From positions 1 through 64,000 of the forward strand of contig JAVKIP010000004.1 in assembly GCA_031459385.1 (NCBI GenBank): 64,000 bases of DNA, given 5' to 3'. This document shows positions 1 to 64,000 of this stretch, in pieces (position 1 is the first letter of the stretch; the number at the start of each line of letters is the position of its first letter). The notes under the pieces are model-generated. The model was not told the origin of the DNA, ran no database searches, and was given only the letters and a program-made list of their open reading frames with translations. A program made the translations under genes and the position numbers. The stretch is from Candidatus Fervidifonticultor secundus. Lineage in GTDB: Bacteria > Sysuimicrobiota > Sysuimicrobiia > Sysuimicrobiales > Humicultoraceae.

Positions 1-1080
1 GAATCCGCCGCCCAGGTGGCGGTCGTCTATTCGCAGCGCACCGCCGACTGGTATGCGCGCGCGGACGCGTTCCAGCGCTACGTCAGTCACTATCGGGGGT
101 GCTACGAGGCGCTCGTGCATGAGCATATTCCGTTCGATGTCGTGGAAGCCGAGCATCTGCGCGGCCTGCTCGCCCGCTATCGCGTGGTCATCTTGCCCAA
201 CGTGGCCTGCCTGGATGACGAGACGGCGTACGCGCTTGATCACTTCGTGGCCTGTGGCGGCCAGGTGATCGTCACACACGAGACGTCACTCTATGACAGG
301 GAGGGCGAGTTTCGCGGAGAGTTTGCGCTCAGGGCATTGGGCCGCCGGTTTTTGAAACGCCGGCTGATGCAGGGCGCATACCTGCTCTTGCGGGACCGGG
401 CGATGTTTGGGGAAGGGCTCGCGCACACCGACCTGATCGGTCTTGGCCTGGAGCAGCCGTACGGTGGCTTTGGCCCGTTCCTCCCGAGCGTTGACGTGGA
501 CCGTCCGGGCGGTGAGGGTGAGTTCGTCTTTACGGAACGCGCCGAGGGGCCCGGCCTGGCCGGGAGCGGTGGCGAAGGGAGCCAGCAGATCGTCGACCTC
601 CTCCTGTCAAACCCGGTCACGAACAACGTGCCTGAGTTCTCGTACTGGGAAGGCGAGACCGGCACGCCTGGGTTGGTCATCAACCGCTTCGGTCATGGCG
701 AGGCGGCGTATCTCCCGTGGGGCGTTGGGCGCCTGTACCATCTTTACGGCGTCCTGGAGTGCCGGCGGCTCATCGGGTGGCTGGTCGAGCGCGCGCTCGG
801 CGGCCGGCCGCTATGGACCGACGCGCCCATGTCTGTAGAGGCGGTGCTTGGCCGGTCCGGCTCGCGCACCATCGTGCACCTCATCAACGCAACCGGCCTC
901 GAGAGCAAGCCTCTGTTGGAGGCGATTCCCGTCGGTCCGGTGACGCTCTGGGTACGCGGTGCCGCGGTGTCCGCCCGGGGCTTGGTGTCCGGAGGGGCGC
1001 TCGAAGCGGTACGCGACGGCGACGGCGTGCGGATCACGCTCCCCCGCCTCGGCCCGTTCGAAGTGCTGGTAGTGGAATGA
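1..1080 (+). CDS. Glycoside hydrolase-associated protein with beta-galactosidase trimerization (GATase1-like) domain; 5' end lies outside the window
   Basis: Frame is open from base 1; 'G.YEALV..HIPFDVV...YRVVILPNVACL...FV..GG.VI.T.ETSLYD' and 'GEAAYLP' are typical of this domain. Confidence 0.6.
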   Translation, partial: ESAAQVAVVYSQRTADWYARADAFQRYVSHYRGCYEALVHEHIPFDVVEAEHLRGLLARYRVVILPNVACLDDETAYALDHFVACGGQVIVTHETSLYDREGEFRGEFALRALGRRFLKRRLMQGAYLLLRDRAMFGEGLAHTDLIGLGLEQPYGGFGPFLPSVDVDRPGGEGEFVFTERAEGPGLAGSGGEGSQQIVDLLLSNPVTNNVPEFSYWEGETGTPGLVINRFGHGEAAYLPWGVGRLYHLYGVLECRRLIGWLVERALGGRPLWTDAPMSVEAVLGRSGSRTIVHLINATGLESKPLLEAIPVGPVTLWVRGAAVSARGLVSGGALEAVRDGDGVRITLPRLGPFEVLVVE

Positions 1081-1429
1081 CCCGGTCGGCCCCGGTGGCA
1101 GATCCTGGCACCCGTGCGCGCCTGCGCGCCTCATTGCACCCGCGGAATCCTCTCCGTATACTCTGGGAAGGCCCGGGCCCCCTTGAGGTCTCGGCGTTCT
1201 GGCCAAAGATGCAGACACCACGCCCCGTGACCGGCGGAGCGGAGGAGGAGGTCGTGCACCCCGGCGAGACGTGGATGTTCGACTCGCTCTACAGGGTCGT
1301 GACCTGGACGCTCAAGGTGGTCCACATCCTGGGACCGACTGGCTTTCCCTACTACACACCCGTTGAGGTTACCTCGCACGGCGCTACTCACTGTCAGAAC
1401 CAATCCCCCTGGCGATCGAGCGCCGGCGG

Positions 1430-1725
1430 CTGTGCCTCGACGACCTGCAGGTGGGCATGACCTTCACCACGGCCGGCCGCACCGTGACCGAGGCCGACCT
1501 GGTGGCGTTTTCCGGAATCGCCGGCGGCTTCAACCCGCTGCACACCGCGCGCCGGTCTTCATCGGTGACACGCTGCACGTGGTGACCGAGATCACCGGCC
1601 TGCGGCCGACCTCGCGGCCCGACCGTGGGATCATGGAGCAGGTCGTGCGGGTGCGCAACCAGCGCGGCGAGGTCGTGGCCGAGGGTGAGTTCGTCAACAT
1701 GGTGCGGCGGCGCGGGGCGCCGTGA
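1430..1725 (+). pseudogene. MaoC/PaaZ-C family dehydratase remnant with internal deletion and frameshift
   Basis: The frame from 1430 reads LCLDDLQVGMTFTTAGRTVTEADLVAFSGIAGGFNPLHT. At about 1549 another frame continues APVFIGDTLHVVTEITGLRPTSRPDRGIMEQVVRVRNQRGEVV. The central 'FG.RIAHG' segment is missing and there is no clear start. Confidence 0.75.
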
Positions 1726-3041
1726 GCCGCGGGGAAGGACCTCCCGCGCGGCCCAGGCTGGCGGTGGCGCTCGGCGCTGTCCTGGTGCTGGCCGTGGCAC
1801 CGGGTACGGCGCAGGGCGCGGGCGCGGCGGCACCTGCGGCGGTCCCTCGCCGGGCGCTGTGGATCGAGACCTCGGCCAACCTGCGCACCCTCGCCAGCCG
1901 CGAGACGATCCGCGCCCTGGTGGCCAGGGCCCGCGCGGCCGGGATCGACACGCTGGTCCCCGAGGCGAAGAACGCCTGGGGCTACGTCATCTACGAGTCA
2001 GCGTTCGCCCCGCACATCCGCACCTCGCCCATCCCGCGCCCGGCCTATCCGGCTCCCCGGGAATGGTTTCCCCAGGACCACGACCCGCTGGCCGTGCTGA
2101 TCGACGAGGCGCACGCCGCGGGCCTGCGCGTCCACGCGGCGGTCAACGTCTTCGGCGAAGGTCTGGCCCTGGGCGGCGGGACGCCCACCATCGGTCTGGT
2201 GCACGACCGCCCGGAGTGGGAGAGCCTGCACCTGCGCGCCGGCGCTGACGGCCAGCCGGTCTTCGTGCCCTCGACGCGCGCCGTGACCATCGCGTTCGCG
2301 AACGCCGCCCATCCCGAAGTCGTGCTGTACCAGCTCGCGGTCCTGTGGGAAGTGCTGGGCCGCTACGCCGTCGACGGTATCGTCCTCGACCGCGCCCGCT
2401 TCGCGGGCTCCGATGCCGACTTCTCGCCGGTGAGCCGGGCGGGGTTCGAGGCGTACCTGGGGCGGCCGGTGGCCCGGTGGCCCGACGACGTGGCGCGGCC
2501 GGAAGGCGAGCGCCTGCGGCCAGGGCCGCTGTTCCGGCAGTGGGTCGCCTGGCGCGCGCGCGTGATCACGGCCTACGTGCGCGCCGCGCGCCAGCTGACC
2601 CGGCAGATGCGGCCGGGGCTGCCGGTGGGGATGTACGTCGGCGCCTGGTACCCCACGATCTACGAACTCGGTCAGAACTGGGCCCACCCCGACGCGCCCC
2701 GTCTGTTCCGCGCCTGGAGCCCGCAGTGGGCGCAGGCGAGCCTGCTGCCCTTCGTGGACTACGTGATGATCGGCCTCTACTATCGCCCGATCACCCCGGC
2801 CGAGGTGGTGCAGCAGGGCGGCGTCTGGTGGCGCAGCGTCGCGGGCGGGGCGGCACTCGCCCGGCAGCTCGCCGGCCCGACCCCGCTCATGGGCAGCCTC
2901 TGGCTCAACCTCTACCGGGCCGACCGCGCGCGGGGCGAGGCGGCGATCCGCGCCGCGGTGCGCCACACCGACGGCCTCATGGTGTTCGACCTGTCGGACG
3001 TGGAAGCCGAGGGCTGGTGGCCGGCCCTGGGGCAGCGGTAG
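1722..3041 (+). CDS. Exported glycoside hydrolase-like protein (GHL10/DUF187, YddW-like)
   Basis: Signal-peptide-like N-terminus; 'RALWI', 'DPLAVLIDEAHAAGLRVHA', 'YAVDGIVLDRARF'. Confidence 0.75.
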   Translation: MSRGEGPPARPRLAVALGAVLVLAVAPGTAQGAGAAAPAAVPRRALWIETSANLRTLASRETIRALVARARAAGIDTLVPEAKNAWGYVIYESAFAPHIRTSPIPRPAYPAPREWFPQDHDPLAVLIDEAHAAGLRVHAAVNVFGEGLALGGGTPTIGLVHDRPEWESLHLRAGADGQPVFVPSTRAVTIAFANAAHPEVVLYQLAVLWEVLGRYAVDGIVLDRARFAGSDADFSPVSRAGFEAYLGRPVARWPDDVARPEGERLRPGPLFRQWVAWRARVITAYVRAARQLTRQMRPGLPVGMYVGAWYPTIYELGQNWAHPDAPRLFRAWSPQWAQASLLPFVDYVMIGLYYRPITPAEVVQQGGVWWRSVAGGAALARQLAGPTPLMGSLWLNLYRADRARGEAAIRAAVRHTDGLMVFDLSDVEAEGWWPALGQR

Positions 3042-3075
3042 CGGCAGGAGCGCGGGGCCCGCGCGGCGAACCTGC

Positions 3076-3112
3076 TGTTCAGTACCTCGAACCCTGTTCG
3101 ACAGGTCGAACA
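3076..3112. promoter_or_regulatory. Tandem GTTC-N8-GAAC palindromes, probable IclR operator
   Basis: Perfect TGTTCGAC-AG-GTCGAACA at 3095-3112 overlapping the iclR ATG; weaker copy GTTC-AGTACCTC-GAAC at 3077-3092. Confidence 0.7.
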
Positions 3113-4005
3113 TGCCACGTCTCCGGGCACAGGCCGCCACCTCGCGGCGCAGGCCGCGCACGGTCCCCGCCGTGGAGCGCGCCGTGCGCGTGCTGCGGGC
3201 GCTGGCCGCCGACGGCGCCGCGCCGCGCCTCTCCGACCTCGGTCGCACGCTGGGCCTGAGCAAGAGCACGCTCTCGGACCTGCTGGCCACCCTTGCGTCC
3301 CACGGCCTCGTCGAGCGCGACGGCGACTCCCAGGGCTACCGCCTGGGACCGACGCTGCTCGAACTGGGCAGCGCGGCGCTGCGCCATCTCGACGTGGCCC
3401 AGCTCGCCCGGCCGTATCTCGCGCGGCTGCGCGACGCCATCGGCGAGACCGCGGTGCTCCACGTCCCGGCCGACGACGCGGCCCTCATCGTGGCGCGCGC
3501 CGAGTCCCACCACGATCTCATGGTGGCGGCCCCGCTCGGCCACCGGCTGCCGCCGCTGGCCGGCGCGGTGGCCAAGGTGCTGCTGGCCGACCGGCCGGAG
3601 GCCGACGTGGTGGCGCGGCTGCGCAGTCGGCTGCCGGCCTTCACACCGAAGAGCATCACCGCCCCGGGGCGCTACGTGCAGGAGCTGCGGCGGGTGCGCC
3701 GGCTGGGCTACGCGGTCGACGACGAGGAGTACCTGCCGGGCGTGCGCGCGGTCTCGGCGCCGGTGCGCGACGCGCGCGGGCGCGTGGTGGCCACGCTGAC
3801 GGTCGTCGGGTCGAGCGCGCGGCTGCCCCGCGGTCGTCTCGGCGCGGTCGCCGACGCGGTGGTGGCTGCCGCCACGGCGCTGTCGCGCCGCCTCGGGGCG
3901 CCGGCCGATGCGCCACCGCCGACCGGCGCGGGGCCGGGGGCCGGCGCGGGCAGACCCGCTGGCGGGCGCGCGGCGCTGCCGGCCAGGCGCTCCGCAGGAG
4001 GCTAG
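3112..4005 (+). CDS. IclR family transcriptional regulator
   Basis: 'VPAVERAVRVL', HTH 'LGLSKSTLSDLLATL', C-terminal 'GYAVDDEEYLPGVRAVSAPV'. Confidence 0.92.
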   Translation: MPRLRAQAATSRRRPRTVPAVERAVRVLRALAADGAAPRLSDLGRTLGLSKSTLSDLLATLASHGLVERDGDSQGYRLGPTLLELGSAALRHLDVAQLARPYLARLRDAIGETAVLHVPADDAALIVARAESHHDLMVAAPLGHRLPPLAGAVAKVLLADRPEADVVARLRSRLPAFTPKSITAPGRYVQELRRVRRLGYAVDDEEYLPGVRAVSAPVRDARGRVVATLTVVGSSARLPRGRLGAVADAVVAAATALSRRLGAPADAPPPTGAGPGAGAGRPAGGRAALPARRSAGG

Positions 4006-4007
4006 AG

Positions 4008-4508
4008 ATGCCCAAGACCCTGGTCACGCTGCGGGTCAATGGCGAGGTGCACGAGGTCGCCGTCCCGGTGCACAAGACGCTGCTGGAGGTCCTGCGCGAG
4101 GACCTGCTGCTCACCGGCACCAAGCACGGGTGCGAGCTGGGCGAGTGCGGCACGTGCACGGTGCTGGTGGACGGCGAGCCCTGGCTGTCGTGCCTGACCC
4201 TCCCGGTCGAGGTCGAAGGCCGCGAGATCCTGACGGTGGAGGGCCTGGCGCAAGACGGCCGGCCCCATCCGCTGCAGACCACGTTCGCCGACCTGGGCGC
4301 CGCGCAGTGCGGGTATTGCACGCCCGGCATCCTGATGACCGCCAGGGCGCTGCTCGACGCCACCCCGCAGCCCACCCGCGCCGAGATCGCGCAGGCGCTG
4401 GCGGGCAACCTCTGCCGGTGCACGGGCTACGTGAAGATCTTCGAGGCCGTGGAACTGGCGGCGCACCGGATGGCGACCGCGCGCGGCGGCGCCGAGGGGG
4501 GCGCATAG
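4008..4508 (+). CDS. hcrC: 2x[2Fe-2S] subunit of a xanthine oxidase-family enzyme (4-hydroxybenzoyl-CoA reductase gamma-like)
   Basis: 'GTKHGCELGECGTCTV', 'QCGYCTPG', 'GNLCRCTGY'. Confidence 0.8.
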   Translation: MPKTLVTLRVNGEVHEVAVPVHKTLLEVLREDLLLTGTKHGCELGECGTCTVLVDGEPWLSCLTLPVEVEGREILTVEGLAQDGRPHPLQTTFADLGAAQCGYCTPGILMTARALLDATPQPTRAEIAQALAGNLCRCTGYVKIFEAVELAAHRMATARGGAEGGA

Positions 4509-4509
4509 G

Positions 4510-6897
4510 ATGGCTCACGACTTTTCCATCATCGGCCGCCCGCTGCCGCGGGTCGATGGGCCGGCCAAGGCCGCCGGGCAGACCCGCTTCGCCGACGACC
4601 TGCACCTGCCCCGCATGCTCTACGGCCGCCTGCTGCGCAGCGTGCACGCCCACGCGCGCATCGTGCGGATCGACACCAGCCGCGCTCGGGCGCTGCCGGG
4701 GGTGCTGGCGGTGCTCACCGGGGCCGACCTGCCCGTGAAGTTCGGCATCCTGCCCGTCAGCCAGGACGAGCACGCGCTGTGCGTGGACAGGGTGCGGTTC
4801 GTCGGGGACCCGGTGGCGGCGGTGGCCGCGGTCGACGAGGAGACCGCGGAGCGGGCGCTGGAGCTGATCGACGTGGAGTACGACCCGCTCCCGGCGATCA
4901 TGACCATCGAGGACGCCCTGCGGCGCGACGACGTGCGCATCCACGACTACGGCGACGGACCGGCCAACGTCCACAAGATGGTGGCCCTCGAGTTCGGCGA
5001 CGTGGAGGAGGGCTTCCGCGAGGCCGCCTACGTCTGCGAGGATGTGTTCTACTTCGAGGGCAGCACGCACCTGCCCATGGAGCAGCACGCGGCCGTGGCG
5101 TCGTACGAGGCCGACGGTAAGCTCACGGTCTGGTCGGCGACCCAGACTCCGCACTACGTCCACCGTGCCTTAGCGAAGGTCCTGGAGTACCCGCCCAGCC
5201 GCATCCGTGTCATCGCCACGCCCGTGGGCGGCGGGTTCGGCGGCAAGTCCGACCCCTTCTCGCACGAGATCGTCGCGGCCCGGCTGGCGATGCTGACCGG
5301 CCGGCCGGTCAAGATCACCTGCACCCGCGAGGAGGTCTTCTACATCCACCGGGGGCGGCATCCGGTGCTGATGTGGGTGAAGACCGGCTTCAGCCGCGAC
5401 GGCCGCATCACCGCCATGCACTTCAAGTCGTTCCTCGACGGCGGCGCGTACGGCTCCTACGGTGTGGCCACTACCTACTACACGGGTGCCCTGCAGCCCA
5501 CGACCTACCGCATCCCGCGCTACAGGTTCGAGGGGCTGCGCGTCTTCACCAACAAGCCACCGTGCGGACCCAAGCGCGGCCACGGCACGCCGCAGCCGCG
5601 CTTCGCGCTCGAGTGTCACCTGGATAAGGCCGCCGCGGCCCTGGGGCTCGATCCGGTCGAGCTGCGTCGGCGGAACCTGGTCGAGCCGCACTCTATGACC
5701 GTCAACCACCTGCGCATCACCAGCTGCGGCCTGCGGGAGTGCATCGACAGGGTCGTGGAGGCCTCGGGATACCTGGCCCGCCGCGGGCGGCTGCCCGCGG
5801 GCAGGGGGCTGGGCTTCGCCGTCAGCGCCTACCTCTGCGGCGCCGGCCTGCCGATCTACTGGAACGAGATGCCCCAGTCGGAGGTCCAGATCAAGATCGA
5901 CCGCGGCGGTGGGGTCACCGTCTACTCCATGGCCATCGACATCGGCCAGGGCTCGGACTCGGTGCTGGCCTCCACGGTGGCGGAGGTGCTGGGCATCGAG
6001 CCCGCCGACGTCGCCCTGGTCACCGCCGACACCGACCTGACGCCCATCGACCTGGGCTCGTACTCGAGCCGGGTGACGTTCATGGCCGGCAACGCGGCCC
6101 TGGAGGCCGCGCAGAAGATGCGCGACCTGGTCTTCGCGGCCGTGGCGGAGAAGCTGGAGGTGCCCGCCGAGTTGCTGGCGGCCCGGGGCCGCCGCATCTT
6201 CAACCGCGAGAAGCCCGACATGGGGGTCGACTGGCCTGAGGCCGTGCGCCTGGCCGAGGCGCGATGGGGCCTGCTGCTCACCTCGGGGTCGTACCGGGCG
6301 CCGAAGCTGGCCGGGCCCTACAAGGGGTCGGGCGTGGGGCCGTCGCCGGCGTACTCGTACACGGCGTGCGTGGTCGAGGTGACCTGCGACGCCGAGACCG
6401 GCTGGGTCACCGTCGACCGCGTGTGGATCGCCCACGACATCGGCCGCGCGATCAACCCGCTCTTGGTCGAGGGCCAGGTCGAGGGCAGCGTCTACATGGC
6501 CCTGGGCGAGGCGCTCATGGAAGAACAGGTCTTCCGCCGCGGCGTGCACAAGTTCCCGTCGATGCTGGAGTACAAGAGCCCTACGATACTGGAGACGCCC
6601 CAGATCCACACGTTCCTGGTGGAGACGGTCGACCCCGAGGGACCGTTCGGCGCCAAGGAGGCCGGGCAGGGGCCGCTGCTGCCCGTGATTCCCGCCGTGG
6701 CTAATGCCGTGGCTGATGCGCTGGGGGTGCGGATCGACGAGGTCCCGATCACGCCCGACAAGGTGCTGGCCGCGCTGGCCGACCGGCGCAAGGGCGGGCC
6801 CGGCCGCGTGGGGCCCTCGGGTGTGCCCGCCGTGCGGTTCAAAGATCCCATTCGCGTCGAGCCGCCGGCGGGCTGGCAGCGGGTGACCGCACCATGA
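4510..6897 (+). CDS. hcrA: Molybdopterin-binding subunit (4-hydroxybenzoyl-CoA reductase alpha-like)
   Basis: XDH-family motifs 'GGGFGGK', 'DIGQGS', 'DLGSYSSRVTFMAGNA', 'GPFGAKE'; C-A-B gene order. Confidence 0.78.
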   Translation: MAHDFSIIGRPLPRVDGPAKAAGQTRFADDLHLPRMLYGRLLRSVHAHARIVRIDTSRARALPGVLAVLTGADLPVKFGILPVSQDEHALCVDRVRFVGDPVAAVAAVDEETAERALELIDVEYDPLPAIMTIEDALRRDDVRIHDYGDGPANVHKMVALEFGDVEEGFREAAYVCEDVFYFEGSTHLPMEQHAAVASYEADGKLTVWSATQTPHYVHRALAKVLEYPPSRIRVIATPVGGGFGGKSDPFSHEIVAARLAMLTGRPVKITCTREEVFYIHRGRHPVLMWVKTGFSRDGRITAMHFKSFLDGGAYGSYGVATTYYTGALQPTTYRIPRYRFEGLRVFTNKPPCGPKRGHGTPQPRFALECHLDKAAAALGLDPVELRRRNLVEPHSMTVNHLRITSCGLRECIDRVVEASGYLARRGRLPAGRGLGFAVSAYLCGAGLPIYWNEMPQSEVQIKIDRGGGVTVYSMAIDIGQGSDSVLASTVAEVLGIEPADVALVTADTDLTPIDLGSYSSRVTFMAGNAALEAAQKMRDLVFAAVAEKLEVPAELLAARGRRIFNREKPDMGVDWPEAVRLAEARWGLLLTSGSYRAPKLAGPYKGSGVGPSPAYSYTACVVEVTCDAETGWVTVDRVWIAHDIGRAINPLLVEGQVEGSVYMALGEALMEEQVFRRGVHKFPSMLEYKSPTILETPQIHTFLVETVDPEGPFGAKEAGQGPLLPVIPAVANAVADALGVRIDEVPITPDKVLAALADRRKGGPGRVGPSGVPAVRFKDPIRVEPPAGWQRVTAP

Positions 6898-7904
6898 TGC
6901 GGCTGCCCCCGTTCGCCTACCTGGCGCCGCGGACGCTGGACGACGCCGTACGCCTGCTGGCCGACCACGGGCCCGACGCCATGCCCGTGGCCGGCGGCAC
7001 CGACCTCTACCCGAACATGAAGCGCCGCCAGTGCCAGCCGAAGGTGCTGGTCGGCCTGCGGGGCCTGCGCGACCTGCAGGGGGTCGCCCCAGATGCCGGC
7101 GGGCTGCGGGTCGGCGCCGGGGTCGTGCTGCGGCGCTTCCTCGAGCACCCGGCGGTCGTGCAGCGGTACCCGATCCTGGCTCGCGCCGCGGCCACGATCT
7201 CGAACCCGCAGATCCGCTGCATGGGCACGGTCGGCGGCAACCTGCTGGTCGACACGCGGTGCAACTACTACAACATGCCGTACTGGTGGCGGCGGGCCAT
7301 CAATTTTTGCATGAAGAAGGATGGCGACGTCTGCTGGGTGGCACCCGGCGGCCACCGCTGCTGGGCGGTCTCGTCGTCGGACCTTGCCCCGGTGATGGTC
7401 GCCCTCGACGCGCGGGTCCGCCTGGTGGGCGCCGGCGGCGAGCGCACGGTGGCGGCCGCCGACCTCTACCGCGACGACGGCATCGCCTACCTGGCCAAGG
7501 CGCCCGACGAGGTGCTGGTCGAGGCGCTCGTGCCGCCCGCCGACGGCCTGCGCGCCACCTACTGGAAGCTGCGCCGCCGCGGTGCCATCGACTTCCCCAT
7601 CCTGGGGGTCGCCGCGGCGGTGCGGCTCGAGCCTGACGGCACGTGTGGCCACGCCCGGGTGGTGCTGGGCGCCGTGGCCTCGCAGCCGCTGCGCAGCCCG
7701 GCGGCCGAGCGGCTGCTGCTGGGCCAGCGTCTCACCCCCGAGGTGATCGACGCGGCGGCCGAGGCGGCCTGGAAGCCGTCGAAACCCCTGGACAACACCG
7801 ACCTGACCCTGGGCTACCGGAAGGCAATGGTGCGGGTGTACGTGCGGCGCGCCCTGCGCGAGCTGGCCGGGCTGCCGTCGGACGGCGCACCGCCGCAGGT
7901 GTAG
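6894..7904 (+). CDS. hcrB: FAD-binding subunit with [4Fe-4S] insertion (4-hydroxybenzoyl-CoA reductase beta-like)
   Basis: 'AGGTDL', 'TVGGN', plus 4-Cys insert DTRC-NYYN...FC-MKKDGDVC-WVAPGGHRC characteristic of HcrB. Confidence 0.82.
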   Translation: MMRLPPFAYLAPRTLDDAVRLLADHGPDAMPVAGGTDLYPNMKRRQCQPKVLVGLRGLRDLQGVAPDAGGLRVGAGVVLRRFLEHPAVVQRYPILARAAATISNPQIRCMGTVGGNLLVDTRCNYYNMPYWWRRAINFCMKKDGDVCWVAPGGHRCWAVSSSDLAPVMVALDARVRLVGAGGERTVAAADLYRDDGIAYLAKAPDEVLVEALVPPADGLRATYWKLRRRGAIDFPILGVAAAVRLEPDGTCGHARVVLGAVASQPLRSPAAERLLLGQRLTPEVIDAAAEAAWKPSKPLDNTDLTLGYRKAMVRVYVRRALRELAGLPSDGAPPQV

Positions 7905-7923
7905 GAGGCGCTCGTGGGCCAGG

Positions 7924-7964
7924 GCCGCGCGCCGCCCCGAGCCGCGCGCCGCCCCGAGCCGCGC
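7924..7964. repeat. 17-bp tandem repeat (GCCGCGCGCCGCCCCGA, about 2.4 copies)
   Basis: Read directly in the hcrB to metE-like intergenic region. Confidence 0.7.
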
Positions 7965-8065
7965 ACACCGCCAGCCAATCGGGGCGCCTGAGAGGATGTC
8001 CGCGCGGCGAACCGAAGATTCCTGACGCCGTCACGCGACTGGTCGAGGGGAAGGAGGGGCGCACC

Positions 8066-9160
8066 ATGGGCGCACCGTATCGGGCTGACCACGTCGGCAG
8101 TTTCCTGCGTCCCCCCGAACTGCTGGAGGCCCGGGCGCAGGGCGCGGACCGGGAGCACCTGCGCGAGCTGGAGGACCGGCACATCCTGCGCGTGCTGGTG
8201 CGGCAGCAGGAGCTGGGCTTCGAGGTGTTCACCGACGGCGAGTTCCGCCGCCGCAACTTCATGAGCGACCTGGTCGAGGCCGTCGAGGGCTTCGACCTTC
8301 ACGACGAGATCGGCCGGCCCTGGAAGGGCACCGGGACCGCCGTGGCGCCGGCCAGCGTCACCGGCATCGTCACCGCGAAGCTGCGCCAGGTGCGGCGCAT
8401 GACCGCGCACGAGGTGGCGTTCATGCGGGCGCACTGCCCGGGCGCCATCAAGATCACACTGCCCAGCGCGAACCAGTTCCCCGCCATCGCGTTCAAGCGC
8501 GGGGTGACCGACCGCGTCTACCCCGACCACTCGGCGCTGCTGTGGGACATCGTCCCCGTGGTGCAGGCCGAGATCCAGGCGCTGCTGGCCGACGGGGTCC
8601 ACTACATCCAGGTCGACGCGCCGCGCTACAGCTACTACGTCGACCCCAGGTGGCGGGCCTACATCCGGAACGAAGTAGGGATGGAGCCCGAGGCCGCTCT
8701 GGAAGAGGCGATCCGCGCCGACAACACCTGCCTGGAGGGCGCGCGCGGGCGGGGCGCGGTGATCGGCTTCCACCTGTGCCGCGGCAACAACCGCAGCCAG
8801 TGGTACGCCGAGGGCGGCTACGACGCCATCGCCGAGCGCCTCTTCGGCGGCCTGCAGGTCGACCGCTTCCTGCTCGAGTACGACGACGAGCGCTCGGGCA
8901 CGTTCGAGCCGCTGCGGTTCGTCCCTGCCGACAAGACCGTGGTGCTCGGGCTGGTGAGCACCAAGCGGCCCCAGCTCGAATCCAAAGCCACGCTGCTGCG
9001 GCGCATTGAAGAGGCCGCGCGCTACGTGCCGCTCGACCGGCTGGCGATGAGCCCGCAGTGCGGCTTTGCCTCCGTGATGGAAGGCAACCTGCTCTCCGAG
9101 GACGACCAGTGGGCGAAGCTCCGCCTGGTGGTGGAGACGGCGCGCGAGGTCTGGGGCTAG
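8066..9160 (+). CDS. Cobalamin-independent methionine synthase II family protein (MetE catalytic core only, YxjH/MesD-like)
   Basis: RBS AAGGAGG; 'DHVGSFLRP', 'TDGEFRR', Zn ligands 'HLCRGN', 'LEYD', 'SPQCGFAS'. Confidence 0.85.
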   Translation: MGAPYRADHVGSFLRPPELLEARAQGADREHLRELEDRHILRVLVRQQELGFEVFTDGEFRRRNFMSDLVEAVEGFDLHDEIGRPWKGTGTAVAPASVTGIVTAKLRQVRRMTAHEVAFMRAHCPGAIKITLPSANQFPAIAFKRGVTDRVYPDHSALLWDIVPVVQAEIQALLADGVHYIQVDAPRYSYYVDPRWRAYIRNEVGMEPEAALEEAIRADNTCLEGARGRGAVIGFHLCRGNNRSQWYAEGGYDAIAERLFGGLQVDRFLLEYDDERSGTFEPLRFVPADKTVVLGLVSTKRPQLESKATLLRRIEEAARYVPLDRLAMSPQCGFASVMEGNLLSEDDQWAKLRLVVETAREVWG

Positions 9161-9168
9161 CGGCCGCG

Positions 9169-10500
9169 ATGGGCACCCGCAGCGCCCCGGCGGAGGTGCC
9201 GTTCTTCCAGCGCGAGGTGGAGACACTGGAGCGGGGCGCACTGCGGGCACTGCAGCTGGAACGCCTGCGCCTGCTGCTGGCCGAGGTGGCTGCCGCCAAC
9301 AGGTTCTACCGGCACAAGTGGCAGGCCGCCGGTGCCGGGGACGTGGCCGGGCTGCGTACGCTGGCCGAGCTGCGGCGGCTGCCCTTCACCACCAAGCAGG
9401 AGCTCCTCGCCGATCAGGAGGCCCATCCGCCGTTCGGAACAGTGCTTACCTACCCGGTCGAGCGGTACACCCGCTTGCACATGACGTCCGGCACCACGGG
9501 CCGGCCGCTGCGCTGGCTGGACACGCCCGAGTCGTGGGAGTGGTGGTGCCGCTGCTGGGGCTTCGTCTACCGCGCGGCCGGTATCGGCCCGGCCGACACT
9601 GTCTTCTTCCCCTTCTCGTTCGGGCCGTTCATCGGGTTCTGGGCCGGCTTCGACGGCGCCGTGCGCCTGGGCGCCCTGGCCATCCCGGGCGGCGGTCAGG
9701 ACTCGGCGCTGCGTCTGCGCACGATGCGCGAGGTCGGCGCCACCGTCCTGGTGTGCACGCCCTCGTACGCGCTGCGCCTGGCCCAGGTGGCCCACGAGCA
9801 GGGGTGGGACCCAGCCACGCTGCCGGTGCGCGTGACGATCCACGCAGGAGAACCGGGCGCCAGCATCCCGGCCACGAAGGCCCGCATCGCCCAGGCCTGG
9901 GGCGCCCGCTGCGTCGACCACTACGGGATGACGGAAGTCGGCGCGGTGGGGTTCGAATGCACGGCGGGCGGGCTGCATGTCAACGAGACCGAGTTCGTCG
10001 CCGAAGTGCTGGATCCGCGGACCGGCGAGGTGGCCGACGAGGGCGAGGGGGAACTGGTCGTGACCAACCTGGGCCGCGTCGGCTCGCCGGTGATCCGGTA
10101 CCGCACCGGCGACCGGGTGCGCCTGGTGACCGCGCCGTGCCCCTGCGGCCGCACGCTTGCCCGCCTGGACGGTGGCGTGCTCGGCCGCGTGGACGACATG
10201 CTCGTCATCCGGGGGGTCAACGTCTTCCCCAGTGCCATCGAGGAGATCGTGCGCCGCCACCCCGAGGTGGACGAGTTCCGCCTCGAGGTCTACCGACAGG
10301 ACGAGATGGACCAGCTGCGGGTGCTGCTGGAGATCGACGAGGGGCGCCACGCGCCCGCCACCGCCGACCGGATCGTCGCGGCGGTCGCTGACGGCGTACG
10401 CCAGACCCTGGGGCTGCGGGTCGACGCGCGGGCCGTCCCGGCCGGCACGCTGCCCCGCTTCGAGCTGAAGGCCCGGCGGGTCGTGCGCGTCGCGACATGA
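9169..10500 (+). CDS. paaK: Phenylacetate-CoA ligase family aryl-CoA ligase
   Basis: 'LPFTTK', 'TSGTTG', 'AGEPG', 'DHYGMTE', 'IRYRTGD', 'GRVDDMLVIRGVNVFPS'. Confidence 0.8.
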   Translation: MGTRSAPAEVPFFQREVETLERGALRALQLERLRLLLAEVAAANRFYRHKWQAAGAGDVAGLRTLAELRRLPFTTKQELLADQEAHPPFGTVLTYPVERYTRLHMTSGTTGRPLRWLDTPESWEWWCRCWGFVYRAAGIGPADTVFFPFSFGPFIGFWAGFDGAVRLGALAIPGGGQDSALRLRTMREVGATVLVCTPSYALRLAQVAHEQGWDPATLPVRVTIHAGEPGASIPATKARIAQAWGARCVDHYGMTEVGAVGFECTAGGLHVNETEFVAEVLDPRTGEVADEGEGELVVTNLGRVGSPVIRYRTGDRVRLVTAPCPCGRTLARLDGGVLGRVDDMLVIRGVNVFPSAIEEIVRRHPEVDEFRLEVYRQDEMDQLRVLLEIDEGRHAPATADRIVAAVADGVRQTLGLRVDARAVPAGTLPRFELKARRVVRVAT

Positions 10501-10615
10501 GGGGGTTGGAACAGCCCGGCCGACGTCGTGACCGACGAGCAGGTCGATAAGTGGGCTGGCACGAGCGTGCCCGCGTGATGCAGGGGGACGAGGCCAGGAT
10601 CGAGGGGGGAGACGG

Positions 10616-11830
10616 ATGCGCTGGACGGGAGTGCTGCTGGGAATTGCGCTGGTGGTCGCCGGGCTGACCGCAGTGGAGCCCACGGCGGCCCAGGCGCCGC
10701 CGACCATCAAAGTCGGCGCCGTGGTGCCGCTCACGGGGCGCTACGCGGCCGGTGGGGCGCAGGTGAAGGCGGGCTACGAGTTCGCGGTAGAGGACACGAA
10801 CCGCGCGGGCGGCGTCATGGTCCGCGAGGTCAACCGCCGGATTCCGCTGGAGCTGGTGCTGCTCGACGACGAGTCGGACCCCACGAAGACCGTCGCCCGA
10901 CTCGAGACGCTCTTCGCCAGCCACCAGGTCGTCGCGTACCTGGGCGGCTTCGGCAGCGACCTGCATGCGGCCGCGGCGTCCATCGCCGAGAAGAACCGCG
11001 TGCCGTACCTGGGCGTGGCCTTCGCGTTGCACAAGATCCACCAGCAGGGGTTCAGGTACCTGTTCAGCCCGTTCCCCAAGTCGCCAGACCTCACGCGCGA
11101 GACCTACCGGTTCCTGAACGCGTCCATCCCCGAGGCCCAGCGGCCGCGCCGTGTCGCCATCTTCAAGGAGAAGACCGACTGGGGCGACGAGATGGGCGGA
11201 CTGTGGGCCACGCGGGCCCCGGAGTTCGGCTACCAGGCCGTGGTGCAGGAAGAGTACGCCGTGGGCAGCCGGGACTTCTCCGACATCATCCTGCGCGCCC
11301 GGGCGGCCGGCGCCGAGGCCGTGTTCGCCATCCCGACCCCGCCCGACGGCTTCACCCTGGTGCGCCAGATGAAGGAGCTGGCGTTCAACGCCAAGTTCTA
11401 CTTGTTCATCCGGGCCGCCGACGCCGTGGTGTGGGGGCGCAACCTGGGCAAGGACGGCGACTACTTCAGCCTCGCCCCCGGCTGGCACAACGCCGTGAAG
11501 TACCCGGGTGTGCGGGAGCTCAACGAGAAGCACGCGCGGGCGTTCGGCCGGCCGGCCGACGTGATCACGGGCCCGGCCTACGCCAACGTGCAGATCCTGG
11601 CCGATGCCATCACGCGGGCGGGCACCCTGGACCGCGCGAAGGTCCGCGATGCCGTCGCCGCGACCCAGATGACGACCGTCATGGGGCCGGTGCGCTTCCG
11701 GCCGGACGGCACCGGCATGGTGGTCACGGTCTTCCTCCAGTGGCAGAACGGCCGGCAGGAACTGGTCTGGCCCAAGGAGTTCGCCACGGCGCCGCTGCAG
11801 TTCCCCGCGCCGCCGTGGGGGCAGCGCTAG
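10616..11830 (+). CDS. Liv-type (HAAT) ABC substrate-binding protein, probably for an aromatic acid
   Basis: Signal peptide; 'IKVGAVVPLTG', 'DDESDP'; context. Confidence 0.85.
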   Translation: MRWTGVLLGIALVVAGLTAVEPTAAQAPPTIKVGAVVPLTGRYAAGGAQVKAGYEFAVEDTNRAGGVMVREVNRRIPLELVLLDDESDPTKTVARLETLFASHQVVAYLGGFGSDLHAAAASIAEKNRVPYLGVAFALHKIHQQGFRYLFSPFPKSPDLTRETYRFLNASIPEAQRPRRVAIFKEKTDWGDEMGGLWATRAPEFGYQAVVQEEYAVGSRDFSDIILRARAAGAEAVFAIPTPPDGFTLVRQMKELAFNAKFYLFIRAADAVVWGRNLGKDGDYFSLAPGWHNAVKYPGVRELNEKHARAFGRPADVITGPAYANVQILADAITRAGTLDRAKVRDAVAATQMTTVMGPVRFRPDGTGMVVTVFLQWQNGRQELVWPKEFATAPLQFPAPPWGQR

Positions 11831-11901
11831 TGCCCGCCGGCTTCCAGGGGCGGCGGCCGTCGACCGCCGCTCCGGCCGCGGCCTGAGGAGCTGCGGCGCG
11901 C

Positions 11902-12633
11902 GTGCGCGACCTGCTCGTCGCCGAGCGGCTCTCGAAGGCGTTTGGAGGGGTGCGGGCCGTCCGCGACCTGAGCTTCAGCGTCGGCGACGGCGAGATCCTG
12001 GGCCTGATCGGGCCCAACGGCTCCGGGAAGACCACGGCCTTCAACCTCATCACCGGGTTCCTCGTTCCCGACGCCGGCCGCGTCTGGCTCGACGGTGCCG
12101 AGATCACCGGGCTGCCGCCCCACGCCATCTGCGCCCGCGGCGTCGCGCGCACGTTCCAGCTGGTGCGCCCGTTTCCCCACCTGACGGCGCTGCAGAACGT
12201 GCTCGTGGGCCGCATCTACGGCCGCGCCCCCCAGCGGCGCCTGCGTGCCGCCGCCGCCGAGGCCGCCGAGCTCTTGACGTTCGTGGGCCTGGCGGGCAAG
12301 GCGCACGTCCTGGCGCGCCACCTGACGCTGGTGGACCGCAAGCGCCTCGAGCTGGCCCGGGCGCTGGCCACGCGCCCGCGTCTGCTGCTGCTGGACGAGT
12401 TCATGGCCGGGCTGACGCCGCAGGAGGTGCAGGTTGCCATTGCCATGATCCGGCGTGTCCGCGACGGCGGCGTCGCCGTCATCATGATCGAGCACCTGGT
12501 GCACGCGGTCCTGGGCACCTCCGACCGGGTGGTGGTCCTCAACGCCGGCCAGCCGATCGCCGAGGGGCCGCCCGAGGCCGTGGCGCGCGATCCGCGCGTG
12601 CTCGAAGCCTACCTGGGGGACGCCGGTGCTTGA
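11902..12633 (+). CDS. livG: ABC ATP-binding protein, LivG-like
   Basis: 'GPNGSGKTT', 'ARTFQ', 'LLLLDE', 'IEH'. Confidence 0.88.
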   Translation: MRDLLVAERLSKAFGGVRAVRDLSFSVGDGEILGLIGPNGSGKTTAFNLITGFLVPDAGRVWLDGAEITGLPPHAICARGVARTFQLVRPFPHLTALQNVLVGRIYGRAPQRRLRAAAAEAAELLTFVGLAGKAHVLARHLTLVDRKRLELARALATRPRLLLLDEFMAGLTPQEVQVAIAMIRRVRDGGVAVIMIEHLVHAVLGTSDRVVVLNAGQPIAEGPPEAVARDPRVLEAYLGDAGA

Positions 12634-13348
12634 GGTCAGCGGCCTCGAGGTCCGCTACGGCGATCTCCAGGCCCTGTGGGGCGTCTCGCTGCGGGTCGCT
12701 CCGGGCGAGATCGTCGCTCTGCTGGGGCACAACGGCGCGGGCAAGACGACGCTGCTGCGCACGATCGCCGGGCTGCTGCGGCCAGCTGCCGGAGTGGTGA
12801 CGTTCGACGGCCGGCCGCTGCACCGCGAGCCGGCGCACCGCACCGTGGAGCGCGGCATCGCCCTGGTGCCCGAGGGCCGCCGCCTCTTCGCCGGGATGAC
12901 CGTCGAGGAGAACCTGCTGCTCGGCGGGTTCGCGCCGGCGGTGCGCGCTCGCCGCCAGGAGACGCTGCGCGAGGTGCTCGAGATCTTCCCGGCCCTGGCC
13001 GAGCGCCGGCACCAGGTGGCGGGCACGCTCTCGGGCGGCGAGCAGCAGATGGTTGCCATCGGGCGCGCGCTGATGGCGCGCCCGCGCCTGCTGCTCCTGG
13101 ACGAGCCGTCGCTGGGACTGGCGCCGCTGGTGGTGCGCCGCATGTTCGAGGTGGTCCGCGAGATCAACGCGGCGCGCGGGGTCACGGTCCTCCTGGTGGA
13201 GCAGAACGTGAAGGGCGCCCTGCACCTGGCCTCTCGCGTCTACCTCATGCAGGCCGGCCGCATCGTCGGCGAGGGGACGCCGGCGGCGCTGGCGCGCGAC
13301 GAGCAGGTGCGCCGCGCCTTCCTCGACGTGGGGGCGGGGACCGCGTGA
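12626..13348 (+). CDS. livF: ABC ATP-binding protein, LivF-like
   Basis: 'GHNGAGKTT', 'LSGGEQQM', 'DEPSLGLAP', 'VEQN'. Confidence 0.9.
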   Translation: MLEVSGLEVRYGDLQALWGVSLRVAPGEIVALLGHNGAGKTTLLRTIAGLLRPAAGVVTFDGRPLHREPAHRTVERGIALVPEGRRLFAGMTVEENLLLGGFAPAVRARRQETLREVLEIFPALAERRHQVAGTLSGGEQQMVAIGRALMARPRLLLLDEPSLGLAPLVVRRMFEVVREINAARGVTVLLVEQNVKGALHLASRVYLMQAGRIVGEGTPAALARDEQVRRAFLDVGAGTA

Positions 13349-14223
13349 GCGCCGCCGTGCTGGCGCAGTCGGTGGTCTTCGGGCTGCTGGCGGGCGCCCT
13401 CTATGGCCTGGCCGCGGCGGGGCTGTCGCTGGTCTTCGGGGTGCTGCGCGTGCTCAACGTGGCCCACGGTGAGCTGATCATGCTGGGCGGCTACGCCAGC
13501 TTCTGGCTCTTCACCCTGACCGGGTTCGACCCGTTCGCCTCGCTGGCCGTGAGCGTGCCGCTGATGTTCGTCGTGGGTCTGGGGCTGCACCAGGGCCTGT
13601 TCGCGCGCGTCGAGACCCTGCCGGAGGAGGCACGGATCAAGAACTCACTGCTGCTTGGCTTCGGGCTCGCCCTCGCGCTCCACAACCTGGCGATCCGCCT
13701 CTGGACCGCCGACGACCGCGCCATCGCCGCGGCGTACACGGGCGTGGTGCTGCGGGTGGGCGGGCTCGTGGTGCCCGCAGTCCGGCTGGCCGCCCTGCTG
13801 ATCGCGACCGCCATGATCGGGGCCGTGCACCTGTTCCTCACGCGCACCGACCCCGGCCGCGCCATCCGCGCCGTCGCCGAGGACTGGGAGGCGGCGCTGC
13901 TGGTGGGCATCGACCTGCGCCGCGCCTATCTGCTGGCGTTCGCGCTGGGCAGCGGGCTCGCGGGCGCGGCGGGCACGCTGGTTGCCGTGGGCTACTCCAT
14001 CAATCCGGGTATCGGGCTGGAGTGGACGCTCAAGGCGCTGATCGTCGTGGTGCTGGCCGGGCTGGGCAGCATGCCGGGCACGCTGGCCGGCGGCCTGCTG
14101 CTGGGCGCGGCCGAATCGGGCAGCGCGCTGGTCATCGGCGGGGTGTACCGCGAGGTCGTGGCGCTGGCGCTGTTCGTGCTGGTCCTGATGGTGCGCCCCC
14201 AGGGCCTGTTCGGCCGGCGGTGA
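13345..14223 (+). CDS. livH: ABC permease, LivH-like
   Basis: GTGA overlap with livF stop; 'GLSLVFGVLRVLNVAHG', 'RPQGLFG'. Confidence 0.88.
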   Translation: MSAAVLAQSVVFGLLAGALYGLAAAGLSLVFGVLRVLNVAHGELIMLGGYASFWLFTLTGFDPFASLAVSVPLMFVVGLGLHQGLFARVETLPEEARIKNSLLLGFGLALALHNLAIRLWTADDRAIAAAYTGVVLRVGGLVVPAVRLAALLIATAMIGAVHLFLTRTDPGRAIRAVAEDWEAALLVGIDLRRAYLLAFALGSGLAGAAGTLVAVGYSINPGIGLEWTLKALIVVVLAGLGSMPGTLAGGLLLGAAESGSALVIGGVYREVVALALFVLVLMVRPQGLFGRR

Positions 14224-15206
14224 GCGCCTCCGACCCGGGCGTCGGACGCGCGGCCCGCGCCGCGGGTGTGGGCGCGGTGGTGCTGGCGCTGGCCGGCCTG
14301 CCGCTCGCCACGCAGCGCACCGACGTGCTGAACCTGGCGTTCCTCGTCTTCCTCTATGCGGCGCTGGCCCAGAGCTGGAACCTCCTTGCGGGGTTCGCGG
14401 GCCAGATCAACCTGGGGCACGCCGCGTTCTTCGGCACCGGCGCGTTCGTGATGCGCCACCTCTGGGTCGCGGGCACCCACCCCTACCTCGGCCTGCTGGC
14501 GGGCGGGCTGGCGGCCAGCGCCTTCAGCCTCGTGATCGGCCTGCCCGCGTTCCGGCTGCGGGGCGCGTACTTCGCCATCGGCACCCTGGGCCTCGCCGAG
14601 ATCCTGCGCATCACGGTGGGAAACGTGCTGCCCGTGGTCTCGACGCTGCCCGCGCCGTTCATCGCAGGGTACTCCCTGGCGCACCGCTACTACCTGGCGC
14701 TGGGTCTGCTGGCCGCCACGGTGGCGGTGGTGGCCTGGCTGGTCCGCTCGCCGCTGGGGCTCGGCCTGGTGGCGCTGCGCGAGGACGAGGACGCCGCCGC
14801 GGCCACAGGCGTCGACGTCCTCCGGCACAAGCTGCTGGCGCTGGTCGCAAGCACCGGTCTGGGCGGGGTCGCCGGGGCCGTCTTCGCCTTCTACCACATC
14901 AGCTACTACCACCAGATGCCCTTCGGGCCCGGCTGGACCTTCGACGCGCTGCTCATCGCGTTCATCGGCGGCGTGGGGACCCTGACCGGCCCGCTGGTGG
15001 GCGCGCTCTTCTACGTGCTGGTCCGCGAGGTGCTGGCCCGGTCGCTCGTGGAGCTGCACCTGCTGATCTTCGGCCTGCTGTTCGTGGTGGTGGTGCTGGC
15101 GCTGCCGGGCGGGATCGTCGAGGTGGCGGCGCGGGTGCGTGGGGCCGTGGCCGTACGGTGGGCGCGAGCCCCGGCGCCGGCGGCCCGGCCGGGAGGCCCC
15201 GATTGA
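14220..15206 (+). CDS. livM: ABC permease, LivM-like
   Basis: 'SWNLLAGFAGQINLGHAAFFG', 'LRGAYFAIGTL', 'LPGG'. Confidence 0.88.
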   Translation: MSASDPGVGRAARAAGVGAVVLALAGLPLATQRTDVLNLAFLVFLYAALAQSWNLLAGFAGQINLGHAAFFGTGAFVMRHLWVAGTHPYLGLLAGGLAASAFSLVIGLPAFRLRGAYFAIGTLGLAEILRITVGNVLPVVSTLPAPFIAGYSLAHRYYLALGLLAATVAVVAWLVRSPLGLGLVALREDEDAAAATGVDVLRHKLLALVASTGLGGVAGAVFAFYHISYYHQMPFGPGWTFDALLIAFIGGVGTLTGPLVGALFYVLVREVLARSLVELHLLIFGLLFVVVVLALPGGIVEVAARVRGAVAVRWARAPAPAARPGGPD

Positions 15207-15231
15207 CCGATTGGTCAAAGCCTGCTACATG
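15203..15231 (+). promoter_or_regulatory. Palindromic operator overlapping a probable internal promoter for the paa-like genes
   Basis: TTGACC-GATT-GGTCAA at 15203-15218; TTGACC doubles as -35, with TG-c-TACATG 17 bp downstream. Confidence 0.6.
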
Positions 15232-15293
15232 AGGAGGAGGACACCCGGGCAGGCCGCGCGGCGCGGTCGCCGGTGGGAGGAGACGGGGGAACT

Positions 15294-16229
15294 GTGACCG
15301 CGGTGACCGAGGAGGCCCTGCGCGCACGCCTCGAGCGCGGCGAGCTGGTGGAGGGACCGGCGTACGCCACGTCGACGTACATCGAGGCGCTCAAGCGCAC
15401 GCTCGTCGTCTCGGCCGACACCGAGTTGATCAGCGCGCCGGCCTACCTGCGGGCCGCGCGCGACGCGCCCAGCATCAACTCGTACATCTCGGCCATCGGC
15501 ATCATCCAGGACGAGCTGGGCCACGCCCACATCGCCTACCGGATGCTGCGCGATCTCGGGGTGGACACCGACGCGCTGATCTACCAGCGCGACCCGGCGC
15601 AGTTCAAGCACCCGTACGCGTTCGACGTGGCGCTGGAGACGTGGACGGAGCTGGTGGTGGCCAACGCGTTCTACGACCGTGCGGGGTTTGTGCTGCTTGG
15701 CGACATCTACCGGCACACGACCTACGGGCCGTGGAAACGCGCGCTGGCCAAGGTGGACCGCGAGGAGAACTTCCACCTGCGCCACGGCGAGAAGTGGATG
15801 CGCACCCTGGCCGCCGCCCCACAGACGAAGGCCGAGTTGCAGCGGGCGGTGGACTGGATGTTCCTGCTGACCGTGGAGTGGTTCGGGTTGCCCGATGACC
15901 TCAAGCGCCACAAAGACCAGATCGGCTACGGGCTCAAGGGCTACACCAACGACCAGCTCCGCCAGCAGTGGCTGTCCACGGCGGTGCCGCTGTGCCAGGA
16001 ACTGGGTCTGGACGTCCCGGCGCGCTACGACGCGGCCGCAGGGCAGTGGGTGGTGACCTGCCCGTTCCCGGCCCGCTTCGACGCCGACCGCAAGCGTTGG
16101 CTGCTGGAGGAGGGCCCCATCACCTGGGACGAGGTGCTGGCGCGCTGGCGCCAGCGGGGCCCCGCCAACCGCGAACTCGTCGGTGAGATTCAGCGGGGCT
16201 ACCAGCAGCTGCGGCGCGTGGACGCCTGA
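15294..16229 (+). CDS. paaA: PaaA-like diiron aryl-CoA epoxidase catalytic subunit
   Basis: 'ADTE', 'IQDELGH', 'YGPWKRALAKVDREENFH' (two ExxH motifs), 'TNDQLRQQW'. Confidence 0.78.
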   Translation: MTAVTEEALRARLERGELVEGPAYATSTYIEALKRTLVVSADTELISAPAYLRAARDAPSINSYISAIGIIQDELGHAHIAYRMLRDLGVDTDALIYQRDPAQFKHPYAFDVALETWTELVVANAFYDRAGFVLLGDIYRHTTYGPWKRALAKVDREENFHLRHGEKWMRTLAAAPQTKAELQRAVDWMFLLTVEWFGLPDDLKRHKDQIGYGLKGYTNDQLRQQWLSTAVPLCQELGLDVPARYDAAAGQWVVTCPFPARFDADRKRWLLEEGPITWDEVLARWRQRGPANRELVGEIQRGYQQLRRVDA

Positions 16230-16236
16230 GGACGCG

Positions 16237-16653
16237 ATGCGCGCGCCAGGCCAGCCCGGAAGCGCACCGGCGCCGGCGGGGCACCCGGCCCCGGCGACCA
16301 CACCGCCCCCCGGTCCGGCCCTGGCCGCCGGCCCCGCCCCGGCCGCCGTGTGCACGGCAGAGCAGGTAATCGCGGCGCTGCGTGAGGTACTCGACCCCGA
16401 ATATCCCGTCAGCGTGGTGGACCTGGGCCTGATCCGCGGCGTGGCCGTGCAGGGCGGCGAGGTGCGCGTGCGGCTGACGTTCACGTCCATGGGCTGCCCG
16501 TGCATGGAGATGATCCAGGACGACATCGTCGCGCGGCTGCGGCGGCTGCCCGGCGTGGACCGGGTGACGCTGGAAGTCGTCTGGGAGCCCTGGACCCGCG
16601 CGCACATCAGCGAGGAAGGGTGGCGCCGGCTGCGCGGGGTCGGCGTGGTGTGA
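16237..16653 (+). CDS. paaD: PaaD-like/DUF59 metal-sulfur cluster assembly factor (N-terminal domain only)
   Basis: 'LREVLDPEYPVSVVDLGLI', 'TSMGCPC', 'WEPWT'. Confidence 0.8.
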   Translation: MRAPGQPGSAPAPAGHPAPATTPPPGPALAAGPAPAAVCTAEQVIAALREVLDPEYPVSVVDLGLIRGVAVQGGEVRVRLTFTSMGCPCMEMIQDDIVARLRRLPGVDRVTLEVVWEPWTRAHISEEGWRRLRGVGVV

Positions 16654-16850
16654 TGGAGGGAGAGGAGTACTACGAGGTGTTCGCCGCGCGCGCGGAGGCC
16701 GGCGAGCCGCTGCGCAACGTCGGCACCGTGCGGGCGACCTCGCCGCGCGAGGCGGCCATCTTCGCGCACAAGCTCTACGACGAGTGGCGCTGGCGGGCGA
16801 TGTTCGTCGTGCCCCGCCGCGCCCTCGTCACGGTGATCCGGCCGCAATGA
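16653..16850 (+). CDS. paaB: PaaB-like small subunit 1
   Basis: MEGEEYYEVFAAR...VGTVRA..A...A..LYDE...MFVVPR; TGATG coupling to the upstream gene. Confidence 0.7.
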   Translation: MEGEEYYEVFAARAEAGEPLRNVGTVRATSPREAAIFAHKLYDEWRWRAMFVVPRRALVTVIRPQ

Positions 16851-17056
16851 CCGCCCCCACCCGCTTCCTGGTGCTGGCCCGGCGCAGGTACCCGGAGGCC
16901 CTGACCTACCAGGGGACGCTGGAGGTCGCCGCAGGTGGCGACCCCGCGGTGGCGGCGACCACACGGTTCGGAGCCGACTGGCTCGAGTTGGTCCTGGCAC
17001 CGGAAGTCGCGGTGCACTGGGTGATCGCCCCCCAGGCCCTGGAGTCCACGGCATGA
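16847..17056 (+). CDS. Second small PaaB-like protein
   Basis: MTAPTRFLVLARRRYPEALTYQGTLEV...WLELVLAPE has the same pattern as the preceding ORF; ATGA overlaps on both sides. Confidence 0.6.
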   Translation: MTAPTRFLVLARRRYPEALTYQGTLEVAAGGDPAVAATTRFGADWLELVLAPEVAVHWVIAPQALESTA

Positions 17057-17817
17057 GCCCTGCCGTGACCGCGAGCCACGAGCGGGCGCTGCCGGCGCTG
17101 GTGAACCTGATCGTGGTCCTGGCCGACACCAAGTACTTCCTGGGCCGGCGCATCTCGGAGTGGGCGCCGGGCGCGCCGTTCCTGGAGGCCTCGGTAGCGT
17201 GCGCGGCGATCGCACAGGAGGACCTGGGGCACTCGCGCGCCATCTACCCCCTGCTGGAGGACCTGCCGTACCCCAACCGGCCCCAGCCGCTGGAGCGCGA
17301 GACCGACCGCGAACGCCGCTACTGCGTGCGCTTCCTCGACGCGCCGCACCCCACGTGGTCGCACGTGGTGGCCACCTGCGCGCTGGTGGACACCGCGGTC
17401 ACGACGATGTTCGGCGCGCTGGTGGGCTCGCGCTACGAGGCGCTGGCCAGCCGGGTGCGCCGCGCGCTGGACGAGGAGCGCGCGCACCTGGGCTACGCCG
17501 AGAGCCTGGTGCGCCGGCTGGCTGCCAGCGCGCAGGGGGCCGCGGCGCTCCAGGCGCGCGTGGACGAGGCGCTGCCCGAGATGCTGTGCTGGTTCGGGCC
17601 GGCCGGGGAGGCCGGCGTCGAGGCGCTGCGGGCCGAAGGCTACCTGAGCGCGGTCAACGACGCGCTTCGCCAGGCCTACCTGCAGCGCGTGGCGCCGTTG
17701 CTGCTGGAGGTGGGCGTGCGCCTGCCCGTGCGGTGGAACCTGGAGGACGGCACCTGGGAGGTGCCGCCCCTGCCGTGGGAGCGATGGAACCCGATCCAAC
17801 GCCGGCTGGAAGGATAA
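17053..17817 (+). CDS. paaC: PaaC-like epoxidase structural subunit
   Basis: 'LADTKYFLGRRISEW..GAPFLE', 'QEDLGHSR', 'DEERAH'. Confidence 0.78.
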   Translation: MSPAVTASHERALPALVNLIVVLADTKYFLGRRISEWAPGAPFLEASVACAAIAQEDLGHSRAIYPLLEDLPYPNRPQPLERETDRERRYCVRFLDAPHPTWSHVVATCALVDTAVTTMFGALVGSRYEALASRVRRALDEERAHLGYAESLVRRLAASAQGAAALQARVDEALPEMLCWFGPAGEAGVEALRAEGYLSAVNDALRQAYLQRVAPLLLEVGVRLPVRWNLEDGTWEVPPLPWERWNPIQRRLEG

Positions 17818-17987
17818 GCGGCGCCGCCGCGCCGGCGGGCCGGGGCCCGGACGCGGGCACGCCGCCCCGCTGCCCCTGGTGCGGGTCGGACGACGTCGAG
17901 CGCGTCGGGGCCTTTGCGGCCCAGCTGATGTCCGCGCAGTACCTATGCCGGGCGTGCAGGAGCCCGTTCGAGCGCATCCGTAAGTGA
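17784..17987 (+). CDS. Stand-alone PaaD-type zinc ribbon protein
   Basis: 'RCPWCGS...F......YLCRACRSPFERIR' matches the PaaD C-terminal CxxC..CxxC ribbon; start uncertain. Confidence 0.68.
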   Translation: MEPDPTPAGRISGAAAPAGRGPDAGTPPRCPWCGSDDVERVGAFAAQLMSAQYLCRACRSPFERIRK

Positions 17988-17998
17988 GGGGGGAGAGC

Positions 17999-19450
17999 AT
18001 GGCGTTACTGGTCATCAACGGCGAGGCCGTGCCGGCCAAGAGCGGCGCGCAGATGCCGGTGCTGAACCCCGCCACCGAGGAGGTGGTCGACGTCGTGCCC
18101 AGAGCCGGGCCCGACGACGTGGACGCCGCGGTGGCCGCGGCCCGGCGCGCGTTCGACGCCTGGGCGAAGGCCGATCCCGACGAGCGCGCGCACAAGATCC
18201 GCGAGGGGCTGGCGAAGGTGCGCGCGCACGCGCAGGAGGTGGCCGACCTCCTGGTGCGCGAGCAGGGCAAGCCGCTCCACGAGGCGACCGGCGAGCTCAC
18301 CCACTTCCTTCACGGCATGGAGTTCTACGCCGACCTGGCCAGCAAGCTGCGCGGCGCCTATGCGCCGCTGCCCTCGGCGCTGGGCCGGGCCTACGGGCTG
18401 GTCATCCGCCGGCCGGTGGGCGTCTGCGCGGCCATCGTGCCGTGGAACTTCCCGCTGACGCTCATGGGGACGAAGATCGGCCCGGCGCTGGCCACGGGCA
18501 ACACGGTGGTCGTCAAGCCCGCCAGCACCACGCCGCTCGCGACCCTGAGGGTCATCGGCCTGATGAACGAGGCGGGCCTGCCGCCGGGCGTGCTCAACGT
18601 CGTGACCGGCCCGGGCCGCGCCGTCGGCGAGGCGCTGGCGAGCCACGCCGACGTGCGCCGTGTGGCCTTCACCGGCCAGACCGCCACGGGCCGGCGCATC
18701 ATGGAGCTGGCCGGGCCCGCGTTCAAGCGCATCACCCTGGAACTGGGCGGCTCCGACCCGGTCATCGTCTGCTCGGACGCCGACCTGGACAAGGCGGTGC
18801 GGGGCGTGCTGATCGGCCGCTTCTGGAACTGCGGGCAGGCGTGCCTGGCGGCCAAGCGCGTCTACGTCTTCGCTGACGTCTACGACGCCTTCATGGAGAA
18901 GCTCCTGGCGGGCGTGGCGCGCTATGAGCCCGGCGAGGGGTGGGTGAAGGCCGAGCGGCCGAAGATTCGCGTCGGGCCGCTGCACACGGCCGAGCAGCGC
19001 CAGGAGATCGCCGCGCAGCTCGACGACGCGGTGCGCCGCGGCGCGACGGTCGCCTACGGTGGGACGGTCCCCGAGGGCCGCGGCAGGGGCTACTTCTTCA
19101 CCCCGACGGTGCTCACCGACGCGCCGCACGACAGCCGCGTGGTCCAGGAGGAGACGTTCGGACCGCTGCTGCCGGTGTTCAAGGTCGCGGGCATCGACGA
19201 GGCGATCCGCCTGGCCAACGACTCGGTCTACGGCCTGGGGTCGTCGATCTGGACCTACAACATCAAGTGGATCCACCGGGCGGCGCAGGAGCTCGACGCC
19301 GGCATGACCTGGGTGAACCAGCTGCACTACGGGTACGACGAGCTGCCGTTCGGCGGCGTGAAGGCGTCGGGGATCGGCCGTGAGCACGGCCCCGAGGCGA
19401 TGGACTACTACGTCGAATTCAAGTCGGTGGTGGTGGGCGACCTGGAGTGA
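17999..19450 (+). CDS. Aldehyde dehydrogenase
   Basis: 'PWNFP', 'FTG', 'LELGG', 'GQAC', 'EETFGP', 'PFGGVKASG'. Confidence 0.92.
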   Translation: MALLVINGEAVPAKSGAQMPVLNPATEEVVDVVPRAGPDDVDAAVAAARRAFDAWAKADPDERAHKIREGLAKVRAHAQEVADLLVREQGKPLHEATGELTHFLHGMEFYADLASKLRGAYAPLPSALGRAYGLVIRRPVGVCAAIVPWNFPLTLMGTKIGPALATGNTVVVKPASTTPLATLRVIGLMNEAGLPPGVLNVVTGPGRAVGEALASHADVRRVAFTGQTATGRRIMELAGPAFKRITLELGGSDPVIVCSDADLDKAVRGVLIGRFWNCGQACLAAKRVYVFADVYDAFMEKLLAGVARYEPGEGWVKAERPKIRVGPLHTAEQRQEIAAQLDDAVRRGATVAYGGTVPEGRGRGYFFTPTVLTDAPHDSRVVQEETFGPLLPVFKVAGIDEAIRLANDSVYGLGSSIWTYNIKWIHRAAQELDAGMTWVNQLHYGYDELPFGGVKASGIGREHGPEAMDYYVEFKSVVVGDLE

Positions 19451-19535
19451 CGCCGGGCTCACCCAGCGCCGCCGGCCGCGGCCGGTGCCGGGGCGGCAGC
19501 CTACCGCCGCGCACAGTTGATTCCAGGAGGCGACG

Positions 19536-20312
19536 ATGGCCGTCGAGTACAGCCGGGAAGGTGCCCTCGGGTTCATCACGCTGGACCGTCCGCCCGCCAA
19601 CTCGTACGAGATCACGTTCATGGAGGAGTTGGGGCGCGCCATCGAGGCGGCGGCCGCCGACCCCGCGGGTCGGGCAGTGATCGTGCGCAGCGCCTCGGAG
19701 AAGTTCTTCTGCGCCGGCGCCGACATCAAGGCGTTCAGTGAGAACACGCCCGAGCAGAACATGGAGATGTGCCGGCTCGCCCACCGCACCCTGGGCCGCA
19801 TCGCGGCCGTGCCCAAGGTCTTCATCGCGCAGATCGCCGGACACGCGCTGGGCGGGGGCCTGGAGATCGCGCTCGCCTGCGACCTCCGCTTCGGCGCCGA
19901 GGGCAGCTACCAGCTCGGCGTACCCGAGGTGACGCTGGGCCTGCTGCCCGGCAACGGCGGGACCCAGCGCCTGCCGCGGCTGATCGGGTGGAGCCGGGCG
20001 CTCGACCTGATGGTCACCGGCCGGCGCGTGGGACCCGCCGAGGCCCACGCGCTCGGCATCCTCGACCGCCTAGTCCCGGCCGACCGCCTCGACGCCGAGA
20101 CCCGCGCCTATGCCCAGGTGCTGGCCGACGGATCGGCGTCGGCGATCGGTGCTATCAAGCTGGCCGTGCACCAGGGCCGCGAGCGCGGGCTGGACGACGG
20201 CCTGCGTCTCGAGCGCGAGCTGCTGGACGGCCTCTTCCGCAGCCCTGACGGGCAGGAGGGCGTGCGCGCGTTCGTCGAGAAGCGCAGGCCGCAGTTCGCC
20301 CGCAGCGCGTGA
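19536..20312 (+). CDS. Enoyl-CoA hydratase/isomerase (crotonase) family protein
   Basis: 'FCAGADI', '[13 protein letters not shown]', '[17 protein letters not shown]'. Confidence 0.92.
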
Positions 20313-21580
20313 CCGGCGGGGACGTCTCCGGCTTCGCCCGCAACCTCCGCGACCTGCCGCACGCGCTCGGGTCCGGCGGCGTGGCGAACGCGGCGGTGGC
20401 CTGGCTGTGGAGCCTGAGCCCGCTGCTGATCACGCTGGCCGCAGCGCAGCAGGCCCGCCTGCCCGAGGCGCGCGTCGTCTCCTGGATCGCCGCCATCCAG
20501 ATCACCGGCGGCGCGATGAGCATCGTGCTGAGCCTGCGCTACCGGCAGCCCATCGTCGGCGCGTTCACCATCCCGGGCGTGGTGCTGGTCGGTGCCGCCC
20601 TGCGCCATCTGCCGTTCGAGGAGGTCGTGGGCGCGTACTGGCTGACCGGCGCCCTGGTCGGCCTCCTCGGCGTCTCCGGCCTGGTAGGCCGCGTCACGGC
20701 GTGGCTGCCGCTGCCCATCATGATGGGCATGGTGGCCGGTGTGCTGCTGCCGTTCGTCGGCGCCATCGTCCGCGGGCTGCAGCAGGCCCCGGTGCTGGCC
20801 GGGGTGACCGTGGTGGCGTTCTTCGCCGCCTGGGTGGTGCCCGGCCTGCGCCGCCTGCCGCCGGTGCTGGTGGCCGTCGCCACCGGGCTGGTCGCGGCCA
20901 CGTGGCTGGGCGGGGCCGACTGGCGTGTGCCGGTCTCGCTCCTCGGGCGTCCTGCCGTGGTCGCGCCCGCGTTCTCGTACGTCGCCGCGGCCGACCTGGT
21001 CGTGCCCCTCGTGCTCATGGTGATCGGTGTACAGAACGTGCAGGGGATCGCCGTGCTCACCGCTGCGGGCTACCGGCCGCCCGTCTCGACCCTGACCACC
21101 GCCTCCGGGCTGGGATCGCTCGTCTCCGCGGTCTTCGGCGGCCATTCGGCGTGCATCGCGGGGCCGTCGACCGCCATCGTCGCCGGGCCGTCCTCCGGGC
21201 CCAGGGACGGCCGCTACGCCGCCAGCGTGCTGCTGGGCCTGCTGTGGATCGGCACCGGGCTGCTCGCGCCGGCGGTAACTGCCATCACCCGCCTGGTGCC
21301 CAGGGCGCTGGTGGACGTGCTCGGCGGCCTGGCGCTGCTCGGTCCCATGGCGCAGTTCTTCCAGCAGGCGTTCGGCGGGCGGTTCGCGCTGGGCGCCCTG
21401 GTAGCGTTTGTGGTCACGACCTCGGGCCTGGTGGTCTTTCGCATCGCCGCGCCGTTCTGGGCGCTGGTGGCGGGAGTGGGCGCGTCGCTGCTGGTGGAGC
21501 GGGCAGACTTCGCGGTGCGGGGCGCGGGGCACCTGCCCGCGCCAGCCGCGGCAGCCCCGCGCGGCGACAGGCAACGGTAG
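20309..21580 (+). CDS. benE: Benzoate/H+ symporter BenE family transporter
   Basis: 'LRYRQPIVGAFTIPG', 'MVAGVLLPF', 'QNVQGIAVL.AAGY.PP', 'APFWALVAG'. Confidence 0.85.
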   Translation: MTGGDVSGFARNLRDLPHALGSGGVANAAVAWLWSLSPLLITLAAAQQARLPEARVVSWIAAIQITGGAMSIVLSLRYRQPIVGAFTIPGVVLVGAALRHLPFEEVVGAYWLTGALVGLLGVSGLVGRVTAWLPLPIMMGMVAGVLLPFVGAIVRGLQQAPVLAGVTVVAFFAAWVVPGLRRLPPVLVAVATGLVAATWLGGADWRVPVSLLGRPAVVAPAFSYVAAADLVVPLVLMVIGVQNVQGIAVLTAAGYRPPVSTLTTASGLGSLVSAVFGGHSACIAGPSTAIVAGPSSGPRDGRYAASVLLGLLWIGTGLLAPAVTAITRLVPRALVDVLGGLALLGPMAQFFQQAFGGRFALGALVAFVVTTSGLVVFRIAAPFWALVAGVGASLLVERADFAVRGAGHLPAPAAAAPRGDRQR

Positions 21581-21587
21581 GTGGGCG

Positions 21588-23336
21588 TCAGCCCGCGCCG
21601 GCCAGGTCTTCCCGCGGGATCAGCACCCGGCCCGCCACCACGTCCCACAGCCCCCGGTAGGTCAGCCGCACGTACGGCAGGGCGTCGAAGCTGAAGAACA
21701 GCAGCGTGTAGGCGATCTCGCCGTGCCGGTACCCGCGCGCGGCGAGCAGGCGGTGCAGGCGGTCCAGGGCCGCCGCCACCTCGGTATACGGCTCGGGCGA
21801 CGCCATGCCGCCGATAGGCAGCGGCAGCTCGAAGAGGATCGCACCCTCTTCTGCCAGCACGATGCCGCCTCCGAGGTCGAGCACGCGCGACGCGGCCACG
21901 GCCATGTCGGCGGGCGCACGACCCACGCAGAGGAGGCCCGCGCCGCCGGTATAGCTGGCGGCCAGGCCGCCGATGCGGTCGCCGAAACCCGAGAGCAGGG
22001 TGCGGCACCGCCAGCGGCCGGCGGGGTCGAGCAGCACCGCGTGCAGCACGCCTGCGGGCAGCGTGTGCCCGTCCAGCGCGAGGTCGCGGCGCGCGGTGAT
22101 CACCGTGTTCTCGAGGTGGGCGGCGGGCGCGGGCGAGGGCAGGCCGTCCAGCGTGAAGACCTCGGGGCCGGGCCGCCAGGGGACAGACGCGAGCGGCCGG
22201 ACCCAGCGCTCCCACGGAATCCGGGGGACCTCCAGGACGACGCGGCCTTCGCGCGCGGCGATCCGGCCACCGGTGATGACCGTCTCGGGGCGCGGCGCAT
22301 CGAGGCCTTCCAGCAGCAGCAGGTCCGCGCGCCGTCCCGGGGCCACGCCACCCAGCTCCTCGTCGAGGCCGTAGTACGTGGCGGGGTTCAGCGTGGCCAT
22401 CTGGTAGGCAGCCAGCGGCTCGATACCCGCGCGCATGGCGGTGGCCACCAGATGGTCCATGTAGCCGCTGTCGCGGAGGAACTGCGGCGAGGGCCCGTCC
22501 GGGGTCAGCATGAGCCGCCCGGAGAACGCGCGGGCGCCGGTGGCCACCGGCGCCAGGGCCTCCAGGTCGGGCCGCAGCGAGCCGTGGCGCAGCATCACGT
22601 ACAGGCCGGCGCGCAGCCGCGCCAGGGCCTGGTCGGCGGTGAGCGCCTCGTGGTCCGAGGAGACGCCCGCGGCGGCCAGGCCCTGCAGGCGGTCGGGCGA
22701 GGCGCCCGGCGCGTGGCCCTCCACGCGCCGGCCCGCCGCCAGGGCCCGGCTGATGCGGCGCAGGAGCGTCTCGTCGCCGGCGCAGACCTGCGGCCACCGG
22801 GTGAGCTCGCCGACGGTCCGCACCTCTTCGACCGCCAGCAGCGCCGCCAGCCGGTCGTCGCTCAGGCACGCGTCTTCGTCGGGCACGTGGCCCTGCGCGT
22901 GCTGCCGGAGGAAAAAGAAGTAACGCACTGGCAGGTCTCTCATGGCTGCCATGGCCTCGGCCGTCGCCTCGGCCGGCGTAAGCATCAGCAGCGGCATCGT
23001 GTCGGCCACGATGCCGGTCGTGCCCAGGCCCAGCGCCGCGCGCGCCAGCTCCTCGGGCGCAAACGTCGCAAATGGGTGCGCGTGGGGGTCGATGTAGCCG
23101 GGCGCGATGAGCCGGCCCCGGGCGTCCACGACCGCGGTGTGCGGGCCGGCCTCGATGGGGCGGTCGCCAACGTAGGCGATGCGGCCGGCGGCTGCGGCGA
23201 CGGTGGCAGGATAGACCTCGCCCGAATGGACGTTGAGCACCTGCCCGCCGACCAGCAGCAGGTCCGGCGGGCGGTCGCCGCGGGCGACAGCGGCGAGGAT
23301 GCGCAGCTCGTCCAGCGTGCGGAAGGTCCGCTTCAC
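21588..23336 (-). CDS. Adenine deaminase family protein (YerA-like subgroup)
   Basis: 'PGYIDPHAHPF', 'EGHAPG', 'SSDHE', 'MATLNPA', 'LPLPIGGM'. Confidence 0.82.
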   Translation of the reverse strand: MKRTFRTLDELRILAAVARGDRPPDLLLVGGQVLNVHSGEVYPATVAAAAGRIAYVGDRPIEAGPHTAVVDARGRLIAPGYIDPHAHPFATFAPEELARAALGLGTTGIVADTMPLLMLTPAEATAEAMAAMRDLPVRYFFFLRQHAQGHVPDEDACLSDDRLAALLAVEEVRTVGELTRWPQVCAGDETLLRRISRALAAGRRVEGHAPGASPDRLQGLAAAGVSSDHEALTADQALARLRAGLYVMLRHGSLRPDLEALAPVATGARAFSGRLMLTPDGPSPQFLRDSGYMDHLVATAMRAGIEPLAAYQMATLNPATYYGLDEELGGVAPGRRADLLLLEGLDAPRPETVITGGRIAAREGRVVLEVPRIPWERWVRPLASVPWRPGPEVFTLDGLPSPAPAAHLENTVITARRDLALDGHTLPAGVLHAVLLDPAGRWRCRTLLSGFGDRIGGLAASYTGGAGLLCVGRAPADMAVAASRVLDLGGGIVLAEEGAILFELPLPIGGMASPEPYTEVAAALDRLHRLLAARGYRHGEIAYTLLFFSFDALPYVRLTYRGLWDVVAGRVLIPREDLAGAG

Positions 23337-23360
23337 GGCGCCCATTCTAGCATGTAGGAT
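23337..23360. promoter_or_regulatory. Back-to-back -10 elements of divergent promoters
   Basis: Minus strand TG-c-TAGAAT 7 nt before GTG 23336 (leaderless); plus strand TAGGAT at 23355-23360. Confidence 0.5.
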
Positions 23361-23394
23361 AACAACGGACGTGCGTACCCTCGGGAGGGCTCCC

Positions 23395-24822
23395 ATGCTG
23401 CAGATGGCGGACAAGTTGCTGGTGGGCGGGCGCTGGGTCGACGGCGGCGCGCCGCTGGAGGTCAGGAACAAGTACACGGGCGAGGCGATCGGCGCCTTGC
23501 CCCAGTCGCGGCCGGAGGACGTGGACGCCGCCATCGCTGCCGCCGCGGAGGCCGCGCCGGTCATGGCGGCGCTGCCGGCGCACCGGCGCAGCGAGATCCT
23601 GGCGCGCACCGCGGCGCTGCTCCAGGCGCACCGGGACGACCTGGCGCGCACCATCGCGGTCGAGGCCGGCAAGGCGCTGAAGTGGGCCCGCATCGAGGTC
23701 GACCGCGCGGTCTCCACCTTCACGTTTGCCGCCGAGGAGGCCAAGCGTATCCACGGCGAGACCGTGCCGTTAGACGCCGTGCCCGCGGGCGAGGGCTACT
23801 TCGGCTTCTACGTGCGGCGGCCCGTGGGCGTGGTGGCCGCCATCAGCCCGTTCAACTTCCCCCTCAACCTGGTGGCCCACAAGGTCGCCCCGGCCATCGC
23901 CGCGGGCAACAGCATCGTGCTGAAGCCGGCCAGCACGACGCCGCTGACCGCCGTGGCGCTGTGCCGCCTGCTCGCGGACGCCGGCCTGCCCCCGGGCGGC
24001 ATCAACCTGGTCGTCGGGCCCGGCAGCACCGTGGGCACCCAGCTGGTGGCCGACCCTCGCGTCGCCAAGGTGACGTTCACCGGCAGCCGCGACGTCGGCG
24101 AGCAGATCACGAAGCACGCCGGCATCAAGAAGATCACCCTCGAGCTGGGCAACACCTCGCCGGTGGTCGTCGCCCCCGACGCGGACCTCGACCTGGTGGC
24201 CAGGCGCTGCGCGTTCGGGGCCTTCTACTACTCGGGCCAGGTCTGCATCTCGGTGCAGCGGGTCTTCGCCGACCGGACGATCTACGAGCCCTTCGCCGAG
24301 AAGTTCGCGGCGGCGGCGCAGAGCATGGTGGTGGGTGACCCGCTGGACGAGCGCACCGACGTCGGGCCCATGATCGACGAGCGGGAGGCGATGCGCATCG
24401 AGGGGTGGGTGCAGGAGGCGGCGCAGGGTGGCGCCCAGGTCCTGACCGGCGGCCAGCGCACCGGCGCGGTCTACCTGCCCACGGTGCTCACCCGCGTCCG
24501 ACCCGAGATGCGCGTCGTCGCCCAGGAGGCGTTCGCGCCGGTGGCCGCCGTGCTGGACTACGACGACTTCGAGGCGGCCCTGGCGGCGGCCGACGCCACC
24601 GAGTACGGGCTGCAGGCCGCTGTCTTCACCCGCGACCTCGGCCGCCTCTTCCAGGCCATCCGCCGCCTGAACTTCGGCGGTGTCATCGTCAACGACGTAC
24701 CCACGTTTCGCGTGGACCACATGCCCTACGGCGGCAACCGGCAGAGCGGGCTCGGCCGCGAGGGCGTGCGGTTCGCGGTGGAGGAGATGACCAACATCCA
24801 GATGGTCGTGATCCGTACCTGA
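23395..24822 (+). CDS. Aldehyde dehydrogenase (GapN/lactaldehyde dehydrogenase-like subgroup)
   Basis: 'ISPFNFPLNLVAHKVAPAIAAGN', 'LELG', 'SGQVCIS', 'RVDHMPYGG'. Confidence 0.9.
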   Translation: MLQMADKLLVGGRWVDGGAPLEVRNKYTGEAIGALPQSRPEDVDAAIAAAAEAAPVMAALPAHRRSEILARTAALLQAHRDDLARTIAVEAGKALKWARIEVDRAVSTFTFAAEEAKRIHGETVPLDAVPAGEGYFGFYVRRPVGVVAAISPFNFPLNLVAHKVAPAIAAGNSIVLKPASTTPLTAVALCRLLADAGLPPGGINLVVGPGSTVGTQLVADPRVAKVTFTGSRDVGEQITKHAGIKKITLELGNTSPVVVAPDADLDLVARRCAFGAFYYSGQVCISVQRVFADRTIYEPFAEKFAAAAQSMVVGDPLDERTDVGPMIDEREAMRIEGWVQEAAQGGAQVLTGGQRTGAVYLPTVLTRVRPEMRVVAQEAFAPVAAVLDYDDFEAALAAADATEYGLQAAVFTRDLGRLFQAIRRLNFGGVIVNDVPTFRVDHMPYGGNRQSGLGREGVRFAVEEMTNIQMVVIRT

Positions 24823-24844
24823 CGCCGCGACGGGAGGAGGGGAA

Positions 24845-25519
24845 ATGGCGCCGCCCCTGTGGAAGGCCGCGCTGGCGGAACTGGTCGGCACGTTTACCCT
24901 GATCTACATCGGCGCGGGGGCCATCCTGGCCGACGCGCTCACCGGCGGCAAGGTAGGGCTGGCGGGCATCGCGCTGGCCCACGGTCTGGCCATTGCCACC
25001 ATGGTGTCCGCGGCCGGGCACCTCTCCGGCGGCCACTTCAACCCGGCCGTGACCGCGGCGTTTGCGCTCACCGGCCGCCTCGGCGTCGCGGCGGCCGTGG
25101 CCTACGTCGTGGCCCAGCTGCTCGGCGCCTCCCTGGCGGCCTTCTTCCTCGACGGCGCGTTCCCCGAGACGGTGCGCACCGCCGCGCGCCTGGGCACGCC
25201 GCTGCTGGCAGAGGGGGTGAGCCCGGGCACCGGCATCGTCGTCGAGGCAGTGCTCACGTTCTTCCTGGTGTTCGTGATCTTCGGCACGGCCGTGGACAGC
25301 CGCGGGCCGCGGGTCGGCGGGCTGTTCATCGGCCTGGTCATCACCATGGACATCCTGGCCGGCGGCGCCCTGACCGGCGCCGCCATGAATCCGGCGCGCG
25401 CTTTCGGGCCGGCACTTTTCGCCAACGCGTGGGCCGCCCACTACGTCTACTGGATCGGTCCGGTGCTGGGCGGCCTGGTGGCCGGGTGGGCTTATCACAG
25501 CCTCTACCGTCCCGCGTAG
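24845..25519 (+). CDS. MIP family channel (aquaporin)
   Basis: Two NPA motifs: 'SGGHFNPAVT', 'MNPARAFGP'. Confidence 0.93.
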   Translation: MAPPLWKAALAELVGTFTLIYIGAGAILADALTGGKVGLAGIALAHGLAIATMVSAAGHLSGGHFNPAVTAAFALTGRLGVAAAVAYVVAQLLGASLAAFFLDGAFPETVRTAARLGTPLLAEGVSPGTGIVVEAVLTFFLVFVIFGTAVDSRGPRVGGLFIGLVITMDILAGGALTGAAMNPARAFGPALFANAWAAHYVYWIGPVLGGLVAGWAYHSLYRPA

Positions 25520-25538
25520 GAGACGACATGCCCAGGAG

Positions 25539-26213
25539 GTGACCACAGTGGACCTGCAGTACTTCGGGCACGCGATGTTTGCGCTGACCTCGGACGGCAC
25601 CACCGTCGTCATCGATCCCTTCAACGACGACATCGGCTACCCCAAACCCACCGTCGCGCCCGCCGCCGTGGTGGTCAGCCACGAGCACTTCGATCACAAC
25701 AACGTGAAGCTGCTCGGGGGCGCGCCGCGGGTGATCCGCGGGTTGCGCGACGAGGGCAAGGACTGGGCCAGGGTGGACGAGCGCGTGGGGCCGTTTCGCA
25801 TCACGGGCGTCGCGACCTACCACGACGACCAGCAGGGCGCGGCCCGCGGCAAGAACACCATTACGATCTTCGAGGTGGAGGGGCTGCGGGTCGTCCACTG
25901 CGGGGACCTGGGGCACCCGTTGACAGCGGAGCAGGCACAGGCCGTGGGGACCCCCGATGTGCTGATGATCCCTGTCGGCGGCTTCTACACCTGTGGGCCT
26001 GACGTGGCGGACCAGATCTGCGGCGGGCTGCAGCCGCGCGTCATCATCCCCATGCACTTCAAGACCGAGGTGAACAAAGACTGGCCGATCGGCACGCTCG
26101 ACGACTACCTGCGCGGCAAGACGGCCAGGCGCCTGGGCCCGGTGGTGCGCATCACCCGGCAGGACCTGCCGGCCGCGCAGGAGATCTGGGCGCTGATTCC
26201 CGCCACGCGGTAA
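25539..26213 (+). CDS. MBL-fold metallo-hydrolase
   Basis: 'GHA', 'IDPF', 'SHEHFDHN', 'HCGDLGH', 'IPMHF'. Confidence 0.88.
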   Translation: MTTVDLQYFGHAMFALTSDGTTVVIDPFNDDIGYPKPTVAPAAVVVSHEHFDHNNVKLLGGAPRVIRGLRDEGKDWARVDERVGPFRITGVATYHDDQQGAARGKNTITIFEVEGLRVVHCGDLGHPLTAEQAQAVGTPDVLMIPVGGFYTCGPDVADQICGGLQPRVIIPMHFKTEVNKDWPIGTLDDYLRGKTARRLGPVVRITRQDLPAAQEIWALIPATR

Positions 26214-26545
26214 GGAGCGACGCCGGCAGACGCACGGCACGGGTCGGCGCGCGGGGCAGGCCGGCGCACGGGCGCGGCGCGGGCGGCCCGACGATATGGA
26301 GCCGGGTAGCGTCCCGGTGGCGGCGCATGCCGGGGCCCGGCCGGGCGCAGCGTGCTGATCGGCCTGACGTCGGCCCGCTCGTCGCAGATTCAGGACGAGG
26401 CGAACCTGTACAAAGCCGTGAGCGAAAGCCGCCGGATGCTCTTGCCGTCCCGCAGGGGCGGCGATGTTGCAGGCCGGAGGGTCGTGGCGCCAAACAAGGA
26501 AAACACGTCGGACGACGCACACCTTTGACCTGACCGCACGGGGTC

Positions 26546-26582
26546 GGGGACGCAGCTTAGCGGGAGAGCACCTGCAGACAGG
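26546..26582 (+). pseudogene. Possible decayed 5' half of a tRNA (Ala/Val-like)
   Basis: GGGGACG-CA-GCTT-AGCGGGA-GAGC-A-CCTGC resembles acceptor strand, D-arm and anticodon stem; no intact anticodon loop or T-arm. Confidence 0.3.
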
Positions 26583-26756
26583 TTCAGCGTCCAGCGCTCT
26601 AGCAGCGCCAGCGTCCGCTCGCACCCACGTGTACCGCACGGGCCGGACTGATGGTGCCGGCTGCATGCCCCATTCCCGGCGCACAGGTGCGCTGGGAGAT
26701 ATGCAGGAAGCCCGAAGGAAGATGGGCGCCTCTGTCGAAACAACACTGGCGGCAAA

Positions 26757-26775
26757 TAGTTAAGAGACTTAACTA
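26757..26775. promoter_or_regulatory. MarR-type operator palindrome
   Basis: Perfect TAGTTAAG-AGA-CTTAACTA, 14 nt before the marR ATG, strongly AT-rich against the background. Confidence 0.78.
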
Positions 26776-26789
26776 CGGGGAATGTGCCC

Positions 26790-27530
26790 ATGGCGAACCA
26801 CACATCGTTCGAGACCGGCGGCGAACCCCTGCAGCGACGCATCACCGCCGGCCTGGAGAAGGTCGCGCTCGCGCTCCGACAGGCCTCTCGGCGCGGTGCC
26901 GGTCGGAGCGGTCTCACGCCGACCCAGGGGCTGATCCTCACCGTCCTGCGTCGCCATCCCGCTGGCCAGCGGCTCTCAATGATAGCGGCCACGCTGGGCG
27001 TGACCCGGGCAAGTGCGAGCCAGACCATCAGCACGCTGGCGCGCAAAGGGCTCGTCACCACACACCCCGCTGCCGGTGATGGTCGCGCCCGGTGCATCGT
27101 CCTGGCGCCCCGGGGCCGTCGCGAAGCAGCGCGCGCGCTGAGCTGGGGGGAGACCGTGGACGCTGCAGTGGACACGCTCGACCCTGCGGAGCAGGTGGTC
27201 CTGCTCCGCGCCCTGGTCAAGATCATCCGGGCGCTCCAGGAAGCGGGACAGATTGCCCCGAGCCGCATGTGTGTCACCTGCCGCTACTTCCGGCCCCATG
27301 TCCACGCCGATCCGCTTCGTCCCCACCACTGTGCGTTCGTGGACGCCGCTTTCGGCGACCGCGCCCTGCGAGTGGACTGTCCTGACCATATGCCTGCGCC
27401 CGCCGCGGACGCCGCCCGGACGTGGAAGGCGTTCGTACGCACGGCGAACCAACGCATGCGCCTGCATCCGATGTACGATGCCAGACCGCAGCAAAATCGA
27501 CGAACGGGGGTGTCGTCATGCCGACGATAA
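26790..27530 (+). CDS. MarR family regulator with C-terminal 4-Cys domain
   Basis: 'GLTPTQ..IL', wHTH 'LGVTRASASQTISTL..KGLV...DGR'; tail 'MCVTCRYF...HHCAF...VDCPDH'. Confidence 0.85.
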   Translation: MANHTSFETGGEPLQRRITAGLEKVALALRQASRRGAGRSGLTPTQGLILTVLRRHPAGQRLSMIAATLGVTRASASQTISTLARKGLVTTHPAAGDGRARCIVLAPRGRREAARALSWGETVDAAVDTLDPAEQVVLLRALVKIIRALQEAGQIAPSRMCVTCRYFRPHVHADPLRPHHCAFVDAAFGDRALRVDCPDHMPAPAADAARTWKAFVRTANQRMRLHPMYDARPQQNRRTGVSSCRR

Positions 27531-29038
27531 GAAGAGCGCTAATGGTGCTGGCAATCGCCACCACGGCGATCGTCGGGCCGGTTGGGGTGGCGCGCTCCGC
27601 GCCCGATGCGCCGGGCAGCACGCCGACGCCCGCCCCGCCGAAGAACGCCGTGGTCGTCAGTGAGTTCGCGCCGTGGTTCTTCCCACAGACGCTCCGCGTG
27701 GAGCCCGGCGACGAGGTCGTCTGGTCCTTCTCCGATGCCCGCACGCTGCACACCATCACCTTCCTCACCGGCTTCGACGAACCGGCCAAGACCATCACCA
27801 TCGTCGGCCGCAAGGGCACGGCGCGCCAGCAGTTTACGAACCCGGGGGTCTACGTCTACGTGTGCGCGATCCACCCTTACATGGACGGACAGATCGCGGT
27901 CGGCGCGACCCCCCTGCCCCAGTTCATCAAGGCGTGGCCGCCGACCAGCCCCACAGGTTTAGTTCCTCCGCGCGTGCGGGGCCGCGGGGAGGTGTGGGTA
28001 GACACGCAGTTCCAGACTCGGCCCAACAGAGAGGCGCCTGGAACCATCACGATCGTGGACGCCTCCACGATGAAGGTCAAGACGGTCATCGACGGTGACT
28101 TCAACAACCCCCACAACGCCATGGTCTCCTGGGACGAGCGGTACGTCGTCCAGACCAACTGGCATCAGAACTATGTGACCATCGTCGACGCCGCGACCCG
28201 ACGGATCGTGAAGAACCGCATCCCGGTCGGCGAGTCGCCCGCGCACACCCACACCACGCCCAGGGGCAAGATCGTGGTGACCATCAACGCCGCGAACAGG
28301 ATCGCCGTGCTCGATCTCGTCAAGGCGGTGGACCCCGCGGTGCCGGCGGCCCAGGTGCCGGTGCGCTACATCGAGGTGCCGCTCGGGCCGCACGGTGGCT
28401 GGATCTCGCCGGACGGCAAGATCATGGTCGTGGCGAACGCGCTGTCGGGGCAGATGTCGATCATCGACCTCGACGCGGAGAAGGTCCTGACCACGGTGGA
28501 CCTGTCGAAGATGACCGACCTCGACGGGAAGGCGTTCGGCGCCAACCTGCCGTTGTACGCGGCGATCTCGCCCAACAAGCGCTACGCGGTGACCACCACG
28601 GTCCTGTTGACCCACGACAAGCTTCTTCAGGGCCGCGTGGTCTTCCAGGACCTGCGCGATCCAGCGAACCCGAAGGTGGCCAAGATCGTGCGGGTCGGGG
28701 CCGTGCCCATCCAGTCCCCGTTCAGTCCCGACGGCCGCTACGTCGTCGTGGCCAACACCGGAACCGCGAACGCCAGCGTGATCGCGGTCAACTATGACGA
28801 CCCCGCCAGAATCCGGGTCGTCAGCGAGGTCGCCGCCTACAAGGGCGCCCACGGCGTGGCCTACGGTTTCAAGCAGGGTGGCGGGTTCCTGGCTTACGTG
28901 ACCAACAAGTACGCGCCGGTACTCACGGTGGTCGACCTGTCCACCTCTCCGCCCCGGAAGGCGGGGGACGTCCACCTCGGGCCCGACGCGTGGGGCGGCA
29001 ACGGGGTCCTGGTCATCAAGCCAAGGCCGGCGCACTGA
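27518..29038 (+). CDS. Exported cupredoxin + YncE/YVTN-like beta-propeller protein
   Basis: Signal peptide; type-1 Cu motif 'HTI...YVCAIHPYM'; propeller repeats 'SPDG', 'NPHN', 'GPHG', 'GAHG'. Confidence 0.78.
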   Translation: MPTIRRALMVLAIATTAIVGPVGVARSAPDAPGSTPTPAPPKNAVVVSEFAPWFFPQTLRVEPGDEVVWSFSDARTLHTITFLTGFDEPAKTITIVGRKGTARQQFTNPGVYVYVCAIHPYMDGQIAVGATPLPQFIKAWPPTSPTGLVPPRVRGRGEVWVDTQFQTRPNREAPGTITIVDASTMKVKTVIDGDFNNPHNAMVSWDERYVVQTNWHQNYVTIVDAATRRIVKNRIPVGESPAHTHTTPRGKIVVTINAANRIAVLDLVKAVDPAVPAAQVPVRYIEVPLGPHGGWISPDGKIMVVANALSGQMSIIDLDAEKVLTTVDLSKMTDLDGKAFGANLPLYAAISPNKRYAVTTTVLLTHDKLLQGRVVFQDLRDPANPKVAKIVRVGAVPIQSPFSPDGRYVVVANTGTANASVIAVNYDDPARIRVVSEVAAYKGAHGVAYGFKQGGGFLAYVTNKYAPVLTVVDLSTSPPRKAGDVHLGPDAWGGNGVLVIKPRPAH

Positions 29039-29066
29039 GGCTTCGGCCATGCGGGAGGGATCGTGC

Positions 29067-29450
29067 ATGAAGCTCGTACGCCTGACGGGAGCGATGCTGG
29101 CGGTGGCGGGATTGACCACGGTGTACATGGCCCGGGCGGCCTCGGCGCCGCCGCCCGCTGGACCTTCCCTGTCGCTGGTCGTCGTGGCCCGGGAGTTCGT
29201 CTACGAGCCCAGGGACCTCGTCGCGAAGGCAGGTGAAGTCACTTTTACGGTGCGGAACACAGGGGCCATCGAGCACGACTTCGTCATCGAGAGCGTGGCC
29301 AAGAAGGTTGTCGCTGAAGCCCGACCATTCCCGCCGGGCAAGACCGTTCAGGTGAAGGCCCGGCTCACGCCGGGCGCCTATGTGGTGTACTGCGGCATCC
29401 CCGGGCACCGCGAAGCCGGGATGCAGGCGACGCTGCGCGTGGTCCCCTGA
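29067..29450 (+). CDS. Exported small cupredoxin (blue copper protein)
   Basis: 'N.GAIEHDF', 'YCGIPGHREAGM'. Confidence 0.88.
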   Translation: MKLVRLTGAMLAVAGLTTVYMARAASAPPPAGPSLSLVVVAREFVYEPRDLVAKAGEVTFTVRNTGAIEHDFVIESVAKKVVAEARPFPPGKTVQVKARLTPGAYVVYCGIPGHREAGMQATLRVVP

Positions 29451-29451
29451 G

Positions 29452-30042
29452 ATGCGCGGGGTTTGGGCCGGCGCGCTCGTGGGCCTGACGTTGCTGGGTG
29501 GGGCCTGCCTGCGCGCGGCCCCACCCGTGTTCCACGGCCTCCCCGTCGGCGAGCCCCTCCCGACCGCGATCACCCTGCTCGACCACCGCCATCGTCCGTT
29601 TCCCCTGGACACGCTGAAGGGGACCGTGACGTTCCTCACGTTCGGCTACACGCTCTGCCCGGACGTCTGTCCAACGACCCTTGTCACCCTCCGACAGGCA
29701 CGGGCGCTGCTCGGTGCGGAGGCCGCGAACGTGCGGGCGCTCTTCGTGACGACCGATCCGGACCGTGACACACCCGAGCGACTGCAGTGGTACGTGTCGC
29801 TCTTCCACCCGGAGTTCATCGGCCTCACGGGCGCGTCGCCATCCCTGGCCCGCCTCTACCGGGCGTTCAACGTCTACCCGGCTCCCTACGTGGCGGCCGG
29901 ATCGGGGCAGGGCGTTCGCATCGGCCACGGGACGGCGATCTACCTCCTCGACCGACGCGCGACCGTCCGCTTTTCGTATCCATGGGGTGTCCTCGCCGCG
30001 GACCTGGCGGCGGACGCGCGGGCGCTGCTGGCAGAACGCTGA
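29452..30042 (+). CDS. SCO1/SenC family copper chaperone (probable lipoprotein)
   Basis: 'FGYTLCPDVCP', 'DPDRDTPE', conserved His in 'IGHG'; 'LLGGAC' lipobox-like. Confidence 0.9.
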   Translation: MRGVWAGALVGLTLLGGACLRAAPPVFHGLPVGEPLPTAITLLDHRHRPFPLDTLKGTVTFLTFGYTLCPDVCPTTLVTLRQARALLGAEAANVRALFVTTDPDRDTPERLQWYVSLFHPEFIGLTGASPSLARLYRAFNVYPAPYVAAGSGQGVRIGHGTAIYLLDRRATVRFSYPWGVLAADLAADARALLAER

Positions 30043-30243
30043 GCGTGGGAACCGAGCAGCACACTGGCAGCGCCGCAAAGCGAGGGTCTCTCGACATCCA
30101 GTTGGTGTACCCGAACTGTAGCCAATAGAGCGAGAGTAGGCGGTCTTCGGCGGACGTGCGCGGAATCCCGAAATGCGCGAAACGCCGCATCAGTAGCGGT
30201 TTCTGGACGTTCGCGAATGTAGGCGGAAGATCACAGAAAGGAA

Positions 30244-30287
30244 TCCGGAGCCGTAGGGCGGGGGTTCAAGTCCCTCCTGGCGCGCCA
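30244..30287 (+). mobile_element. 3' half of tRNA-Arg(CCG), probable att site scar
   Basis: T-CCG-GA loop, GCCGT stem strand, AGGGC variable loop, GGGGG-TTCAAGT-CCCTC T-arm, CTGGCGC-G-CCA; no matching 5' half upstream. Confidence 0.8.
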
Positions 30288-30311
30288 GAAACCCCGCATC
30301 TTGGGAGGGCC

Positions 30312-30352
30312 CCGCACCCCCTTGGGTGAAGCCCGCGAAGCCCGGGGGTGCG
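30312..30352. terminator. Stem-loop between the att scar and the convergent pepA
   Basis: CGCACCCCC...GGGGGTGCG inverted repeat. Confidence 0.45.
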
Positions 30353-30382
30353 AGTTTCAGCTCCTGAGATGTCACACACGGG

Positions 30383-31867
30383 CTACCCTCGCGCGGTCAG
30401 GTACTCCAGCAGGGTGCGGACGCCGAAGCCCGAGGCCCCCTTGGGCTGGATCGCCGTGGTGCCTTCCCGGTCCAGGAAGGCGACGGGCGCGATGTCGAGA
30501 TGGGCCCAGGGCACGGTGCCCGCGAACTCCCGGATGAACACCGCCCCCTTCTGCGCGCCGCCCAGGCGGCCCGCCGAGTTCTTGATGTCGGCCACGTCGC
30601 CTTTGATGGCCTCGCGGTACTCGTCGTAGAGCGGGAAGGGCACCAGGCGCTCGCCCGCGCGCGCGGCGGCAGCCACCAGGCGGTCGGCCAGGGCCTGGTC
30701 GCTGGCCATGAGCGCCGCCGCGTACGGGCCGAGCGCGATCGACGCCGAGCCGGTCAGCGTGGCCAGGTCGATGATCTCGTCCGGGGTGGTCGTGGCCAGG
30801 TGGGCCACGGCGTCGGCCAGGACCAGCCGGCCCTCGGCGTCGGTGTTGGCGATCTCCACGGTGGTGCCGGTGAGACCGCGCAGGACGTCGCCTGGCCGGT
30901 ACGCGCGGCTGCCCACTACGTTCTCCACGGCGCCGATGCCTGCGATGACCCGTACCGGCGCCTGCAGCAGGGGCAGCGCCTGCATCGTCGCCAGTACGGC
31001 GGCAGCGCCGGCCATGTCGGACTTCATCGTCGCCATGCCCTCGGCGGTCTTCAGGTTCACGCCGCCGGTGTCGAAGGTCACGCCCTTGCCGGCCAGGGCC
31101 ACAGTGCGGCGGGGCTTGGGCGGCGCGTACTCGATCTGGATGAAGCGCGGCGTGTGGGCGCTGGCGCCGCCGACGGCCAGCATGAGCTCCATGTTGTGCT
31201 TCTTGAGATCCTGCGGTCCCCACACCTGCAGCTTGAGCTTCGTGCCCTTGGCGATGCGCCGGGCCTCCGCAGCCAAGGCGTCGGGTGTCAGGACGTTGGG
31301 CGGCTCGTTGACCAGGTCGCGGGCGTAGTTCACGGCTTCGGCGACGATCTGGCCGCGCCGCCGGCCGGCCTCCACCGCCGTGGCCTCCGCGCGATTGGCG
31401 GCCAGCAGGTCGACGTGGACGTCTGCGGGGCGCTCCTTCTGGTACTTGCTGAAGCGGTAGGTGGCCAGCAGCGCCCCTTCTGTCCGCAGCGCGGCGATCG
31501 TCGCGGGCTCCCAGTCCTTGTACTGTATGGGCGGGTACGCCAGCCGGGCCAGGCGTCGCTCCTGCACCGCCCGGGCGACGGCTCCGGCAGCCAGACGGAG
31601 CCGCTCCTGGCTGAAGGCGTTGCGGTCCCCCAGGCCGACGACCGCGATGCGCGCGGCCGGCAGCCGGCCGTGCGTGTGGACGATCAGCACCTTCCCCAGG
31701 TCACCGGTGAACCGCTCCTCGGAGAGGATGCGGACGAGGTGGCCACCCAGGGCCTGGTCCAGCTTGGCGGCCAGTCCTTCCAGCCGGCCAGGGGCAGCGA
31801 ACACCCCGACCGCCAGCGCATCGCACCGGTGCGTCAGCGGATCGGCCACGAGCACGCGCACTGCCAC
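30383..31867 (-). CDS. pepA: Leucyl aminopeptidase (M17)
   Basis: 'GKGVTFDTGG', 'MKSDMAGAA', 'NTDAEGRL', 'DLATLTG', 'WAHLDIA'. Confidence 0.95.
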   Translation of the reverse strand: MAVRVLVADPLTHRCDALAVGVFAAPGRLEGLAAKLDQALGGHLVRILSEERFTGDLGKVLIVHTHGRLPAARIAVVGLGDRNAFSQERLRLAAGAVARAVQERRLARLAYPPIQYKDWEPATIAALRTEGALLATYRFSKYQKERPADVHVDLLAANRAEATAVEAGRRRGQIVAEAVNYARDLVNEPPNVLTPDALAAEARRIAKGTKLKLQVWGPQDLKKHNMELMLAVGGASAHTPRFIQIEYAPPKPRRTVALAGKGVTFDTGGVNLKTAEGMATMKSDMAGAAAVLATMQALPLLQAPVRVIAGIGAVENVVGSRAYRPGDVLRGLTGTTVEIANTDAEGRLVLADAVAHLATTTPDEIIDLATLTGSASIALGPYAAALMASDQALADRLVAAAARAGERLVPFPLYDEYREAIKGDVADIKNSAGRLGGAQKGAVFIREFAGTVPWAHLDIAPVAFLDREGTTAIQPKGASGFGVRTLLEYLTARG

Positions 31868-31916
31868 GGCATCGTCCCTCCGGTTGGTCCCCCGCGGCCG
31901 CGCGGGCGGGGAACGG

Positions 31917-32897
31917 TTACCGGCGCGCCCGGCTGGCCTCGCGCGAGGTGGGAATCTCCTGCCCCGCGCCGGCCGCCACCGCGCGCCGGTACAGCAGCTC
32001 CAGGGCCACCACGTCCTCCATGGCGATGCCCTGAGACTCGAAGAGCGTGATCTGGTCCGGCCGCGCGCGCCCCGGCGCGCGACCGGCCACGATGGCACCC
32101 AGCTCGACGACGCGCGACCACACGGGATCGCCCGCCCGCTCCGCGGCCAGGAGGTCGCCGCACTCTACCCGCGCCTGGTCCAGCGCGTCGACGGCGATGA
32201 GCTGGCTGCGCCGCACCGCCTCCGCGTCGAGCTCGGCGCGCGTCGCCGCGTTGGCACCGGCCGCGTTGATGTGGACGCCGGGGGACAGCCACGCGCCCCC
32301 GAGCACCGGATCGCGCGCCGAGGTGATCGTGACGATGACGTCCACGCCGGCGACGGCCTCCTGCGCGCTCTCGACCGCGACCGCCTCGACGCCGAGGGCG
32401 GCCACGATCTCCTCGGCGAACGCGTGACGGCGCTCGGGCGTGCGGCTGTACACCTTGACCAGCGCGACGGGCCGTACCCGCGCCACGGCCTGCACCTGGC
32501 TGCGGGCCTGCCACCCGCTCCCGATCACGCCCAGCGCCCCAGCGTCCGGGCGCGCCAGGAACTTCGTGGCCACACCGCTCGCCGCGCCCGTCCGCAGCTG
32601 CCCGAGCCGGTCGGCTTCCGTCATCAGCAGCAACTCGCCGTCGTCCAGGCGGTAGAGCAGCGCGACGAAGCGCGCGCCGCGCGGGGTCGTGGCATAGGCC
32701 TTCACGCCCGCGACACCCAGCGGCGGCACCGCAGCGTGCATGACGTGGAGCACGCCCTGCGGTGTGATCGCCCGCGTGCGCGGCTGGTTCACCGCCGCGC
32801 CTTCCCCCAGCCACCGGAAGCCCTGCTCGACCGCAGCGATCACGTCGTCTATCGCCAGCAGCCGCTCGACGTCGGCTTCCTGCAACCACCGCGCCAT
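31917..32897 (-). CDS. Ornithine cyclodeaminase/mu-crystallin family protein
   Basis: 'RTGAAS', 'IGSGWQA', 'HINAAG', 'ITLFESQGIAMED'. Confidence 0.9.
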   Translation of the reverse strand: MARWLQEADVERLLAIDDVIAAVEQGFRWLGEGAAVNQPRTRAITPQGVLHVMHAAVPPLGVAGVKAYATTPRGARFVALLYRLDDGELLLMTEADRLGQLRTGAASGVATKFLARPDAGALGVIGSGWQARSQVQAVARVRPVALVKVYSRTPERRHAFAEEIVAALGVEAVAVESAQEAVAGVDVIVTITSARDPVLGGAWLSPGVHINAAGANAATRAELDAEAVRRSQLIAVDALDQARVECGDLLAAERAGDPVWSRVVELGAIVAGRAPGRARPDQITLFESQGIAMEDVVALELLYRRAVAAGAGQEIPTSREASRARR

Positions 32898-33097
32898 GCG
32901 ATTCCCACGCCCCGCGCCGCCGATGTCGTCGCGCGAATGCCCTTCGTAGTGCTCGCCCCGGGTCCTCCGGCCGGGCCGGCGCGGTTCAATGTTCCCCAAC
33001 CTCTTGAGGGCTTCCTGTCAGGCCTGGCCGGCGGGGAACCGCACGGCTGGTCTCGAACCCCCGCCTGGGACCCCTCAATGGCGAAGGGGGAGTGCAC

Positions 33098-34282
33098 ATG
33101 ATCGAACGTCTGTTTGCGGAAATCGATGCCGCCCGAGACGCCTTGGTGGCGCTCCGGCGCGACCTGCACGCCCACCCGGAACTGGGCTTCCAGGAGGTCC
33201 GCACCAGCGGGATCGTGGCGGAACGGCTGCGCGCCGCGGGGCTGGCCGTGCGGACCGGGCTGGCCACCACCGGCGTGGCCGGGGTGCTCCGGGGCGCACG
33301 GCCCGGGCCCAGCGTCCTCGTCAGGGCCGATATCGACGCCCTCCCCATCGAGGAGGCCAACACCGTCCCCTACCGGAGCCAGCGGGCCGGGGTGATGCAC
33401 GCCTGAGGGCACGACGGGCACACCGCGGTCGCGGTGGTGGTCGCGGAACTCCTGGCCCGGCAGCGGGACCGGCTGCCGGGGGCGCTCGTCTTCGCCTTCC
33501 AGCCCGCCGAAGAGATCGTCGCCGGCGCCAGGCCCATGATCGAGGCTGGCGTGATGGACGACCCGAAGGTGGATGCCGTCGTCGGGCTGCACCTGTGGAA
33601 CGACCTGCCGGCAGGGGTCGTCGGCGTCCGCGCCGGTGCGGTCTTCGCCGCGGCCGACGAACTCGAGGTCGTGGTGGAAGGGCGTGGCGGCCACGGCGGC
33701 ATCCCGCATCAGGCCGCCGATCCGATTCTGGCCGCCGCGCACATCGTGACCGCGCTGCAGGCCATCGTCAGTCGGGAGACGCCGCCGCTGGACGCCGCGG
33801 TGGTTTCATTTGGGACGATCCAGGCGGGCACGGCCTTCAACATCATTCCCGACCGTGTGGAGCTGCGCGGCACGGTGCGGACCTTCGCGCCCGAGGTCCG
33901 CGAGCGGACGTTGCGGCGGATTCAGGAGATCGCCACCGGCGTGGCGGGAGCCCTGCGCGGGCGGGCCGAGGTCATCACGCGGCCGGGCTGTCCGGTCGTG
34001 CGCAACGACCCCGGGGTGACCGACGTCGTGCGCCGCGTGGCGGAGGAGGTCGTGGGCGCGGACCGCGTCGAGGAGATGCAGCCCACCACCGGGAGCGACG
34101 ACATGGCGTACTTCCTGGAGCGCGCGCCCGGCTGCTACTTCGTGGTCGGCTCCCACAACCGCGACCGCGGGCTGGACGGCCGACACCACACCGACCGGTT
34201 CGACTTCGACGAAGACGCGCTGACGGTGGCCGCCAAGGTACTAGGCGGCGCGGCCGTGCGGCTGCTGGAGGGCGCCGGCTAG
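33098..34282 (+). CDS. M20D amidohydrolase, probable selenoprotein (in-frame TGA at the conserved Cys)
   Basis: 'RRDLHAHPELGFQE', 'RADIDALP', 'MHA(TGA)GHDGH', 'FQPAEE', 'GGHG', 'GSDDM', 'HH..RFDFDE'; both ORF-track halves are in the same frame. Confidence 0.85.
33407..33445 (+). promoter_or_regulatory. Candidate bacterial SECIS element
   Basis: CACCGC-GGTC-GCGGTG hairpin (33421-33436), GG-starting loop 20 nt after the UGA, lower CGAC/GTCG pairing. Confidence 0.6.
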
Positions 34283-35142
34283 GCGGGCGGTCGCAGCACC
34301 TCGCCCACGAACGCGTCCAGGGCCGCCGTCGCCGGCGGCGGCGCGGCGACGAACACCCGCCACGCCCCGCGCACCCGGTCCACCGTCTCCGGCGCCAGGA
34401 GCGCTGGGAGCGGTGGCTCGGTCCAGGGAAGCGCGTCGACCTGGAGGGCGGCCTCGTCACAGTAGTCCAGGGTCGCGTCGAGGAAGTCGCGCAGGGAACG
34501 CCCGGCCAGCTCGGGTACGGGCGGAGGCCGGTCCCACCGGTCGGCGAACGCGGCAGTCAGGAGCTGGATCAGCGCCGCCAGAGTGCCCAGGGCCCGCGCG
34601 CCGTCCCAGCGCGCCTGAATGCTCTGCGCGGTCGGCCCGCTCGCCAGCGCGCTCACGTGCATCGCCTCGGCGGCGGCCGCCGCCAGCGCCAGCCTAATGG
34701 CCCCGCCCAGGCGGTCACCCGCGTCCGTCCGGCCCACCAGGTGGCGCAGGATCGCGGCGGCGGCATCGTGCGCCTTCCGCGCGTGTGCCGGCGTGGTGAT
34801 GCGCGGCATCGTCACCCGGCGGGCGAACAGGTCGCCGACCAGCACCGGCAGCCACTCCGGGTGGTCGTAGCGCGACGGGTGGCTGGCAAGGCGTCGCCGC
34901 AGGGCAGCCAGGGCGCGGGCGCCCAGCGACCCCGAGGCGTCCAGGGCGATCCGCAGGGGGAGGAACACCAGCGCGCCCCACACGATCAGCGCGAAGATCC
35001 AGCGGTCCAGTCCCCACCCGGCCAGCTGCATCGCGCCGAGGGTCAGGAAGAACCCGACAACACACCCCCCCAGCAGCCAGCGCGCCACGAGCGCACGCCT
35101 GCGCCCCTCGGCGAGCCGCGCAAGCCACAGGTGCATCGCCAT
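34279..35142 (-). CDS. Hypothetical membrane protein (two N-terminal TM helices)
   Basis: GAAGGA RBS, two hydrophobic segments, fills the gap between neighbouring genes. Confidence 0.6.
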   Translation of the reverse strand: MAMHLWLARLAEGRRRALVARWLLGGCVVGFFLTLGAMQLAGWGLDRWIFALIVWGALVFLPLRIALDASGSLGARALAALRRRLASHPSRYDHPEWLPVLVGDLFARRVTMPRITTPAHARKAHDAAAAILRHLVGRTDAGDRLGGAIRLALAAAAAEAMHVSALASGPTAQSIQARWDGARALGTLAALIQLLTAAFADRWDRPPPVPELAGRSLRDFLDATLDYCDEAALQVDALPWTEPPLPALLAPETVDRVRGAWRVFVAAPPPATAALDAFVGEVLRPPA

Positions 35143-35305
35143 CGTCCTTCCAGTTTCGCGCCAGGTGCTCACAACCCTTGCCGGCCGGCGGTGGTAGGGG
35201 CCGGCCGCGCCCCGCCACCCGGGCGCGCGGCCCGCAAGCGGGAACGCGGCGGGCGCAGGGGTCGTTCATCTCGTAGCACGGCGTCCTGGGGGCGGGGAGG
35301 CGGCC

Positions 35306-35875
35306 ATGGTGCGCGGGGTCGTCTGGGCGGCGGTGCTCGTGACGCAGGCGGTCACGCTCCTGCCGGTCGGCGTCTTCCAGATCGAGCCCGGCGCCAGCCG
35401 TGTGGAGTTCGTCATGCGCGACAACCGCGGCGGGTTTACCGGCAGCACTGACCGCGTCGAAGGCGTCGTGCACGTGCGCCAGGCCAACGGCGATGCGTTC
35501 GCTGCCACCGTGGAGGCCCGCGTGGACGCCCGGGCCCTGTCCACCGGGATCGGCCTGCGCGACGCGCAGATGCGCCGCGACTTCCTGCAGACCGACCGGT
35601 ATCCCCACATCGTGTTCCGCGGCGCCGTCACCACCCGCGACCGCCCCACAGCCCTCCGCATCGCGGCGGTGGCGCGCGGGACGCTGACGGTCCGCGACGT
35701 CACCCGCGACGTCGAGATTCCGCTGGAGGTCACCGCGCTCACCGACGAGTACCTGGCCGCCGGGGAGACCACGATCCGGCTGTCGGCCTTCGGGATTCCC
35801 ATCCCCCGCTTCCTGATCTTCGCGGCCGAGGATCCGGTGACAGTGCGGCTGCGGGTGCGCGTGCGGCGCGGGTAG
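35306..35875 (+). CDS. YceI family protein
   Basis: 'S.VEF', 'LSTGIGLRDAQM', 'YPHIVF', 'GTLTVRDVTR'. Confidence 0.85.
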   Translation: MVRGVVWAAVLVTQAVTLLPVGVFQIEPGASRVEFVMRDNRGGFTGSTDRVEGVVHVRQANGDAFAATVEARVDARALSTGIGLRDAQMRRDFLQTDRYPHIVFRGAVTTRDRPTALRIAAVARGTLTVRDVTRDVEIPLEVTALTDEYLAAGETTIRLSAFGIPIPRFLIFAAEDPVTVRLRVRVRRG

Positions 35876-35913
35876 CGCGCCGGCTCCAGGAGAGGCGTCC
35901 CGCGCGTCGAATT

Positions 35914-37287
35914 GTGGCGGGCGTGGACGCGGCTCTGGCGTACGCCCGCGAGCACCGCACGCGCTTCCTCAGCGAACTCGTGGATCTGCTGCGCATCCCC
36001 AGCGTCAGCACGGCGCCGCAGCATGTCGACGACGTGGCGCGGGCGGCGCACTGGCTGGCTGCCCACCTCGACGGGCTGGGGCTGCGCGCGCGCGTGGAGG
36101 CCGGCGGCCGGCATCCGCTGGTGCTCGCCGAATGGATGGGCGCGCCGGGTCGGCCGACGGTGCTGTGCTACGGGCACTTCGACGTGCAGCCGCCCGACCC
36201 GGTGGACCTCTGGCGGAGCCCGCCCTTCGACCCGGTGATCGACGGCGACGTCGTCTACGCCCGCGGGGCTTCCGACGACAAGGGCCAGCTCTTCATCCAC
36301 CTGAAGGCGCTGGAGGCCATCCTGCGCACGACCGGGAGGCTTCCGGTGAACCTGAAGGTCCTCCTGGAGGGTGAAGAGGAGATCGGCAGCCCCACGCTGG
36401 CGACGTACATACCGCGCCGGCGCCGGCGGCTGGCCTGCGATGCCGCGCTCGTCAGCGACGGGTCGCTGTTCGCGCCCGATCTCCCCACGCTGGTCACCGG
36501 CCTGCGAGGTCTGCTGTACACCGAGGTCGACGTGCAGGGCGCCCGGCGGGACCTCCACTCGGGCCAGTTCGGCGGCGCCGCACCCAACGCCCTGGGCGCC
36601 GCCGCCCAGATCGTCGCGGCCCTGAAGGACCGCCGCGGGCGCGTCCGCGTGCCGGGCTTCTACACCCGCGTGCGCGAGCCGTCTCCTGCCGAACGCGACG
36701 CCTGGGCCCGGTTGCCGTTCGACGAGGCGGCGTTTCTCGCGATGCTGGGCACCGACGCGGCGCCCGGTGAGGCGGGGGTGCCGGTGCTCGAGCGGCTGTG
36801 GACGCGGCCGACGCTCGATGTGCACGGCATCGCCGGCGGCTTCACGGGCGAGGGGATGAAGACCGTGATTCCCGCCCGCGCCGTCGCGAAGGTGTCCATG
36901 CGCCTGGTGCCCGACCAGGAGCCGGCGCGCATCTTCCGGCGGTTCGCGCGGTTCGTGCAGCGTCAGGCGCCGCCGGGTGTGCGGGTTGAGGTGCGCCACC
37001 TGGCGTCGACGCCGCCGGTCGTGACCTCGCCGGAAGCCGCGCCGGTCCGGGCTGCGGGAAGGGCCCTGGAGGAGACCTTCGGGCGACCGCCGGTCTACGT
37101 CCGCGAGGGCGGGAGTATCCCGGTCGTGGCCGCGTTCGTGCGGGCGCTGCGGGTCCCCGCGGTCCTGATGGGCTTCGGCCTCCCCGACGACAACCTCCAC
37201 GCGCCCAACGAGAAGTTCTCGCTGGCGAACTTCGGCCGGGGCATCGAGGCCACGATTCGTTTCTTCTACCACTATGGGAACGGGTGA
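35914..37287 (+). CDS. M20 family dipeptidase
   Basis: 'YGHFDVQP', 'ARGASDDKG', 'EGEEEIGS', 'DLHSG', 'GGSIP', 'HAPNE'. Confidence 0.92.
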   Translation: MAGVDAALAYAREHRTRFLSELVDLLRIPSVSTAPQHVDDVARAAHWLAAHLDGLGLRARVEAGGRHPLVLAEWMGAPGRPTVLCYGHFDVQPPDPVDLWRSPPFDPVIDGDVVYARGASDDKGQLFIHLKALEAILRTTGRLPVNLKVLLEGEEEIGSPTLATYIPRRRRRLACDAALVSDGSLFAPDLPTLVTGLRGLLYTEVDVQGARRDLHSGQFGGAAPNALGAAAQIVAALKDRRGRVRVPGFYTRVREPSPAERDAWARLPFDEAAFLAMLGTDAAPGEAGVPVLERLWTRPTLDVHGIAGGFTGEGMKTVIPARAVAKVSMRLVPDQEPARIFRRFARFVQRQAPPGVRVEVRHLASTPPVVTSPEAAPVRAAGRALEETFGRPPVYVREGGSIPVVAAFVRALRVPAVLMGFGLPDDNLHAPNEKFSLANFGRGIEATIRFFYHYGNG

Positions 37288-38560
37288 CCGCGCCCCGGCA
37301 CCGGGGAGCGGGGGCGTCGGGGCGCCCGCGCGGCCGCTGGCGATCGCCCTGGGCGTCATCGGCGTCGTGCTGCTGCTGCTGGCCGCGACCGGGCTTCCTG
37401 CCGTGCCCCGCACCAGCTGGATCGTCCTGGGGCTGGCGTCGGGAGTCGCGCCGCTGCTCGGCGTGATGCTGCCGTCGGGGATCCTGGTGACGCCGCTGGG
37501 CGGGGTTGCGCTCGGCGCGCTCTTCCTGTACGGCTGGCCGGCCGCGCTCCTGCTGCTCGTCCCCGGGATGGTCGTGCAGTACCTTCGCCGCAGGCGGCCG
37601 CCGATCCGGCTGGGCGCCGAGCTGGGCCAGCACGCGCTGGCGCTCGGAGGCGCCGGAGTCGTCACGCCCGCGGCGGGCCCCGACGGCCTGAGCGCGTGGA
37701 CCGTGGCGCTGGGCGGCGCGGTCTACACCGTGATCTGGGCGGCCGTCGAGATGGGGACCCGGCGGGCCACGGCGGAGGATCGCGCGGTCGTGCGGCCGCC
37801 CGTGGGCGCAGACGCGCTGCTCGCGCCTGCGGCCATGGTGCCTGGCGGGGTGGTCATAGCCGCCCTGGCGCTGGCGGCCGGTTCGGGAGCGGCGGGGGTC
37901 GCGTTGGGCAGCGTGCTCTGGCTGCTGGCGGGCGCCGCTGTCTGGGGCGCGGCGGCGGCACGGGCGGCGCAGCGCAGGATCGCCGACCTCACGCGCCGGC
38001 TGGACGACGCCATGGTGGCAGTGGAACGCCTGGCCGTGGCCGATCCGCTGACGGGCCTCTACAACCGCCGGCAGTTCCACCTGAGGCTGGAGGAAGAGTT
38101 CCGGCGGGAGGCGCGCGCCAACACGCCCTTCAGCGTGCTCCTGCTGGACGTCGTCGGCTTCCGGCAGATCAACGAGACGCACGGGCACCTGGTCGGCGAC
38201 GCGGTGTTGCAGCAGCTCGCCCGGCTGTTGGACGGCGCCGTGCGGCCGGGAGACCTGCTGTTCCGCACGGGTGGCGACGACTTCGCGGCGCTCCTGCCGC
38301 GCACCGATCGCCCGGCGGCCGAAGCCGCGCTGGCACGCCTCACGGCGCTGGCGGCCGCCACGCCCCTGCCCGCCGGCGCGCATCGCGTCCTCGTCCGCCT
38401 CCACGGCGGCGTGGCCACCGCGCCGGAGGCCGGCACCGACCCCGACGCCCTGATCGCGGCCGCCACGGCCGCGCTGGAGCGCGCGCGCGCGCGCTGCGGC
38501 GGGGCCAGCCGCCCGCAGCGAACGCTGCCTCGCCTGGACCCTGACCGGCCGACGCGGTGA
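37274..38560 (+). CDS. Membrane-bound GGDEF-domain protein
   Basis: Multi-TM N-terminus; 'DPLTGLYNRR', 'INETHGHLVGD', 'RPGD' I-site, 'GGDDF'. Confidence 0.88.
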   Translation: MGTGDRAPAPGSGGVGAPARPLAIALGVIGVVLLLLAATGLPAVPRTSWIVLGLASGVAPLLGVMLPSGILVTPLGGVALGALFLYGWPAALLLLVPGMVVQYLRRRRPPIRLGAELGQHALALGGAGVVTPAAGPDGLSAWTVALGGAVYTVIWAAVEMGTRRATAEDRAVVRPPVGADALLAPAAMVPGGVVIAALALAAGSGAAGVALGSVLWLLAGAAVWGAAAARAAQRRIADLTRRLDDAMVAVERLAVADPLTGLYNRRQFHLRLEEEFRREARANTPFSVLLLDVVGFRQINETHGHLVGDAVLQQLARLLDGAVRPGDLLFRTGGDDFAALLPRTDRPAAEAALARLTALAAATPLPAGAHRVLVRLHGGVATAPEAGTDPDALIAAATAALERARARCGGASRPQRTLPRLDPDRPTR

Positions 38561-38566
38561 AGGGCG

Positions 38567-39226
38567 GTGGAGTTCCTGGCACGCGCCCTCGATCTCCTCG
38601 TGCACCTGGATCGCCACCTGGGCACCCTGGTCCAGGCGTACGGCGTGTGGGCGTACCCGGTGCTGGCGCTGGTGATCTTCGCCGAGACGGGACTGGTGGT
38701 GACGCCGTTCCTGCCCGGCGACTCGCTGCTCTTTGCGGCCGGTGCGATCGCGGCGCGCGGCGGGCTCAACGTCTGGGGGCTGGCTGCGCTGCTGGCCGCC
38801 GCCGCCATCGTCGGCGATGCCGTGAACTACTGGGTGGGACGCGCCCTGGGGGTGCGTCTGGTCGCGCCCGGCCGGACGCGGTACATCCGCCAGGAGCACC
38901 TGGATCGCACGCACGCTTTCTACGAGCGCCACGGGGCCAGGACCATCGTGCTGGCGCGGTTCGTGCCCATCGTCCGCACCTTCGCGCCGTTCGTGGCCGG
39001 GCTGGGGCGCATGACCTACAGCCGGTTCACCGTCTACAACGTGACCGGCGCGGCGCTGTGGGTGGGGATCTTCGTACTGGGCGGCTACTGGTTCGGTAAT
39101 CTGCCGCTGGCGCAACGACACCTGACGCCGGTGCTCCTGGGCGTCATCGTGGTCTCGCTGCTGCCCGTCGGGCGCGAGGTGCTCCGCGCCTGGCGTGGGA
39201 AAGAAGTGAGCGCGGGCGACCGTTAA
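38567..39226 (+). CDS. dedA: DedA family membrane protein
   Basis: 'FAETGLVVTPFLPGDSLLF', 'ARFVPIVRTFAPF'. Confidence 0.93.
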   Translation: MEFLARALDLLVHLDRHLGTLVQAYGVWAYPVLALVIFAETGLVVTPFLPGDSLLFAAGAIAARGGLNVWGLAALLAAAAIVGDAVNYWVGRALGVRLVAPGRTRYIRQEHLDRTHAFYERHGARTIVLARFVPIVRTFAPFVAGLGRMTYSRFTVYNVTGAALWVGIFVLGGYWFGNLPLAQRHLTPVLLGVIVVSLLPVGREVLRAWRGKEVSAGDR

Positions 39227-39320
39227 AAATGAAGAAGAGGAGTAGCGGGACCGGGGCCCGCGTGCCGCACGCTGCTGCGGCGGGCAGGAGATGGGCCTGC
39301 GGACCTCGAGGGGGGATGAA

Positions 39321-40880
39321 ATGGTGCGCACCCTGCCGATAGCGGTACTGCTGATCGTCGTCGGTGCTGGCAGCTGGTCGGCCGGCGCAGCCCCTGCCGT
39401 GAGCCCGCAGCGGGGCGGGATCCTGATCGTGGGGCAGGGGACCGATGCCACGACGCTGGACGGGCACCTCTACACCGACGCGCCCACGGCGACCATCATG
39501 GAGCACATGGTGGAGACCCTGTTCGAGCTGACCCCCGAGGGCAAGGTGCAGCCGCGCCTGGCCACAGCCTTCCAGGTGTCCCCGGACGGGCGGACGTTCA
39601 CCATCCGCCTGCGGCCGGGCGTACGGTTCCACGACGGCACCGCGCTCGACGCCGAGGCCGTGAAGTTCAACCTCGACCGCATCCTCGATCCGGCGACGCG
39701 CGCGCCCTGGCGTTTCCTCATCAGCCGCGTCCAGCGGGTGGAGGCCGTCGACCCTACGACGGTGCGCCTGACGACCGACGCGCCGTTTGCGCCGCTGCTG
39801 GCGCACCTGACCCACAGCGGCACCGGCATTCAGAGCCCCGCGGCGATCCGACGCCTGGGCGCCGACTACGCGCGCCAGCCGGTCGGCACCGGGCCGTTCC
39901 GGTTCCGGGAATGGGTGCGCGGTGACCGCGTGGTCGTCGTCCGCAACGACGACTACTGGGGCGAGCGGGCGCTGCTGGACGAGGTGCAGTTCCGCGTCAT
40001 CCCCGACGACGGCGCGCGCCTGGCCGCGCTGGAGGCCGGGTCGCTGCACGTGGCGGTGCGCGTGCCGCCCCGCGAGATCGAGCGGCTGCGGGGCAGCCGT
40101 GACGTCCGCGTCTCCATCGACACGAGCCTGCGGACGATCTACGTGGCGTTCAACGTCTCGCGACCACCGTTCAACGACCGGCGGACGCGCCTGGCGCTGA
40201 ACTACGCTGTCAACAAGGACGCCATCGTCAGGTCGGCGCTGGCCGGCACAGCCCGGGTCTCCGACGCGCCCATCGCGCCCAATGTGCAGGGCTACTCCAA
40301 GATCATGAGCTACCCGTGGGACCTGGAGCGGGCCGAGACGCTGCTGCGCGAAGCGGGCTACAGCCGCGAGCGCCCGCTGCGCGCCGTCTTCCACCACCCG
40401 ACGGGGCGGTACATCCGCGATGCTGAGATCGCGGCCAGCATCCAGGGCTTGGCGCGGCGGGCGGGCATCGAGCTCGAGCTGCGGACGCTCGAGTTCGGCG
40501 CGTACATCGCACTCACCGCCCGGCCGCGCGAGCAGAACGACATCCAGATGTACATGCTGGGCTGGGGCACCGTGACCGGCGACGCGGACTACGGGCTTTA
40601 CGCGTTGTTCCACACGTCCCAGTTTCCGCCCGTGGGCTTCAACCGCGGCTTCTACAGCAACCCACGCGTCGATGCGCTGCTCGATCGCGGCCGGACCACG
40701 GTGGACCAGGGCGAGCGCAACAAGATCTACGCTGAGGCCATGAAGCTCATCATGGAGGACGCCGCGTGGATCTTCCTGCACAGCGAGTCCCAAGTGACAG
40801 GCCTGCGAGCCGCCGTGCAAGACCTGGTGATCCATCCAGCCGAGCGCGTCATCGCCACCAGGGCGTGGCTGCGCCGGTAG
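39321..40880 (+). CDS. Peptide/glutathione ABC substrate-binding protein (family 5)
   Basis: Signal peptide; 'LRPGVRFHDG', 'PVGTGPF', 'NDDYWG'. Confidence 0.9.
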   Translation: MVRTLPIAVLLIVVGAGSWSAGAAPAVSPQRGGILIVGQGTDATTLDGHLYTDAPTATIMEHMVETLFELTPEGKVQPRLATAFQVSPDGRTFTIRLRPGVRFHDGTALDAEAVKFNLDRILDPATRAPWRFLISRVQRVEAVDPTTVRLTTDAPFAPLLAHLTHSGTGIQSPAAIRRLGADYARQPVGTGPFRFREWVRGDRVVVVRNDDYWGERALLDEVQFRVIPDDGARLAALEAGSLHVAVRVPPREIERLRGSRDVRVSIDTSLRTIYVAFNVSRPPFNDRRTRLALNYAVNKDAIVRSALAGTARVSDAPIAPNVQGYSKIMSYPWDLERAETLLREAGYSRERPLRAVFHHPTGRYIRDAEIAASIQGLARRAGIELELRTLEFGAYIALTARPREQNDIQMYMLGWGTVTGDADYGLYALFHTSQFPPVGFNRGFYSNPRVDALLDRGRTTVDQGERNKIYAEAMKLIMEDAAWIFLHSESQVTGLRAAVQDLVIHPAERVIATRAWLRR

Positions 40881-40900
40881 GGGGACCGCAGAGGTAGAGG

Positions 40901-40938
40901 CGCCGGGGGAGGGGGCCACCAGGCTCGCCCCCCCGGCG
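40901..40938 (+). terminator. Intercistronic stem-loop after the SBP gene
   Basis: CGCCGGGGG...CCCCCGGCG. Confidence 0.5.
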
Positions 40939-40947
40939 TGCGATGCC

Positions 40948-41868
40948 GTGTGGCGTTACATCGTCAAGCGGCTGCTCCTGGCCTTCCCGGTCGTCTTCGG
41001 TGTGGCGTTCGTCGTCTTCGCGATGGTGCGGGTCCTTCCGGGGGACCCGGCGCAGATCATCGCCGGCGAGGCCGCGACCCGGGAGTTCGTCGAAGCTGTC
41101 CGGCGAGACCTCGGGCTCGACCGGCCGCTCCTCGTGCAGTTCGCCACGTTCACCGCCAGCTTGCTGCGGGGCGATTTGGGCCGCTCGGTGCGCTCGCGGG
41201 CACCGGTGACCGACGAGCTCTGGGCTCGCATCCCGAACACCGTGACCCTGACGGTGGCCGGGCTGGCGGTCGCCGTGACCGTGGGCGTCTCTGCGGGGAT
41301 TCTCTCTGCGGTGCGCCCCTACTCGCTGATCGACACCCTGGTCATGGTCGCGGCGCTCATCGGGCTGTCGATGCCCGTGTTCTGGTCGGGGCTGATGATG
41401 ATCCTGGTGTTCGCCGTCTGGCTGGGCTGGCTGCCGGCGGTGGGCACCGGGACGCCGCTGCACCTCGTGCTCCCCGCCGTCACCCTGGGGCTGGCGACGG
41501 CGGCCATCATCGCCCGCATGACACGCTCGAGCATGTTGGAGGTGCTCCGCTCTGACTACGTGCGGACGGCCCGCGCCAAAGGTTTGGCCGAACGGGTCGT
41601 CGTCAACCGGCACGCGTTTCGCAATGCGCTCATCCCCGTCATCACCGTCGTCGGCTTGCAGATGGGTGGGCTGCTGTCCGGCGCGGTCCTGACCGAGAGC
41701 GTGTTTGCCTGGCCGGGGATCGGCCGGCTGCTGGTGGAGGGCATTCTAGCCCGCGACTACCCGGTGGTCCAGGGGGCGGTGCTGCTGGTGGCACTGGCGT
41801 TCGTCCTGGTCAACCTGCTGGTCGACCTGCTGTACGCCGTCGTCGACCCGCGCATTCACTATGGCTGA
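40948..41868 (+). CDS. Peptide ABC permease (DppB-like)
   Basis: 'PGDPA', 'GDLGRS', 'DYVRTARAKGL', 'DPRI'. Confidence 0.92.
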   Translation: MWRYIVKRLLLAFPVVFGVAFVVFAMVRVLPGDPAQIIAGEAATREFVEAVRRDLGLDRPLLVQFATFTASLLRGDLGRSVRSRAPVTDELWARIPNTVTLTVAGLAVAVTVGVSAGILSAVRPYSLIDTLVMVAALIGLSMPVFWSGLMMILVFAVWLGWLPAVGTGTPLHLVLPAVTLGLATAAIIARMTRSSMLEVLRSDYVRTARAKGLAERVVVNRHAFRNALIPVITVVGLQMGGLLSGAVLTESVFAWPGIGRLLVEGILARDYPVVQGAVLLVALAFVLVNLLVDLLYAVVDPRIHYG

Positions 41869-42787
41869 GCCCCGGCTTGCGCCGGTGCCGGCGGCGCGCA
41901 CGCGCCGTCCGGCACCGGGCCGGTCGCCCGCGGACCCCCGCGGCGCGCGCCCGCGGGCCCGGACGCTCTGGCGCCAGTTTGGACGCCACCGGGCCGGGCT
42001 CGTGGGCCTGGCGACGCTGACGGCGTTCCTGATCGCCGGGCTGTTCGCGCCCTGGCTGGCGCCCCGCGATCCCTACGAGATCGCGCTGGAGGCGAGCCTA
42101 CGCGGGCCCGACCGCGACTTCTGGCTCGGCCGCGACGAGCTGGGACGTGACCTCCTGAGCCGGGTGATCTACGGTGCCCGGCTGTCGCTGGTGATCGGGG
42201 TCATCGCCGTGGCGATCGGCGTCGGCTTCGGCGTGCCCATCGGCGCGATCTCGGGCTACTTCGGGGGCTGGCTGGATCTGCTGGTCCAGCGCGCCATCGA
42301 CGTGCTGCTGGCGTTTCCCGGCATTCTGCTGGCCATTGTGCTCGTGGCGATCCTGGGTGTGGGGCTCCCTCAGGTCATGGTGGCCGTTGGCATCGTGTCG
42401 ATCCCGGTGTACGCGCGCCTGGTGCGCGGCCAGGTGTTGACCATGCGGAGCCAGGAGTTCGTGGACGCGGCGCGGGCCCTGGGGGCTCCGACCGGGCGCA
42501 TCCTCTGGCGGCACATTCTGCCCAACACCGTGGCGGTTATCATCGTGCAGTCGACACTGCAGTTCGCCTCGGCGATCCTGTCGGCCGCGGCGCTGGGCTT
42601 TCTCGGGCTGGGGGCACAACCGCCTGCAGCGGAGTGGGGCACGATGCTCTCCAGCGCGCGGCAGTACATCAGGCTAGCGCCGCACAGCGTGACCTTCCCG
42701 GGCCTGGCCATCATGCTGACGGTGCTGGGGTTCAACCTGGTGGGTGACGCGGTCCGGGACGCCCTGGATCCCCGGCTCCGCCTCTGA
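41861..42787 (+). CDS. Peptide ABC permease (DppC-like)
   Basis: 'LG.DELGRD', 'EFVDAARALGA', 'HILPN', 'GDAVRDALDP'. Confidence 0.92.
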   Translation: MAEPRLAPVPAARTRRPAPGRSPADPRGARPRARTLWRQFGRHRAGLVGLATLTAFLIAGLFAPWLAPRDPYEIALEASLRGPDRDFWLGRDELGRDLLSRVIYGARLSLVIGVIAVAIGVGFGVPIGAISGYFGGWLDLLVQRAIDVLLAFPGILLAIVLVAILGVGLPQVMVAVGIVSIPVYARLVRGQVLTMRSQEFVDAARALGAPTGRILWRHILPNTVAVIIVQSTLQFASAILSAAALGFLGLGAQPPAAEWGTMLSSARQYIRLAPHSVTFPGLAIMLTVLGFNLVGDAVRDALDPRLRL

Positions 42788-42891
42788 GAGCACCGGCGCA
42801 GCCGCGGGCACGCAGGCGCGCTGCCCGCGGCTGCGTGAGTGAGGGAGGGAAAAGGACGCGCGCGCAACGAAGGAGGCTGCGGCGCCGCGCG

Positions 42892-42920
42892 TTGACACGT
42901 TGTGCAGCGGATCGTAGGAT
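42892..42920 (+). promoter_or_regulatory. Sigma70-type promoter of speD
   Basis: TTGACA-17 nt-TAGGAT. Confidence 0.75.
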
Positions 42921-42965
42921 TAGGGCTTGTTCCGTCGATGGCGCGCGGGAACGAGGAGGTGGGAG

Positions 42966-43436
42966 ATGGAGCCGGTCGGGCACCACTACGTCGCCGAAGC
43001 CTCGGGCTGCAACCCCGAGATCATCGGACGGGTCGAAGCGGTCGAGCAGATCCTGGTCCGTGCCGCCGAAGTGGCAGGGGTGACCGTCTGGTCGATCTCG
43101 TTCCACCGCTTTCCTCCCAACGGCGTCTCCGGCGTGGTCGTCATCTCCGAGTCCCACCTGTCGGTGCACACTTGGCCAGAGTACGGCTATGTGGCCCTCG
43201 ACATCTTCACCTGCGGCAACGACGCCAAGCCTGAGGCAGCCGTGGAGTACGCGCTGAAGGAGTTCGGCGCCGCCAAGATGCACATCACCGAGATCACCCG
43301 CGGCCTGGAAGAGGGCGATCGCGTCTTCTTCCACAGCATCGTCACCTGGGAAGAGACCCTCCCGACCCGCGACGGCCGCCGGGCCAGGGCGCCCAAGGTC
43401 GTCCGGGCGCCGCGACGCGCGGCGCGCAGCCGCTGA
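42966..43436 (+). CDS. speD: S-adenosylmethionine decarboxylase proenzyme (class 1B)
   Basis: 'GVSGVVVISESHLSVHTWPEYGYVALDIFTCG'. Confidence 0.93.
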   Translation: MEPVGHHYVAEASGCNPEIIGRVEAVEQILVRAAEVAGVTVWSISFHRFPPNGVSGVVVISESHLSVHTWPEYGYVALDIFTCGNDAKPEAAVEYALKEFGAAKMHITEITRGLEEGDRVFFHSIVTWEETLPTRDGRRARAPKVVRAPRRAARSR

Positions 43437-43441
43437 ACCGC

Positions 43442-44386
43442 GTGCCGCGCACCCTTGCGGCCGCGGCCGTCGCGCTGCTGGTCGGCGGGGCCGCGGCGGC
43501 GGCCCCGCCGGGTACCGGGCGCTGGGAGGTGCGCGCGCCGATGCTCAGCGAGCGCACCGAGGTCGCCGGCGCCGCCCTGGGTGGCCGCATCTACGTCGTC
43601 GGTGGCTTCGTGCCCGAGGGCGTCACCGGCTCGCTGGAAGAGTACGACGTCGCCACCGATACCTGGCGACGCCGCGCGCCCCTGCCCCTGCCCGTGCACC
43701 ACGCGGCGATGGTGGCCACCGGCGGCCGGCTCTTCGTCCTCGGCGGGTTCACCGGCGGCTGGGTCCCGCTGGACGCCGTCTGGGAGTACGATCCGGCCGC
43801 CGACCGCTGGACCGCGCGGGCCCCCATGGCCGTGGCCCGCGGCGGCCTGGCTGCGGCGGTGGCCGGCGGCCGCATCTACGCCATCTCCGGCACCGGGCCG
43901 GACCGCGTGGACAGCCCGACCACCGAGGAGTTCGATCCTGCGACCAACACCTGGCGGCGCCGTGCGCCGGTGCCGACCGCCCGCAACCATCACGCCGCCG
44001 CCGTGGTCGGAGGCAGGGTCTATGTCTTCGCGGGACGCATCGGGGGCCGCAATCTGGCCGTGACCGAGATCTACGATCCGGCGTCCGATGCGTGGGCGGC
44101 CGGCGCGCCGGTGCCCACGGCCCGCAGCGGCATCGCCGCCGCTGCGGCGGGCGAGCGCATCTACGTCTTCGGCGGCGAACTCGGGCGGCCGGGCACGTAC
44201 GGCGAGAACGAGATGTACGATCCCGCGGCGAACACCTGGAGCGCACGGGCGCCGCTGCCTACACCGCGACACGGGCTGGCCGCCGTCACGGTCGGGGAGC
44301 GCATCTACGTCGTCGCCGGTGGACCCCGGCCAGGCCTCGCCTACAGCGGCGTCACCGAGGTCTTCATCCCGGAGGAGCGGCGGTAA
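43442..44386 (+). CDS. Exported Kelch-repeat protein
   Basis: Six 'IYV.GG...YDP....W...AP.P..R' repeats, signal peptide. Confidence 0.9.
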   Translation: MPRTLAAAAVALLVGGAAAAAPPGTGRWEVRAPMLSERTEVAGAALGGRIYVVGGFVPEGVTGSLEEYDVATDTWRRRAPLPLPVHHAAMVATGGRLFVLGGFTGGWVPLDAVWEYDPAADRWTARAPMAVARGGLAAAVAGGRIYAISGTGPDRVDSPTTEEFDPATNTWRRRAPVPTARNHHAAAVVGGRVYVFAGRIGGRNLAVTEIYDPASDAWAAGAPVPTARSGIAAAAAGERIYVFGGELGRPGTYGENEMYDPAANTWSARAPLPTPRHGLAAVTVGERIYVVAGGPRPGLAYSGVTEVFIPEERR

Positions 44387-44394
44387 CCCCCGGC

Positions 44395-45645
44395 ATGGGC
44401 GACACCGTGGCCCATGTCCCACGTCCGACCTCGCGGGTCCGGCCGCCCCGGCCGCGGCCGGTGGCCTGGGGCCGGCTGTGGACCATGGCGTTCGCCCACT
44501 TCACGGGCGACCTCTACGCCGCGTTCCTGGCGCCGCTGCTGCCGCTGGTGGTGACCAAGTTCGGGCTGTCGCTGGCGCTGGCGGGCCTGATGGGGACCGC
44601 GTTCAACGCCACCGCCGCGCTCTCCCAACCGCTGTTCGGGCTGGCCGCCGACCGGCTGACCCGGCCCGTCTTCACCGTCGTCGGGCCGACCATCACCGTG
44701 CTCGGCATGGGCCTGGTGGGCCTGGCGCCGTCCTACGCGCTGATGCTGGGCATCCTGGTCCTCACCGGTCTGGGGGTGGCGGCGTTCCACCCCCAGGCGT
44801 TCGCGCTGGCGGGCCAGCTCGGCGGCAGCCAGCGCGGGACTGCGCTGTCGGTCTTCGTGGCCGGCGGCGAACTCGGGTATGCACTCGGGCCGCTGTTCGT
44901 CGCGCCCATCGTGGGCAGCCTGGGACTCCAGGGCACCGTCGCCGCGGCGCTGCCGGGGCTCGGGGCCTGCGGGGCGCTGTGGGTCCTCACGCGCAACTGG
45001 CGCGGGACGCCGCCAGCACCGCCCGACCGCCTGGCCCGCGACCTGCGCCGGCACGGCCGGCTGCTGGCCCTCGTGTGGCTGATCGTCGTGATCCGCAGCG
45101 TCATCATCCTCTCGTTCATCCTCTTCCTGCCGCTGCTGCTGCGCCAGCGCGGGCAGTCGCTGCTGCTGGGCGCAACGGCGGTCTTCCTGTTCGGGGGCAT
45201 CGGCGCGCTGGGCGGGCTGCTGGGCGGCGCGCTGTCCGACCGGCTCGGACGCCGCGCGGTCCTGGCGATCTCGTTCCTGGTGGGCACCCCGCTGCTGCTC
45301 CTGTTCACCGCTACCGCCAGCCCGTGGGGCCTGCTGCCCCTGGCGCTGGGCGGCATGAGCCTGTATCTCTCGGCACCGGTCAACGTGGCCATCGCACAGG
45401 AGGTCCTGCCCAGACGCGCCAGCCTGGCGAGCGCCATGGTCACCGGCATGGCCTGGGGCATGGCCGGGATCTCGCTGACCCTGGTGGGCGCCGTCGCCGA
45501 CCGCATCGGCCTGGCGCAGACGTTGAGCCTGCTGGTAGGGCTCTCGGCTGTGGGGCTGGTGGCCATCTGGGCGCTGCCCACCCGCCGGCGAGGCGGCGAG
45601 GAGCCCGGGGAGGGCGGGCCTGCCGGCGCGCCTACCCTTCGCTGA
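44395..45645 (+). CDS. MFS transporter (Fsr-like)
   Basis: 'AHF..D', 'QPLFG..ADR', 'AAFHP', 'GGALSDRLGRR'; start uncertain. Confidence 0.87.
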   Translation: MGDTVAHVPRPTSRVRPPRPRPVAWGRLWTMAFAHFTGDLYAAFLAPLLPLVVTKFGLSLALAGLMGTAFNATAALSQPLFGLAADRLTRPVFTVVGPTITVLGMGLVGLAPSYALMLGILVLTGLGVAAFHPQAFALAGQLGGSQRGTALSVFVAGGELGYALGPLFVAPIVGSLGLQGTVAAALPGLGACGALWVLTRNWRGTPPAPPDRLARDLRRHGRLLALVWLIVVIRSVIILSFILFLPLLLRQRGQSLLLGATAVFLFGGIGALGGLLGGALSDRLGRRAVLAISFLVGTPLLLLFTATASPWGLLPLALGGMSLYLSAPVNVAIAQEVLPRRASLASAMVTGMAWGMAGISLTLVGAVADRIGLAQTLSLLVGLSAVGLVAIWALPTRRRGGEEPGEGGPAGAPTLR

Positions 45646-45874
45646 CCGGGGTCACCACGCAGGTGGTCGTGCGCGTCACGCCCGACGTCTCCTGAAACCT
45701 GGAGACGATCAGCCGGCCCAGGGTGTCCATGCTCTCGGTCTCGACGAAGGCGATGATGTCCGTCGGGCCGGTGACGGCGTGGGCCATCTTCACCCCCGGC
45801 GTCTTCTGGATCTGCGCCAGGGCCTCCGCCAGCTTGCCGGGCAGAATGCGGATCAACACGTAGGCCTGCACCAT
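45632..45874 (-). CDS. Stand-alone Lrp/AsnC ligand-binding domain protein
   Basis: 'AYVLI', 'VTGPTDII', 'GV.RT.T'; GGAG RBS. Confidence 0.85.
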   Translation of the reverse strand: MVQAYVLIRILPGKLAEALAQIQKTPGVKMAHAVTGPTDIIAFVETESMDTLGRLIVSRFQETSGVTRTTTCVVTPVSEG

Positions 45875-45896
45875 CGGACTCCCTCCGCGAGCGCGT

Positions 45897-46163
45897 TCAC
45901 AGCAGGCTGAAGAGCACCTCCCTGAGCAGCACGACCAGCAGCTGCAGCAGCAGAATGGCCACGATGGGCGAGAGATCCAGGCCGGCGACCGGCGGCAGCA
46001 AGCGGCGCACCGGGTCGAGCACAGGGCTGGTGAAGCGCCACACGGCGTACGTCACCGACGGGAAGCGATGGGCCAGGTCCGGCACCCACGAGAGCACCAC
46101 CCGCGCCAGGATCAGCAGCAGGAACACCCGGAAGCCGAGATCGAGCAGGTCGACCGCGAGCAT
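45897..46163 (-). CDS. yggT: YggT family membrane protein
   Basis: 'ARVVLSW', 'T.PVL.PVRRLLPP..GLDLSPI'. Confidence 0.9.
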   Translation of the reverse strand: MLAVDLLDLGFRVFLLLILARVVLSWVPDLAHRFPSVTYAVWRFTSPVLDPVRRLLPPVAGLDLSPIVAILLLQLLVVLLREVLFSLL

Positions 46164-46232
46164 GCCTCCCTCCCGGTCGCAGGCCCTGGCGTGGAACGCT
46201 TCAATCTTAGCACAGGCCCCGGGCGCGCGCGG

Positions 46233-46268
46233 CAACGAACGGGCCCCGGACAAACCGCCCGGGGCCCG
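46233..46268 (-). terminator. Intrinsic terminator of the csp gene
   Basis: CGGGCCCCGG/CCGGGGCCCG 10-bp stem followed by TTCGTTG on the minus strand. Confidence 0.65.
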
Positions 46269-46291
46269 CCGATCGCCGTCTGCGCGAGCGC

Positions 46292-46492
46292 CTAGAGCAC
46301 TGTGACGTTTGCCGCCTGGGGCCCTTTGCGGCCCTCGACGACGTCGAACTGGACCCGCTGGCCCTCTTCCAGCGTCCTGTAGCCTTCGCCCACAATCGCG
46401 GAGTAGTGGACGAAGACGTCCTTCCCGCCCTCGACCGCGATGAAGCCGTAACCCTTCTCCGCGCTGAACCACTTGACCGTGCCTGTTGCCAT
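46292..46492 (-). CDS. cspA: Cold-shock protein
   Basis: [16 protein letters not shown]....[10 protein letters not shown]. Confidence 0.95.
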
Positions 46493-46897
46493 CGTGCTGT
46501 GCCTGCCCTCCGGGTTGGTGTACAGATGCCGTCGCGGGATCACGCCTGCGGATCGTGGAGACACGCCTGAGGATCGTGGTACACGCCGGACCTGCCAGGC
46601 ACACCCTAGCACGCCGATCGCACACCGTCAATACGAGTTCCGGCTGGCCCCGCCGGGCGCAGCGCGCCCGCCTGGCGCGGGTGCCCGACCCCGCGAGCGG
46701 CCCGGCAACCAGACCGCGCACCACCGCCGGCAGCGGCAGGACTCGCATGCGCCGCAGCGGACCCATGAAGAGTACGTGGCAGACATCATGGCGATCCACG
46801 GCGGGGCTCCGCGGTGCCCCGCCCGTCGTGCGCGTGGTCGGACAACTCCCGAGCGGATTTCGCGCGGCGCTTGGCGACCCTGCTGCGCATGCAGCGC

Positions 46898-47436
46898 GTG
46901 GCGTTCGCCAGGGCCAATCCCCGTCGGGTACGGGTGGCCGGTTCGGCCATCGGAGGGATCGACAGTTCGTGGTCCTGACCTGGGAGAAGGAGGCAGGCAT
47001 CGACGTCGAATACATCCCGCACGCGGGCGGGGCCGCCACGCTGGCGTTTCTCGGCGGGAACGCCGAGATGCTGGTCGGTAACGTCTCCGAGGGCTTCCGG
47101 CATATCGAGGCCCGGCGCATCGTGCCCTTCGCGGTGGCCAACGAGCGGCGCAGCCCGATCTTTCCCCAGGTGCCTACGGTGAAGAAGAAGGGCTGGGAGG
47201 TAGTCTATGCACGGTGGCGCAGCGTGCTGGCGCCCGCGGGTGTGCCGCCGTCGCGGATCGAGGTGCTGACCGTGGCGTTCCAGAAGGCCCTAGATGCCGA
47301 CGCGTGGAAACGGTTCCCTGCCAACGCCGAGGCGGCCAATCTCTACCTGAGCCCCGCGGATGTCCGCCGGTTCCTCGCGGCCGAGGAGGCCAGGCTGACG
47401 CGGGTCATCGACGGGCTGGGATTGCGTCGGCAGTAG
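46898..47436 (+). pseudogene. TctC/Bug tripartite tricarboxylate transporter SBP remnant (5'-truncated, frameshifted)
   Basis: VAFARANPRRVRVAGSAIGGIDS in one frame, shifting at about 46966 to ...YIPHAGG...LGGN...ERRSPIFPQVPT...WRSVLAPAGVP. Confidence 0.75.
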
Positions 47437-47501
47437 CACGGTCCTGCGGGGCCGGTGCTGCCCCAGGCCCACGGGCAAACACCGGGGCGCAAGGAGGAGC
47501 C

Positions 47502-47650
47502 ATGGACGAGTATCAGCACGACGGGCCGCGGCCGGCGGCTGGCCGCGCCGCGCGCGGGCGCCGCATGCGCCAGGAGATGAGGGGGCGGCGGGCTGCCCGG
47601 CACGCCGGCCACGCAGGAGCTGGCCCCGTTCTTCTCCGAGTGGGTGGGTC
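47502..47650 (+). pseudogene. Short gene remnant, possibly carboxymuconolactone decarboxylase family N-terminus
   Basis: Strong RBS AAGGAGGAG + ATG; 'RGRRMRQEM' then shifted frame 'TQELAPFFSEWV'; truncated. Confidence 0.35.
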
Positions 47651-47739
47651 TCCGATCGGCGGCGGAACGCGTAGGCGAACCCCGGCGTCGGGATGCACTC
47701 CGGCGGCCGTCGCAGGGCAACCCGGCTGCGGCCACGTCC

Positions 47740-50679
47740 ATGAGCGTCGCGGCTCCTGAGCGGCTTGAGCGCCTGACCCGGCACCTGGCCGCCGCCGTCC
47801 GCGGCGAGGTCCGCTTCGATCAGATCTCCTGCACGCTGTACAGCACCGACGCCAGCATCTACCAGATCCTGCCGCTCGGCGTCGTGATCCCCCGCGACGC
47901 GGAGGACGTGGCCGCCACCCTGCGTCTGTGCGCCGAGGAGGGCGTGCCGGTGCTCCCGCGGGGCGCCGGGACCAGCCTCGCGGGGCAGGCCATCGGCCGG
48001 GCCGTGGTCATCGACTGCTCGAAGTACATGGACCGCATCGTGGCCGTCGATCCCGGCATGGGGCTGGCGCGCGTGCAGCCGGGCGTGGTGCAGGACCACC
48101 TGAACGCCGCGCTGGCGCCCCACCGCCTGCGCCTGGGGCCGGACACCGCCACCAGCAACCGGGCGACGCTCGGGGGCATGATCGGCAACAACTCCGCCGG
48201 CGCCCGTTCGATCGTCTACGGCAAGATGGTCGACCACGTGGTCGGGCTGCGGGTGCTCCTGTGGGACGGCACCGAGCTGACGACCGGCCCGCTGGACGAT
48301 GCCGCGCTGGCGGCGAAGCGGCAGGAGCCGTCGCGCGAGGGCGACCTCTACCGCACGGTCCTGGACGTCGTGGAGACCCACGGCGACGAGATCGCCCGGC
48401 GCTACCCGCCCCTGCTGCGCCGCGTGGCCGGCTACAACCTGCCCGAACTGCGCCAGCGGCCGTTCAACCTCAGCCAGCTCCTGGTGGGCGCGGAGGGGAC
48501 GCTGGGTATCGTCACCGAGGCCACGGTGCGGATCGTGCCGCGGCCCCAGCACGCCGTGGTGGGCGTGGTGCACTTCCACGACCTGTTCGAGGCGCTGGAG
48601 GCCACGCCGGTCATTCTGCCCCACGGGCCCTCGGCGGTCGAACTGATCGACCGGCAGGTGCTGGAGATGACACGGGCGCAGCTCGAGTACGCGCGGCGCA
48701 TGACCTTCGTGCAGGGCGATCCGGCCGCGCTGCTGGTCGTGGAGTTCAGCGGCGACCACCCGGGGGAGGTGCGCGCGCGGCTGGACGCCACGGAGCGTGC
48801 CCTGCGGCAGGCCGGCGCGGGCTACGCCGTGGTGCGCGCCGAGGACCTCCCGGCGCAGGACAACATCTGGCAGATCCGCAAGGCCGGCCAGGGCCTGCTC
48901 CAGGGGGTCAAGGGGGACGCCAAGCCCATCGCCTTTGTGGAAGACACGGCGGTGCCGCCCGAGCGCCTGGCGCCGTACATCCGCCGCCTGCAGGAGATCC
49001 TGCTCCGCCATGGCGTGCGGGCCGCGGTCTACGCCCACGCCAGCGTCGGCTGCCTGCACGTGCGACCGTACATCAACCTCAAGGACGCGGCGCAGATCGC
49101 GGCGATGCGGGCCATCGCCGAAGAGGTGGGCGAGCTGGTCATCGAGTTCGGCGGCGCCTTCTCCGGCGAGCACGGCGATGGCCTGGTGCGCTCGTGGTTT
49201 CTCGAGCGCTACTACGGGCCGATCATCTACGGGGCGTTCCGGCGGCTGAAGCAGGCCTTCGATCCCCACGCCCTGCTCAACCCCGGCAAGATCGTGGACG
49301 CGCCGCCCATGACCGAGAACCTGCGCTACGGGCCGTCGTACCGGACGCTTGCGCTGCGCACGCGGTTCGACTGGAGCCGGGACGGCGGGCTGGCGGGGGC
49401 CGTGGAGATGTGCAGCGGGGTCGGCGCGTGCCGCAAGACTACCGACGGGACCATGTGCCCGGCGTACATGGTCACGCGGGAAGAGCGGCACTCGACGCGC
49501 GGGCGCGCCAACCTGCTGCGTGCCGTCCTGTCGGGGGCGCTGCCGCCGGAGGAACTGACGGGCCCGCGGCTGTACGAGGCGCTGGACCTCTGCCTGGAGT
49601 GCAAGGGGTGCAAGGCCGAGTGTCCCGCCAACGTCGACATGGCCAAGCTCAAGGCCGAGTTCCTGGCTCGCTACCACGAGACCCACGGCGTGCCCCTGCG
49701 CGCGCGGCTGTTCGCCGATATCCACCGGCTGAGCCGCGCGGGCGCCGCGCTGGCGCCGCTGTCGACCTGGCTGGCGCAGTCGGCGCCCGCCCGGTGGGCG
49801 CTCGAGCGCCTGGCAGGCGTCGACCGGCGGCGGCCGCTCCCGCCGTTCGCACGTCCGACCTTCGACGCGTGGTGGCGGCGGCACGCCGGCGCGCGTGGGT
49901 CCCGCCGGGCTGCCGCCACGGCCGCGCCGCGGCCGCCGGTAGTCCTCTTCGCCGACACGTTCCTGCGGTTCAGCTACCCGGAGGTCGGCCGTGCCGCAGT
50001 GCGGGTGCTGGAGCACCTGGGCTATGATGTGCGCGTGCCGCCCGTCGCCTGCTGCGGCCGCCCGATGATCAGCAAGGGCCTCCTCGACCGGGCCGCCGCG
50101 CAGGCCCGGGAGAACGTGCGGCGGCTGGTGCCCTACGCGCGGGCCGGCGTGCCCATCGTCGGGTGCGAGCCGTCGTGCCTGCTGACGTTCCGCGACGAAG
50201 CGCCGGACCTGCTCCCCGGCGAGGACGCGCAGACCGTGGCGCGCGCGGCGCTGCTGCTGGACGAGTTCCTCTCCCGGCACGTGCAGGCCCACGGGTGGCC
50301 CGCATCCGGGGCCGCCGCCCGCACGCCTGCGCCGGTGGCGGGCGGCGCCCCCCGCAGGGTCCTGCTCCACGGGCACTGCCATCAGAAGGCGTTGGTCGGC
50401 CTGCAGGCCGCGGTGGGCGTCCTGCGCGCTGCGGGGTGTGAAGTCGAGGTGGTGGACGCAGGGTGCTGCGGCATGGCCGGATCGTTCGGGTTCGAGCGCG
50501 AGCACTACGACCTCTCGCTGGCCATCGGCGAGCGGCGGCTGCTGCCGGCCGTGCGGCGGCAGCCGCCCGAGGTTGCGATCGTGGCCATGGGCGTCTCCTG
50601 CCGCCAGCAGATCGTCCACGGCACAGGCCGGCGCGCGACGCACCTGGCCGAGGTGCTGGCCGCGATGCTGCCGCCGTGA
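47740..50679 (+). CDS. FAD-binding and Fe-S oxidoreductase (GlcD/GlcF-type fusion, D-2-hydroxyacid dehydrogenase-like)
   Basis: 'YSTDAS', 'PRGAGTSLAGQ', 'SGEHGDG', 'CSGVGAC', 'CLECKGCKAECP', 'CCG' domains. Confidence 0.9.
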   Translation: MSVAAPERLERLTRHLAAAVRGEVRFDQISCTLYSTDASIYQILPLGVVIPRDAEDVAATLRLCAEEGVPVLPRGAGTSLAGQAIGRAVVIDCSKYMDRIVAVDPGMGLARVQPGVVQDHLNAALAPHRLRLGPDTATSNRATLGGMIGNNSAGARSIVYGKMVDHVVGLRVLLWDGTELTTGPLDDAALAAKRQEPSREGDLYRTVLDVVETHGDEIARRYPPLLRRVAGYNLPELRQRPFNLSQLLVGAEGTLGIVTEATVRIVPRPQHAVVGVVHFHDLFEALEATPVILPHGPSAVELIDRQVLEMTRAQLEYARRMTFVQGDPAALLVVEFSGDHPGEVRARLDATERALRQAGAGYAVVRAEDLPAQDNIWQIRKAGQGLLQGVKGDAKPIAFVEDTAVPPERLAPYIRRLQEILLRHGVRAAVYAHASVGCLHVRPYINLKDAAQIAAMRAIAEEVGELVIEFGGAFSGEHGDGLVRSWFLERYYGPIIYGAFRRLKQAFDPHALLNPGKIVDAPPMTENLRYGPSYRTLALRTRFDWSRDGGLAGAVEMCSGVGACRKTTDGTMCPAYMVTREERHSTRGRANLLRAVLSGALPPEELTGPRLYEALDLCLECKGCKAECPANVDMAKLKAEFLARYHETHGVPLRARLFADIHRLSRAGAALAPLSTWLAQSAPARWALERLAGVDRRRPLPPFARPTFDAWWRRHAGARGSRRAAATAAPRPPVVLFADTFLRFSYPEVGRAAVRVLEHLGYDVRVPPVACCGRPMISKGLLDRAAAQARENVRRLVPYARAGVPIVGCEPSCLLTFRDEAPDLLPGEDAQTVARAALLLDEFLSRHVQAHGWPASGAAARTPAPVAGGAPRRVLLHGHCHQKALVGLQAAVGVLRAAGCEVEVVDAGCCGMAGSFGFEREHYDLSLAIGERRLLPAVRRQPPEVAIVAMGVSCRQQIVHGTGRRATHLAEVLAAMLPP

Positions 50680-50766
50680 CCGCTGCGCGCCCGCGGCCAT
50701 CGCCGCCGCAGACCGGACGGCACCGCGCGGGTGGCAGCAGATGCGTTGCAGTCTCGGGGGTGCCTT

Positions 50767-51888
50767 GTGACAGCAGTTCGCCTGCTGGTCGGCACGCGCA
50801 AGGGTGCTTTCGTCCTCACCGCCGGCGCGGATCGCCGCCACTGGGGAGTGGACGGACCGCACTTCGGCGGCTGGGAAGTGTTCCACGTCGAGGCCTCGCC
50901 CGCTGACCCGGACCGGCTGTACGCAGGGCTGTGGACGGCGTGGCACGGCGCCGTCGTCCAGCGCAGCGACGACGGCGGGCGCACCTGGACGCCCGTCGGC
51001 AACCGGTTCACCTACGCAGACGGCGACGCCGTGCACCAGGGCTTCGATGGCGAACCGCAGCCCTGGCGGTTCAGGCGGGTCTGGCACCTGGAGCCGTCGC
51101 CGGACGATCCGAACGTGCTCTACGCCGGTGTCGAGGACGCCGCGCTGTTCCGGTCGTCCGACGGCGGCACCACCTGGGAGGAGCTCCCGGCGCTGCGGCG
51201 GCATCCCACCGCGCCGACGTGGGCGCCGGGGGCCGGCGGCATGGGACTCCACTCGATCCTGCTCGAGCCCACCCGGCCCCGACTCTACGTGGCCATCTCG
51301 GCCGCCGGGGTGTTCCGCTCCGACGACGGCGGGCGGGCGTGGACCGTCGCGAACCGCGGCCTGCGCGCGCCGTATCTCGCCAACCCGGAGCCCGAGGCCG
51401 GCTACTGCGTGCACAAGATCGCCATGCACCCCGCGCGGCCGCACACCCTGTTCATGCAGAAACACTACGGCGTCTATCGCAGCGACGACGGCGGGGCGTC
51501 GTGGACGAAGATCAGCGGCACCCTCCCGTCGGACTTCGGCTTCCCCATCGCGGTCCACGCCCACGAGCCGCAGACGATCTACGTCGTGCCCATCACCAGC
51601 GACAGCGAGCACTTCCCGCCCGACGGCGCGCTGCGCGTGTGGCGCAGCCGGCGCGGGGACGGGGAGTGGGAGCCGCTGGCCGAGGGCTTGCCTGCCCGCC
51701 ACTGCTACGTGAACGTGCTGCGCGAGGCGATGGCCGTCGACCGTCTCGACCCGTGCGGCATCTACGTCGGGACGACGGGCGGGCAGGTCTACGCGTCGCC
51801 TGATGCCGGCGACCGCTGGGAGGCGATCGCCACGCACCTGCCCCCGGTGCTGTCGCTCGAGGTGCAGACGCTCCGCCCGGCCCCGTGA
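50767..51888 (+). CDS. BNR/Asp-box beta-propeller protein (sialidase-like)
   Basis: '[10 protein letters not shown]', repeated 'RSDDGG.TW', 'LPSDFGF'. Confidence 0.88.
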
Positions 51889-53456
51889 CGACGCCAGTCG
51901 CGGTGCGCATCTGGCTCCCGACGCATCTGCGCCGGCTGTGCCGGCTCCCCTCGGCGGTCGTGGACGTGACGCTCGCCGCGCGCGCCGCCCCCGTGACCCT
52001 GGCGGACGCGCTCGACGCCCTGGAGCGCGCGTATCCCGCGCTGCGCGGCACGATCCGCGACTATCCGCCGCAAGGCGCCGACGGGGTCGGGGCGCTGCGT
52101 CCTTTCCTCCGGTGCTTCGCCGGCCAGGTGGACCTCACGCCCGCCGGGCTGCACGCGCCGCTGCCCGAGGCGGTCGTGGCAGGCGGCGAGGTTCTGCGCA
52201 TCGTCGGTGCCATCGCCGGGGGTAGGGCCGTGGGGCCGGGCGCGACGCGCAGGCTGTTCTGCGACGACGCCTACCGCCGCACCGCCGAGGGTACGGTGCT
52301 GGCCGTGCGCACCGGCGATCGGCCGGCGGTCGCGCTGGATGCCACGATCTTCTTCCCGGCTGGGGGCGGCCAGCCCTGCGATCTCGGCACGCTGGGCGGC
52401 GCGTCGGTCGTCGACGTGCGCGAGGACGACGGGGTGATCTGGCACGCGCTCGACCCCGCCTTCGCCCCGCCCGCGGTGGGTGCCCGCGTGGCGCAGGAGC
52501 TCGACTGGCCGCGCCGCTTCGACCACATGCAGCAGCACACAGGACAGCACATTCTCTCGCAGGCGTTCCTCCGCGTGCTCGGCGCCCGGACGCTGGCGGT
52601 CCACATGGGCGCGTCGTGCACGCTGGACGTCGACGTCCCTGCGCCCGCGCCCGAGGCGTTCGCCCGCGTGGAGGAGCTGGCCAACGCCGTCGTCTTCGAG
52701 AACCGGCCGGTGCTGGTGCGCGCGGTAGAGCCGGCGGAGGCCGACCTGTTGGGCCTCCGCCGGCCGCCCAGGCAGGCCGGGCGCCTGCGCATCGTGGAGG
52801 TGGCGGAGTTCGACCGATCCGCGTGCGGCGGCACTCACGTGCAGGCCACCGGCGAGGTCGGCGTGGTGCTGCTGCGCGGGTGGGAGCGGTACAAGGGCGG
52901 GACCCGCGTGGAGTTCGCCTGCGGGGCGCGCGCCGTGCGCGACGCCCGCGCCATGCGGCGCCTGCTGCGCGAGGCGGCCCTGCCGCTGTCGGTGGGGGCG
53001 CACGAACTGCCCGAGGCCGTCGCGCGGCTGCGCGAGCGGGCGCACGACCTGGAGAAGCAGCTGGTCCGGGCGCGGGAGCGACTGCTCGAGCTCGAGGCCG
53101 AAGTGCTGCTGGAGGCCGCCCGCCCGGGCGGGGCGGCCGGCGCCGCGTCGCCCGCCCTGGTGACGGCCGTCTTCGCCGCCCGGCCCATGGAGGAGGTCCG
53201 GGCCCTGGCCCGCGCGGTCACGCAGCGCGGGCCTGCCGTGGCCCTCTTCGCCGTGGATCACGGCCGGCGCCTGGTCGTGGCCCGCAGCCCGGGGCTGCGG
53301 GCCGACGCCGCGGCGATCCTGCGCGTCGCCCTGGCCCGATTCGGTGGCCGGGGCGGCGGGACGCCCGAGGCCGCCGAGGGCGCGGCCACCCAGGCGCCCA
53401 CCGCGCAGGCGCTGGTCGACGCTGCGGCCGAGGTGGCCCGGGAGGTCGCGGGCTGA
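51885..53456 (+). CDS. Fused ORF: MoaD/ThiS ubiquitin-like domain + AlaX-type alanyl-tRNA editing domain
   Basis: 51885-52223 ends '...IVGAIAGG'; 52230 onward has '[11 protein letters not shown]', 'HMQQHTGQH', 'CGGTH' and DHHA1-like 'GGRGGG'. Confidence 0.8.
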
Positions 53457-54610
53457 TGCGTGCCGACCGGGCGCGGGTCGTGCGCCTGCTGCAGGCGCTG
53501 GTGGCCACCGAGTCGGTCAATCCCTCGCTGGTCCCGGGCGGTGCGGGCGAGCGCGCGATCGCCGAGCTGATCGCCGCCGAGTGCCTCGCGATGGGGCTGG
53601 AAGTGCGCGTCGACGAGGTCGCGCCGAACCGGCCCAACGTGATCGCGCGCCTAGTCGGGCGCCGCGCCGGGCCGCGGCTGCTGCTGTGCGGCCACACCGA
53701 CACCGTCTCGGCAGCCGGTATGGCCGAACCGTTCTCGGGCCGCGTGGACGGCGACCGCCTCTACGGCCGCGGAGCCTACGACATGAAGGGCGGCGTGGCC
53801 GCCATCCTGGAAGCAGCGCGCCTGGTGGCCGGCGCCGGCCTGCCGGCCGGCGAGCTGGTGGCGGCGTTCGTCGTCGACGAGGAGTACGCCAGCCTCGGGG
53901 CCGCCGACCTGGTCTCGCGCGAGCGCGCCGATGCCGCCGTGATCGCCGAGCCTACGGCGCTGGACCTCTGCGTGGCGCACAAGGGGTTCCTGTGGGCGCG
54001 GCTCGAGACCGCCGGCCGCGCCGCGCACGGCAGCCGGTACGATGCCGGCGACGACGCCATCACCCGCATGGGCCACGTGCTGGTGGCGCTCGACCGCCTC
54101 GAGCGGGAGGTCCTGCCGCAACGCACGCACCCGCTGCTGGGCCGCGCCTCGCTCCACGCCGCGACCATCGAGGGCGGGCTCGGGTGGAGCACATACCCCG
54201 ATCGGTGCGTGCTCGCCGTCGAGCGCCGGCTGCTCCCCGGTGAGCGGGACGCCGACGTGCTGGCCGAACTGGAGGCGGTGCTGCGCCAGGCGGCAGAGCG
54301 CTCGCCCGGGCTGCAGGGCAGCGTCGCAGTTGTCATGAGCCGGCCGCCCTTCGAGATCGCGCGGGACGCCCCGGTGGTGCGCGCCCTGGTGGCCAGCGTG
54401 CAGGCGGCGGGCGGGCGGACGCCCCGCCTGGTGGGCGAGCATCCGTGGTTTGACGCGGCCCTGCTGGGCGCGGCGGGCGTACCCACGGTGATCTTCGGAC
54501 CCGCAGGGGCGGGTGCGCACGCCGCCGAGGAATGGGTGGACGTGCCTTCGGTCGTGACCTGCGCCGAGGTGCTGGCGGACCTGACGCGGCGATGGTGCGC
54601 CGCGACGTGA
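53456..54610 (+). CDS. ArgE/DapE family M20 deacylase
   Basis: 'GHTDTV', 'YGRGAYDMKGG', 'DEE', 'EP', 'AHKG', 'GAHAAEE'. Confidence 0.9.
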   Translation: MRADRARVVRLLQALVATESVNPSLVPGGAGERAIAELIAAECLAMGLEVRVDEVAPNRPNVIARLVGRRAGPRLLLCGHTDTVSAAGMAEPFSGRVDGDRLYGRGAYDMKGGVAAILEAARLVAGAGLPAGELVAAFVVDEEYASLGAADLVSRERADAAVIAEPTALDLCVAHKGFLWARLETAGRAAHGSRYDAGDDAITRMGHVLVALDRLEREVLPQRTHPLLGRASLHAATIEGGLGWSTYPDRCVLAVERRLLPGERDADVLAELEAVLRQAAERSPGLQGSVAVVMSRPPFEIARDAPVVRALVASVQAAGGRTPRLVGEHPWFDAALLGAAGVPTVIFGPAGAGAHAAEEWVDVPSVVTCAEVLADLTRRWCAAT

Positions 54611-54634
54611 GCCGCGCGGAGGCCCGGCCCCGAC

Positions 54635-55435
54635 GTGCCCATCGTCACCCTGCTCTCGGACTTCGGGGCGTCGTCGCCCTACCCCGGCGAGGTGCGCGCG
54701 GTGCTCCTGCGGGCCAGCCGGGCCGTGGTCGTGGACATCACGCACGACATTCCCCGGCACGACATCGCCTGCGGGGCTGCGGTGCTGGCCGCGGCCGCGC
54801 CAGCCTTCCCTGCGGGGACGGTCCACCTGGCGGTGGTTGATCCGGGCGTGGGCACCGCGCGGCGCGGTCTGGTGATCGCCTCGGGCGGCCAGTGGTTCGT
54901 CGGGCCCGACAACGGCCTGCTCCTGCCGGCGGCTGCGGCGGTGGGACGGCCGCAGGCGCTGGCGATCGACACGGCGCGCCTGGTGCGCGAGCCGCCGTCG
55001 GCGACGTTCCACGGCCGGGACGTCTTCGCCCCGGCCGCCGCGGCCATCGCCTCGGGCGTCCCGCCCGAGGCGTTCGCGTCGCCCATCGCCGCGCCGGTCG
55101 CCCTGCCCGTCGACGCGCCCTCGCGGGCTGCAGGCCGGCTGGTCGGCCGCGTGGCGTACCGCGACCCCTTCGGCAACCTGGTTACCGACATCCCCGCGCG
55201 CTGGCTCGACGACCTCCCGCAGCGGCTCGTGGTAGTGTATCGTGGAGGACGCGCGCCGGCCCGGCGGGCGCGCACCTACGCCGACGGCAGGCCCGGAGAG
55301 GTGCTCGCGCTGGCGGGCAGCGCCGGCACCATCGAGGTCGCGCTGAACCAGGGCGACGCCGCCGCGCGCCTGGGGCTGCGCGCGGGTGATGCGGTGGTCC
55401 TGGAAGCGCGTGCGGCGCGGCGGGCCCGCCGTTGA
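54635..55435 (+). CDS. DUF62 SAM hydroxide adenosyltransferase family protein
   Basis: 'LSDFG', 'DITH', 'VVDPGVGT.RR', 'GPDNG', 'TFHGRDVFAP', 'D.FGN'. Confidence 0.9.
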   Translation: MPIVTLLSDFGASSPYPGEVRAVLLRASRAVVVDITHDIPRHDIACGAAVLAAAAPAFPAGTVHLAVVDPGVGTARRGLVIASGGQWFVGPDNGLLLPAAAAVGRPQALAIDTARLVREPPSATFHGRDVFAPAAAAIASGVPPEAFASPIAAPVALPVDAPSRAAGRLVGRVAYRDPFGNLVTDIPARWLDDLPQRLVVVYRGGRAPARRARTYADGRPGEVLALAGSAGTIEVALNQGDAAARLGLRAGDAVVLEARAARRARR

Positions 55436-55572
55436 CGCCGCACCGCTGGCTCGTGGCCGGCGTCGGCGATGGGCAGGGACAGGAAGAGGAAGCCGCCTCT
55501 CCACGTTGGGATGAACGAGCGGCACACGTAACCTGGCCGGCGGCGCGCGTAGCCCGGCACCCGAGGTGGCAC

Positions 55573-56304
55573 GTGGTCTCCGAGATCAACTTGGTGCTGG
55601 CGTTCGCGGCAGGCGTGCTCGGGTTCCTGAGCCCGTGCGTGGTGCCGCTCATTCCCGGGTACTTGTCGTTCGTCTCGGGCCTGTCGCTCACAGAGATGAG
55701 CCTGCAGGAGCGCCGACAGCACGTGGGCCGCGTGCTGCTGGCCACCGGGCTGTTCGTGCTCGGGTTCTCGACCGTCTTCACGGGTCTCGGGGCCTCGGCC
55801 TCGCTGCTGGGCGAGCTGGTGCTGGGGAACCGGCAGTGGCTCGCGCGGATCGGGGGCGTGGTGGTCATCGCGCTCGGCCTGGCCACCCTGGGCGTGATCA
55901 AGGTGCCGGGCCTCTATCGCGAGCGTCGCTGGCGCCTGGCGCGCCGGCCCCTGGGCCTGCTGGGTGCCGTCCCCGTCGGGATGGCCTTCGGTTTCGCCTG
56001 GACGCCCTGCGTGGGGCCGGTGCTGACGGCCGTGCTCACGTTGGCCGCCGCGTCCCAGACGGCATCCAGCGGCGCACTGCTCCTGTTCACCTACGCCATG
56101 GGCCTGGGCCTGCCATTCCTGCTCACCGCGGTGCTGCTCACGGCCGCCGTGGACGCCCTGGGCTGGCTGCGGCGGCACGCGCGGGCGGTGACGACGGTCA
56201 GCGGCGTCTTCCTGCTGGTGATGGGCGCGGCCATGGTGACCGACATGCTGTTCCGGCTGAACGCGTACCTCATCCGGCTCGTGCCCTTCCGGCCGGTGCT
56301 CTGA
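55573..56304 (+). CDS. ccdA: Cytochrome c biogenesis protein CcdA
   Basis: 'FLSPCVVPLIPGY', 'WTPCVGP'. Confidence 0.92.
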   Translation: MVSEINLVLAFAAGVLGFLSPCVVPLIPGYLSFVSGLSLTEMSLQERRQHVGRVLLATGLFVLGFSTVFTGLGASASLLGELVLGNRQWLARIGGVVVIALGLATLGVIKVPGLYRERRWRLARRPLGLLGAVPVGMAFGFAWTPCVGPVLTAVLTLAAASQTASSGALLLFTYAMGLGLPFLLTAVLLTAAVDALGWLRRHARAVTTVSGVFLLVMGAAMVTDMLFRLNAYLIRLVPFRPVL

Positions 56305-57671
56305 TGCGGCGCCGTCCGCTGCGCGCCGTCCTGCTGCTGGTCGCGCTGGCCCTGGTGGCGGCGCCGGTGGGGCGGCCGCGCGCGCATGCGGCCGATGCTG
56401 GGCTCGTGCTCGAGGCGTTGCGCATCTTGCGCGCCAGGTACGTCGATTCCGTCGAGCCCACACCCCTGCTGAACGGCGCGCTGGCCGGCGTGCGGGCGGC
56501 GCTGTCGGCGGCGGGGGTCGCCGCCGAGGTGCCGGAGCTCGCGTCCCCCGGCGAGGCGGCCGACGCCGCGTTCCGGGCCCGCTTCGAGGCGGCCGCGGCG
56601 GCCGCCAGCGGTCGCCTCACCCGGACCGCGTTGACCTACGCGGCGATTCGCGGCATGACGGCCACGCTGCGCGACTCGCACACCGGGTTCCTCACCCCCG
56701 AGGCCAACCGCGAGCGCCAGCTGCGCCAGCGGGGTCAGGCTGGCTTCACCGGCGCGGGCATCGTGCTGCTTGAGCGCGACGGCCGGTTCTACGTGCGCGA
56801 CGTGATCCCGGACGGCCCGGCGCTGCGCGCTGGCGTGCAGCGGCTCGACCGCATCGCGCGCATCGACGGGATCTCCACGCTCGGATTGCAGGTGGAGCAG
56901 GTCGCGGGGTCGATTCGCGGGCCCGCGGGCACGGCTGTGACCCTGGTGCTCGACCGGCCGGGCCGCGCCGACCCCGTCACGGTCAGCCTGGTGCGCGCGC
57001 CCATCCAGGTGCCGGCGGTGTTCGAGGCCCGCGTGCTCCCCGGCGGCGTCGGCTACCTCCACTTCTACCAGTTCACCGCGCGCTCGGGGCGGGAGTTCCG
57101 GGCCGCGCTGGACCGCCTGCTGGCCAGCGGCGCGCGCGCGCTCGTGCTGGACGTGCGCGCCAACGTCGGCGGCTACGTCCACGAGCTGTCGGCGGTGCTG
57201 AGCGCGCTGCTACCCGCAGGCCGGCCGATTCTCCGGGAGACGAGCCGGGGCGGCCGCACGCGGACCGTGTACACTGCGGGCCGGCCCGCGCTGCCACCGG
57301 GGCTGCCCGTCGTCGTGCTCGTCGACGACGCCACGGCATCCGCTGCCGAACTCCTCGCTGCCGCGCTCCGCGAGCACCTGCGGGCACGAGTGGTGGGCAC
57401 CCGGACCAGCGGCGCCGTGGAGGCCAGCATCGTCGTCGACCTCTCCGACGGCTCCGCGCTTAGCGTGACGGTCCAGCGGCTGTCCACGGGACTGGGCTAC
57501 CGTCTGGAGGGCGTGGGCGTGCAGCCCGATCTCTCGATCGCCCTGACAGGCGCTGACCTCGACCGCGGCCAGGACACGCAGTTGCTGCGCGCCCTGGCCG
57601 TGGCGCGGGAGGGCGCGCGGCCCGCTGCGCAGCCGCGGTCTGCCGTGGGCGGGAGCGGGCGCACGCCATGA
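56304..57671 (+). CDS. S41 family peptidase with PDZ domain (paralog 1)
   Basis: Signal peptide; 'DSHT', PDZ, 'LDVRANVGG', 'TASAAE'. Confidence 0.88.
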   Translation: MRRRPLRAVLLLVALALVAAPVGRPRAHAADAGLVLEALRILRARYVDSVEPTPLLNGALAGVRAALSAAGVAAEVPELASPGEAADAAFRARFEAAAAAASGRLTRTALTYAAIRGMTATLRDSHTGFLTPEANRERQLRQRGQAGFTGAGIVLLERDGRFYVRDVIPDGPALRAGVQRLDRIARIDGISTLGLQVEQVAGSIRGPAGTAVTLVLDRPGRADPVTVSLVRAPIQVPAVFEARVLPGGVGYLHFYQFTARSGREFRAALDRLLASGARALVLDVRANVGGYVHELSAVLSALLPAGRPILRETSRGGRTRTVYTAGRPALPPGLPVVVLVDDATASAAELLAAALREHLRARVVGTRTSGAVEASIVVDLSDGSALSVTVQRLSTGLGYRLEGVGVQPDLSIALTGADLDRGQDTQLLRALAVAREGARPAAQPRSAVGGSGRTP

Positions 57672-59041
57672 CGCCGCGCCGCGCGGGCCGCATCGCGGGC
57701 TGGCTGCTGCTCGCGGCACTGGTCGCGCCGGTCGCGGCCCTGCCCGCATCGGCCGCCGCCGCCCCTGCGTCCGCCGATGCCGGGCTGGTGCTGCAGGCGC
57801 TGGCGCTCCTGCGCGAGCACTACGTGGAACGCGTCGAGGTGCTCCCGCTGCTGAACGGCGGCATCGGCGGCATGCGCGCGGCGCTGTCCGCCGCGGGGGT
57901 GCAGGCCGACTTGCCGGATCTGCCGGCGGAGACGTCCGAGGCACAGGCCCAGGCGGGCTTCCGCCTCCGCTTCGACGCCGCCGTCGCGGCGGCGGCCGGG
58001 CGCATGACGCGCGCGGCGCTGGCCCACGCCGCGATCCGCGGCATGACCGCGGTGCTGGCGGACTCGCACACGGGGTTCGTCCCGCCGGAGGAGTACGAGC
58101 GCATGCGGGCCCAGGCCAGCCGGCAGGCGCAGTTCTCTGGCATCGGCGTCGTGCTCCTGGCGCGCGAGGGCCGGTTCTACGTCCGCGATCTCATTCCGGG
58201 CGGCCCGGCCGAGGGGGCTGGCCTCCGGGCCTTCGACCGCATCGTGCGCATCGACGCCGTGCCCACCGGCGGCCTGGATGTCGCGCAGGTGTCGGGCATG
58301 ATCCGCGGACCGGCTGGTACCACGGTGACCCTCGTCGTCGAGCGCCCGGGCAGCGCCGACCCCGTGACGGTCTCCGTCGCGCGCGCCCCCATCCGCGTCC
58401 CGCCCATCTTCGACGGCCGCGTGCTGGGCGACGGCATCGGGTACGTCAAGCTGCACAGCCTCTTCGCGGACCGCGTCGGCCAGGAGTTTCGCCAGCGCCT
58501 CGAGCGGCTGCTGGCCAGCGGCATGCGGGCCCTGGTGCTGGATGTGCGGGGTAACTCGGGCGGCTATGTGCACGAGCTGATCCAGGTGCTGAATGCGTTG
58601 CTGCCCCCCGGACAGCCCGTCCTCCAGGAGACGCGGCGCGGGGGCGCGACACAACTGATCCGTACGTGGGCGCCGCCCGTGTTGCCGGCGCACGTGCCCG
58701 TCGTGGTCCTGGTGGACGAGGCCAGCGCGTCGGCGGCAGAGCTCCTGGCCGCCGCCCTGCAGGAGCACGGCCGCGCGACGCTCGTGGGTGAGAAGACCAG
58801 CGGTGCGGTCGAAGCCGGGGCCACCTTCGAACTGCCCGACGGGTCCGCGCTGCTCATCACGGTCCGGCGGCTCGCGACCGGCCGCGGGCGGCGCCTCGAA
58901 GGCGTGGGCGTGATGCCGCACGTCCCCGTCGCCCTGGCGGTTGCCGATCTGGACCAGGGGCGCGACGCGCAGTTCGACCGCGCGCTCCAGGTCGCCCGGC
59001 AGCGCCTGGGCCTGGCGCGGCGGCCGGCGGCCAGCCCGTGA
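57668..59041 (+). CDS. S41 family peptidase with PDZ domain (paralog 2)
   Basis: Signal peptide; 'DSHT', 'LDVRGNSGG', 'SASAAE', 'GVGVMP'. Confidence 0.9.
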   Translation: MTPRRAGRIAGWLLLAALVAPVAALPASAAAAPASADAGLVLQALALLREHYVERVEVLPLLNGGIGGMRAALSAAGVQADLPDLPAETSEAQAQAGFRLRFDAAVAAAAGRMTRAALAHAAIRGMTAVLADSHTGFVPPEEYERMRAQASRQAQFSGIGVVLLAREGRFYVRDLIPGGPAEGAGLRAFDRIVRIDAVPTGGLDVAQVSGMIRGPAGTTVTLVVERPGSADPVTVSVARAPIRVPPIFDGRVLGDGIGYVKLHSLFADRVGQEFRQRLERLLASGMRALVLDVRGNSGGYVHELIQVLNALLPPGQPVLQETRRGGATQLIRTWAPPVLPAHVPVVVLVDEASASAAELLAAALQEHGRATLVGEKTSGAVEAGATFELPDGSALLITVRRLATGRGRRLEGVGVMPHVPVALAVADLDQGRDAQFDRALQVARQRLGLARRPAASP

Positions 59042-59099
59042 CGCTGCCGCGCTGACGCTCGACCGCCACCGCCACACGCTGGAGGACGCCGAGCGAACC

Positions 59100-60956
59100 A
59101 TGCTCCCATCGGACCGGCTGCGCGACAAGCTCATCGTGGCCAACAACAAGCCCTTTGGCGCCTATCAGGACCTGATCGGCGCCTATCGCTTCGACCGCTT
59201 CGTCTTGTACCTGGAGGCGATTCAGCCGGAGCCCATGGCCGGGCCGACCCGCGGCCGGGTGCGCGTCGACCAGGCCGAGGCCCAGATCCCGCCAGCGCTG
59301 TGGTCGACGCCCGCGCGCAAGACCGCGCTGGAGGACTTCCTCCTGCGTGCGCTGGCCGAGGCGATCCGCCGCCACGTCCGCACGCGGTGGACCGGGCGCG
59401 TGGCACCGCTTGCCGTGGATGTCGGCGGGCAGGCCGTGCTCCCGCGCGCCGCGTGTACCGTCGCCGAGGACTGGGTCGAGGTGCGCCTCGCCATCGGACT
59501 GCCCGCCGAAGGCCGCAAGGCCCTGGCCCGGGCCGCGATCACGCTCTTCTTCGAGGAGCTCCCGGCCGTCGTGAACGCCGGACTGATCTGGCCGCACCTG
59601 GACGGCGAGGCCGGCCGCCGGTTCGTCGAGACCGTTGAGGATTACCTGGCCCTGCGCGCGCAACTCCCCGCACTGGGGCTCGTGGCGTTTCTTGGCGACG
59701 GCGCCGTGCTGCCCCGCGAGACGCCGCCGGGCGACGGCCCGCTGCGCGGCGGCCGGGCGCAGCCGCTGCGCGCTCCCGACGAGCTGGCCGTCACCGTCAC
59801 CCTGCCCCACCGCGGCGCGGTGCGCGGGCTCGGCATCCCGCGCGGCGTCACTCTGGTCACCGGCGTTGCGTTCACCGGCAAGTCGACGCTGCTGGCGGCG
59901 ATCGCCCGCGGGGTGTACCCGCACGTGCCGGGCGACGGCCGCGAGCTGGTGGCGACGGTGCCGGATGCGGTCGCGCTGCGGGCGGAGCCGGGGCGCCGGA
60001 TCGAGCGCGTGGACGTCAGCGCGCTGGTGCGCGAGGTGCCCGGCCGATCCGACACCACGGCGCTCTCCACGGACCGCGCCAGCGGCACGCTGTCGGTGGC
60101 CGCGTCCCTGGCCGAGGCCCTCGAGGTCGGCACGAGCCTGCTCCTCTTCGACGAGGACGACCTGCCGGCAGCGTTCCTGACGCGGGACGCCCGCATGCAG
60201 GCACTGGTGCCCGCCCCGCGCGATCCGCTCGTCCGGCTCGTAGACGTGGTGCGGCCGCTGTGGGAGGACCTGGGCATCTCGTCGGTGGTGGCCACCGGCG
60301 GGCTCGGTGACTTCCTCGACGTGGCCGACACGGTGCTCGTGATGGACGGCTTCCTCCCGCGGGCGGCTACCGCGGCGGCGCGCCACGTGGCCGCGACATG
60401 GCCGGCGCGTCGGGCCCCGGAGCGCCCGGCGATCGCGGCTCCGGCGCCCAGGTGCCCGTCGCCGCGGGGCTTCAACGGCCTGCGCGGCCGGCGGGTGGTC
60501 AGCGAACTCCGCGGCCGGGGGACGTTGAGCCTGGGACGGGAGGCGGTGGACCTGACCGGCCTGCCCCAGTGCGTCGACCCCGCGCAGGCACGCGCGGCCG
60601 GCGACGCGATCCTCTACGCGCTGGACAAGGGGTACATCGACGGCGTCGCGTCCGTCGCCGAGATCGTCGCCCGGCTCTTCGCCGACCTCGACGCGGGGGG
60701 CCTGGCAGTCCTCGCGGCGGGCGATCGGGAAGCCCGGGACTACGCCCTGCCGCGGCCGCACGAGGTGGCCGCGGTGCTGAACCGCCTGCGCGCGTTGCAG
60801 GTGCGCGTCCGACGTCCCGGACAGCCCCCGCAGCCCGAGGCGCCGCAGCCCGCGGAGGCGGCGCGGGCGGCGGAGATCCTGCCGCCCGCCGGGGACAGCC
60901 CCGCGGCTCCGGTCCCGACCGGCGCGGATGCAGCGCCTGAAGGACCCGCGGGCTAG
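59100..60956 (+). CDS. Predicted ABC-class ATPase (COG3044-like)
   Basis: '[13 protein letters not shown]...GKSTLL', '[10 protein letters not shown]', 'ASG', 'LLLFDED', 'RDARMQAL'. Confidence 0.82.
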
Positions 60957-61057
60957 AGCCCGAACCCAACCCCTCGCGCAGCACTGTCCCGTCCGACCCG
61001 TCGGGGCCCCGACGCGGGGGCTGGGGGCTGGCGCGCGCTCACCCAGGGGGTGTACGG

Positions 61058-62416
61058 ATGGACGCCACCAGGATTCTGCTGAGCGAGCAGGAGATCCCCA
61101 AGGCGTGGTACAACATCGCCGCCGACCTGCCGGTGCCGCTGCCGCCCGTCATCCACCCCGGGACCAGGCAGCCGATCGGACCGGCCGACCTGGCACCGCT
61201 CTTCCCCATGACGCTCATCATGCAGGAAGTCAGTACCGAGCGCGAGATCGAGATTCCCGAGCCGGTGCGCGACGTCTACCGGCTGTGGCGGCCGACGCCG
61301 CTGCACCGGGCGCGGCGGCTGGAGCGCGCCCTGGACACCCCGGCGCGGATCTACTACAAGTACGAAGGGACCAGCCCCGCGGGGAGCCACAAGCCCAACA
61401 CCGCCGTCGCCCAGGCGTTCTACAACAAGCAGGAAGGCGTCAGGCGCCTGACCACCGAGACCGGGGCCGGGCAGTGGGGGAGCGCCCTGGCCCTGGCGTG
61501 TCGCCTCTTCGACCTGGCGTGCACCGTGTACATGGTGCGCGTCTCCTACGAACAGAAGCCCTACCGGAAGGTGATGATGGAGACCTGGGGCGCGCAGGTG
61601 CTGCCCAGCCCCACGGATCGCACCCAGGCGGGCCGGGCGATCCGCGCCAGGGACCCGCACTCCCCCGGGAGCCTGGGCATCGCCATCAGCGAAGCGGTCG
61701 AGGACGCGGCGACCCACGACGACGCCAAGTACGCGCTGGGGAGCGTGCTCAACCACGTGTTGATGCACCAGACCGTGGTAGGGCTGGAGGCCAGGAAGCA
61801 GATGGAGCTGGCCGGGGACCCGCCGGACGTGATCATCGGGTGCGTCGGCGGCGGGAGCAACTTCGCCGGCCTGGCGTTTCCGTTCATGCCCGAGAAGTTC
61901 CGCGGGCGCGCCGTGCGGTTCGTGGCCGTCGAACCCGAGGCGTGCCCGACGCTGACGCGGGGCGACTACCTCTACGATTTCGGCGACACGGCGGCGACCA
62001 CGCCCCTCATCAAGATGTACACCCTCGGGCATACCTTCGTGCCGCCGGCGATCCACGCGGGCGGCCTACGCTACCATGGCGACGCGCCGCTGCTGTGCCT
62101 GCTCTACCATCACAAGTACATCGAGGCGGTGGCCTACCAGCAGCGCACCGTCTTCGACGCCGCTCTGCAGTTCGCGCGGGCCGAGGGCATCATTCCGGCC
62201 CCCGAGTCCGCCCATGCGGTGCGCAAGGCGATCGACGAGGCGCTGGAGGCCAGGCGCGAGGGTCGGCCGCGGGTGATCCTGTTCGGCCTCTCCGGGCACG
62301 GACACTTCGACCTGGGCGCCTACGAGCAGCACCTGGCGGGGCAGCTGGAGGACTTCGCCTATCCCGAGGAGGCGATCAAGGCCGCGATGCGCGACCTCGC
62401 CACGATCCAACCCTGA
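61058..62416 (+). CDS. trpB: TrpB2-type tryptophan synthase beta-like PLP enzyme
   Basis: 'WYNI.AD', 'GSHKPN', 'TETGAGQWG', 'GGGSN', 'HAGGLRYHG', 'LSGHG'. Confidence 0.93.
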
Positions 62417-62497
62417 CCCGCCTCGCCTGGCGCCCCGCGCTCCGCAGGGCGCGGTGGCGCAGGCGCCTCCGGTGGCCTCCTGCGGCGCCTGGTCCCC

Positions 62498-62546
62498 GAG
62501 GGGACGACGGACTGCCGGCACCGCGGTCGCGCCCCGTCGTCCCCTC
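62498..62546. terminator. 13-bp perfect stem between the convergent trpB2 and dtxR-like genes
   Basis: GAGGGGACGACGG / CCGTCGTCCCCTC. Confidence 0.6.
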
Positions 62547-62595
62547 CTGTCCGTCCCGCGCCAGGAGAGGATGCCGCAGGTCCCTCACGCGCGTC

Positions 62596-63270
62596 TCACG
62601 CGGGCGCAGGACGCACCCGCACGCGCTGCGCCAGCGAGCGGCCGAGGGCGCGGATCTGGTGCTGCACCTCTACGGTCACGGGGCCGTCCACGAGGCCGAT
62701 CTCGCGTACTTGCACCACCGCCCCGGGTAGCACACCGAGCGCTGCCAGGTGCGCCACGATCGCGCGGTCCTCCTCCGGGATGGCGGTCACGGTCGCGCGA
62801 CCCCAGACGGGCACCTGATCGAGCGTGACCAGGGCCTCGTCGTCCTCCGTGGTCTCACCGGGGATGGGCAACCCGTGCGGGCAGGTGGCCGGGTGCCCCA
62901 GGACCTCCGCCAGGCGGGTCTCGACCTCGGGACTGATCACGTGCTCGAGCTTGCACGCTTCCGCGTAGACGTCGGGCAGCTGCAGACGGAGCACGTCGGT
63001 GAGCAGGCGCTCGGCCAGCCGCAGCCGCCGGACGACCCGGCGGGCAGTGGCCAGGCCTGCATCGCTGAGGCTGTAGCCCGTCCCGGCGGTGGCCCGCACC
63101 AGGCCCTGGGCTTCCAGGCGCTTGAGCATCTCGTAGGCCGACGGGGGCGACACGCCCATGTACTCGGCCACCTTCGAGACGGTGACCGGCGGCGCGCCGA
63201 GCGAGACGGTGTAGACCGCCTTCAGGTACATCTCGATGCGCTCGGTGCGGGCGATGTCGTGCACCGTCAT
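62596..63270 (-). CDS. DtxR/MntR family metal-dependent repressor with FeoA domain
   Basis: 'EMYLKAVY', 'VSPPSA.EM..RL', 'RLAE', 'EACKLEH', 'CPHGLPIP'. Confidence 0.92.
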   Translation of the reverse strand: MTVHDIARTERIEMYLKAVYTVSLGAPPVTVSKVAEYMGVSPPSAYEMLKRLEAQGLVRATAGTGYSLSDAGLATARRVVRRLRLAERLLTDVLRLQLPDVYAEACKLEHVISPEVETRLAEVLGHPATCPHGLPIPGETTEDDEALVTLDQVPVWGRATVTAIPEEDRAIVAHLAALGVLPGAVVQVREIGLVDGPVTVEVQHQIRALGRSLAQRVRVRPAPA

Positions 63271-63683
63271 CGACGGCACTCCCGGCAGATGCCACGGAAG
63301 ACTACCTGGAAGTCCTGCACCCAGTAGCCCTGGCGTTGGTCAGGCGCCAGATCGACAGGACCCAGCGGCACCTGCACGTCGGCGGCCCGACCGCAGCGAA
63401 CGCACACCAGGTGGTGATGAGGCCGGGGATTGGGGTCGTAGCGCGTGCTGCCCGTGCCCAGGTCCAGCGCCCGCACGGCGCCCATGGCCAGCAGTTCGTG
63501 CAGCACCGCGTAGACCGTGCGCAGCGACAGCGTGGGCATGATCTGCCGCGCCCGGCGGTAGAGGCCATCGGCCGTGGGGTGTTCCCGGTTGCCGTCCAGG
63601 AGCCGGCAGATCAACGCCCGCTGCGGCGTCAGCCGCCTGCGATGGGCCCGGAACTGAGCTGCCAGCGTGCTGGCCCGCTCCAT
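63267..63683 (-). CDS. Fur family regulator (PerR-like)
   Basis: 'TPQR', 'HPTA', 'TVY', 'RYD', 'HHHLVCVRCG', 'CREC'. Confidence 0.92.
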   Translation of the reverse strand: MERASTLAAQFRAHRRRLTPQRALICRLLDGNREHPTADGLYRRARQIMPTLSLRTVYAVLHELLAMGAVRALDLGTGSTRYDPNPRPHHHLVCVRCGRAADVQVPLGPVDLAPDQRQGYWVQDFQVVFRGICRECRR

Positions 63684-63790
63684 GTGGCACCTAACAACGA
63701 TTGTTGCGACGCGTCCCGGATCCCGCCAGCGCAGGCCGCGGGCTCGGTGCATCCCGCCCGTACCTGATACCGAATCGGGCGGAAAATGGA

Positions 63791-63821
63791 TTGACGAAAC
63801 TCAAGTATAAGGGTACCCTAA
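63791..63821 (+). promoter_or_regulatory. Promoter with overlapping DtxR/MntR-type box
   Basis: TTGACG-17 nt-TACCCT; near-palindrome TAAGGGTACCCTAA at 63808-63821. Confidence 0.65.
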
Positions 63822-63870
63822 CGACCGGTCCGGCGCAACCAGGGCCAGGTGCGGCGGAAGGGGAGGGACG

Positions 63871-64000
63871 ATGCGCAGCATGGTGGCAAACGCGGTCGTG
63901 AGACTGGCGACCGCCGCGGCCGTGGTACTCGCCGGCGGCGGTCCCGCGCAAGCGCAGGCATCCGTGCTGAACCTCTACAACGCCCGCCACTACGACACCG
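63871..64000 (+). CDS. Fe(III) ABC substrate-binding protein (FutA-like), truncated by the window end
   Basis: GGAGGG RBS; MRSMV...AQAQASVLNLYNARHYDT resembles the FutA 'VNLYSARHY' N-terminus; not in the ORF track. Confidence 0.75.
   Translation, partial: MRSMVANAVVRLATAAAVVLAGGGPAQAQASVLNLYNARHYDT

Follow-up and report, generated by a model that had tools for sequence, protein, structure and literature searches.

Gene content and organization of the cluster

We studied a window of 64,000 nt, the whole stretch of DNA analysed, from the hot-spring bacterium Candidatus Fervidifonticultor secundus. Combined Pfam and NCBIfam scans revealed 20 co-oriented and often overlapping genes on the positive strand between positions 3112 and 21580, and confirmed both the genes and the order of the initial annotation, which had described a single run from an IclR regulator to a BenE transporter. 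Coding was continuous throughout this run, as judged by GC3 frame analysis; start codons of the cluster genes were refined. The features are:

3112..4005, +, IclR-family regulator, 2 nt upstream of hcrC (PF01614, 128.7 bits; PF09339, 49.8 bits)
4008..4508, +, HcrC-like [2Fe-2S] small subunit (Fer2_2, 107.3 bits; Fer2, 41.2 bits)
4510..6897, +, HcrA-like molybdopterin subunit (TIGR03194, 894.2 bits; below the equivalog cut-off of 994.55)
6894..7904, +, HcrB-like FAD subunit with a [4Fe-4S] insertion loop (TIGR03195, 284.5 bits; cut-off 404.55)
8066..9160, +, MetE-core-like protein, cobalamin-independent methionine synthase family (PF01717, 54.9 bits)
9169..10500, +, divergent PaaK-family aryl-CoA ligase (TIGR02155, 247.8 bits; cut-off 646.3)
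10616..15206, +, Liv-type ABC importer (Peripla_BP_6, 181.3 bits; ABC_tran; BPD_transp_2): binding protein 10616..11830, ATPases 11902..12633 and 12626..13348, permeases 13345..14223 and 14220..15206
15273..16229, +, PaaA-like diiron oxygenase subunit (PF05138, 195.1 bits)
16237..16653, +, PaaD N-terminal domain (FeS_assembly_P) as a separate gene (PF01883, 78.9 bits)
16653..16850, +, short PaaB-like protein 1, 65 aa (hhalign to the canonical PaaB of contig C12)
16847..17056, +, short PaaB-like protein 2, 69 aa (hhalign to the PaaB-like 1 profile)
17053..17817, +, PaaC-like subunit (PF05138, 125.9 bits)
17784..17987, +, PaaD-type zinc ribbon (Zn_ribbon_PaaD) as a separate small gene (PF23451, 41.8 bits; cut-off 27)
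17984..19450, +, NAD(P)-aldehyde dehydrogenase, ALDH (PF00171, 528.4 bits)
19536..20312, +, crotonase-family protein (PF00378, 186.7 bits)
20309..21580, +, BenE-family benzoate/H+ symporter-like transporter (PF03594, 228.7 bits)
21588..23744, -, adenine-deaminase-like amidohydrolase, convergent neighbour (Adenine_deam_C, 106.9 bits; Amidohydro_1, 61.3 bits)

The cluster contains nine 4-nt start/stop overlaps, a longer overlap between the PaaC-like and zinc-ribbon genes, and two junctions of 1-2 nt. Related loci likewise have an IclR gene ahead of HcrC (L037, L071, L095-L100, L102, L109, L111). The MetE-like gene starts at an ATG with AAGGAGG upstream, and its product reached 284.5 bits with NF005085 (cut-off 313) and 225.7 bits with 1ypx_A; in related loci this gene was shifted in position or missing. 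The closest solved relative of the Liv-type importer scored just 104 bits. The BenE-family protein fell below the TIGR00843 cut-off (185.8 against 203.4 bits), and BenE was present in 8 of 80 related loci.

The HcrCAB-like reductase and its neighbouring ligase

Judged by sequence, HcrCAB is the nearest kin of the Thauera 4-hydroxybenzoyl-CoA reductase. It shares with HcrCAB of Thauera aromatica (PDB 1RM6/1SB3) the three subunits and the gene order 2Fe-2S, Mo, FAD. HcrA aligned over its full length to 1rm6_A with 650 bits, the next-best PDB chain scoring 290, and its second-best NCBIfam family, XdhA, reached 544.6 bits. The window HcrB has the insertion of about 40 residues present in the Thauera subunit and aligned across all of it to 1rm6_B (205 bits), with Cys123, 139, 147 and 156 all matched; from the Thauera structure we take these four residues to be the cluster ligands. 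Beside the T. aromatica enzyme, the closest known system is HbaBCD of Rhodopseudomonas palustris, whose gene cluster is linked to a Liv-type ABC transporter, as is Hcr in the window. Hcr genes are linked to a ligase in the Thauera and hba systems and here alike.

Differences from the known systems were also found. All three subunits scored below their NCBIfam equivalog cut-offs (HcrC-like: 185.4 bits with TIGR03193, cut-off 257.8), and Gln720 of HcrA, instead of Glu, aligned to the active-site Glu of all five solved XDH-family enzymes compared, Thauera Hcr included. The same Gln occurred in the HcrA of 17 further genomes, and the two Chloroflexota Hcr scoring above the cut-off have Glu. With Gln in place of the active-site Glu, this subfamily may differ in the details of its chemistry. 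The partner ligase belongs to the PaaK family, whereas known Hcr/Hba systems use the benzoate-CoA-ligase family; and the linked operon encodes an O2-dependent oxygenase instead of a benzoyl-CoA reductase, in a host whose genome carries a haem-copper oxidase (COX1). The Gln-type Hcr could, then, be a repair or other redox enzyme associated with aryl-CoA epoxidases, one that returns for instance phenolic or epoxide side-products to the arene, and not a peripheral dehydroxylase. We consider this very improbable, since Hcr is nearly always found with its own ligase and IclR regulator, as a feeder from the free acid would be, and since the Glu-type Hcr of Ktedonobacteria-like genomes likewise co-occurs with the oxygenase.

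Among solved structures, the nearest to the window ligase were phenylacetate-CoA ligases (PaaK1, 2y27, 213.6 bits); in its own genome it ranked fifth-best among six PaaK paralogues. HcrCAB directly flanked such a PaaK-like ligase in all five loci with upstream DNA (L009, L012, L028, L037, L071), and the two were side by side in 10 of 24 Hcr loci.

The PaaA-like oxygenase module and the downstream enzymes

The PaaA-like protein is, according to its family relations, a previously uncharacterised relative of the O2-dependent phenylacetyl-CoA ring epoxidase. It matched E. coli PaaA with 78 bits, the E/DExxH/D/ExxH diiron motifs being aligned, and no BoxB chain appeared among its matches to solved structures at E<=1. 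In the tree it formed its own clade (SH-aLRT 96) apart from canonical PaaA. The phylogeny against PaaA and BoxB that the initial annotation had proposed as a check thus placed the protein within the PaaA/PaaC family, in a clade of its own, in agreement with its description as Paa-type and not Box-type. Scores with TIGR02156 were bimodal: 27 genomes gave 338-529 bits, five hits 108-124 bits, and nothing lay between. The host genome and G005 carry an extra canonical PaaA above the cut-off (396 bits).

As in the PaaABC(D)E systems of E. coli and Pseudomonas (PDB 3PVR and others), the A and C subunits belong to one Pfam family with alignable diiron motifs, and are accompanied by small PaaB-like subunits and PaaD-type domains. 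Unlike in those systems, PaaA scored 106.4 bits with TIGR02156 (cut-off 280), PaaB is shortened and duplicated, and PaaD is split into two genes (N-terminal domain and zinc ribbon). The PaaC-like and PaaD N-domain proteins were also below their cut-offs (TIGR02158, 86.4 against 133.35 bits; TIGR02159, 61.9 against 108.15 bits). The kinship of the two short proteins, annotated initially as PaaB and PaaB', was recovered by profile comparison only: PaaB-like 1 aligned to the canonical PaaB of the genome (hhalign probability 87%, E 3.9e-6, 36 columns) and PaaB-like 2 to the PaaB-like 1 profile (96.3%, E 1.6e-9), while neither ORF matched any Pfam or NCBIfam model. As a further difference from PaaABC(D)E, no TIGR02160 (paaE) match was found at E<=0.001 in the whole genome, which is 97.6% complete. 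Neither the cluster nor the four fully annotated whole-module loci (L033, L068, L031, L029) encode a reductase or ferredoxin for the oxygenase or a low-potential donor for Hcr.

The ALDH is similar to general dehydrogenases of aminobutyraldehyde, betaine aldehyde and succinate semialdehyde, and the PaaN and BoxD models were absent from the best 25 of the 43 NCBIfam families that it matched. For the crotonase, the best NCBIfam and PDB matches were ordinary enoyl-CoA hydratases. Two known arrangements can be compared with this pair. The Box pathway (BoxABCD) of Azoarcus/Aromatoleum evansii, an aerobic benzoyl-CoA route, would share with the window a ligase, a diiron oxygenase acting on a CoA thioester, ring hydrolysis by a crotonase-family enzyme and an ALDH. 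In the window, however, homology to BoxB was undetectable, BoxA was absent, and the crotonase is a single-domain protein of 258 aa, about half the size of BoxC. In bacteria without PaaZ, this enzyme is reportedly replaced by an 'oxepin-CoA hydrolase, alternative type' (NF046063) and a separate ALDH. The window resembles such a split PaaZ substitute in having ALDH and crotonase genes adjacent and downstream of a Paa-type oxygenase, but differs from it in that the crotonase scored 138 bits with NF046063 (cut-off 300) and the ALDH is of a general type.

A scan of 41 ORFs of the window revealed no MaoC/PaaZ domain. In the host genome, neither BoxB nor PobA had a match, and no BCL-family (benzoate-CoA-ligase) gene exceeded its cut-off. 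Of the genes originally listed as missing, boxB and paaE were thus lacking genome-wide and paaZ from the window; bcr was likewise absent from the window, but a BcrBC-like set lies on another contig (see below).

Conservation of the modules and a putative route

Eighty species, from Actinomycetota, Chloroflexota and MAGs labelled Armatimonadota, share the core of the module (PaaA/D/B/C/Zn ribbon, ALDH and crotonase) at 62-93% identity, the ALDH homologues ranging from 49 to 93%. In the 49 of 80 loci that extend 5 kb or more downstream, we counted PaaD in 49, PaaB-like 1 in 48, PaaC in 49, the zinc ribbon in 41, and ALDH and crotonase in 40 each; PaaB-like 2 was detected in 11. An Hcr-clade gene was present in 26 of 79 module-bearing genomes, and the hcr and paa-like genes were adjacent in at least three lineages. 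Among 301 Chloroflexota genomes, 35 had both, nine Hcr only, 16 the oxygenase only and 241 neither, so that the oxygenase occurred in 35/44 Hcr-positive against 16/257 Hcr-negative genomes (odds ratio 59, Fisher p 4e-25, uncorrected for shared ancestry). The co-conservation that the initial annotation had proposed as a check was thus found. In this sample BoxB was present in three genomes, none of them with Hcr or PaaA-like genes, and PaaA-like in 51. Eight Chloroflexota genomes had both modules on one contig, about 1 Mb apart in three of them. We found no report of a link between Hcr and a Paa-like oxygenase in the literature searched.

The neighbours of the module elsewhere suggest a substrate of the benzoyl and not of the phenylacetyl type. 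Within the retrieved loci, which reach no more than 10 kb to either side of the oxygenase, a BCL-type ligase was present in 31/80 and a PaaK-like one in 8/80, never both; unlike PaaABC(D)E, the module is accompanied in most lineages not by PaaK but by ligases and transporters of the benzoate type. The four BCL-type ligases tested (587, 633, 469 and 542 bits) were all above the TIGR02262 cut-off of 375, and the best solved relative was the Burkholderia benzoate-CoA ligase (461 bits), a Box-pathway enzyme, followed by anthranilate-CoA ligase (459 bits). Nevertheless, the module could be a variant epoxidase of phenylacetyl-CoA (arylacetyl-CoA) in which crotonase and ALDH act as a split substitute for PaaZ, and it could share only a genomic island with an unrelated hydroxybenzoate feeder. 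Its PaaA/PaaC family and the solved relatives of the window ligase would agree with this, as would the Rubrobacter-type clusters, which have a PaaY-like gene, TetR and two crotonases as in paa operons (the window cluster lacks the PaaY-like gene and the second crotonase), and the module being the sole PaaA/C pair in four of five other genomes tested. We hold this to be rather improbable: the additional canonical PaaA of the host and G005, the bimodal TIGR02156 scores, the low rank of the window ligase among its paralogues and the strong co-occurrence with Hcr all argue against it. Moreover, three of the four genomes whose sole PaaA/C pair is this module lacked a PaaK-family match at E<=1e-40, and in three such module-bearing genomes a BCL-family ligase adjoins the module.

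From the gene content, family relations, conserved residues and co-occurrence observed above we infer every substrate and reaction of the following route. With about even confidence, we read the IclR-controlled operon as degrading a para-hydroxylated benzoic acid, of which 4-hydroxybenzoate is the likeliest, by a CoA-dependent 'hybrid' route. The acid would be taken up through the Liv-type ABC system and/or BenE and thioesterified by the divergent PaaK-family ligase, assigned to this step because of its constant adjacency to HcrCAB. The HcrCAB-type Mo/FAD/Fe-S enzyme would then reductively remove the 4-OH to yield benzoyl-CoA, as suggested by the [4Fe-4S] loop that it keeps and by how closely it is related to the Thauera enzyme. 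Benzoyl-CoA may next undergo O2-dependent ring attack by the PaaA/C/B/B'/D-type diiron oxygenase of the separate clade; this substrate is proposed because BCL-type genes and BenE accompany the module in genomes without a PaaK-family match. By analogy with BoxC/BoxD, PaaZ or its split form, the crotonase would open the ring hydrolytically and the ALDH oxidise the resulting aldehyde, and beta-oxidation-like steps would follow from genes elsewhere. Co-conservation and the PaaA-like clade favour this pathway, which the initial annotation had put forward; support is partial because of the sub-cut-off, Gln-containing HcrA, the hydratase-like crotonase, the reductase not found and the BcrBC-like set. 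One operon joins an 'anaerobic-type' Hcr to a relative of an O2-dependent epoxidase, and as many uncultured bacteria carry both modules, their pairing points to a putative low-oxygen route for the breakdown of plant phenolic acids.

Contig C58 of the same genome carries a BcrC-like (329 bits, cut-off 421) and a BcrB-like gene (220 bits, cut-off 487) with one activase, adjoining a BbsAB-like thiolase and an SDR. In a relative, G003, BcrCB-like and BadH-like genes sit between hcrCAB and the oxygenase module. The C58 set and the G003 arrangement would allow a reductive fate of benzoyl-CoA, for which the C58 system might provide a second sink. As to the suggestion that a bcr or box operon elsewhere might account for benzoyl-CoA, the genome thus has no BoxB but does have this sub-threshold set. 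If the ATP-dependent BcrBC-like system were the main consumer of Hcr-derived benzoyl-CoA under anoxia, the oxygenase would be a parallel O2-dependent branch or act on another substrate, and the sinks would be switched with oxygen. G368, with Hcr and BcrC-like genes 17 kb apart and no PaaA-like gene found, is consistent with this. We think it quite improbable, however, given that, of 21 genomes tested in which Hcr and PaaA-like occur together, just 4 had BcrC-like genes, that there is one activase gene and not two, that no Oah exceeded its cut-off in the host genome (best 112 bits, cut-off 464), that all components are below equivalog cut-offs, and that hcr and oxygenase genes of the window form one co-oriented series in which gaps are short and starts often overlap stops.

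The preferred route from 4-hydroxybenzoate has also to be weighed against other substrates. The ligase and Hcr might act on another para-hydroxylated acid and the oxygenase on a substituted benzoyl-CoA: protocatechuate giving 3-hydroxybenzoyl-CoA, vanillate or 4-methoxybenzoate after demethylation by the MetE-like protein, or, for BCL-type clusters, anthranilate. This is unlikely, although it would fit the sub-cut-off scores and Glu-to-Gln change of Hcr, the nearly equal scores of BCL-type ligase with anthranilate- and benzoate-CoA ligases, and the recurrence of the MetE-like gene within the cluster of close relatives. Also in its favour are Amidohydro_2 genes in 26/80 loci, adenine-deaminase-like genes in 9/80 and an HpaB-like hydroxylase adjoining PaaA-like in four. 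On the other hand, 4-hydroxybenzoyl-CoA reductase is by a wide margin the family closest to HcrA, the substrate is hinted at most directly by transporters of the BenE family and genes of the benzoate-CoA-ligase family, and the MetE-like gene is missing from most Hcr-linked loci (it occurred in 3/80 loci). The convergent amidohydrolase next to the window cluster (TIGR01178, 237 bits; cut-off 472.5) is possibly associated with it.

Organization of the operon and its host genome

The contig has a G+C content of 72% and belongs to a 3.3-Mb genome (59 contigs, completeness 97.6%, contamination 5.5%); the sequencing runs that cover nearly all of the window are hot-spring metagenomes, from which it may originate. 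GC3 frame analysis showed one unbroken string of + strand genes, whose junctions included nine 4-nt start/stop overlaps and two gaps of 1-2 nt. Pfam and NCBIfam searches bore out the gene list and order of the initial annotation, every named gene being matched (the labels of two small ORFs are taken up with the oxygenase).

Genes of the operon and its downstream neighbor
3112-21580, + strand: the operon, in the order of the following lines
IclR
HcrC-like, HcrA-like and HcrB-like
MetE-core-like (8066-9160)
PaaK-family ligase
five-gene Liv-type ABC importer
PaaA-like
PaaD N-domain
two small ORFs
PaaC-like
PaaD-type zinc ribbon
ALDH
crotonase
BenE
21588-23744, - strand: 718-aa adenine-deaminase-like amidohydrolase, convergent on benE

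The flanks were unrelated, with glycoside hydrolases upstream and the convergent adenine-deaminase-like gene downstream, and the operon in general is almost certainly an aryl-CoA catabolic unit. A hint to the ligand of the Liv-type binding protein was sought among its solved relatives, none of which was informative. The host genome carries a haem-copper oxidase gene (COX1, 510 bits). PobA had no match in it at E<=1e-10, and the best matches to the benzoate-CoA ligase (BCL) family and to Oah scored 238 bits (cut-off 375) and 112 bits (cut-off 464); like the other host-genome absences reported here, these are failures to find a gene in an assembly of 97.6% completeness, which is no proof of absence.

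Six short contigs from a metatranscriptome run (X6) of the study to which the probable source sample belongs, 163-372 nt long and of depth 2-4, matched the operon with zero differences; DNA carry-over is possible and contigs do not give levels, and they were not counted as expression.

Positions of the metatranscriptome contigs and genes under them
4455-4654: hcrC/hcrA
6305-6474: hcrA
9021-9183: metE-like/ligase
9516-9887: ligase
11000-11181: livK
19394-19575: ALDH/crotonase

The Paa-type oxygenase and its gene neighborhoods

To our knowledge, only two oxygen-dependent routes for ring opening of CoA thioesters are established, Paa and Box. The PaaA-like protein belonged to the PaaA/PaaC family in Pfam (195 bits) and scored 106.4 bits on TIGR02156, under the cut-off of 280. 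Its best solved relative was Escherichia coli PaaA (78 bits), whose diiron motifs it shares, the E, DExxH, D and ExxH residues being identical in the alignment. No BoxB chain appeared among the solved relatives at E<=1. The initial annotation had found no paaE or boxAB genes in the operon, where Pfam gave no PaaE either, and this absence extended to the whole host genome for PaaE (TIGR02160, no match at E<=0.001) and BoxB (TIGR03225, no match at E<=0.01).

Its proposal that the oxygenase is not of the Box type also agreed with a maximum-likelihood tree of 94 rows, in which 75 PaaA-like proteins formed one clade (SH-aLRT 96) and 15 canonical PaaA another (SH-aLRT 99), BoxB lying far outside both as the outgroup. 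The tree was a quick one from which five of the 80 loci described below were omitted (coverage <93% or a stop codon), and its branches between groups were long, the exact branching order being uncertain. A Box-type identity was thus rejected on the lack of a BoxB match in the genome and among solved structures and on the tree. A canonical PaaA was likewise ruled out by the TIGR02156 score, by a host paralogue scoring 396.4 bits, and by the bimodality of scores in 81 Actinomycetota genomes: 27 genomes had matches of 338-529 bits and five matches fell at 108-124 bits, with none between. The paralogue is part of a canonical paaA, paaB, paaC and paaD set on another contig (G000 C12:218415-221157, i.e., L089:9415-12157, - strand), an isolated set whose neighbors were housekeeping genes (fabD/G/F/H, acpP, rnc, ung, secDF), with no other paa gene nearby.

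The two small ORFs had zero Pfam or NCBIfam matches. A profile of 23 homologues of the first aligned with the canonical PaaB of the same genome (hhalign, 87% probability, E 3.9e-6) over 36 columns, and the profile of the second aligned with that of the first (96%, E 1.6e-9). The labels PaaB and PaaB' given initially are therefore reasonable but not firm, profile kinship speaking for them and the family searches against. The crotonase resembled ordinary enoyl-CoA hydratases in sequence comparison, with no specific ring hydrolase indicated; BoxC and BoxD models were absent among the best 25 of 73 NCBIfam families for the crotonase and the best 25 of 43 for the ALDH.

When each species was represented by one genome, scanning gave 169 relatives of the PaaA-like gene, and the best 80 (62-93% identity) were taken. 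They came from metagenome-assembled genomes (MAGs) labelled uncultured bacterium or Armatimonadota, from Rubrobacter (two isolates included), Gaiellales/Thermoleophilia and other Actinomycetota, and from many Chloroflexota orders and Dormibacterota. Gene content was read from tblastn and family matches, because the GC3-based caller picked some antisense ORFs (e.g., in locus L009).

Module genes found by tblastn in those loci (49) that reach 5 kb or more downstream of the PaaA-like gene
PaaD N-domain: 49/49
PaaB-like 1: 48/49
PaaC: 49/49
Zinc ribbon: 41/49
ALDH: 40/49
Crotonase: 40/49

The nine loci without ALDH belonged to Ardenticatenia, Ktedonobacteria, Chloroflexia and Herpetosiphonaceae. 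Two ligase types accompanied the module and were mutually exclusive among the best 80 of 169 loci, whose flanks of at most 10 kb were searched. Eight loci had the PaaK-like ligase of the window, which differs from that of PaaABCDE systems in scoring 247.8 bits on the PaaK model (cut-off 646.3); 31 had instead a 520-aa BCL-type ligase. Four of the latter were tested and all exceeded the cut-off of 375 bits (587, 633, 469 and 542); the best solved relative was a benzoate-CoA ligase (461 bits), with anthranilate-CoA ligase close (459 bits). Amidohydro_2 (26 loci), PaaY-like (33) and TetR (30) genes usually accompanied the BCL type, and BenE occurred in eight of the 80 loci, with both ligase types. 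In three of the four genomes where the module is the only PaaA/C pair (G001, G002 and G004), no PaaK-family match was found at E<=1e-40. The BCL-type ligases, BenE and the genomes without a PaaK-family match argue that the substrate is of the benzoyl rather than the phenylacetyl type. The oxygenase clade is discrete and widespread, and its gene context points to benzoyl-type substrates.

In four Gaiellaceae-type loci (L027, L031, L042 and L065) an HpaB-family flavin monooxygenase gene (598 bits; HpaB-2 cut-off 885) lay directly upstream of the PaaA-like gene, and L031 had a split PaaZ-like ALDH and MaoC pair and protocatechuate 3,4-dioxygenase genes nearby. The MetE-core-like gene was found 3' of hcrB in L009 (2693-3772) as in the window, and between livK and livG in L011 (2202-3275) and L012 (5980-6696); Ardenticatenia clusters were without it. 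Its behavior is that of a mobile operon accessory, and its product may, speculatively, act in methyl transfer on methoxylated acids.

The HcrCAB enzyme and its association with the oxygenase

The three adjacent hcr-like genes encode the Pfam domains of a three-subunit enzyme of the xanthine dehydrogenase (XDH) family, with 2Fe-2S, Mo-binding and FAD subunits. All three scored under the NCBIfam cut-offs: HcrA 894.2 bits on TIGR03194 (cut-off 994.55; next family XdhA, 545), HcrC 185.4 on TIGR03193 (257.8) and HcrB 284.5 on TIGR03195 (404.55); even so, no model scored higher than the Hcr models for the alpha or the beta subunit. HcrA matched the Thauera chain 1rm6_A with 650 bits, the next solved chain scoring 290, and HcrB aligned with 1rm6_B without gaps through the insertion of about 40 residues that sets 4-hydroxybenzoyl-CoA reductase apart. 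HcrB Cys123, Cys139, Cys147 and Cys156 corresponded in this alignment to the four Cys of 1rm6_B, the ligands of the extra [4Fe-4S] cluster passing electrons towards Mo. An identity as an ordinary hydroxylase (such as xanthine or furoyl-CoA dehydrogenase) was put aside, given that scores were far higher for the Hcr models and the Thauera chain than for anything else and that the [4Fe-4S] loop is present.

At the active site, HcrA Gln720 aligned to a Glu in five of five solved relatives (1rm6_A, 3hrd_B, 8uem_A, 7dqx_A and 5g5h_C). The Gln was also kept in 17 further genomes, and the Glu in a Ktedonobacteria-type branch (four genomes) and in the two above-cut-off Chloroflexota Hcr. The scores under the cut-offs and Gln720 therefore mark the enzyme, at the level of its sequence, as a distinct subfamily within the Hcr clade; reductive dehydroxylation is the chemistry that we infer for it. 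HcrA also scored far above the 14 other XDH-family large-subunit matches of the host genome (best 528 bits); Hcr-alpha/XDH large-subunit matches there number fifteen, some being pieces of split genes, an unusually large set of Mo hydroxylase-family matches for a genome of this size.

In each of the five loci with DNA upstream of the PaaK-like ligase (L009, L012, L028, L037 and L071), HcrCAB was its direct neighbor; three further loci with this ligase end inside it. The order IclR-HcrC-HcrA-HcrB-ligase-PaaA was common to the lineage of the window and to Ardenticatenia, a different phylum. Among 24 loci around HcrA-model matches (three being distant paralogues), a PaaK-like ligase flanked the reductase in ten, and most of the remainder ended too early to show one. 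An Hcr-clade gene was found in 26 of 79 oxygenase-carrying genomes (798-961 bits, plus one truncated match of 704) and in 0 of 14 control genomes at the same threshold. Coordinate comparison placed Hcr 10-25 kb from the module, slightly beyond the ends of the neighborhood loci, in G003, G010, G012, G013, G016 and G029, the shared contig being inferred for the last four.

Hcr-clade and PaaA-like genes in 301 evenly drawn Chloroflexota genomes, many of them incomplete MAGs
Hcr-clade present: PaaA-like present in 35, not found in 9
Hcr-clade not found: PaaA-like present in 16, not found in 241

The odds ratio of this co-occurrence was 59 (Fisher p 4e-25, shared ancestry ignored). Eight of the 35 genomes with both had them on one contig, separated by at most 16 kb in five and by about 1 Mb in three. 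BoxB was present in three of the 301 genomes, none with PaaA-like or Hcr, as compared with 51 for PaaA-like. The oxygenase clade is linked tightly to an Hcr subfamily whose active site is altered, and the linkage of hcr and paa-like genes postulated initially recurs as adjacency in different phyla.

Genomes flagged as unpublished contributed L013 and L098 (G010; neighborhood tables, tree and the 13.5-kb distance), L062 and L112 (G055; neighborhood tables), one of the 35 genomes with both genes (G224) and three of the 27 canonical-PaaA genomes (G379, G396 and G425); dropping them alters no conclusion.

A candidate route from 4-hydroxybenzoate and its implications

In the proposed pathway a para-hydroxybenzoic acid would be imported and activated by the PaaK-like ligase, and the Hcr-type enzyme would dehydroxylate the product to benzoyl-CoA. 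The PaaE-less Paa-type diiron complex would then oxygenate benzoyl-CoA, the conserved crotonase and ALDH would carry out ring opening and product oxidation, and beta-oxidation-type enzymes encoded elsewhere would complete the breakdown. The region resembles a merger of a peripheral anaerobic hba/hcr module with aerobic CoA-dependent ring opening, and by the scores and tests run it falls outside the Hcr, PaaABCDE and Box equivalog families. For the route from 4-hydroxybenzoate through benzoyl-CoA to Paa-type epoxidation, which the initial annotation had put forward, we see the balance as even: gene context, co-occurrence and phylogeny speak for it, and the sub-cut-off Hcr scores, Gln720, the generic crotonase and benzoyl-CoA reductase-like genes in the host against it.

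These last genes bear on the alternative that a bcr or box operon elsewhere accounts for benzoyl-CoA. The failure to find BoxB speaks against it; in its favor, the host encodes on another contig (G000 C58:33000-39500, i.e., L093:7134-13437, - strand) a BcrC-like protein of 329 bits (cut-off 421), a BcrB-like protein of 220 bits (cut-off 487) and a single activase. Their neighbors were BbsB/BbsA-like thiolase genes, an SsuA/taurine-type ABC transporter and an SDR. With them, a host that also has a haem-copper oxidase carries an uncharacterised representative of the benzoyl-CoA reductase/2-hydroxyacyl-CoA dehydratase family. Of the genomes tested for BcrC-like genes, only four of 21 carrying both Hcr and PaaA-like had them, and three of nine carrying Hcr alone.

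A 40-kb island of 'Ca. Tepidifontimicrobium thermophilum' (G003; loci L138, G003:C2:44500-64000, and L016) held in order two UbiD-family genes, hcrCAB and a ligase; BcrCB-like and BadH-like genes; PaaH-like, PaaF-like and BCL-family ligase genes; and the PaaA-like module. The UbiD-family genes, directly upstream of hcrCAB, were phenylphosphate-carboxylase/VdcC-like. The island may lead from phenol to benzoyl-CoA with reductive and oxidative exits; it is consistent with a hub role of benzoyl-CoA and shows that there may be a reductive branch.

Returning to the Paa-type route, a tentative extension, plausible if somewhat doubtful, is that the complex represents a third class of oxygen-dependent oxygenases attacking the ring of benzoyl-CoA: Paa-type, PaaE-less, with its own ALDH and crotonase, replacing Box in Chloroflexota, Rubrobacteria, Thermoleophilia/Gaiellales (deep Actinomycetota) and neighboring uncultured phyla, and fed phenolic acids by the Gln-type Hcr and PaaK-like ligase. 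4-Hydroxybenzoyl-CoA reductase counts as a marker for the anaerobic degradation of aromatics, and metagenomic hcr genes are often scored as 'anaerobic benzoyl-CoA pathway'. If confirmed, the route would change this reading, extend the Paa family by a new enzyme specificity and explain the use of lignin-derived phenolic acids at low oxygen by abundant soil and hot-spring Terrabacteria; reductive dehydroxylation, regarded as an anaerobic trait, would then be routine in aerobic or microaerobic lignin-monomer catabolism of Chloroflexota, deep Actinomycetota and neighboring uncultured phyla. Neither an Hcr linked to a Paa-type oxygenase nor a Paa-type benzoyl-CoA oxygenase was found in the literature searched (subscription-only journals mostly excepted), and the matching passages of PMC13186573, PMC10803450 and bioRxiv 10.1101/2025.11.25.690425 do not address the Hcr-Paa-type link. 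Cultured carriers of the ligase-plus-oxygenase form exist, the two Rubrobacter isolates among the 80 loci, and the oxygenase hypothesis is therefore directly testable.

Both isolates were also among the nine of the best 80 of 169 PaaA-like loci with homologues of the adenine-deaminase-like amidohydrolase (237 bits; cut-off 472.5). Identity was 41-43%, and 81% in L009, the closest relative; the amidohydrolase may be part of the pathway.

Follow-up and report, generated by a model that had tools for sequence, protein, structure and literature searches.

A putative selenocysteine codon at the metal site of M20D amidohydrolases from Candidatus Fervidifonticultor secundus and other uncultured bacteria

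We identified a gene for an M20D-family amidohydrolase in Candidatus Fervidifonticultor secundus in which the reading frame is interrupted by a single in-frame UGA, at positions 33404-33406 of the window (the whole stretch of DNA analyzed here, 64,000 nucleotides of contig JAVKIP010000004.1). From comparison with related genes and genomes, we estimate the probability that this UGA is a genuine selenocysteine (Sec) codon at roughly 0.9. With distinctly less assurance, we favor the view that Sec in place of a metal-bridging cysteine makes this protein a selenium-ligated, non-redox metallo-amidohydrolase, belonging to a selenoprotein family that the published lists searched do not contain. The gene and its surroundings contain the following features.

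33098-34282, forward strand: M20D amidohydrolase coding sequence, 394 codons plus a TAG stop, with the UGA read through
33092-33406 and 33434-34282, forward strand: the two entries of the open reading frame list, both in the same frame
33404-33406, forward strand: in-frame UGA, putative Sec103, in the context GCC TGA GGG CAC GAC GGG CAC
33421-33436, forward strand: SECIS-like hairpin CACCGC-GGUC-GCGGUG, with a 6-bp stem and the apical loop GGUC
33084-33092, forward strand: possible Shine-Dalgarno-like purine-rich stretch AAGGGGGAG, 5 nt upstream of ATG 33098, proposed from the sequence alone
33434-34282, forward strand: 282-aa open reading frame with a GTG start, probably a gene-caller artefact of halting at the UGA
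31920-33017, reverse strand: divergent neighbor of the ornithine cyclodeaminase/mu-crystallin family (Pfam PF02423, E 1.8e-67)
30386-32164, reverse strand: M17 leucyl-aminopeptidase-family gene beside the cyclodeaminase-like gene (Pfam PF00883, E 1.4e-109)

Reading from ATG 33098 to the TAG at 34280-34282, with the TGA translated as U, gives a product of 394 residues that includes the stretch GVMHAUGHDGH. An earlier sequence-only reading had described one frame broken by a single TGA and an M20D protein with its other motifs intact, and both the translation and the family models agree with it. The read-through product scores 373.5 bits with TIGR01891 (cut-off 153.75), 147 bits with the Pfam model PF01546 Peptidase_M20 (cut-off 24.6), and 50.8 bits with PF07687 M20_dimer (cut-off 21). 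The motifs QPAEE (residues 135-139), GLHLW (163-167) and GRHHTD (361-366) are present, so that the M20D metal-site set, whose metal-binding roles are taken from relatives, is complete save for the Cys, where a UGA codon stands instead. These matches are best explained by a full-length metallo-amidohydrolase of subfamily M20D, with the N-acyl-amino-acid amidohydrolases/carboxypeptidases as its type. The equivalog cut-offs for CpsA (NF040868, 389.9 against 500) and DoeB2 (NF038260, 298 against 550) were missed, and no specific substrate can therefore be assigned. The cyclodeaminase-like and aminopeptidase neighbors suggest a role in amino-acid or peptide catabolism. The cyclodeaminase-like gene is conserved context that lies outside the recoding.

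The closest solved structures are 1YSJ from B. subtilis (E 2.7e-87), 1XMB from A. thaliana and 4EWT. In all five solved M20D chains compared (4EWT, 1YSJ, 3IO1, 1XMB and 6SLF, the last from C. striatum), the residue aligned to U103 is the MHACGHD Cys. The same Cys had been named as a metal ligand in the sequence-only reading, and published work on relatives bears this out. In an excerpt of the report on CsAga, the MHACGHD Cys bridges two zinc ions (PMC11511702). The portion of PMC8149794 drawn on here states that the substitution C137S in the equivalent motif of peach PpILR1 abolishes hydrolysis, and it cites work in which the corresponding Cys of Brassica ILL2 was given a metal-coordinating role. 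By analogy with these enzymes, we infer that Sec103 would ligate the metals of a hydrolase that performs no redox chemistry.

The source genome is a metagenome-assembled genome (MAG) of 3.3 Mb in 59 contigs, 97.6% complete with 5.5% contamination and a G+C content of 72%. All four Sec genes, which the sequence-only reading had proposed to look for in the host, are present. The tRNA-Sec gene selC (64.5 bits, anticodon TCA) adjoins selA (548.9 bits) and selB (367.6 bits) on one contig (C12), and selD (388.2 bits) has an in-frame TGA of its own, in the context VACAG*ASK. TGA is the most frequent ordinary stop in this genome, where it terminates 633 of 1123 long open reading frames with high GC3, and of 56 tRNAs only tRNA-Sec has a UCA anticodon. 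For these two reasons UGA has not been reassigned across the genome. Within the family, selA occurs in 30 of 34 genomes and tRNA-Sec in 29 of 34 (counts that include the unpublished G010 and G019).

A crude scan of the source genome for TGA inside a high-GC3 frame gave 114 candidates. By eye, several of these have Sec contexts like those of known families, putatively a thioredoxin-fold protein (T-U-P-H-C), a CMD/AhpD-like protein (C-E-Y-U), a Prx-like protein (F-T-U-P-Y-C), an OsmC-like protein (A-A-A-G-U) and an ArsM-like protein (W-A-G-U). Hairpins 3' of the UGA in these five candidate genes start 9-19 nt downstream and have the loops AGGCU, AGGCU, CGGCG, UGGAG and CGUGU; by comparison, 14 nt separate the UGA of the M20D gene from its hairpin, whose loop is GGUC.

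We searched for orthologues in 41 relatives, then in 34 genomes of the family, and then in 94 genomes of the order, which are also the 94 of the phylum. Orthologues were found in 18 genomes, every one of them in the source family (Humicultoraceae), and the search of the 94 order and phylum genomes gave none beyond the family at E 1e-40. The cyclodeaminase-like gene is adjacent in all 18 loci, and tblastn matches to the M17 aminopeptidase lie at their edges, although weakly for two of them (L023 and L024). The shared divergent cyclodeaminase-like neighbor, with the M17 gene beyond it, indicates that the 18 loci are true orthologues. At codon 103, five of the 18 have TGA and 13 have a Cys codon (TGC or TGT). 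TAG codons that turned up in the search output are the ordinary terminators of these genes. The five TGA-holding species belong to three genera: besides the source itself, two are its congeners (88% identity), and the remaining two (71-72%) represent one further genus each. All five of their genomes possess selA and tRNA-Sec.

In the protein tree of these orthologues, the Sec forms are polyphyletic; three changes are required, of which the well-supported branches force at least two. Exchange of Sec and Cys therefore appears to have been repeated, with at least two to three switches inside one bacterial family. Among the Sec-holders, dN/dS is 0.14-0.27 in the 288-291 codons 3' of the UGA, as compared with 0.08-0.25 in the 102 codons 5' of it and 0.15-0.18 for pairs of Cys forms, and the downstream codons contain no further stop or frameshift. 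The low dN/dS after the UGA indicates that the downstream part is translated and constrained. In the 11 codons that follow the UGA, the synonymous codon at conserved residues is identical in 27 of 31 cases among the three Sec lineages, compared with a fraction of 0.53 elsewhere in the gene; the same measure for pairs of Cys forms is 0.54 against 0.50. The excess in the Sec lineages points to a constraint at the RNA level that is specific to the Sec forms.

To find Sec forms in other lineages, we scanned contigs representing one genome per species with the DNA pattern M-H-A-TGA-G-H-D-x-H. The scan returned 40 loci, where our own rough estimate of chance matches is about one. Every locus encodes an M20D homologue of the source protein (32-88% identity, E 1e-46 or better), and in all 40 the frame is open through the TGA. 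Because the pattern required the exact residues M-H-A-U-G-H-D-x-H, 40 is a lower bound; many of the loci are closely related, so their number overstates the independent events. By record title, 18 loci are labeled Dehalococcoidia or Chloroflexota, nine Planctomycetota and five Methylomirabilota, with one each labeled Poribacteria, Bacteroidia, Clostridia, Deltaproteobacteria, Armatimonadetes and Candidatus Fervidifonticultor, and two labeled 'uncultured bacterium'. Three loci (L044, L050 and L066) match known genomes of the family over the 57 bases compared and have the cyclodeaminase-like neighbor, and the remaining 37 belong to other lineages. The MAGs with Sec forms thus bear eight or more different labels at phylum or class level. 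In the loci from other phyla, the downstream sequence differs but the frame is kept. The relatives with TGA at the same codon that the sequence-only reading had looked to are found both among the orthologues of the family (5 of 18) and among the 40 loci of the pattern scan.

The hairpin that had been proposed in the window, CACCGC-GGTC-GCGGTG with a G-starting loop 20 nt past the UGA, lies at 33421-33436; its stem begins at the 15th nucleotide after the UGA, and the loop follows after 20 intervening nucleotides. Folded alone, this region has a z of 0.38, with 134 of 200 shuffled sequences at least as stable. Since the lone fold is indistinguishable from shuffled sequences, any significance of the hairpin must come from comparison across genomes. 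An Rfam scan of 33350-33520, with E values up to 10, gave two matches at chance level, a snoRNA and a Mycobacterium sRNA (E 3.1 and 5.7). We also considered an alternative 10-bp hairpin, CCGCGGUCGC-GGUG-GUGGUCGCGG, and rejected it; it is confined to the source genome and absent in the congeners.

For the comparison we used 40 distinct Sec sequences, consisting of the source genome, one congener and 38 loci of the pattern scan (the duplicates L062 and L066 were left out). A perfect hairpin is present in 36 of the 40 genes, in one of two fixed registers. Register 1, a 6-bp stem with a 4-nt loop from the 15th nucleotide after the UGA, accounts for 14, and register 2, a 7-bp stem with a 7-nt loop from the 17th nucleotide, for 22; four genes have a perfect hairpin in neither register. 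The background for the two shapes at other positions of the same genes is 0.39% and 0.16%. The loops found frequently among the Sec genes are GGUCU, GGUC and AGUCU. Because the registers follow the protein clades, sequences were grouped by clade for the pair counts. In two protein clades with 23 sequences, 94% of cells are paired, while shuffled sequences have a mean of 76% and reached this value in 0 of 500 trials; slid controls give 23-66%, and changes on both sides occur in five of eight pairs. In the source family together with a Dehalococcoidia clade (13 sequences), 100% of cells are paired, against a shuffled mean of 89%, and 0 of 500 shuffles reached it, with compensatory changes on both sides in two of six pairs.

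Cys forms provided a control. In the order of one Dehalococcoidia Sec-holder, 14 of 16 genomes had a match, and the stem is complete (7 of 7 pairs) in all seven TGA genes and in none of the six Cys genes, which score 3-6 of 7; one more locus is without a motif match. In the source family, CACCGC-GGUC-GCGGUG is identical in all five Sec orthologues, but the six-pair stem is also complete in 8 of the 13 Cys orthologues and is hence non-discriminating there. Its persistence in the Cys orthologues is due in part to the peptide TA(V/I)AV, which makes a palindrome when it is written in G+C-rich codons. Only the loop tracks Sec in this family, with GGUC on an intact stem in five of five Sec genes and in 1 of 13 Cys genes. 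The hairpin is a clade-specific, covarying SECIS-like element, and the conservation across genomes that had been expected of it is found, despite the unremarkable fold of the window's copy.

The codon itself is consistent among assemblies. Contigs from three hot-spring metagenome DNA runs span 33404-33406 with no difference, as a check of this site against sequencing runs had been expected to reveal if the TGA were real, although the three runs come from one study, may themselves be the source of this assembly and are hence not independent. A subsurface metagenome run (X5, share 0.06) gives no indication of habitat. Other species, assembled independently, likewise have TGA at this codon. An RNA-library contig spans only 33000-33201, short of the UGA, and is no proof of transcription. 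In a public protein collection, the source product occurs only as the 282-aa fragment P0017, and the products of Sec-holders in general are fragments of 282-295 aa (P0017, P0045, P0053, P0066, P0100 and P0101), while Cys relatives in the same collection are full length and are named 'amidohydrolase'. Because the public gene calls are fragments, the enzyme is annotated as truncated in several uncultured lineages; those affected are the Planctomycetota, the Dehalococcoidia, the Methylomirabilota and the source's own hot-spring lineage.

A nonsense mutation from TGC to TGA, followed by decay of the downstream frame, would make the gene a pseudogene. One base separates the two codons, 13 of the 18 close orthologues have Cys, and gene callers give just the 282-aa fragment. 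A decaying gene is nevertheless very unlikely, given the TGA at the same codon in five species of three genera and in 37 loci of other lineages, the 288-291 downstream codons free of stops and frameshifts with a dN/dS of 0.14-0.27, and the covarying hairpin after the TGA. A sequencing or assembly error at 33406 deserves almost no credence: the source is a MAG with 5.5% estimated contamination, but the separately built contigs of three runs agree, and the TGA recurs in independently assembled genomes. The locus could instead encode two products, an N-terminal peptide of 102 aa and a protein of 282 aa from GTG 33434, that assemble or act apart. Both open reading frames are present, and the public gene calls list the second. 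Such an arrangement would lose residues 104-112 (GHDGHTAVA), part of the MHACGHD metal-site motif, between the UGA and GTG 33434, yet codons 104-112 are the most conserved at synonymous sites. No Shine-Dalgarno-like stretch was noted upstream of 33434, and other phyla keep the frame despite a different downstream sequence, which leaves two separate products highly improbable.

The UGA could also be read through without Sec, either by near-cognate insertion of Trp, Cys or Arg or by means of a local recoding signal, to give a selenium-free enzyme. The identity of the inserted residue is a prediction from sequence comparison, and the hairpin alone could in principle stimulate such read-through. 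TGA swaps specifically with Cys, however, which is the classical Sec/Cys pair, and a full Sec system is present in the source genome, with selA and tRNA-Sec in all five TGA-holders. There is no second tRNA with a UCA anticodon among the 56. The spacing and G-rich loops of the hairpin resemble those of the other candidate selenoprotein genes of this genome and of the E. coli model as outlined in part of PMC8659212, and a non-thiol residue at this position kills activity in a relative, according to the C137S result in the cited portion of PMC8149794. We consider selenium-free read-through unlikely.

Decoding of the UGA as selenocysteine is the reading we prefer, and we infer that Sec is actually inserted at codon 103. 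The features by which selenoprotein genes are recognized were found together here: alignment of UGA with Cys, conservation of the UGA site, a 3' stem-loop with a G in the loop, and selA, selB, selC and selD. In the proposed mechanism, the hairpin 14 nt past the UGA would recruit SelB carrying Sec-tRNA(Sec), and the UGA at 33404-33406 would be decoded as selenocysteine 103 with no termination. Sec103 would then occupy the place of the conserved MHACGHD Cys. Because it would replace a Cys that ligates or bridges the metals in relatives, the selenolate would be a ligand of the metal centre.

The predicted enzyme belongs to the same fold family as the Cys-type M20D proteins YxeP (1YSJ), ILL2 (1XMB and 2Q43, the latter also from A. 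thaliana), the S. aureus protein 4EWT, CsAga (6SLF) and the AbgB-like 3IO1, which it matches over nearly the full length with E values of 2.7e-87 to 2.4e-45. It has in common with them the MHACGHD, QPAEE and GxH motifs and the M20 catalytic and dimerisation domains. Unlike these, the source gene has a UGA at codon 103, followed by the SECIS-like hairpin. YgeY (NF009555) is an M20-superfamily hydrolase with a name tied to selenium metabolism, but it is a weak and partial match (24.8 bits versus 321). YgeY is linked to selenium by gene neighborhood and is not itself known to be a selenoprotein. The E. coli fdhF SECIS is described in the consulted part of PMC8659212 as a stem-loop of 17 nt at a distance of 11 nt from the UGA, with G23 and U24 in the loop and a bulged U17. 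Like it, the hairpin reported here lies within the coding sequence, closely following the UGA on the 3' side, and has G and U in the apical loop. Unlike it, the source hairpin lacks a bulged U in its 5' arm and has a stem of only 6 bp, and the Sec-M20D genes use two registers according to clade.

Sec is a direct metal ligand in the subunits of [NiFeSe] hydrogenases and likewise in the formate dehydrogenase FdhA, which has a Mo/W-Se centre. These are non-homologous redox enzymes with redox-active cofactors, whereas the site predicted here is a dinuclear Lewis-acid site of a hydrolase. Nearly all selenoproteins known so far are oxidoreductases with a redox role for Sec. According to a 2026 review, most selenoprotein families are oxidoreductases in which Sec serves redox chemistry, and direct Sec-ligand interactions are confirmed only for few proteins, such as FdhA, in which Sec is a direct metal ligand, FrhA and FrhD (PMC13188914).

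The sequence-only reading had doubted that this was a standard selenoprotein family, and within the literature searched that doubt is upheld. No selenoprotein-named NCBIfam model matched the source protein. The main texts of PMC13188914, BSepDB (PMC13326102) and deep-Sep (PMC12013277) make no mention of M20, amidohydrolase, peptidase, hydrolase, aminoacylase or carboxypeptidase, nor do those of the GOS survey (PMC2398784), a 2022 review (PMC9312934), the Olavius symbiont study (PMC1976440) and a 2022 preprint on eight new families. A full-text literature search gave no relevant report that joins selenoprotein with M20, amidohydrolase, hippurate hydrolase or peptidase. One paper that the search returned, PMC5658510, was set aside as irrelevant; for Campylobacter avium, it deals with missing selenium metabolism and a hippuricase. 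The M20D family and UGA recoding are each well known; Sec at the metal site of a hydrolase appears to be new to the literature searched.

The repeated switching between Sec and Cys, together with the wide spread of taxonomic labels, suggests that a selenolate ligand brings a benefit on which selection can act. We speculate that such a benefit might lie in metal choice, in tuning of the Lewis acid, or in shielding of the ligand from irreversible oxidation. If the proposed role is correct, a hydrolase with Sec as a ligand of its metals would bring Lewis-acid catalysis into the scope of selenium biology. The Sec and Cys forms of the source family, with 71-88% identity and the same synteny, would then be a natural enzyme pair for probing the effects of a selenolate, and such a pair would address metal affinity, metal selectivity and oxidative robustness.

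The M20D gene, whose in-frame TGA is interpreted as encoding Sec103, is surrounded in the window by the following features.

30386-33017, minus strand: one gene of the M17 aminopeptidase family and one of the ornithine-cyclodeaminase/mu-crystallin family, both oriented divergently to the M20D gene
34282-35265 and 35269-37665, minus strand: two sizeable ORFs with high GC3 (328 and 799 aa)
39246-42787, plus strand: a peptide/nickel-type ABC transporter (two permeases plus a binding protein of the SBP_bac_5 type)

The cyclodeaminase-like neighbour is present at all 18 orthologous loci of the family and is missing from all 37 loci at which another lineage carries a Sec-M20D gene. At most loci of the family the 328-aa ORF is conserved beside the M20D gene; neither it nor the 799-aa ORF had a Pfam match at E 1e-5. 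The transporter lies 5 kb downstream of the M20D gene.

Elsewhere in the same genome (G000), on contigs outside the window, further in-frame TGAs occur in selenoprotein-like contexts, for which the short motifs around the TGA suggest presumptive family names.

C8:25730+, TUPHC, presumably Trx-fold
C9:69909-, CEYU, presumably CMD/AhpD-like
C36:4787+, FTUPYC, presumably Prx-like
C45:16942+, AAAGU, presumably OsmC-like
C56:126001+, WAGU, presumably ArsM-like
C1:104038-104961-, Sec-SelD

Each of these TGAs is followed on its 3' side by a strong hairpin, 9-19 nt downstream, or about 25 nt in the case of SelD. Separately, whole-genome aragorn output for G000 contained two "tRNA-???" calls (56690-56781 and c71823-71916) with irregular anticodon loops, the anticodons being given as the four-base "cagc" and the two-base "gc".

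Two very divergent M20D genes carry a TGA at the same motif position, one in a Clostridia-labelled MAG (locus L070, 32% identity to the window's protein) and one in a Bacteroidia-labelled MAG (L046, 38% identity). A perfect hairpin was absent from both loci in either register, that is, with a 6-bp stem and 4-nt loop or a 7-bp stem and 7-nt loop. These genes may represent independent acquisitions of Sec in other M20D subfamilies, with a different SECIS geometry.

Within the family itself, a 6-bp hairpin at the SECIS position is retained in 8 of the 13 Cys-type orthologues (L025, L027-L029, L034, L035, L037 and L038), with the loops GAUC, CAUC, AGUC or GGUC. The hairpins in these Cys genes could be relics of Sec-to-Cys conversion, or else they could reflect an earlier palindrome, formed by the TA(V/I)AV codons, that would have eased the switch from Cys to Sec.
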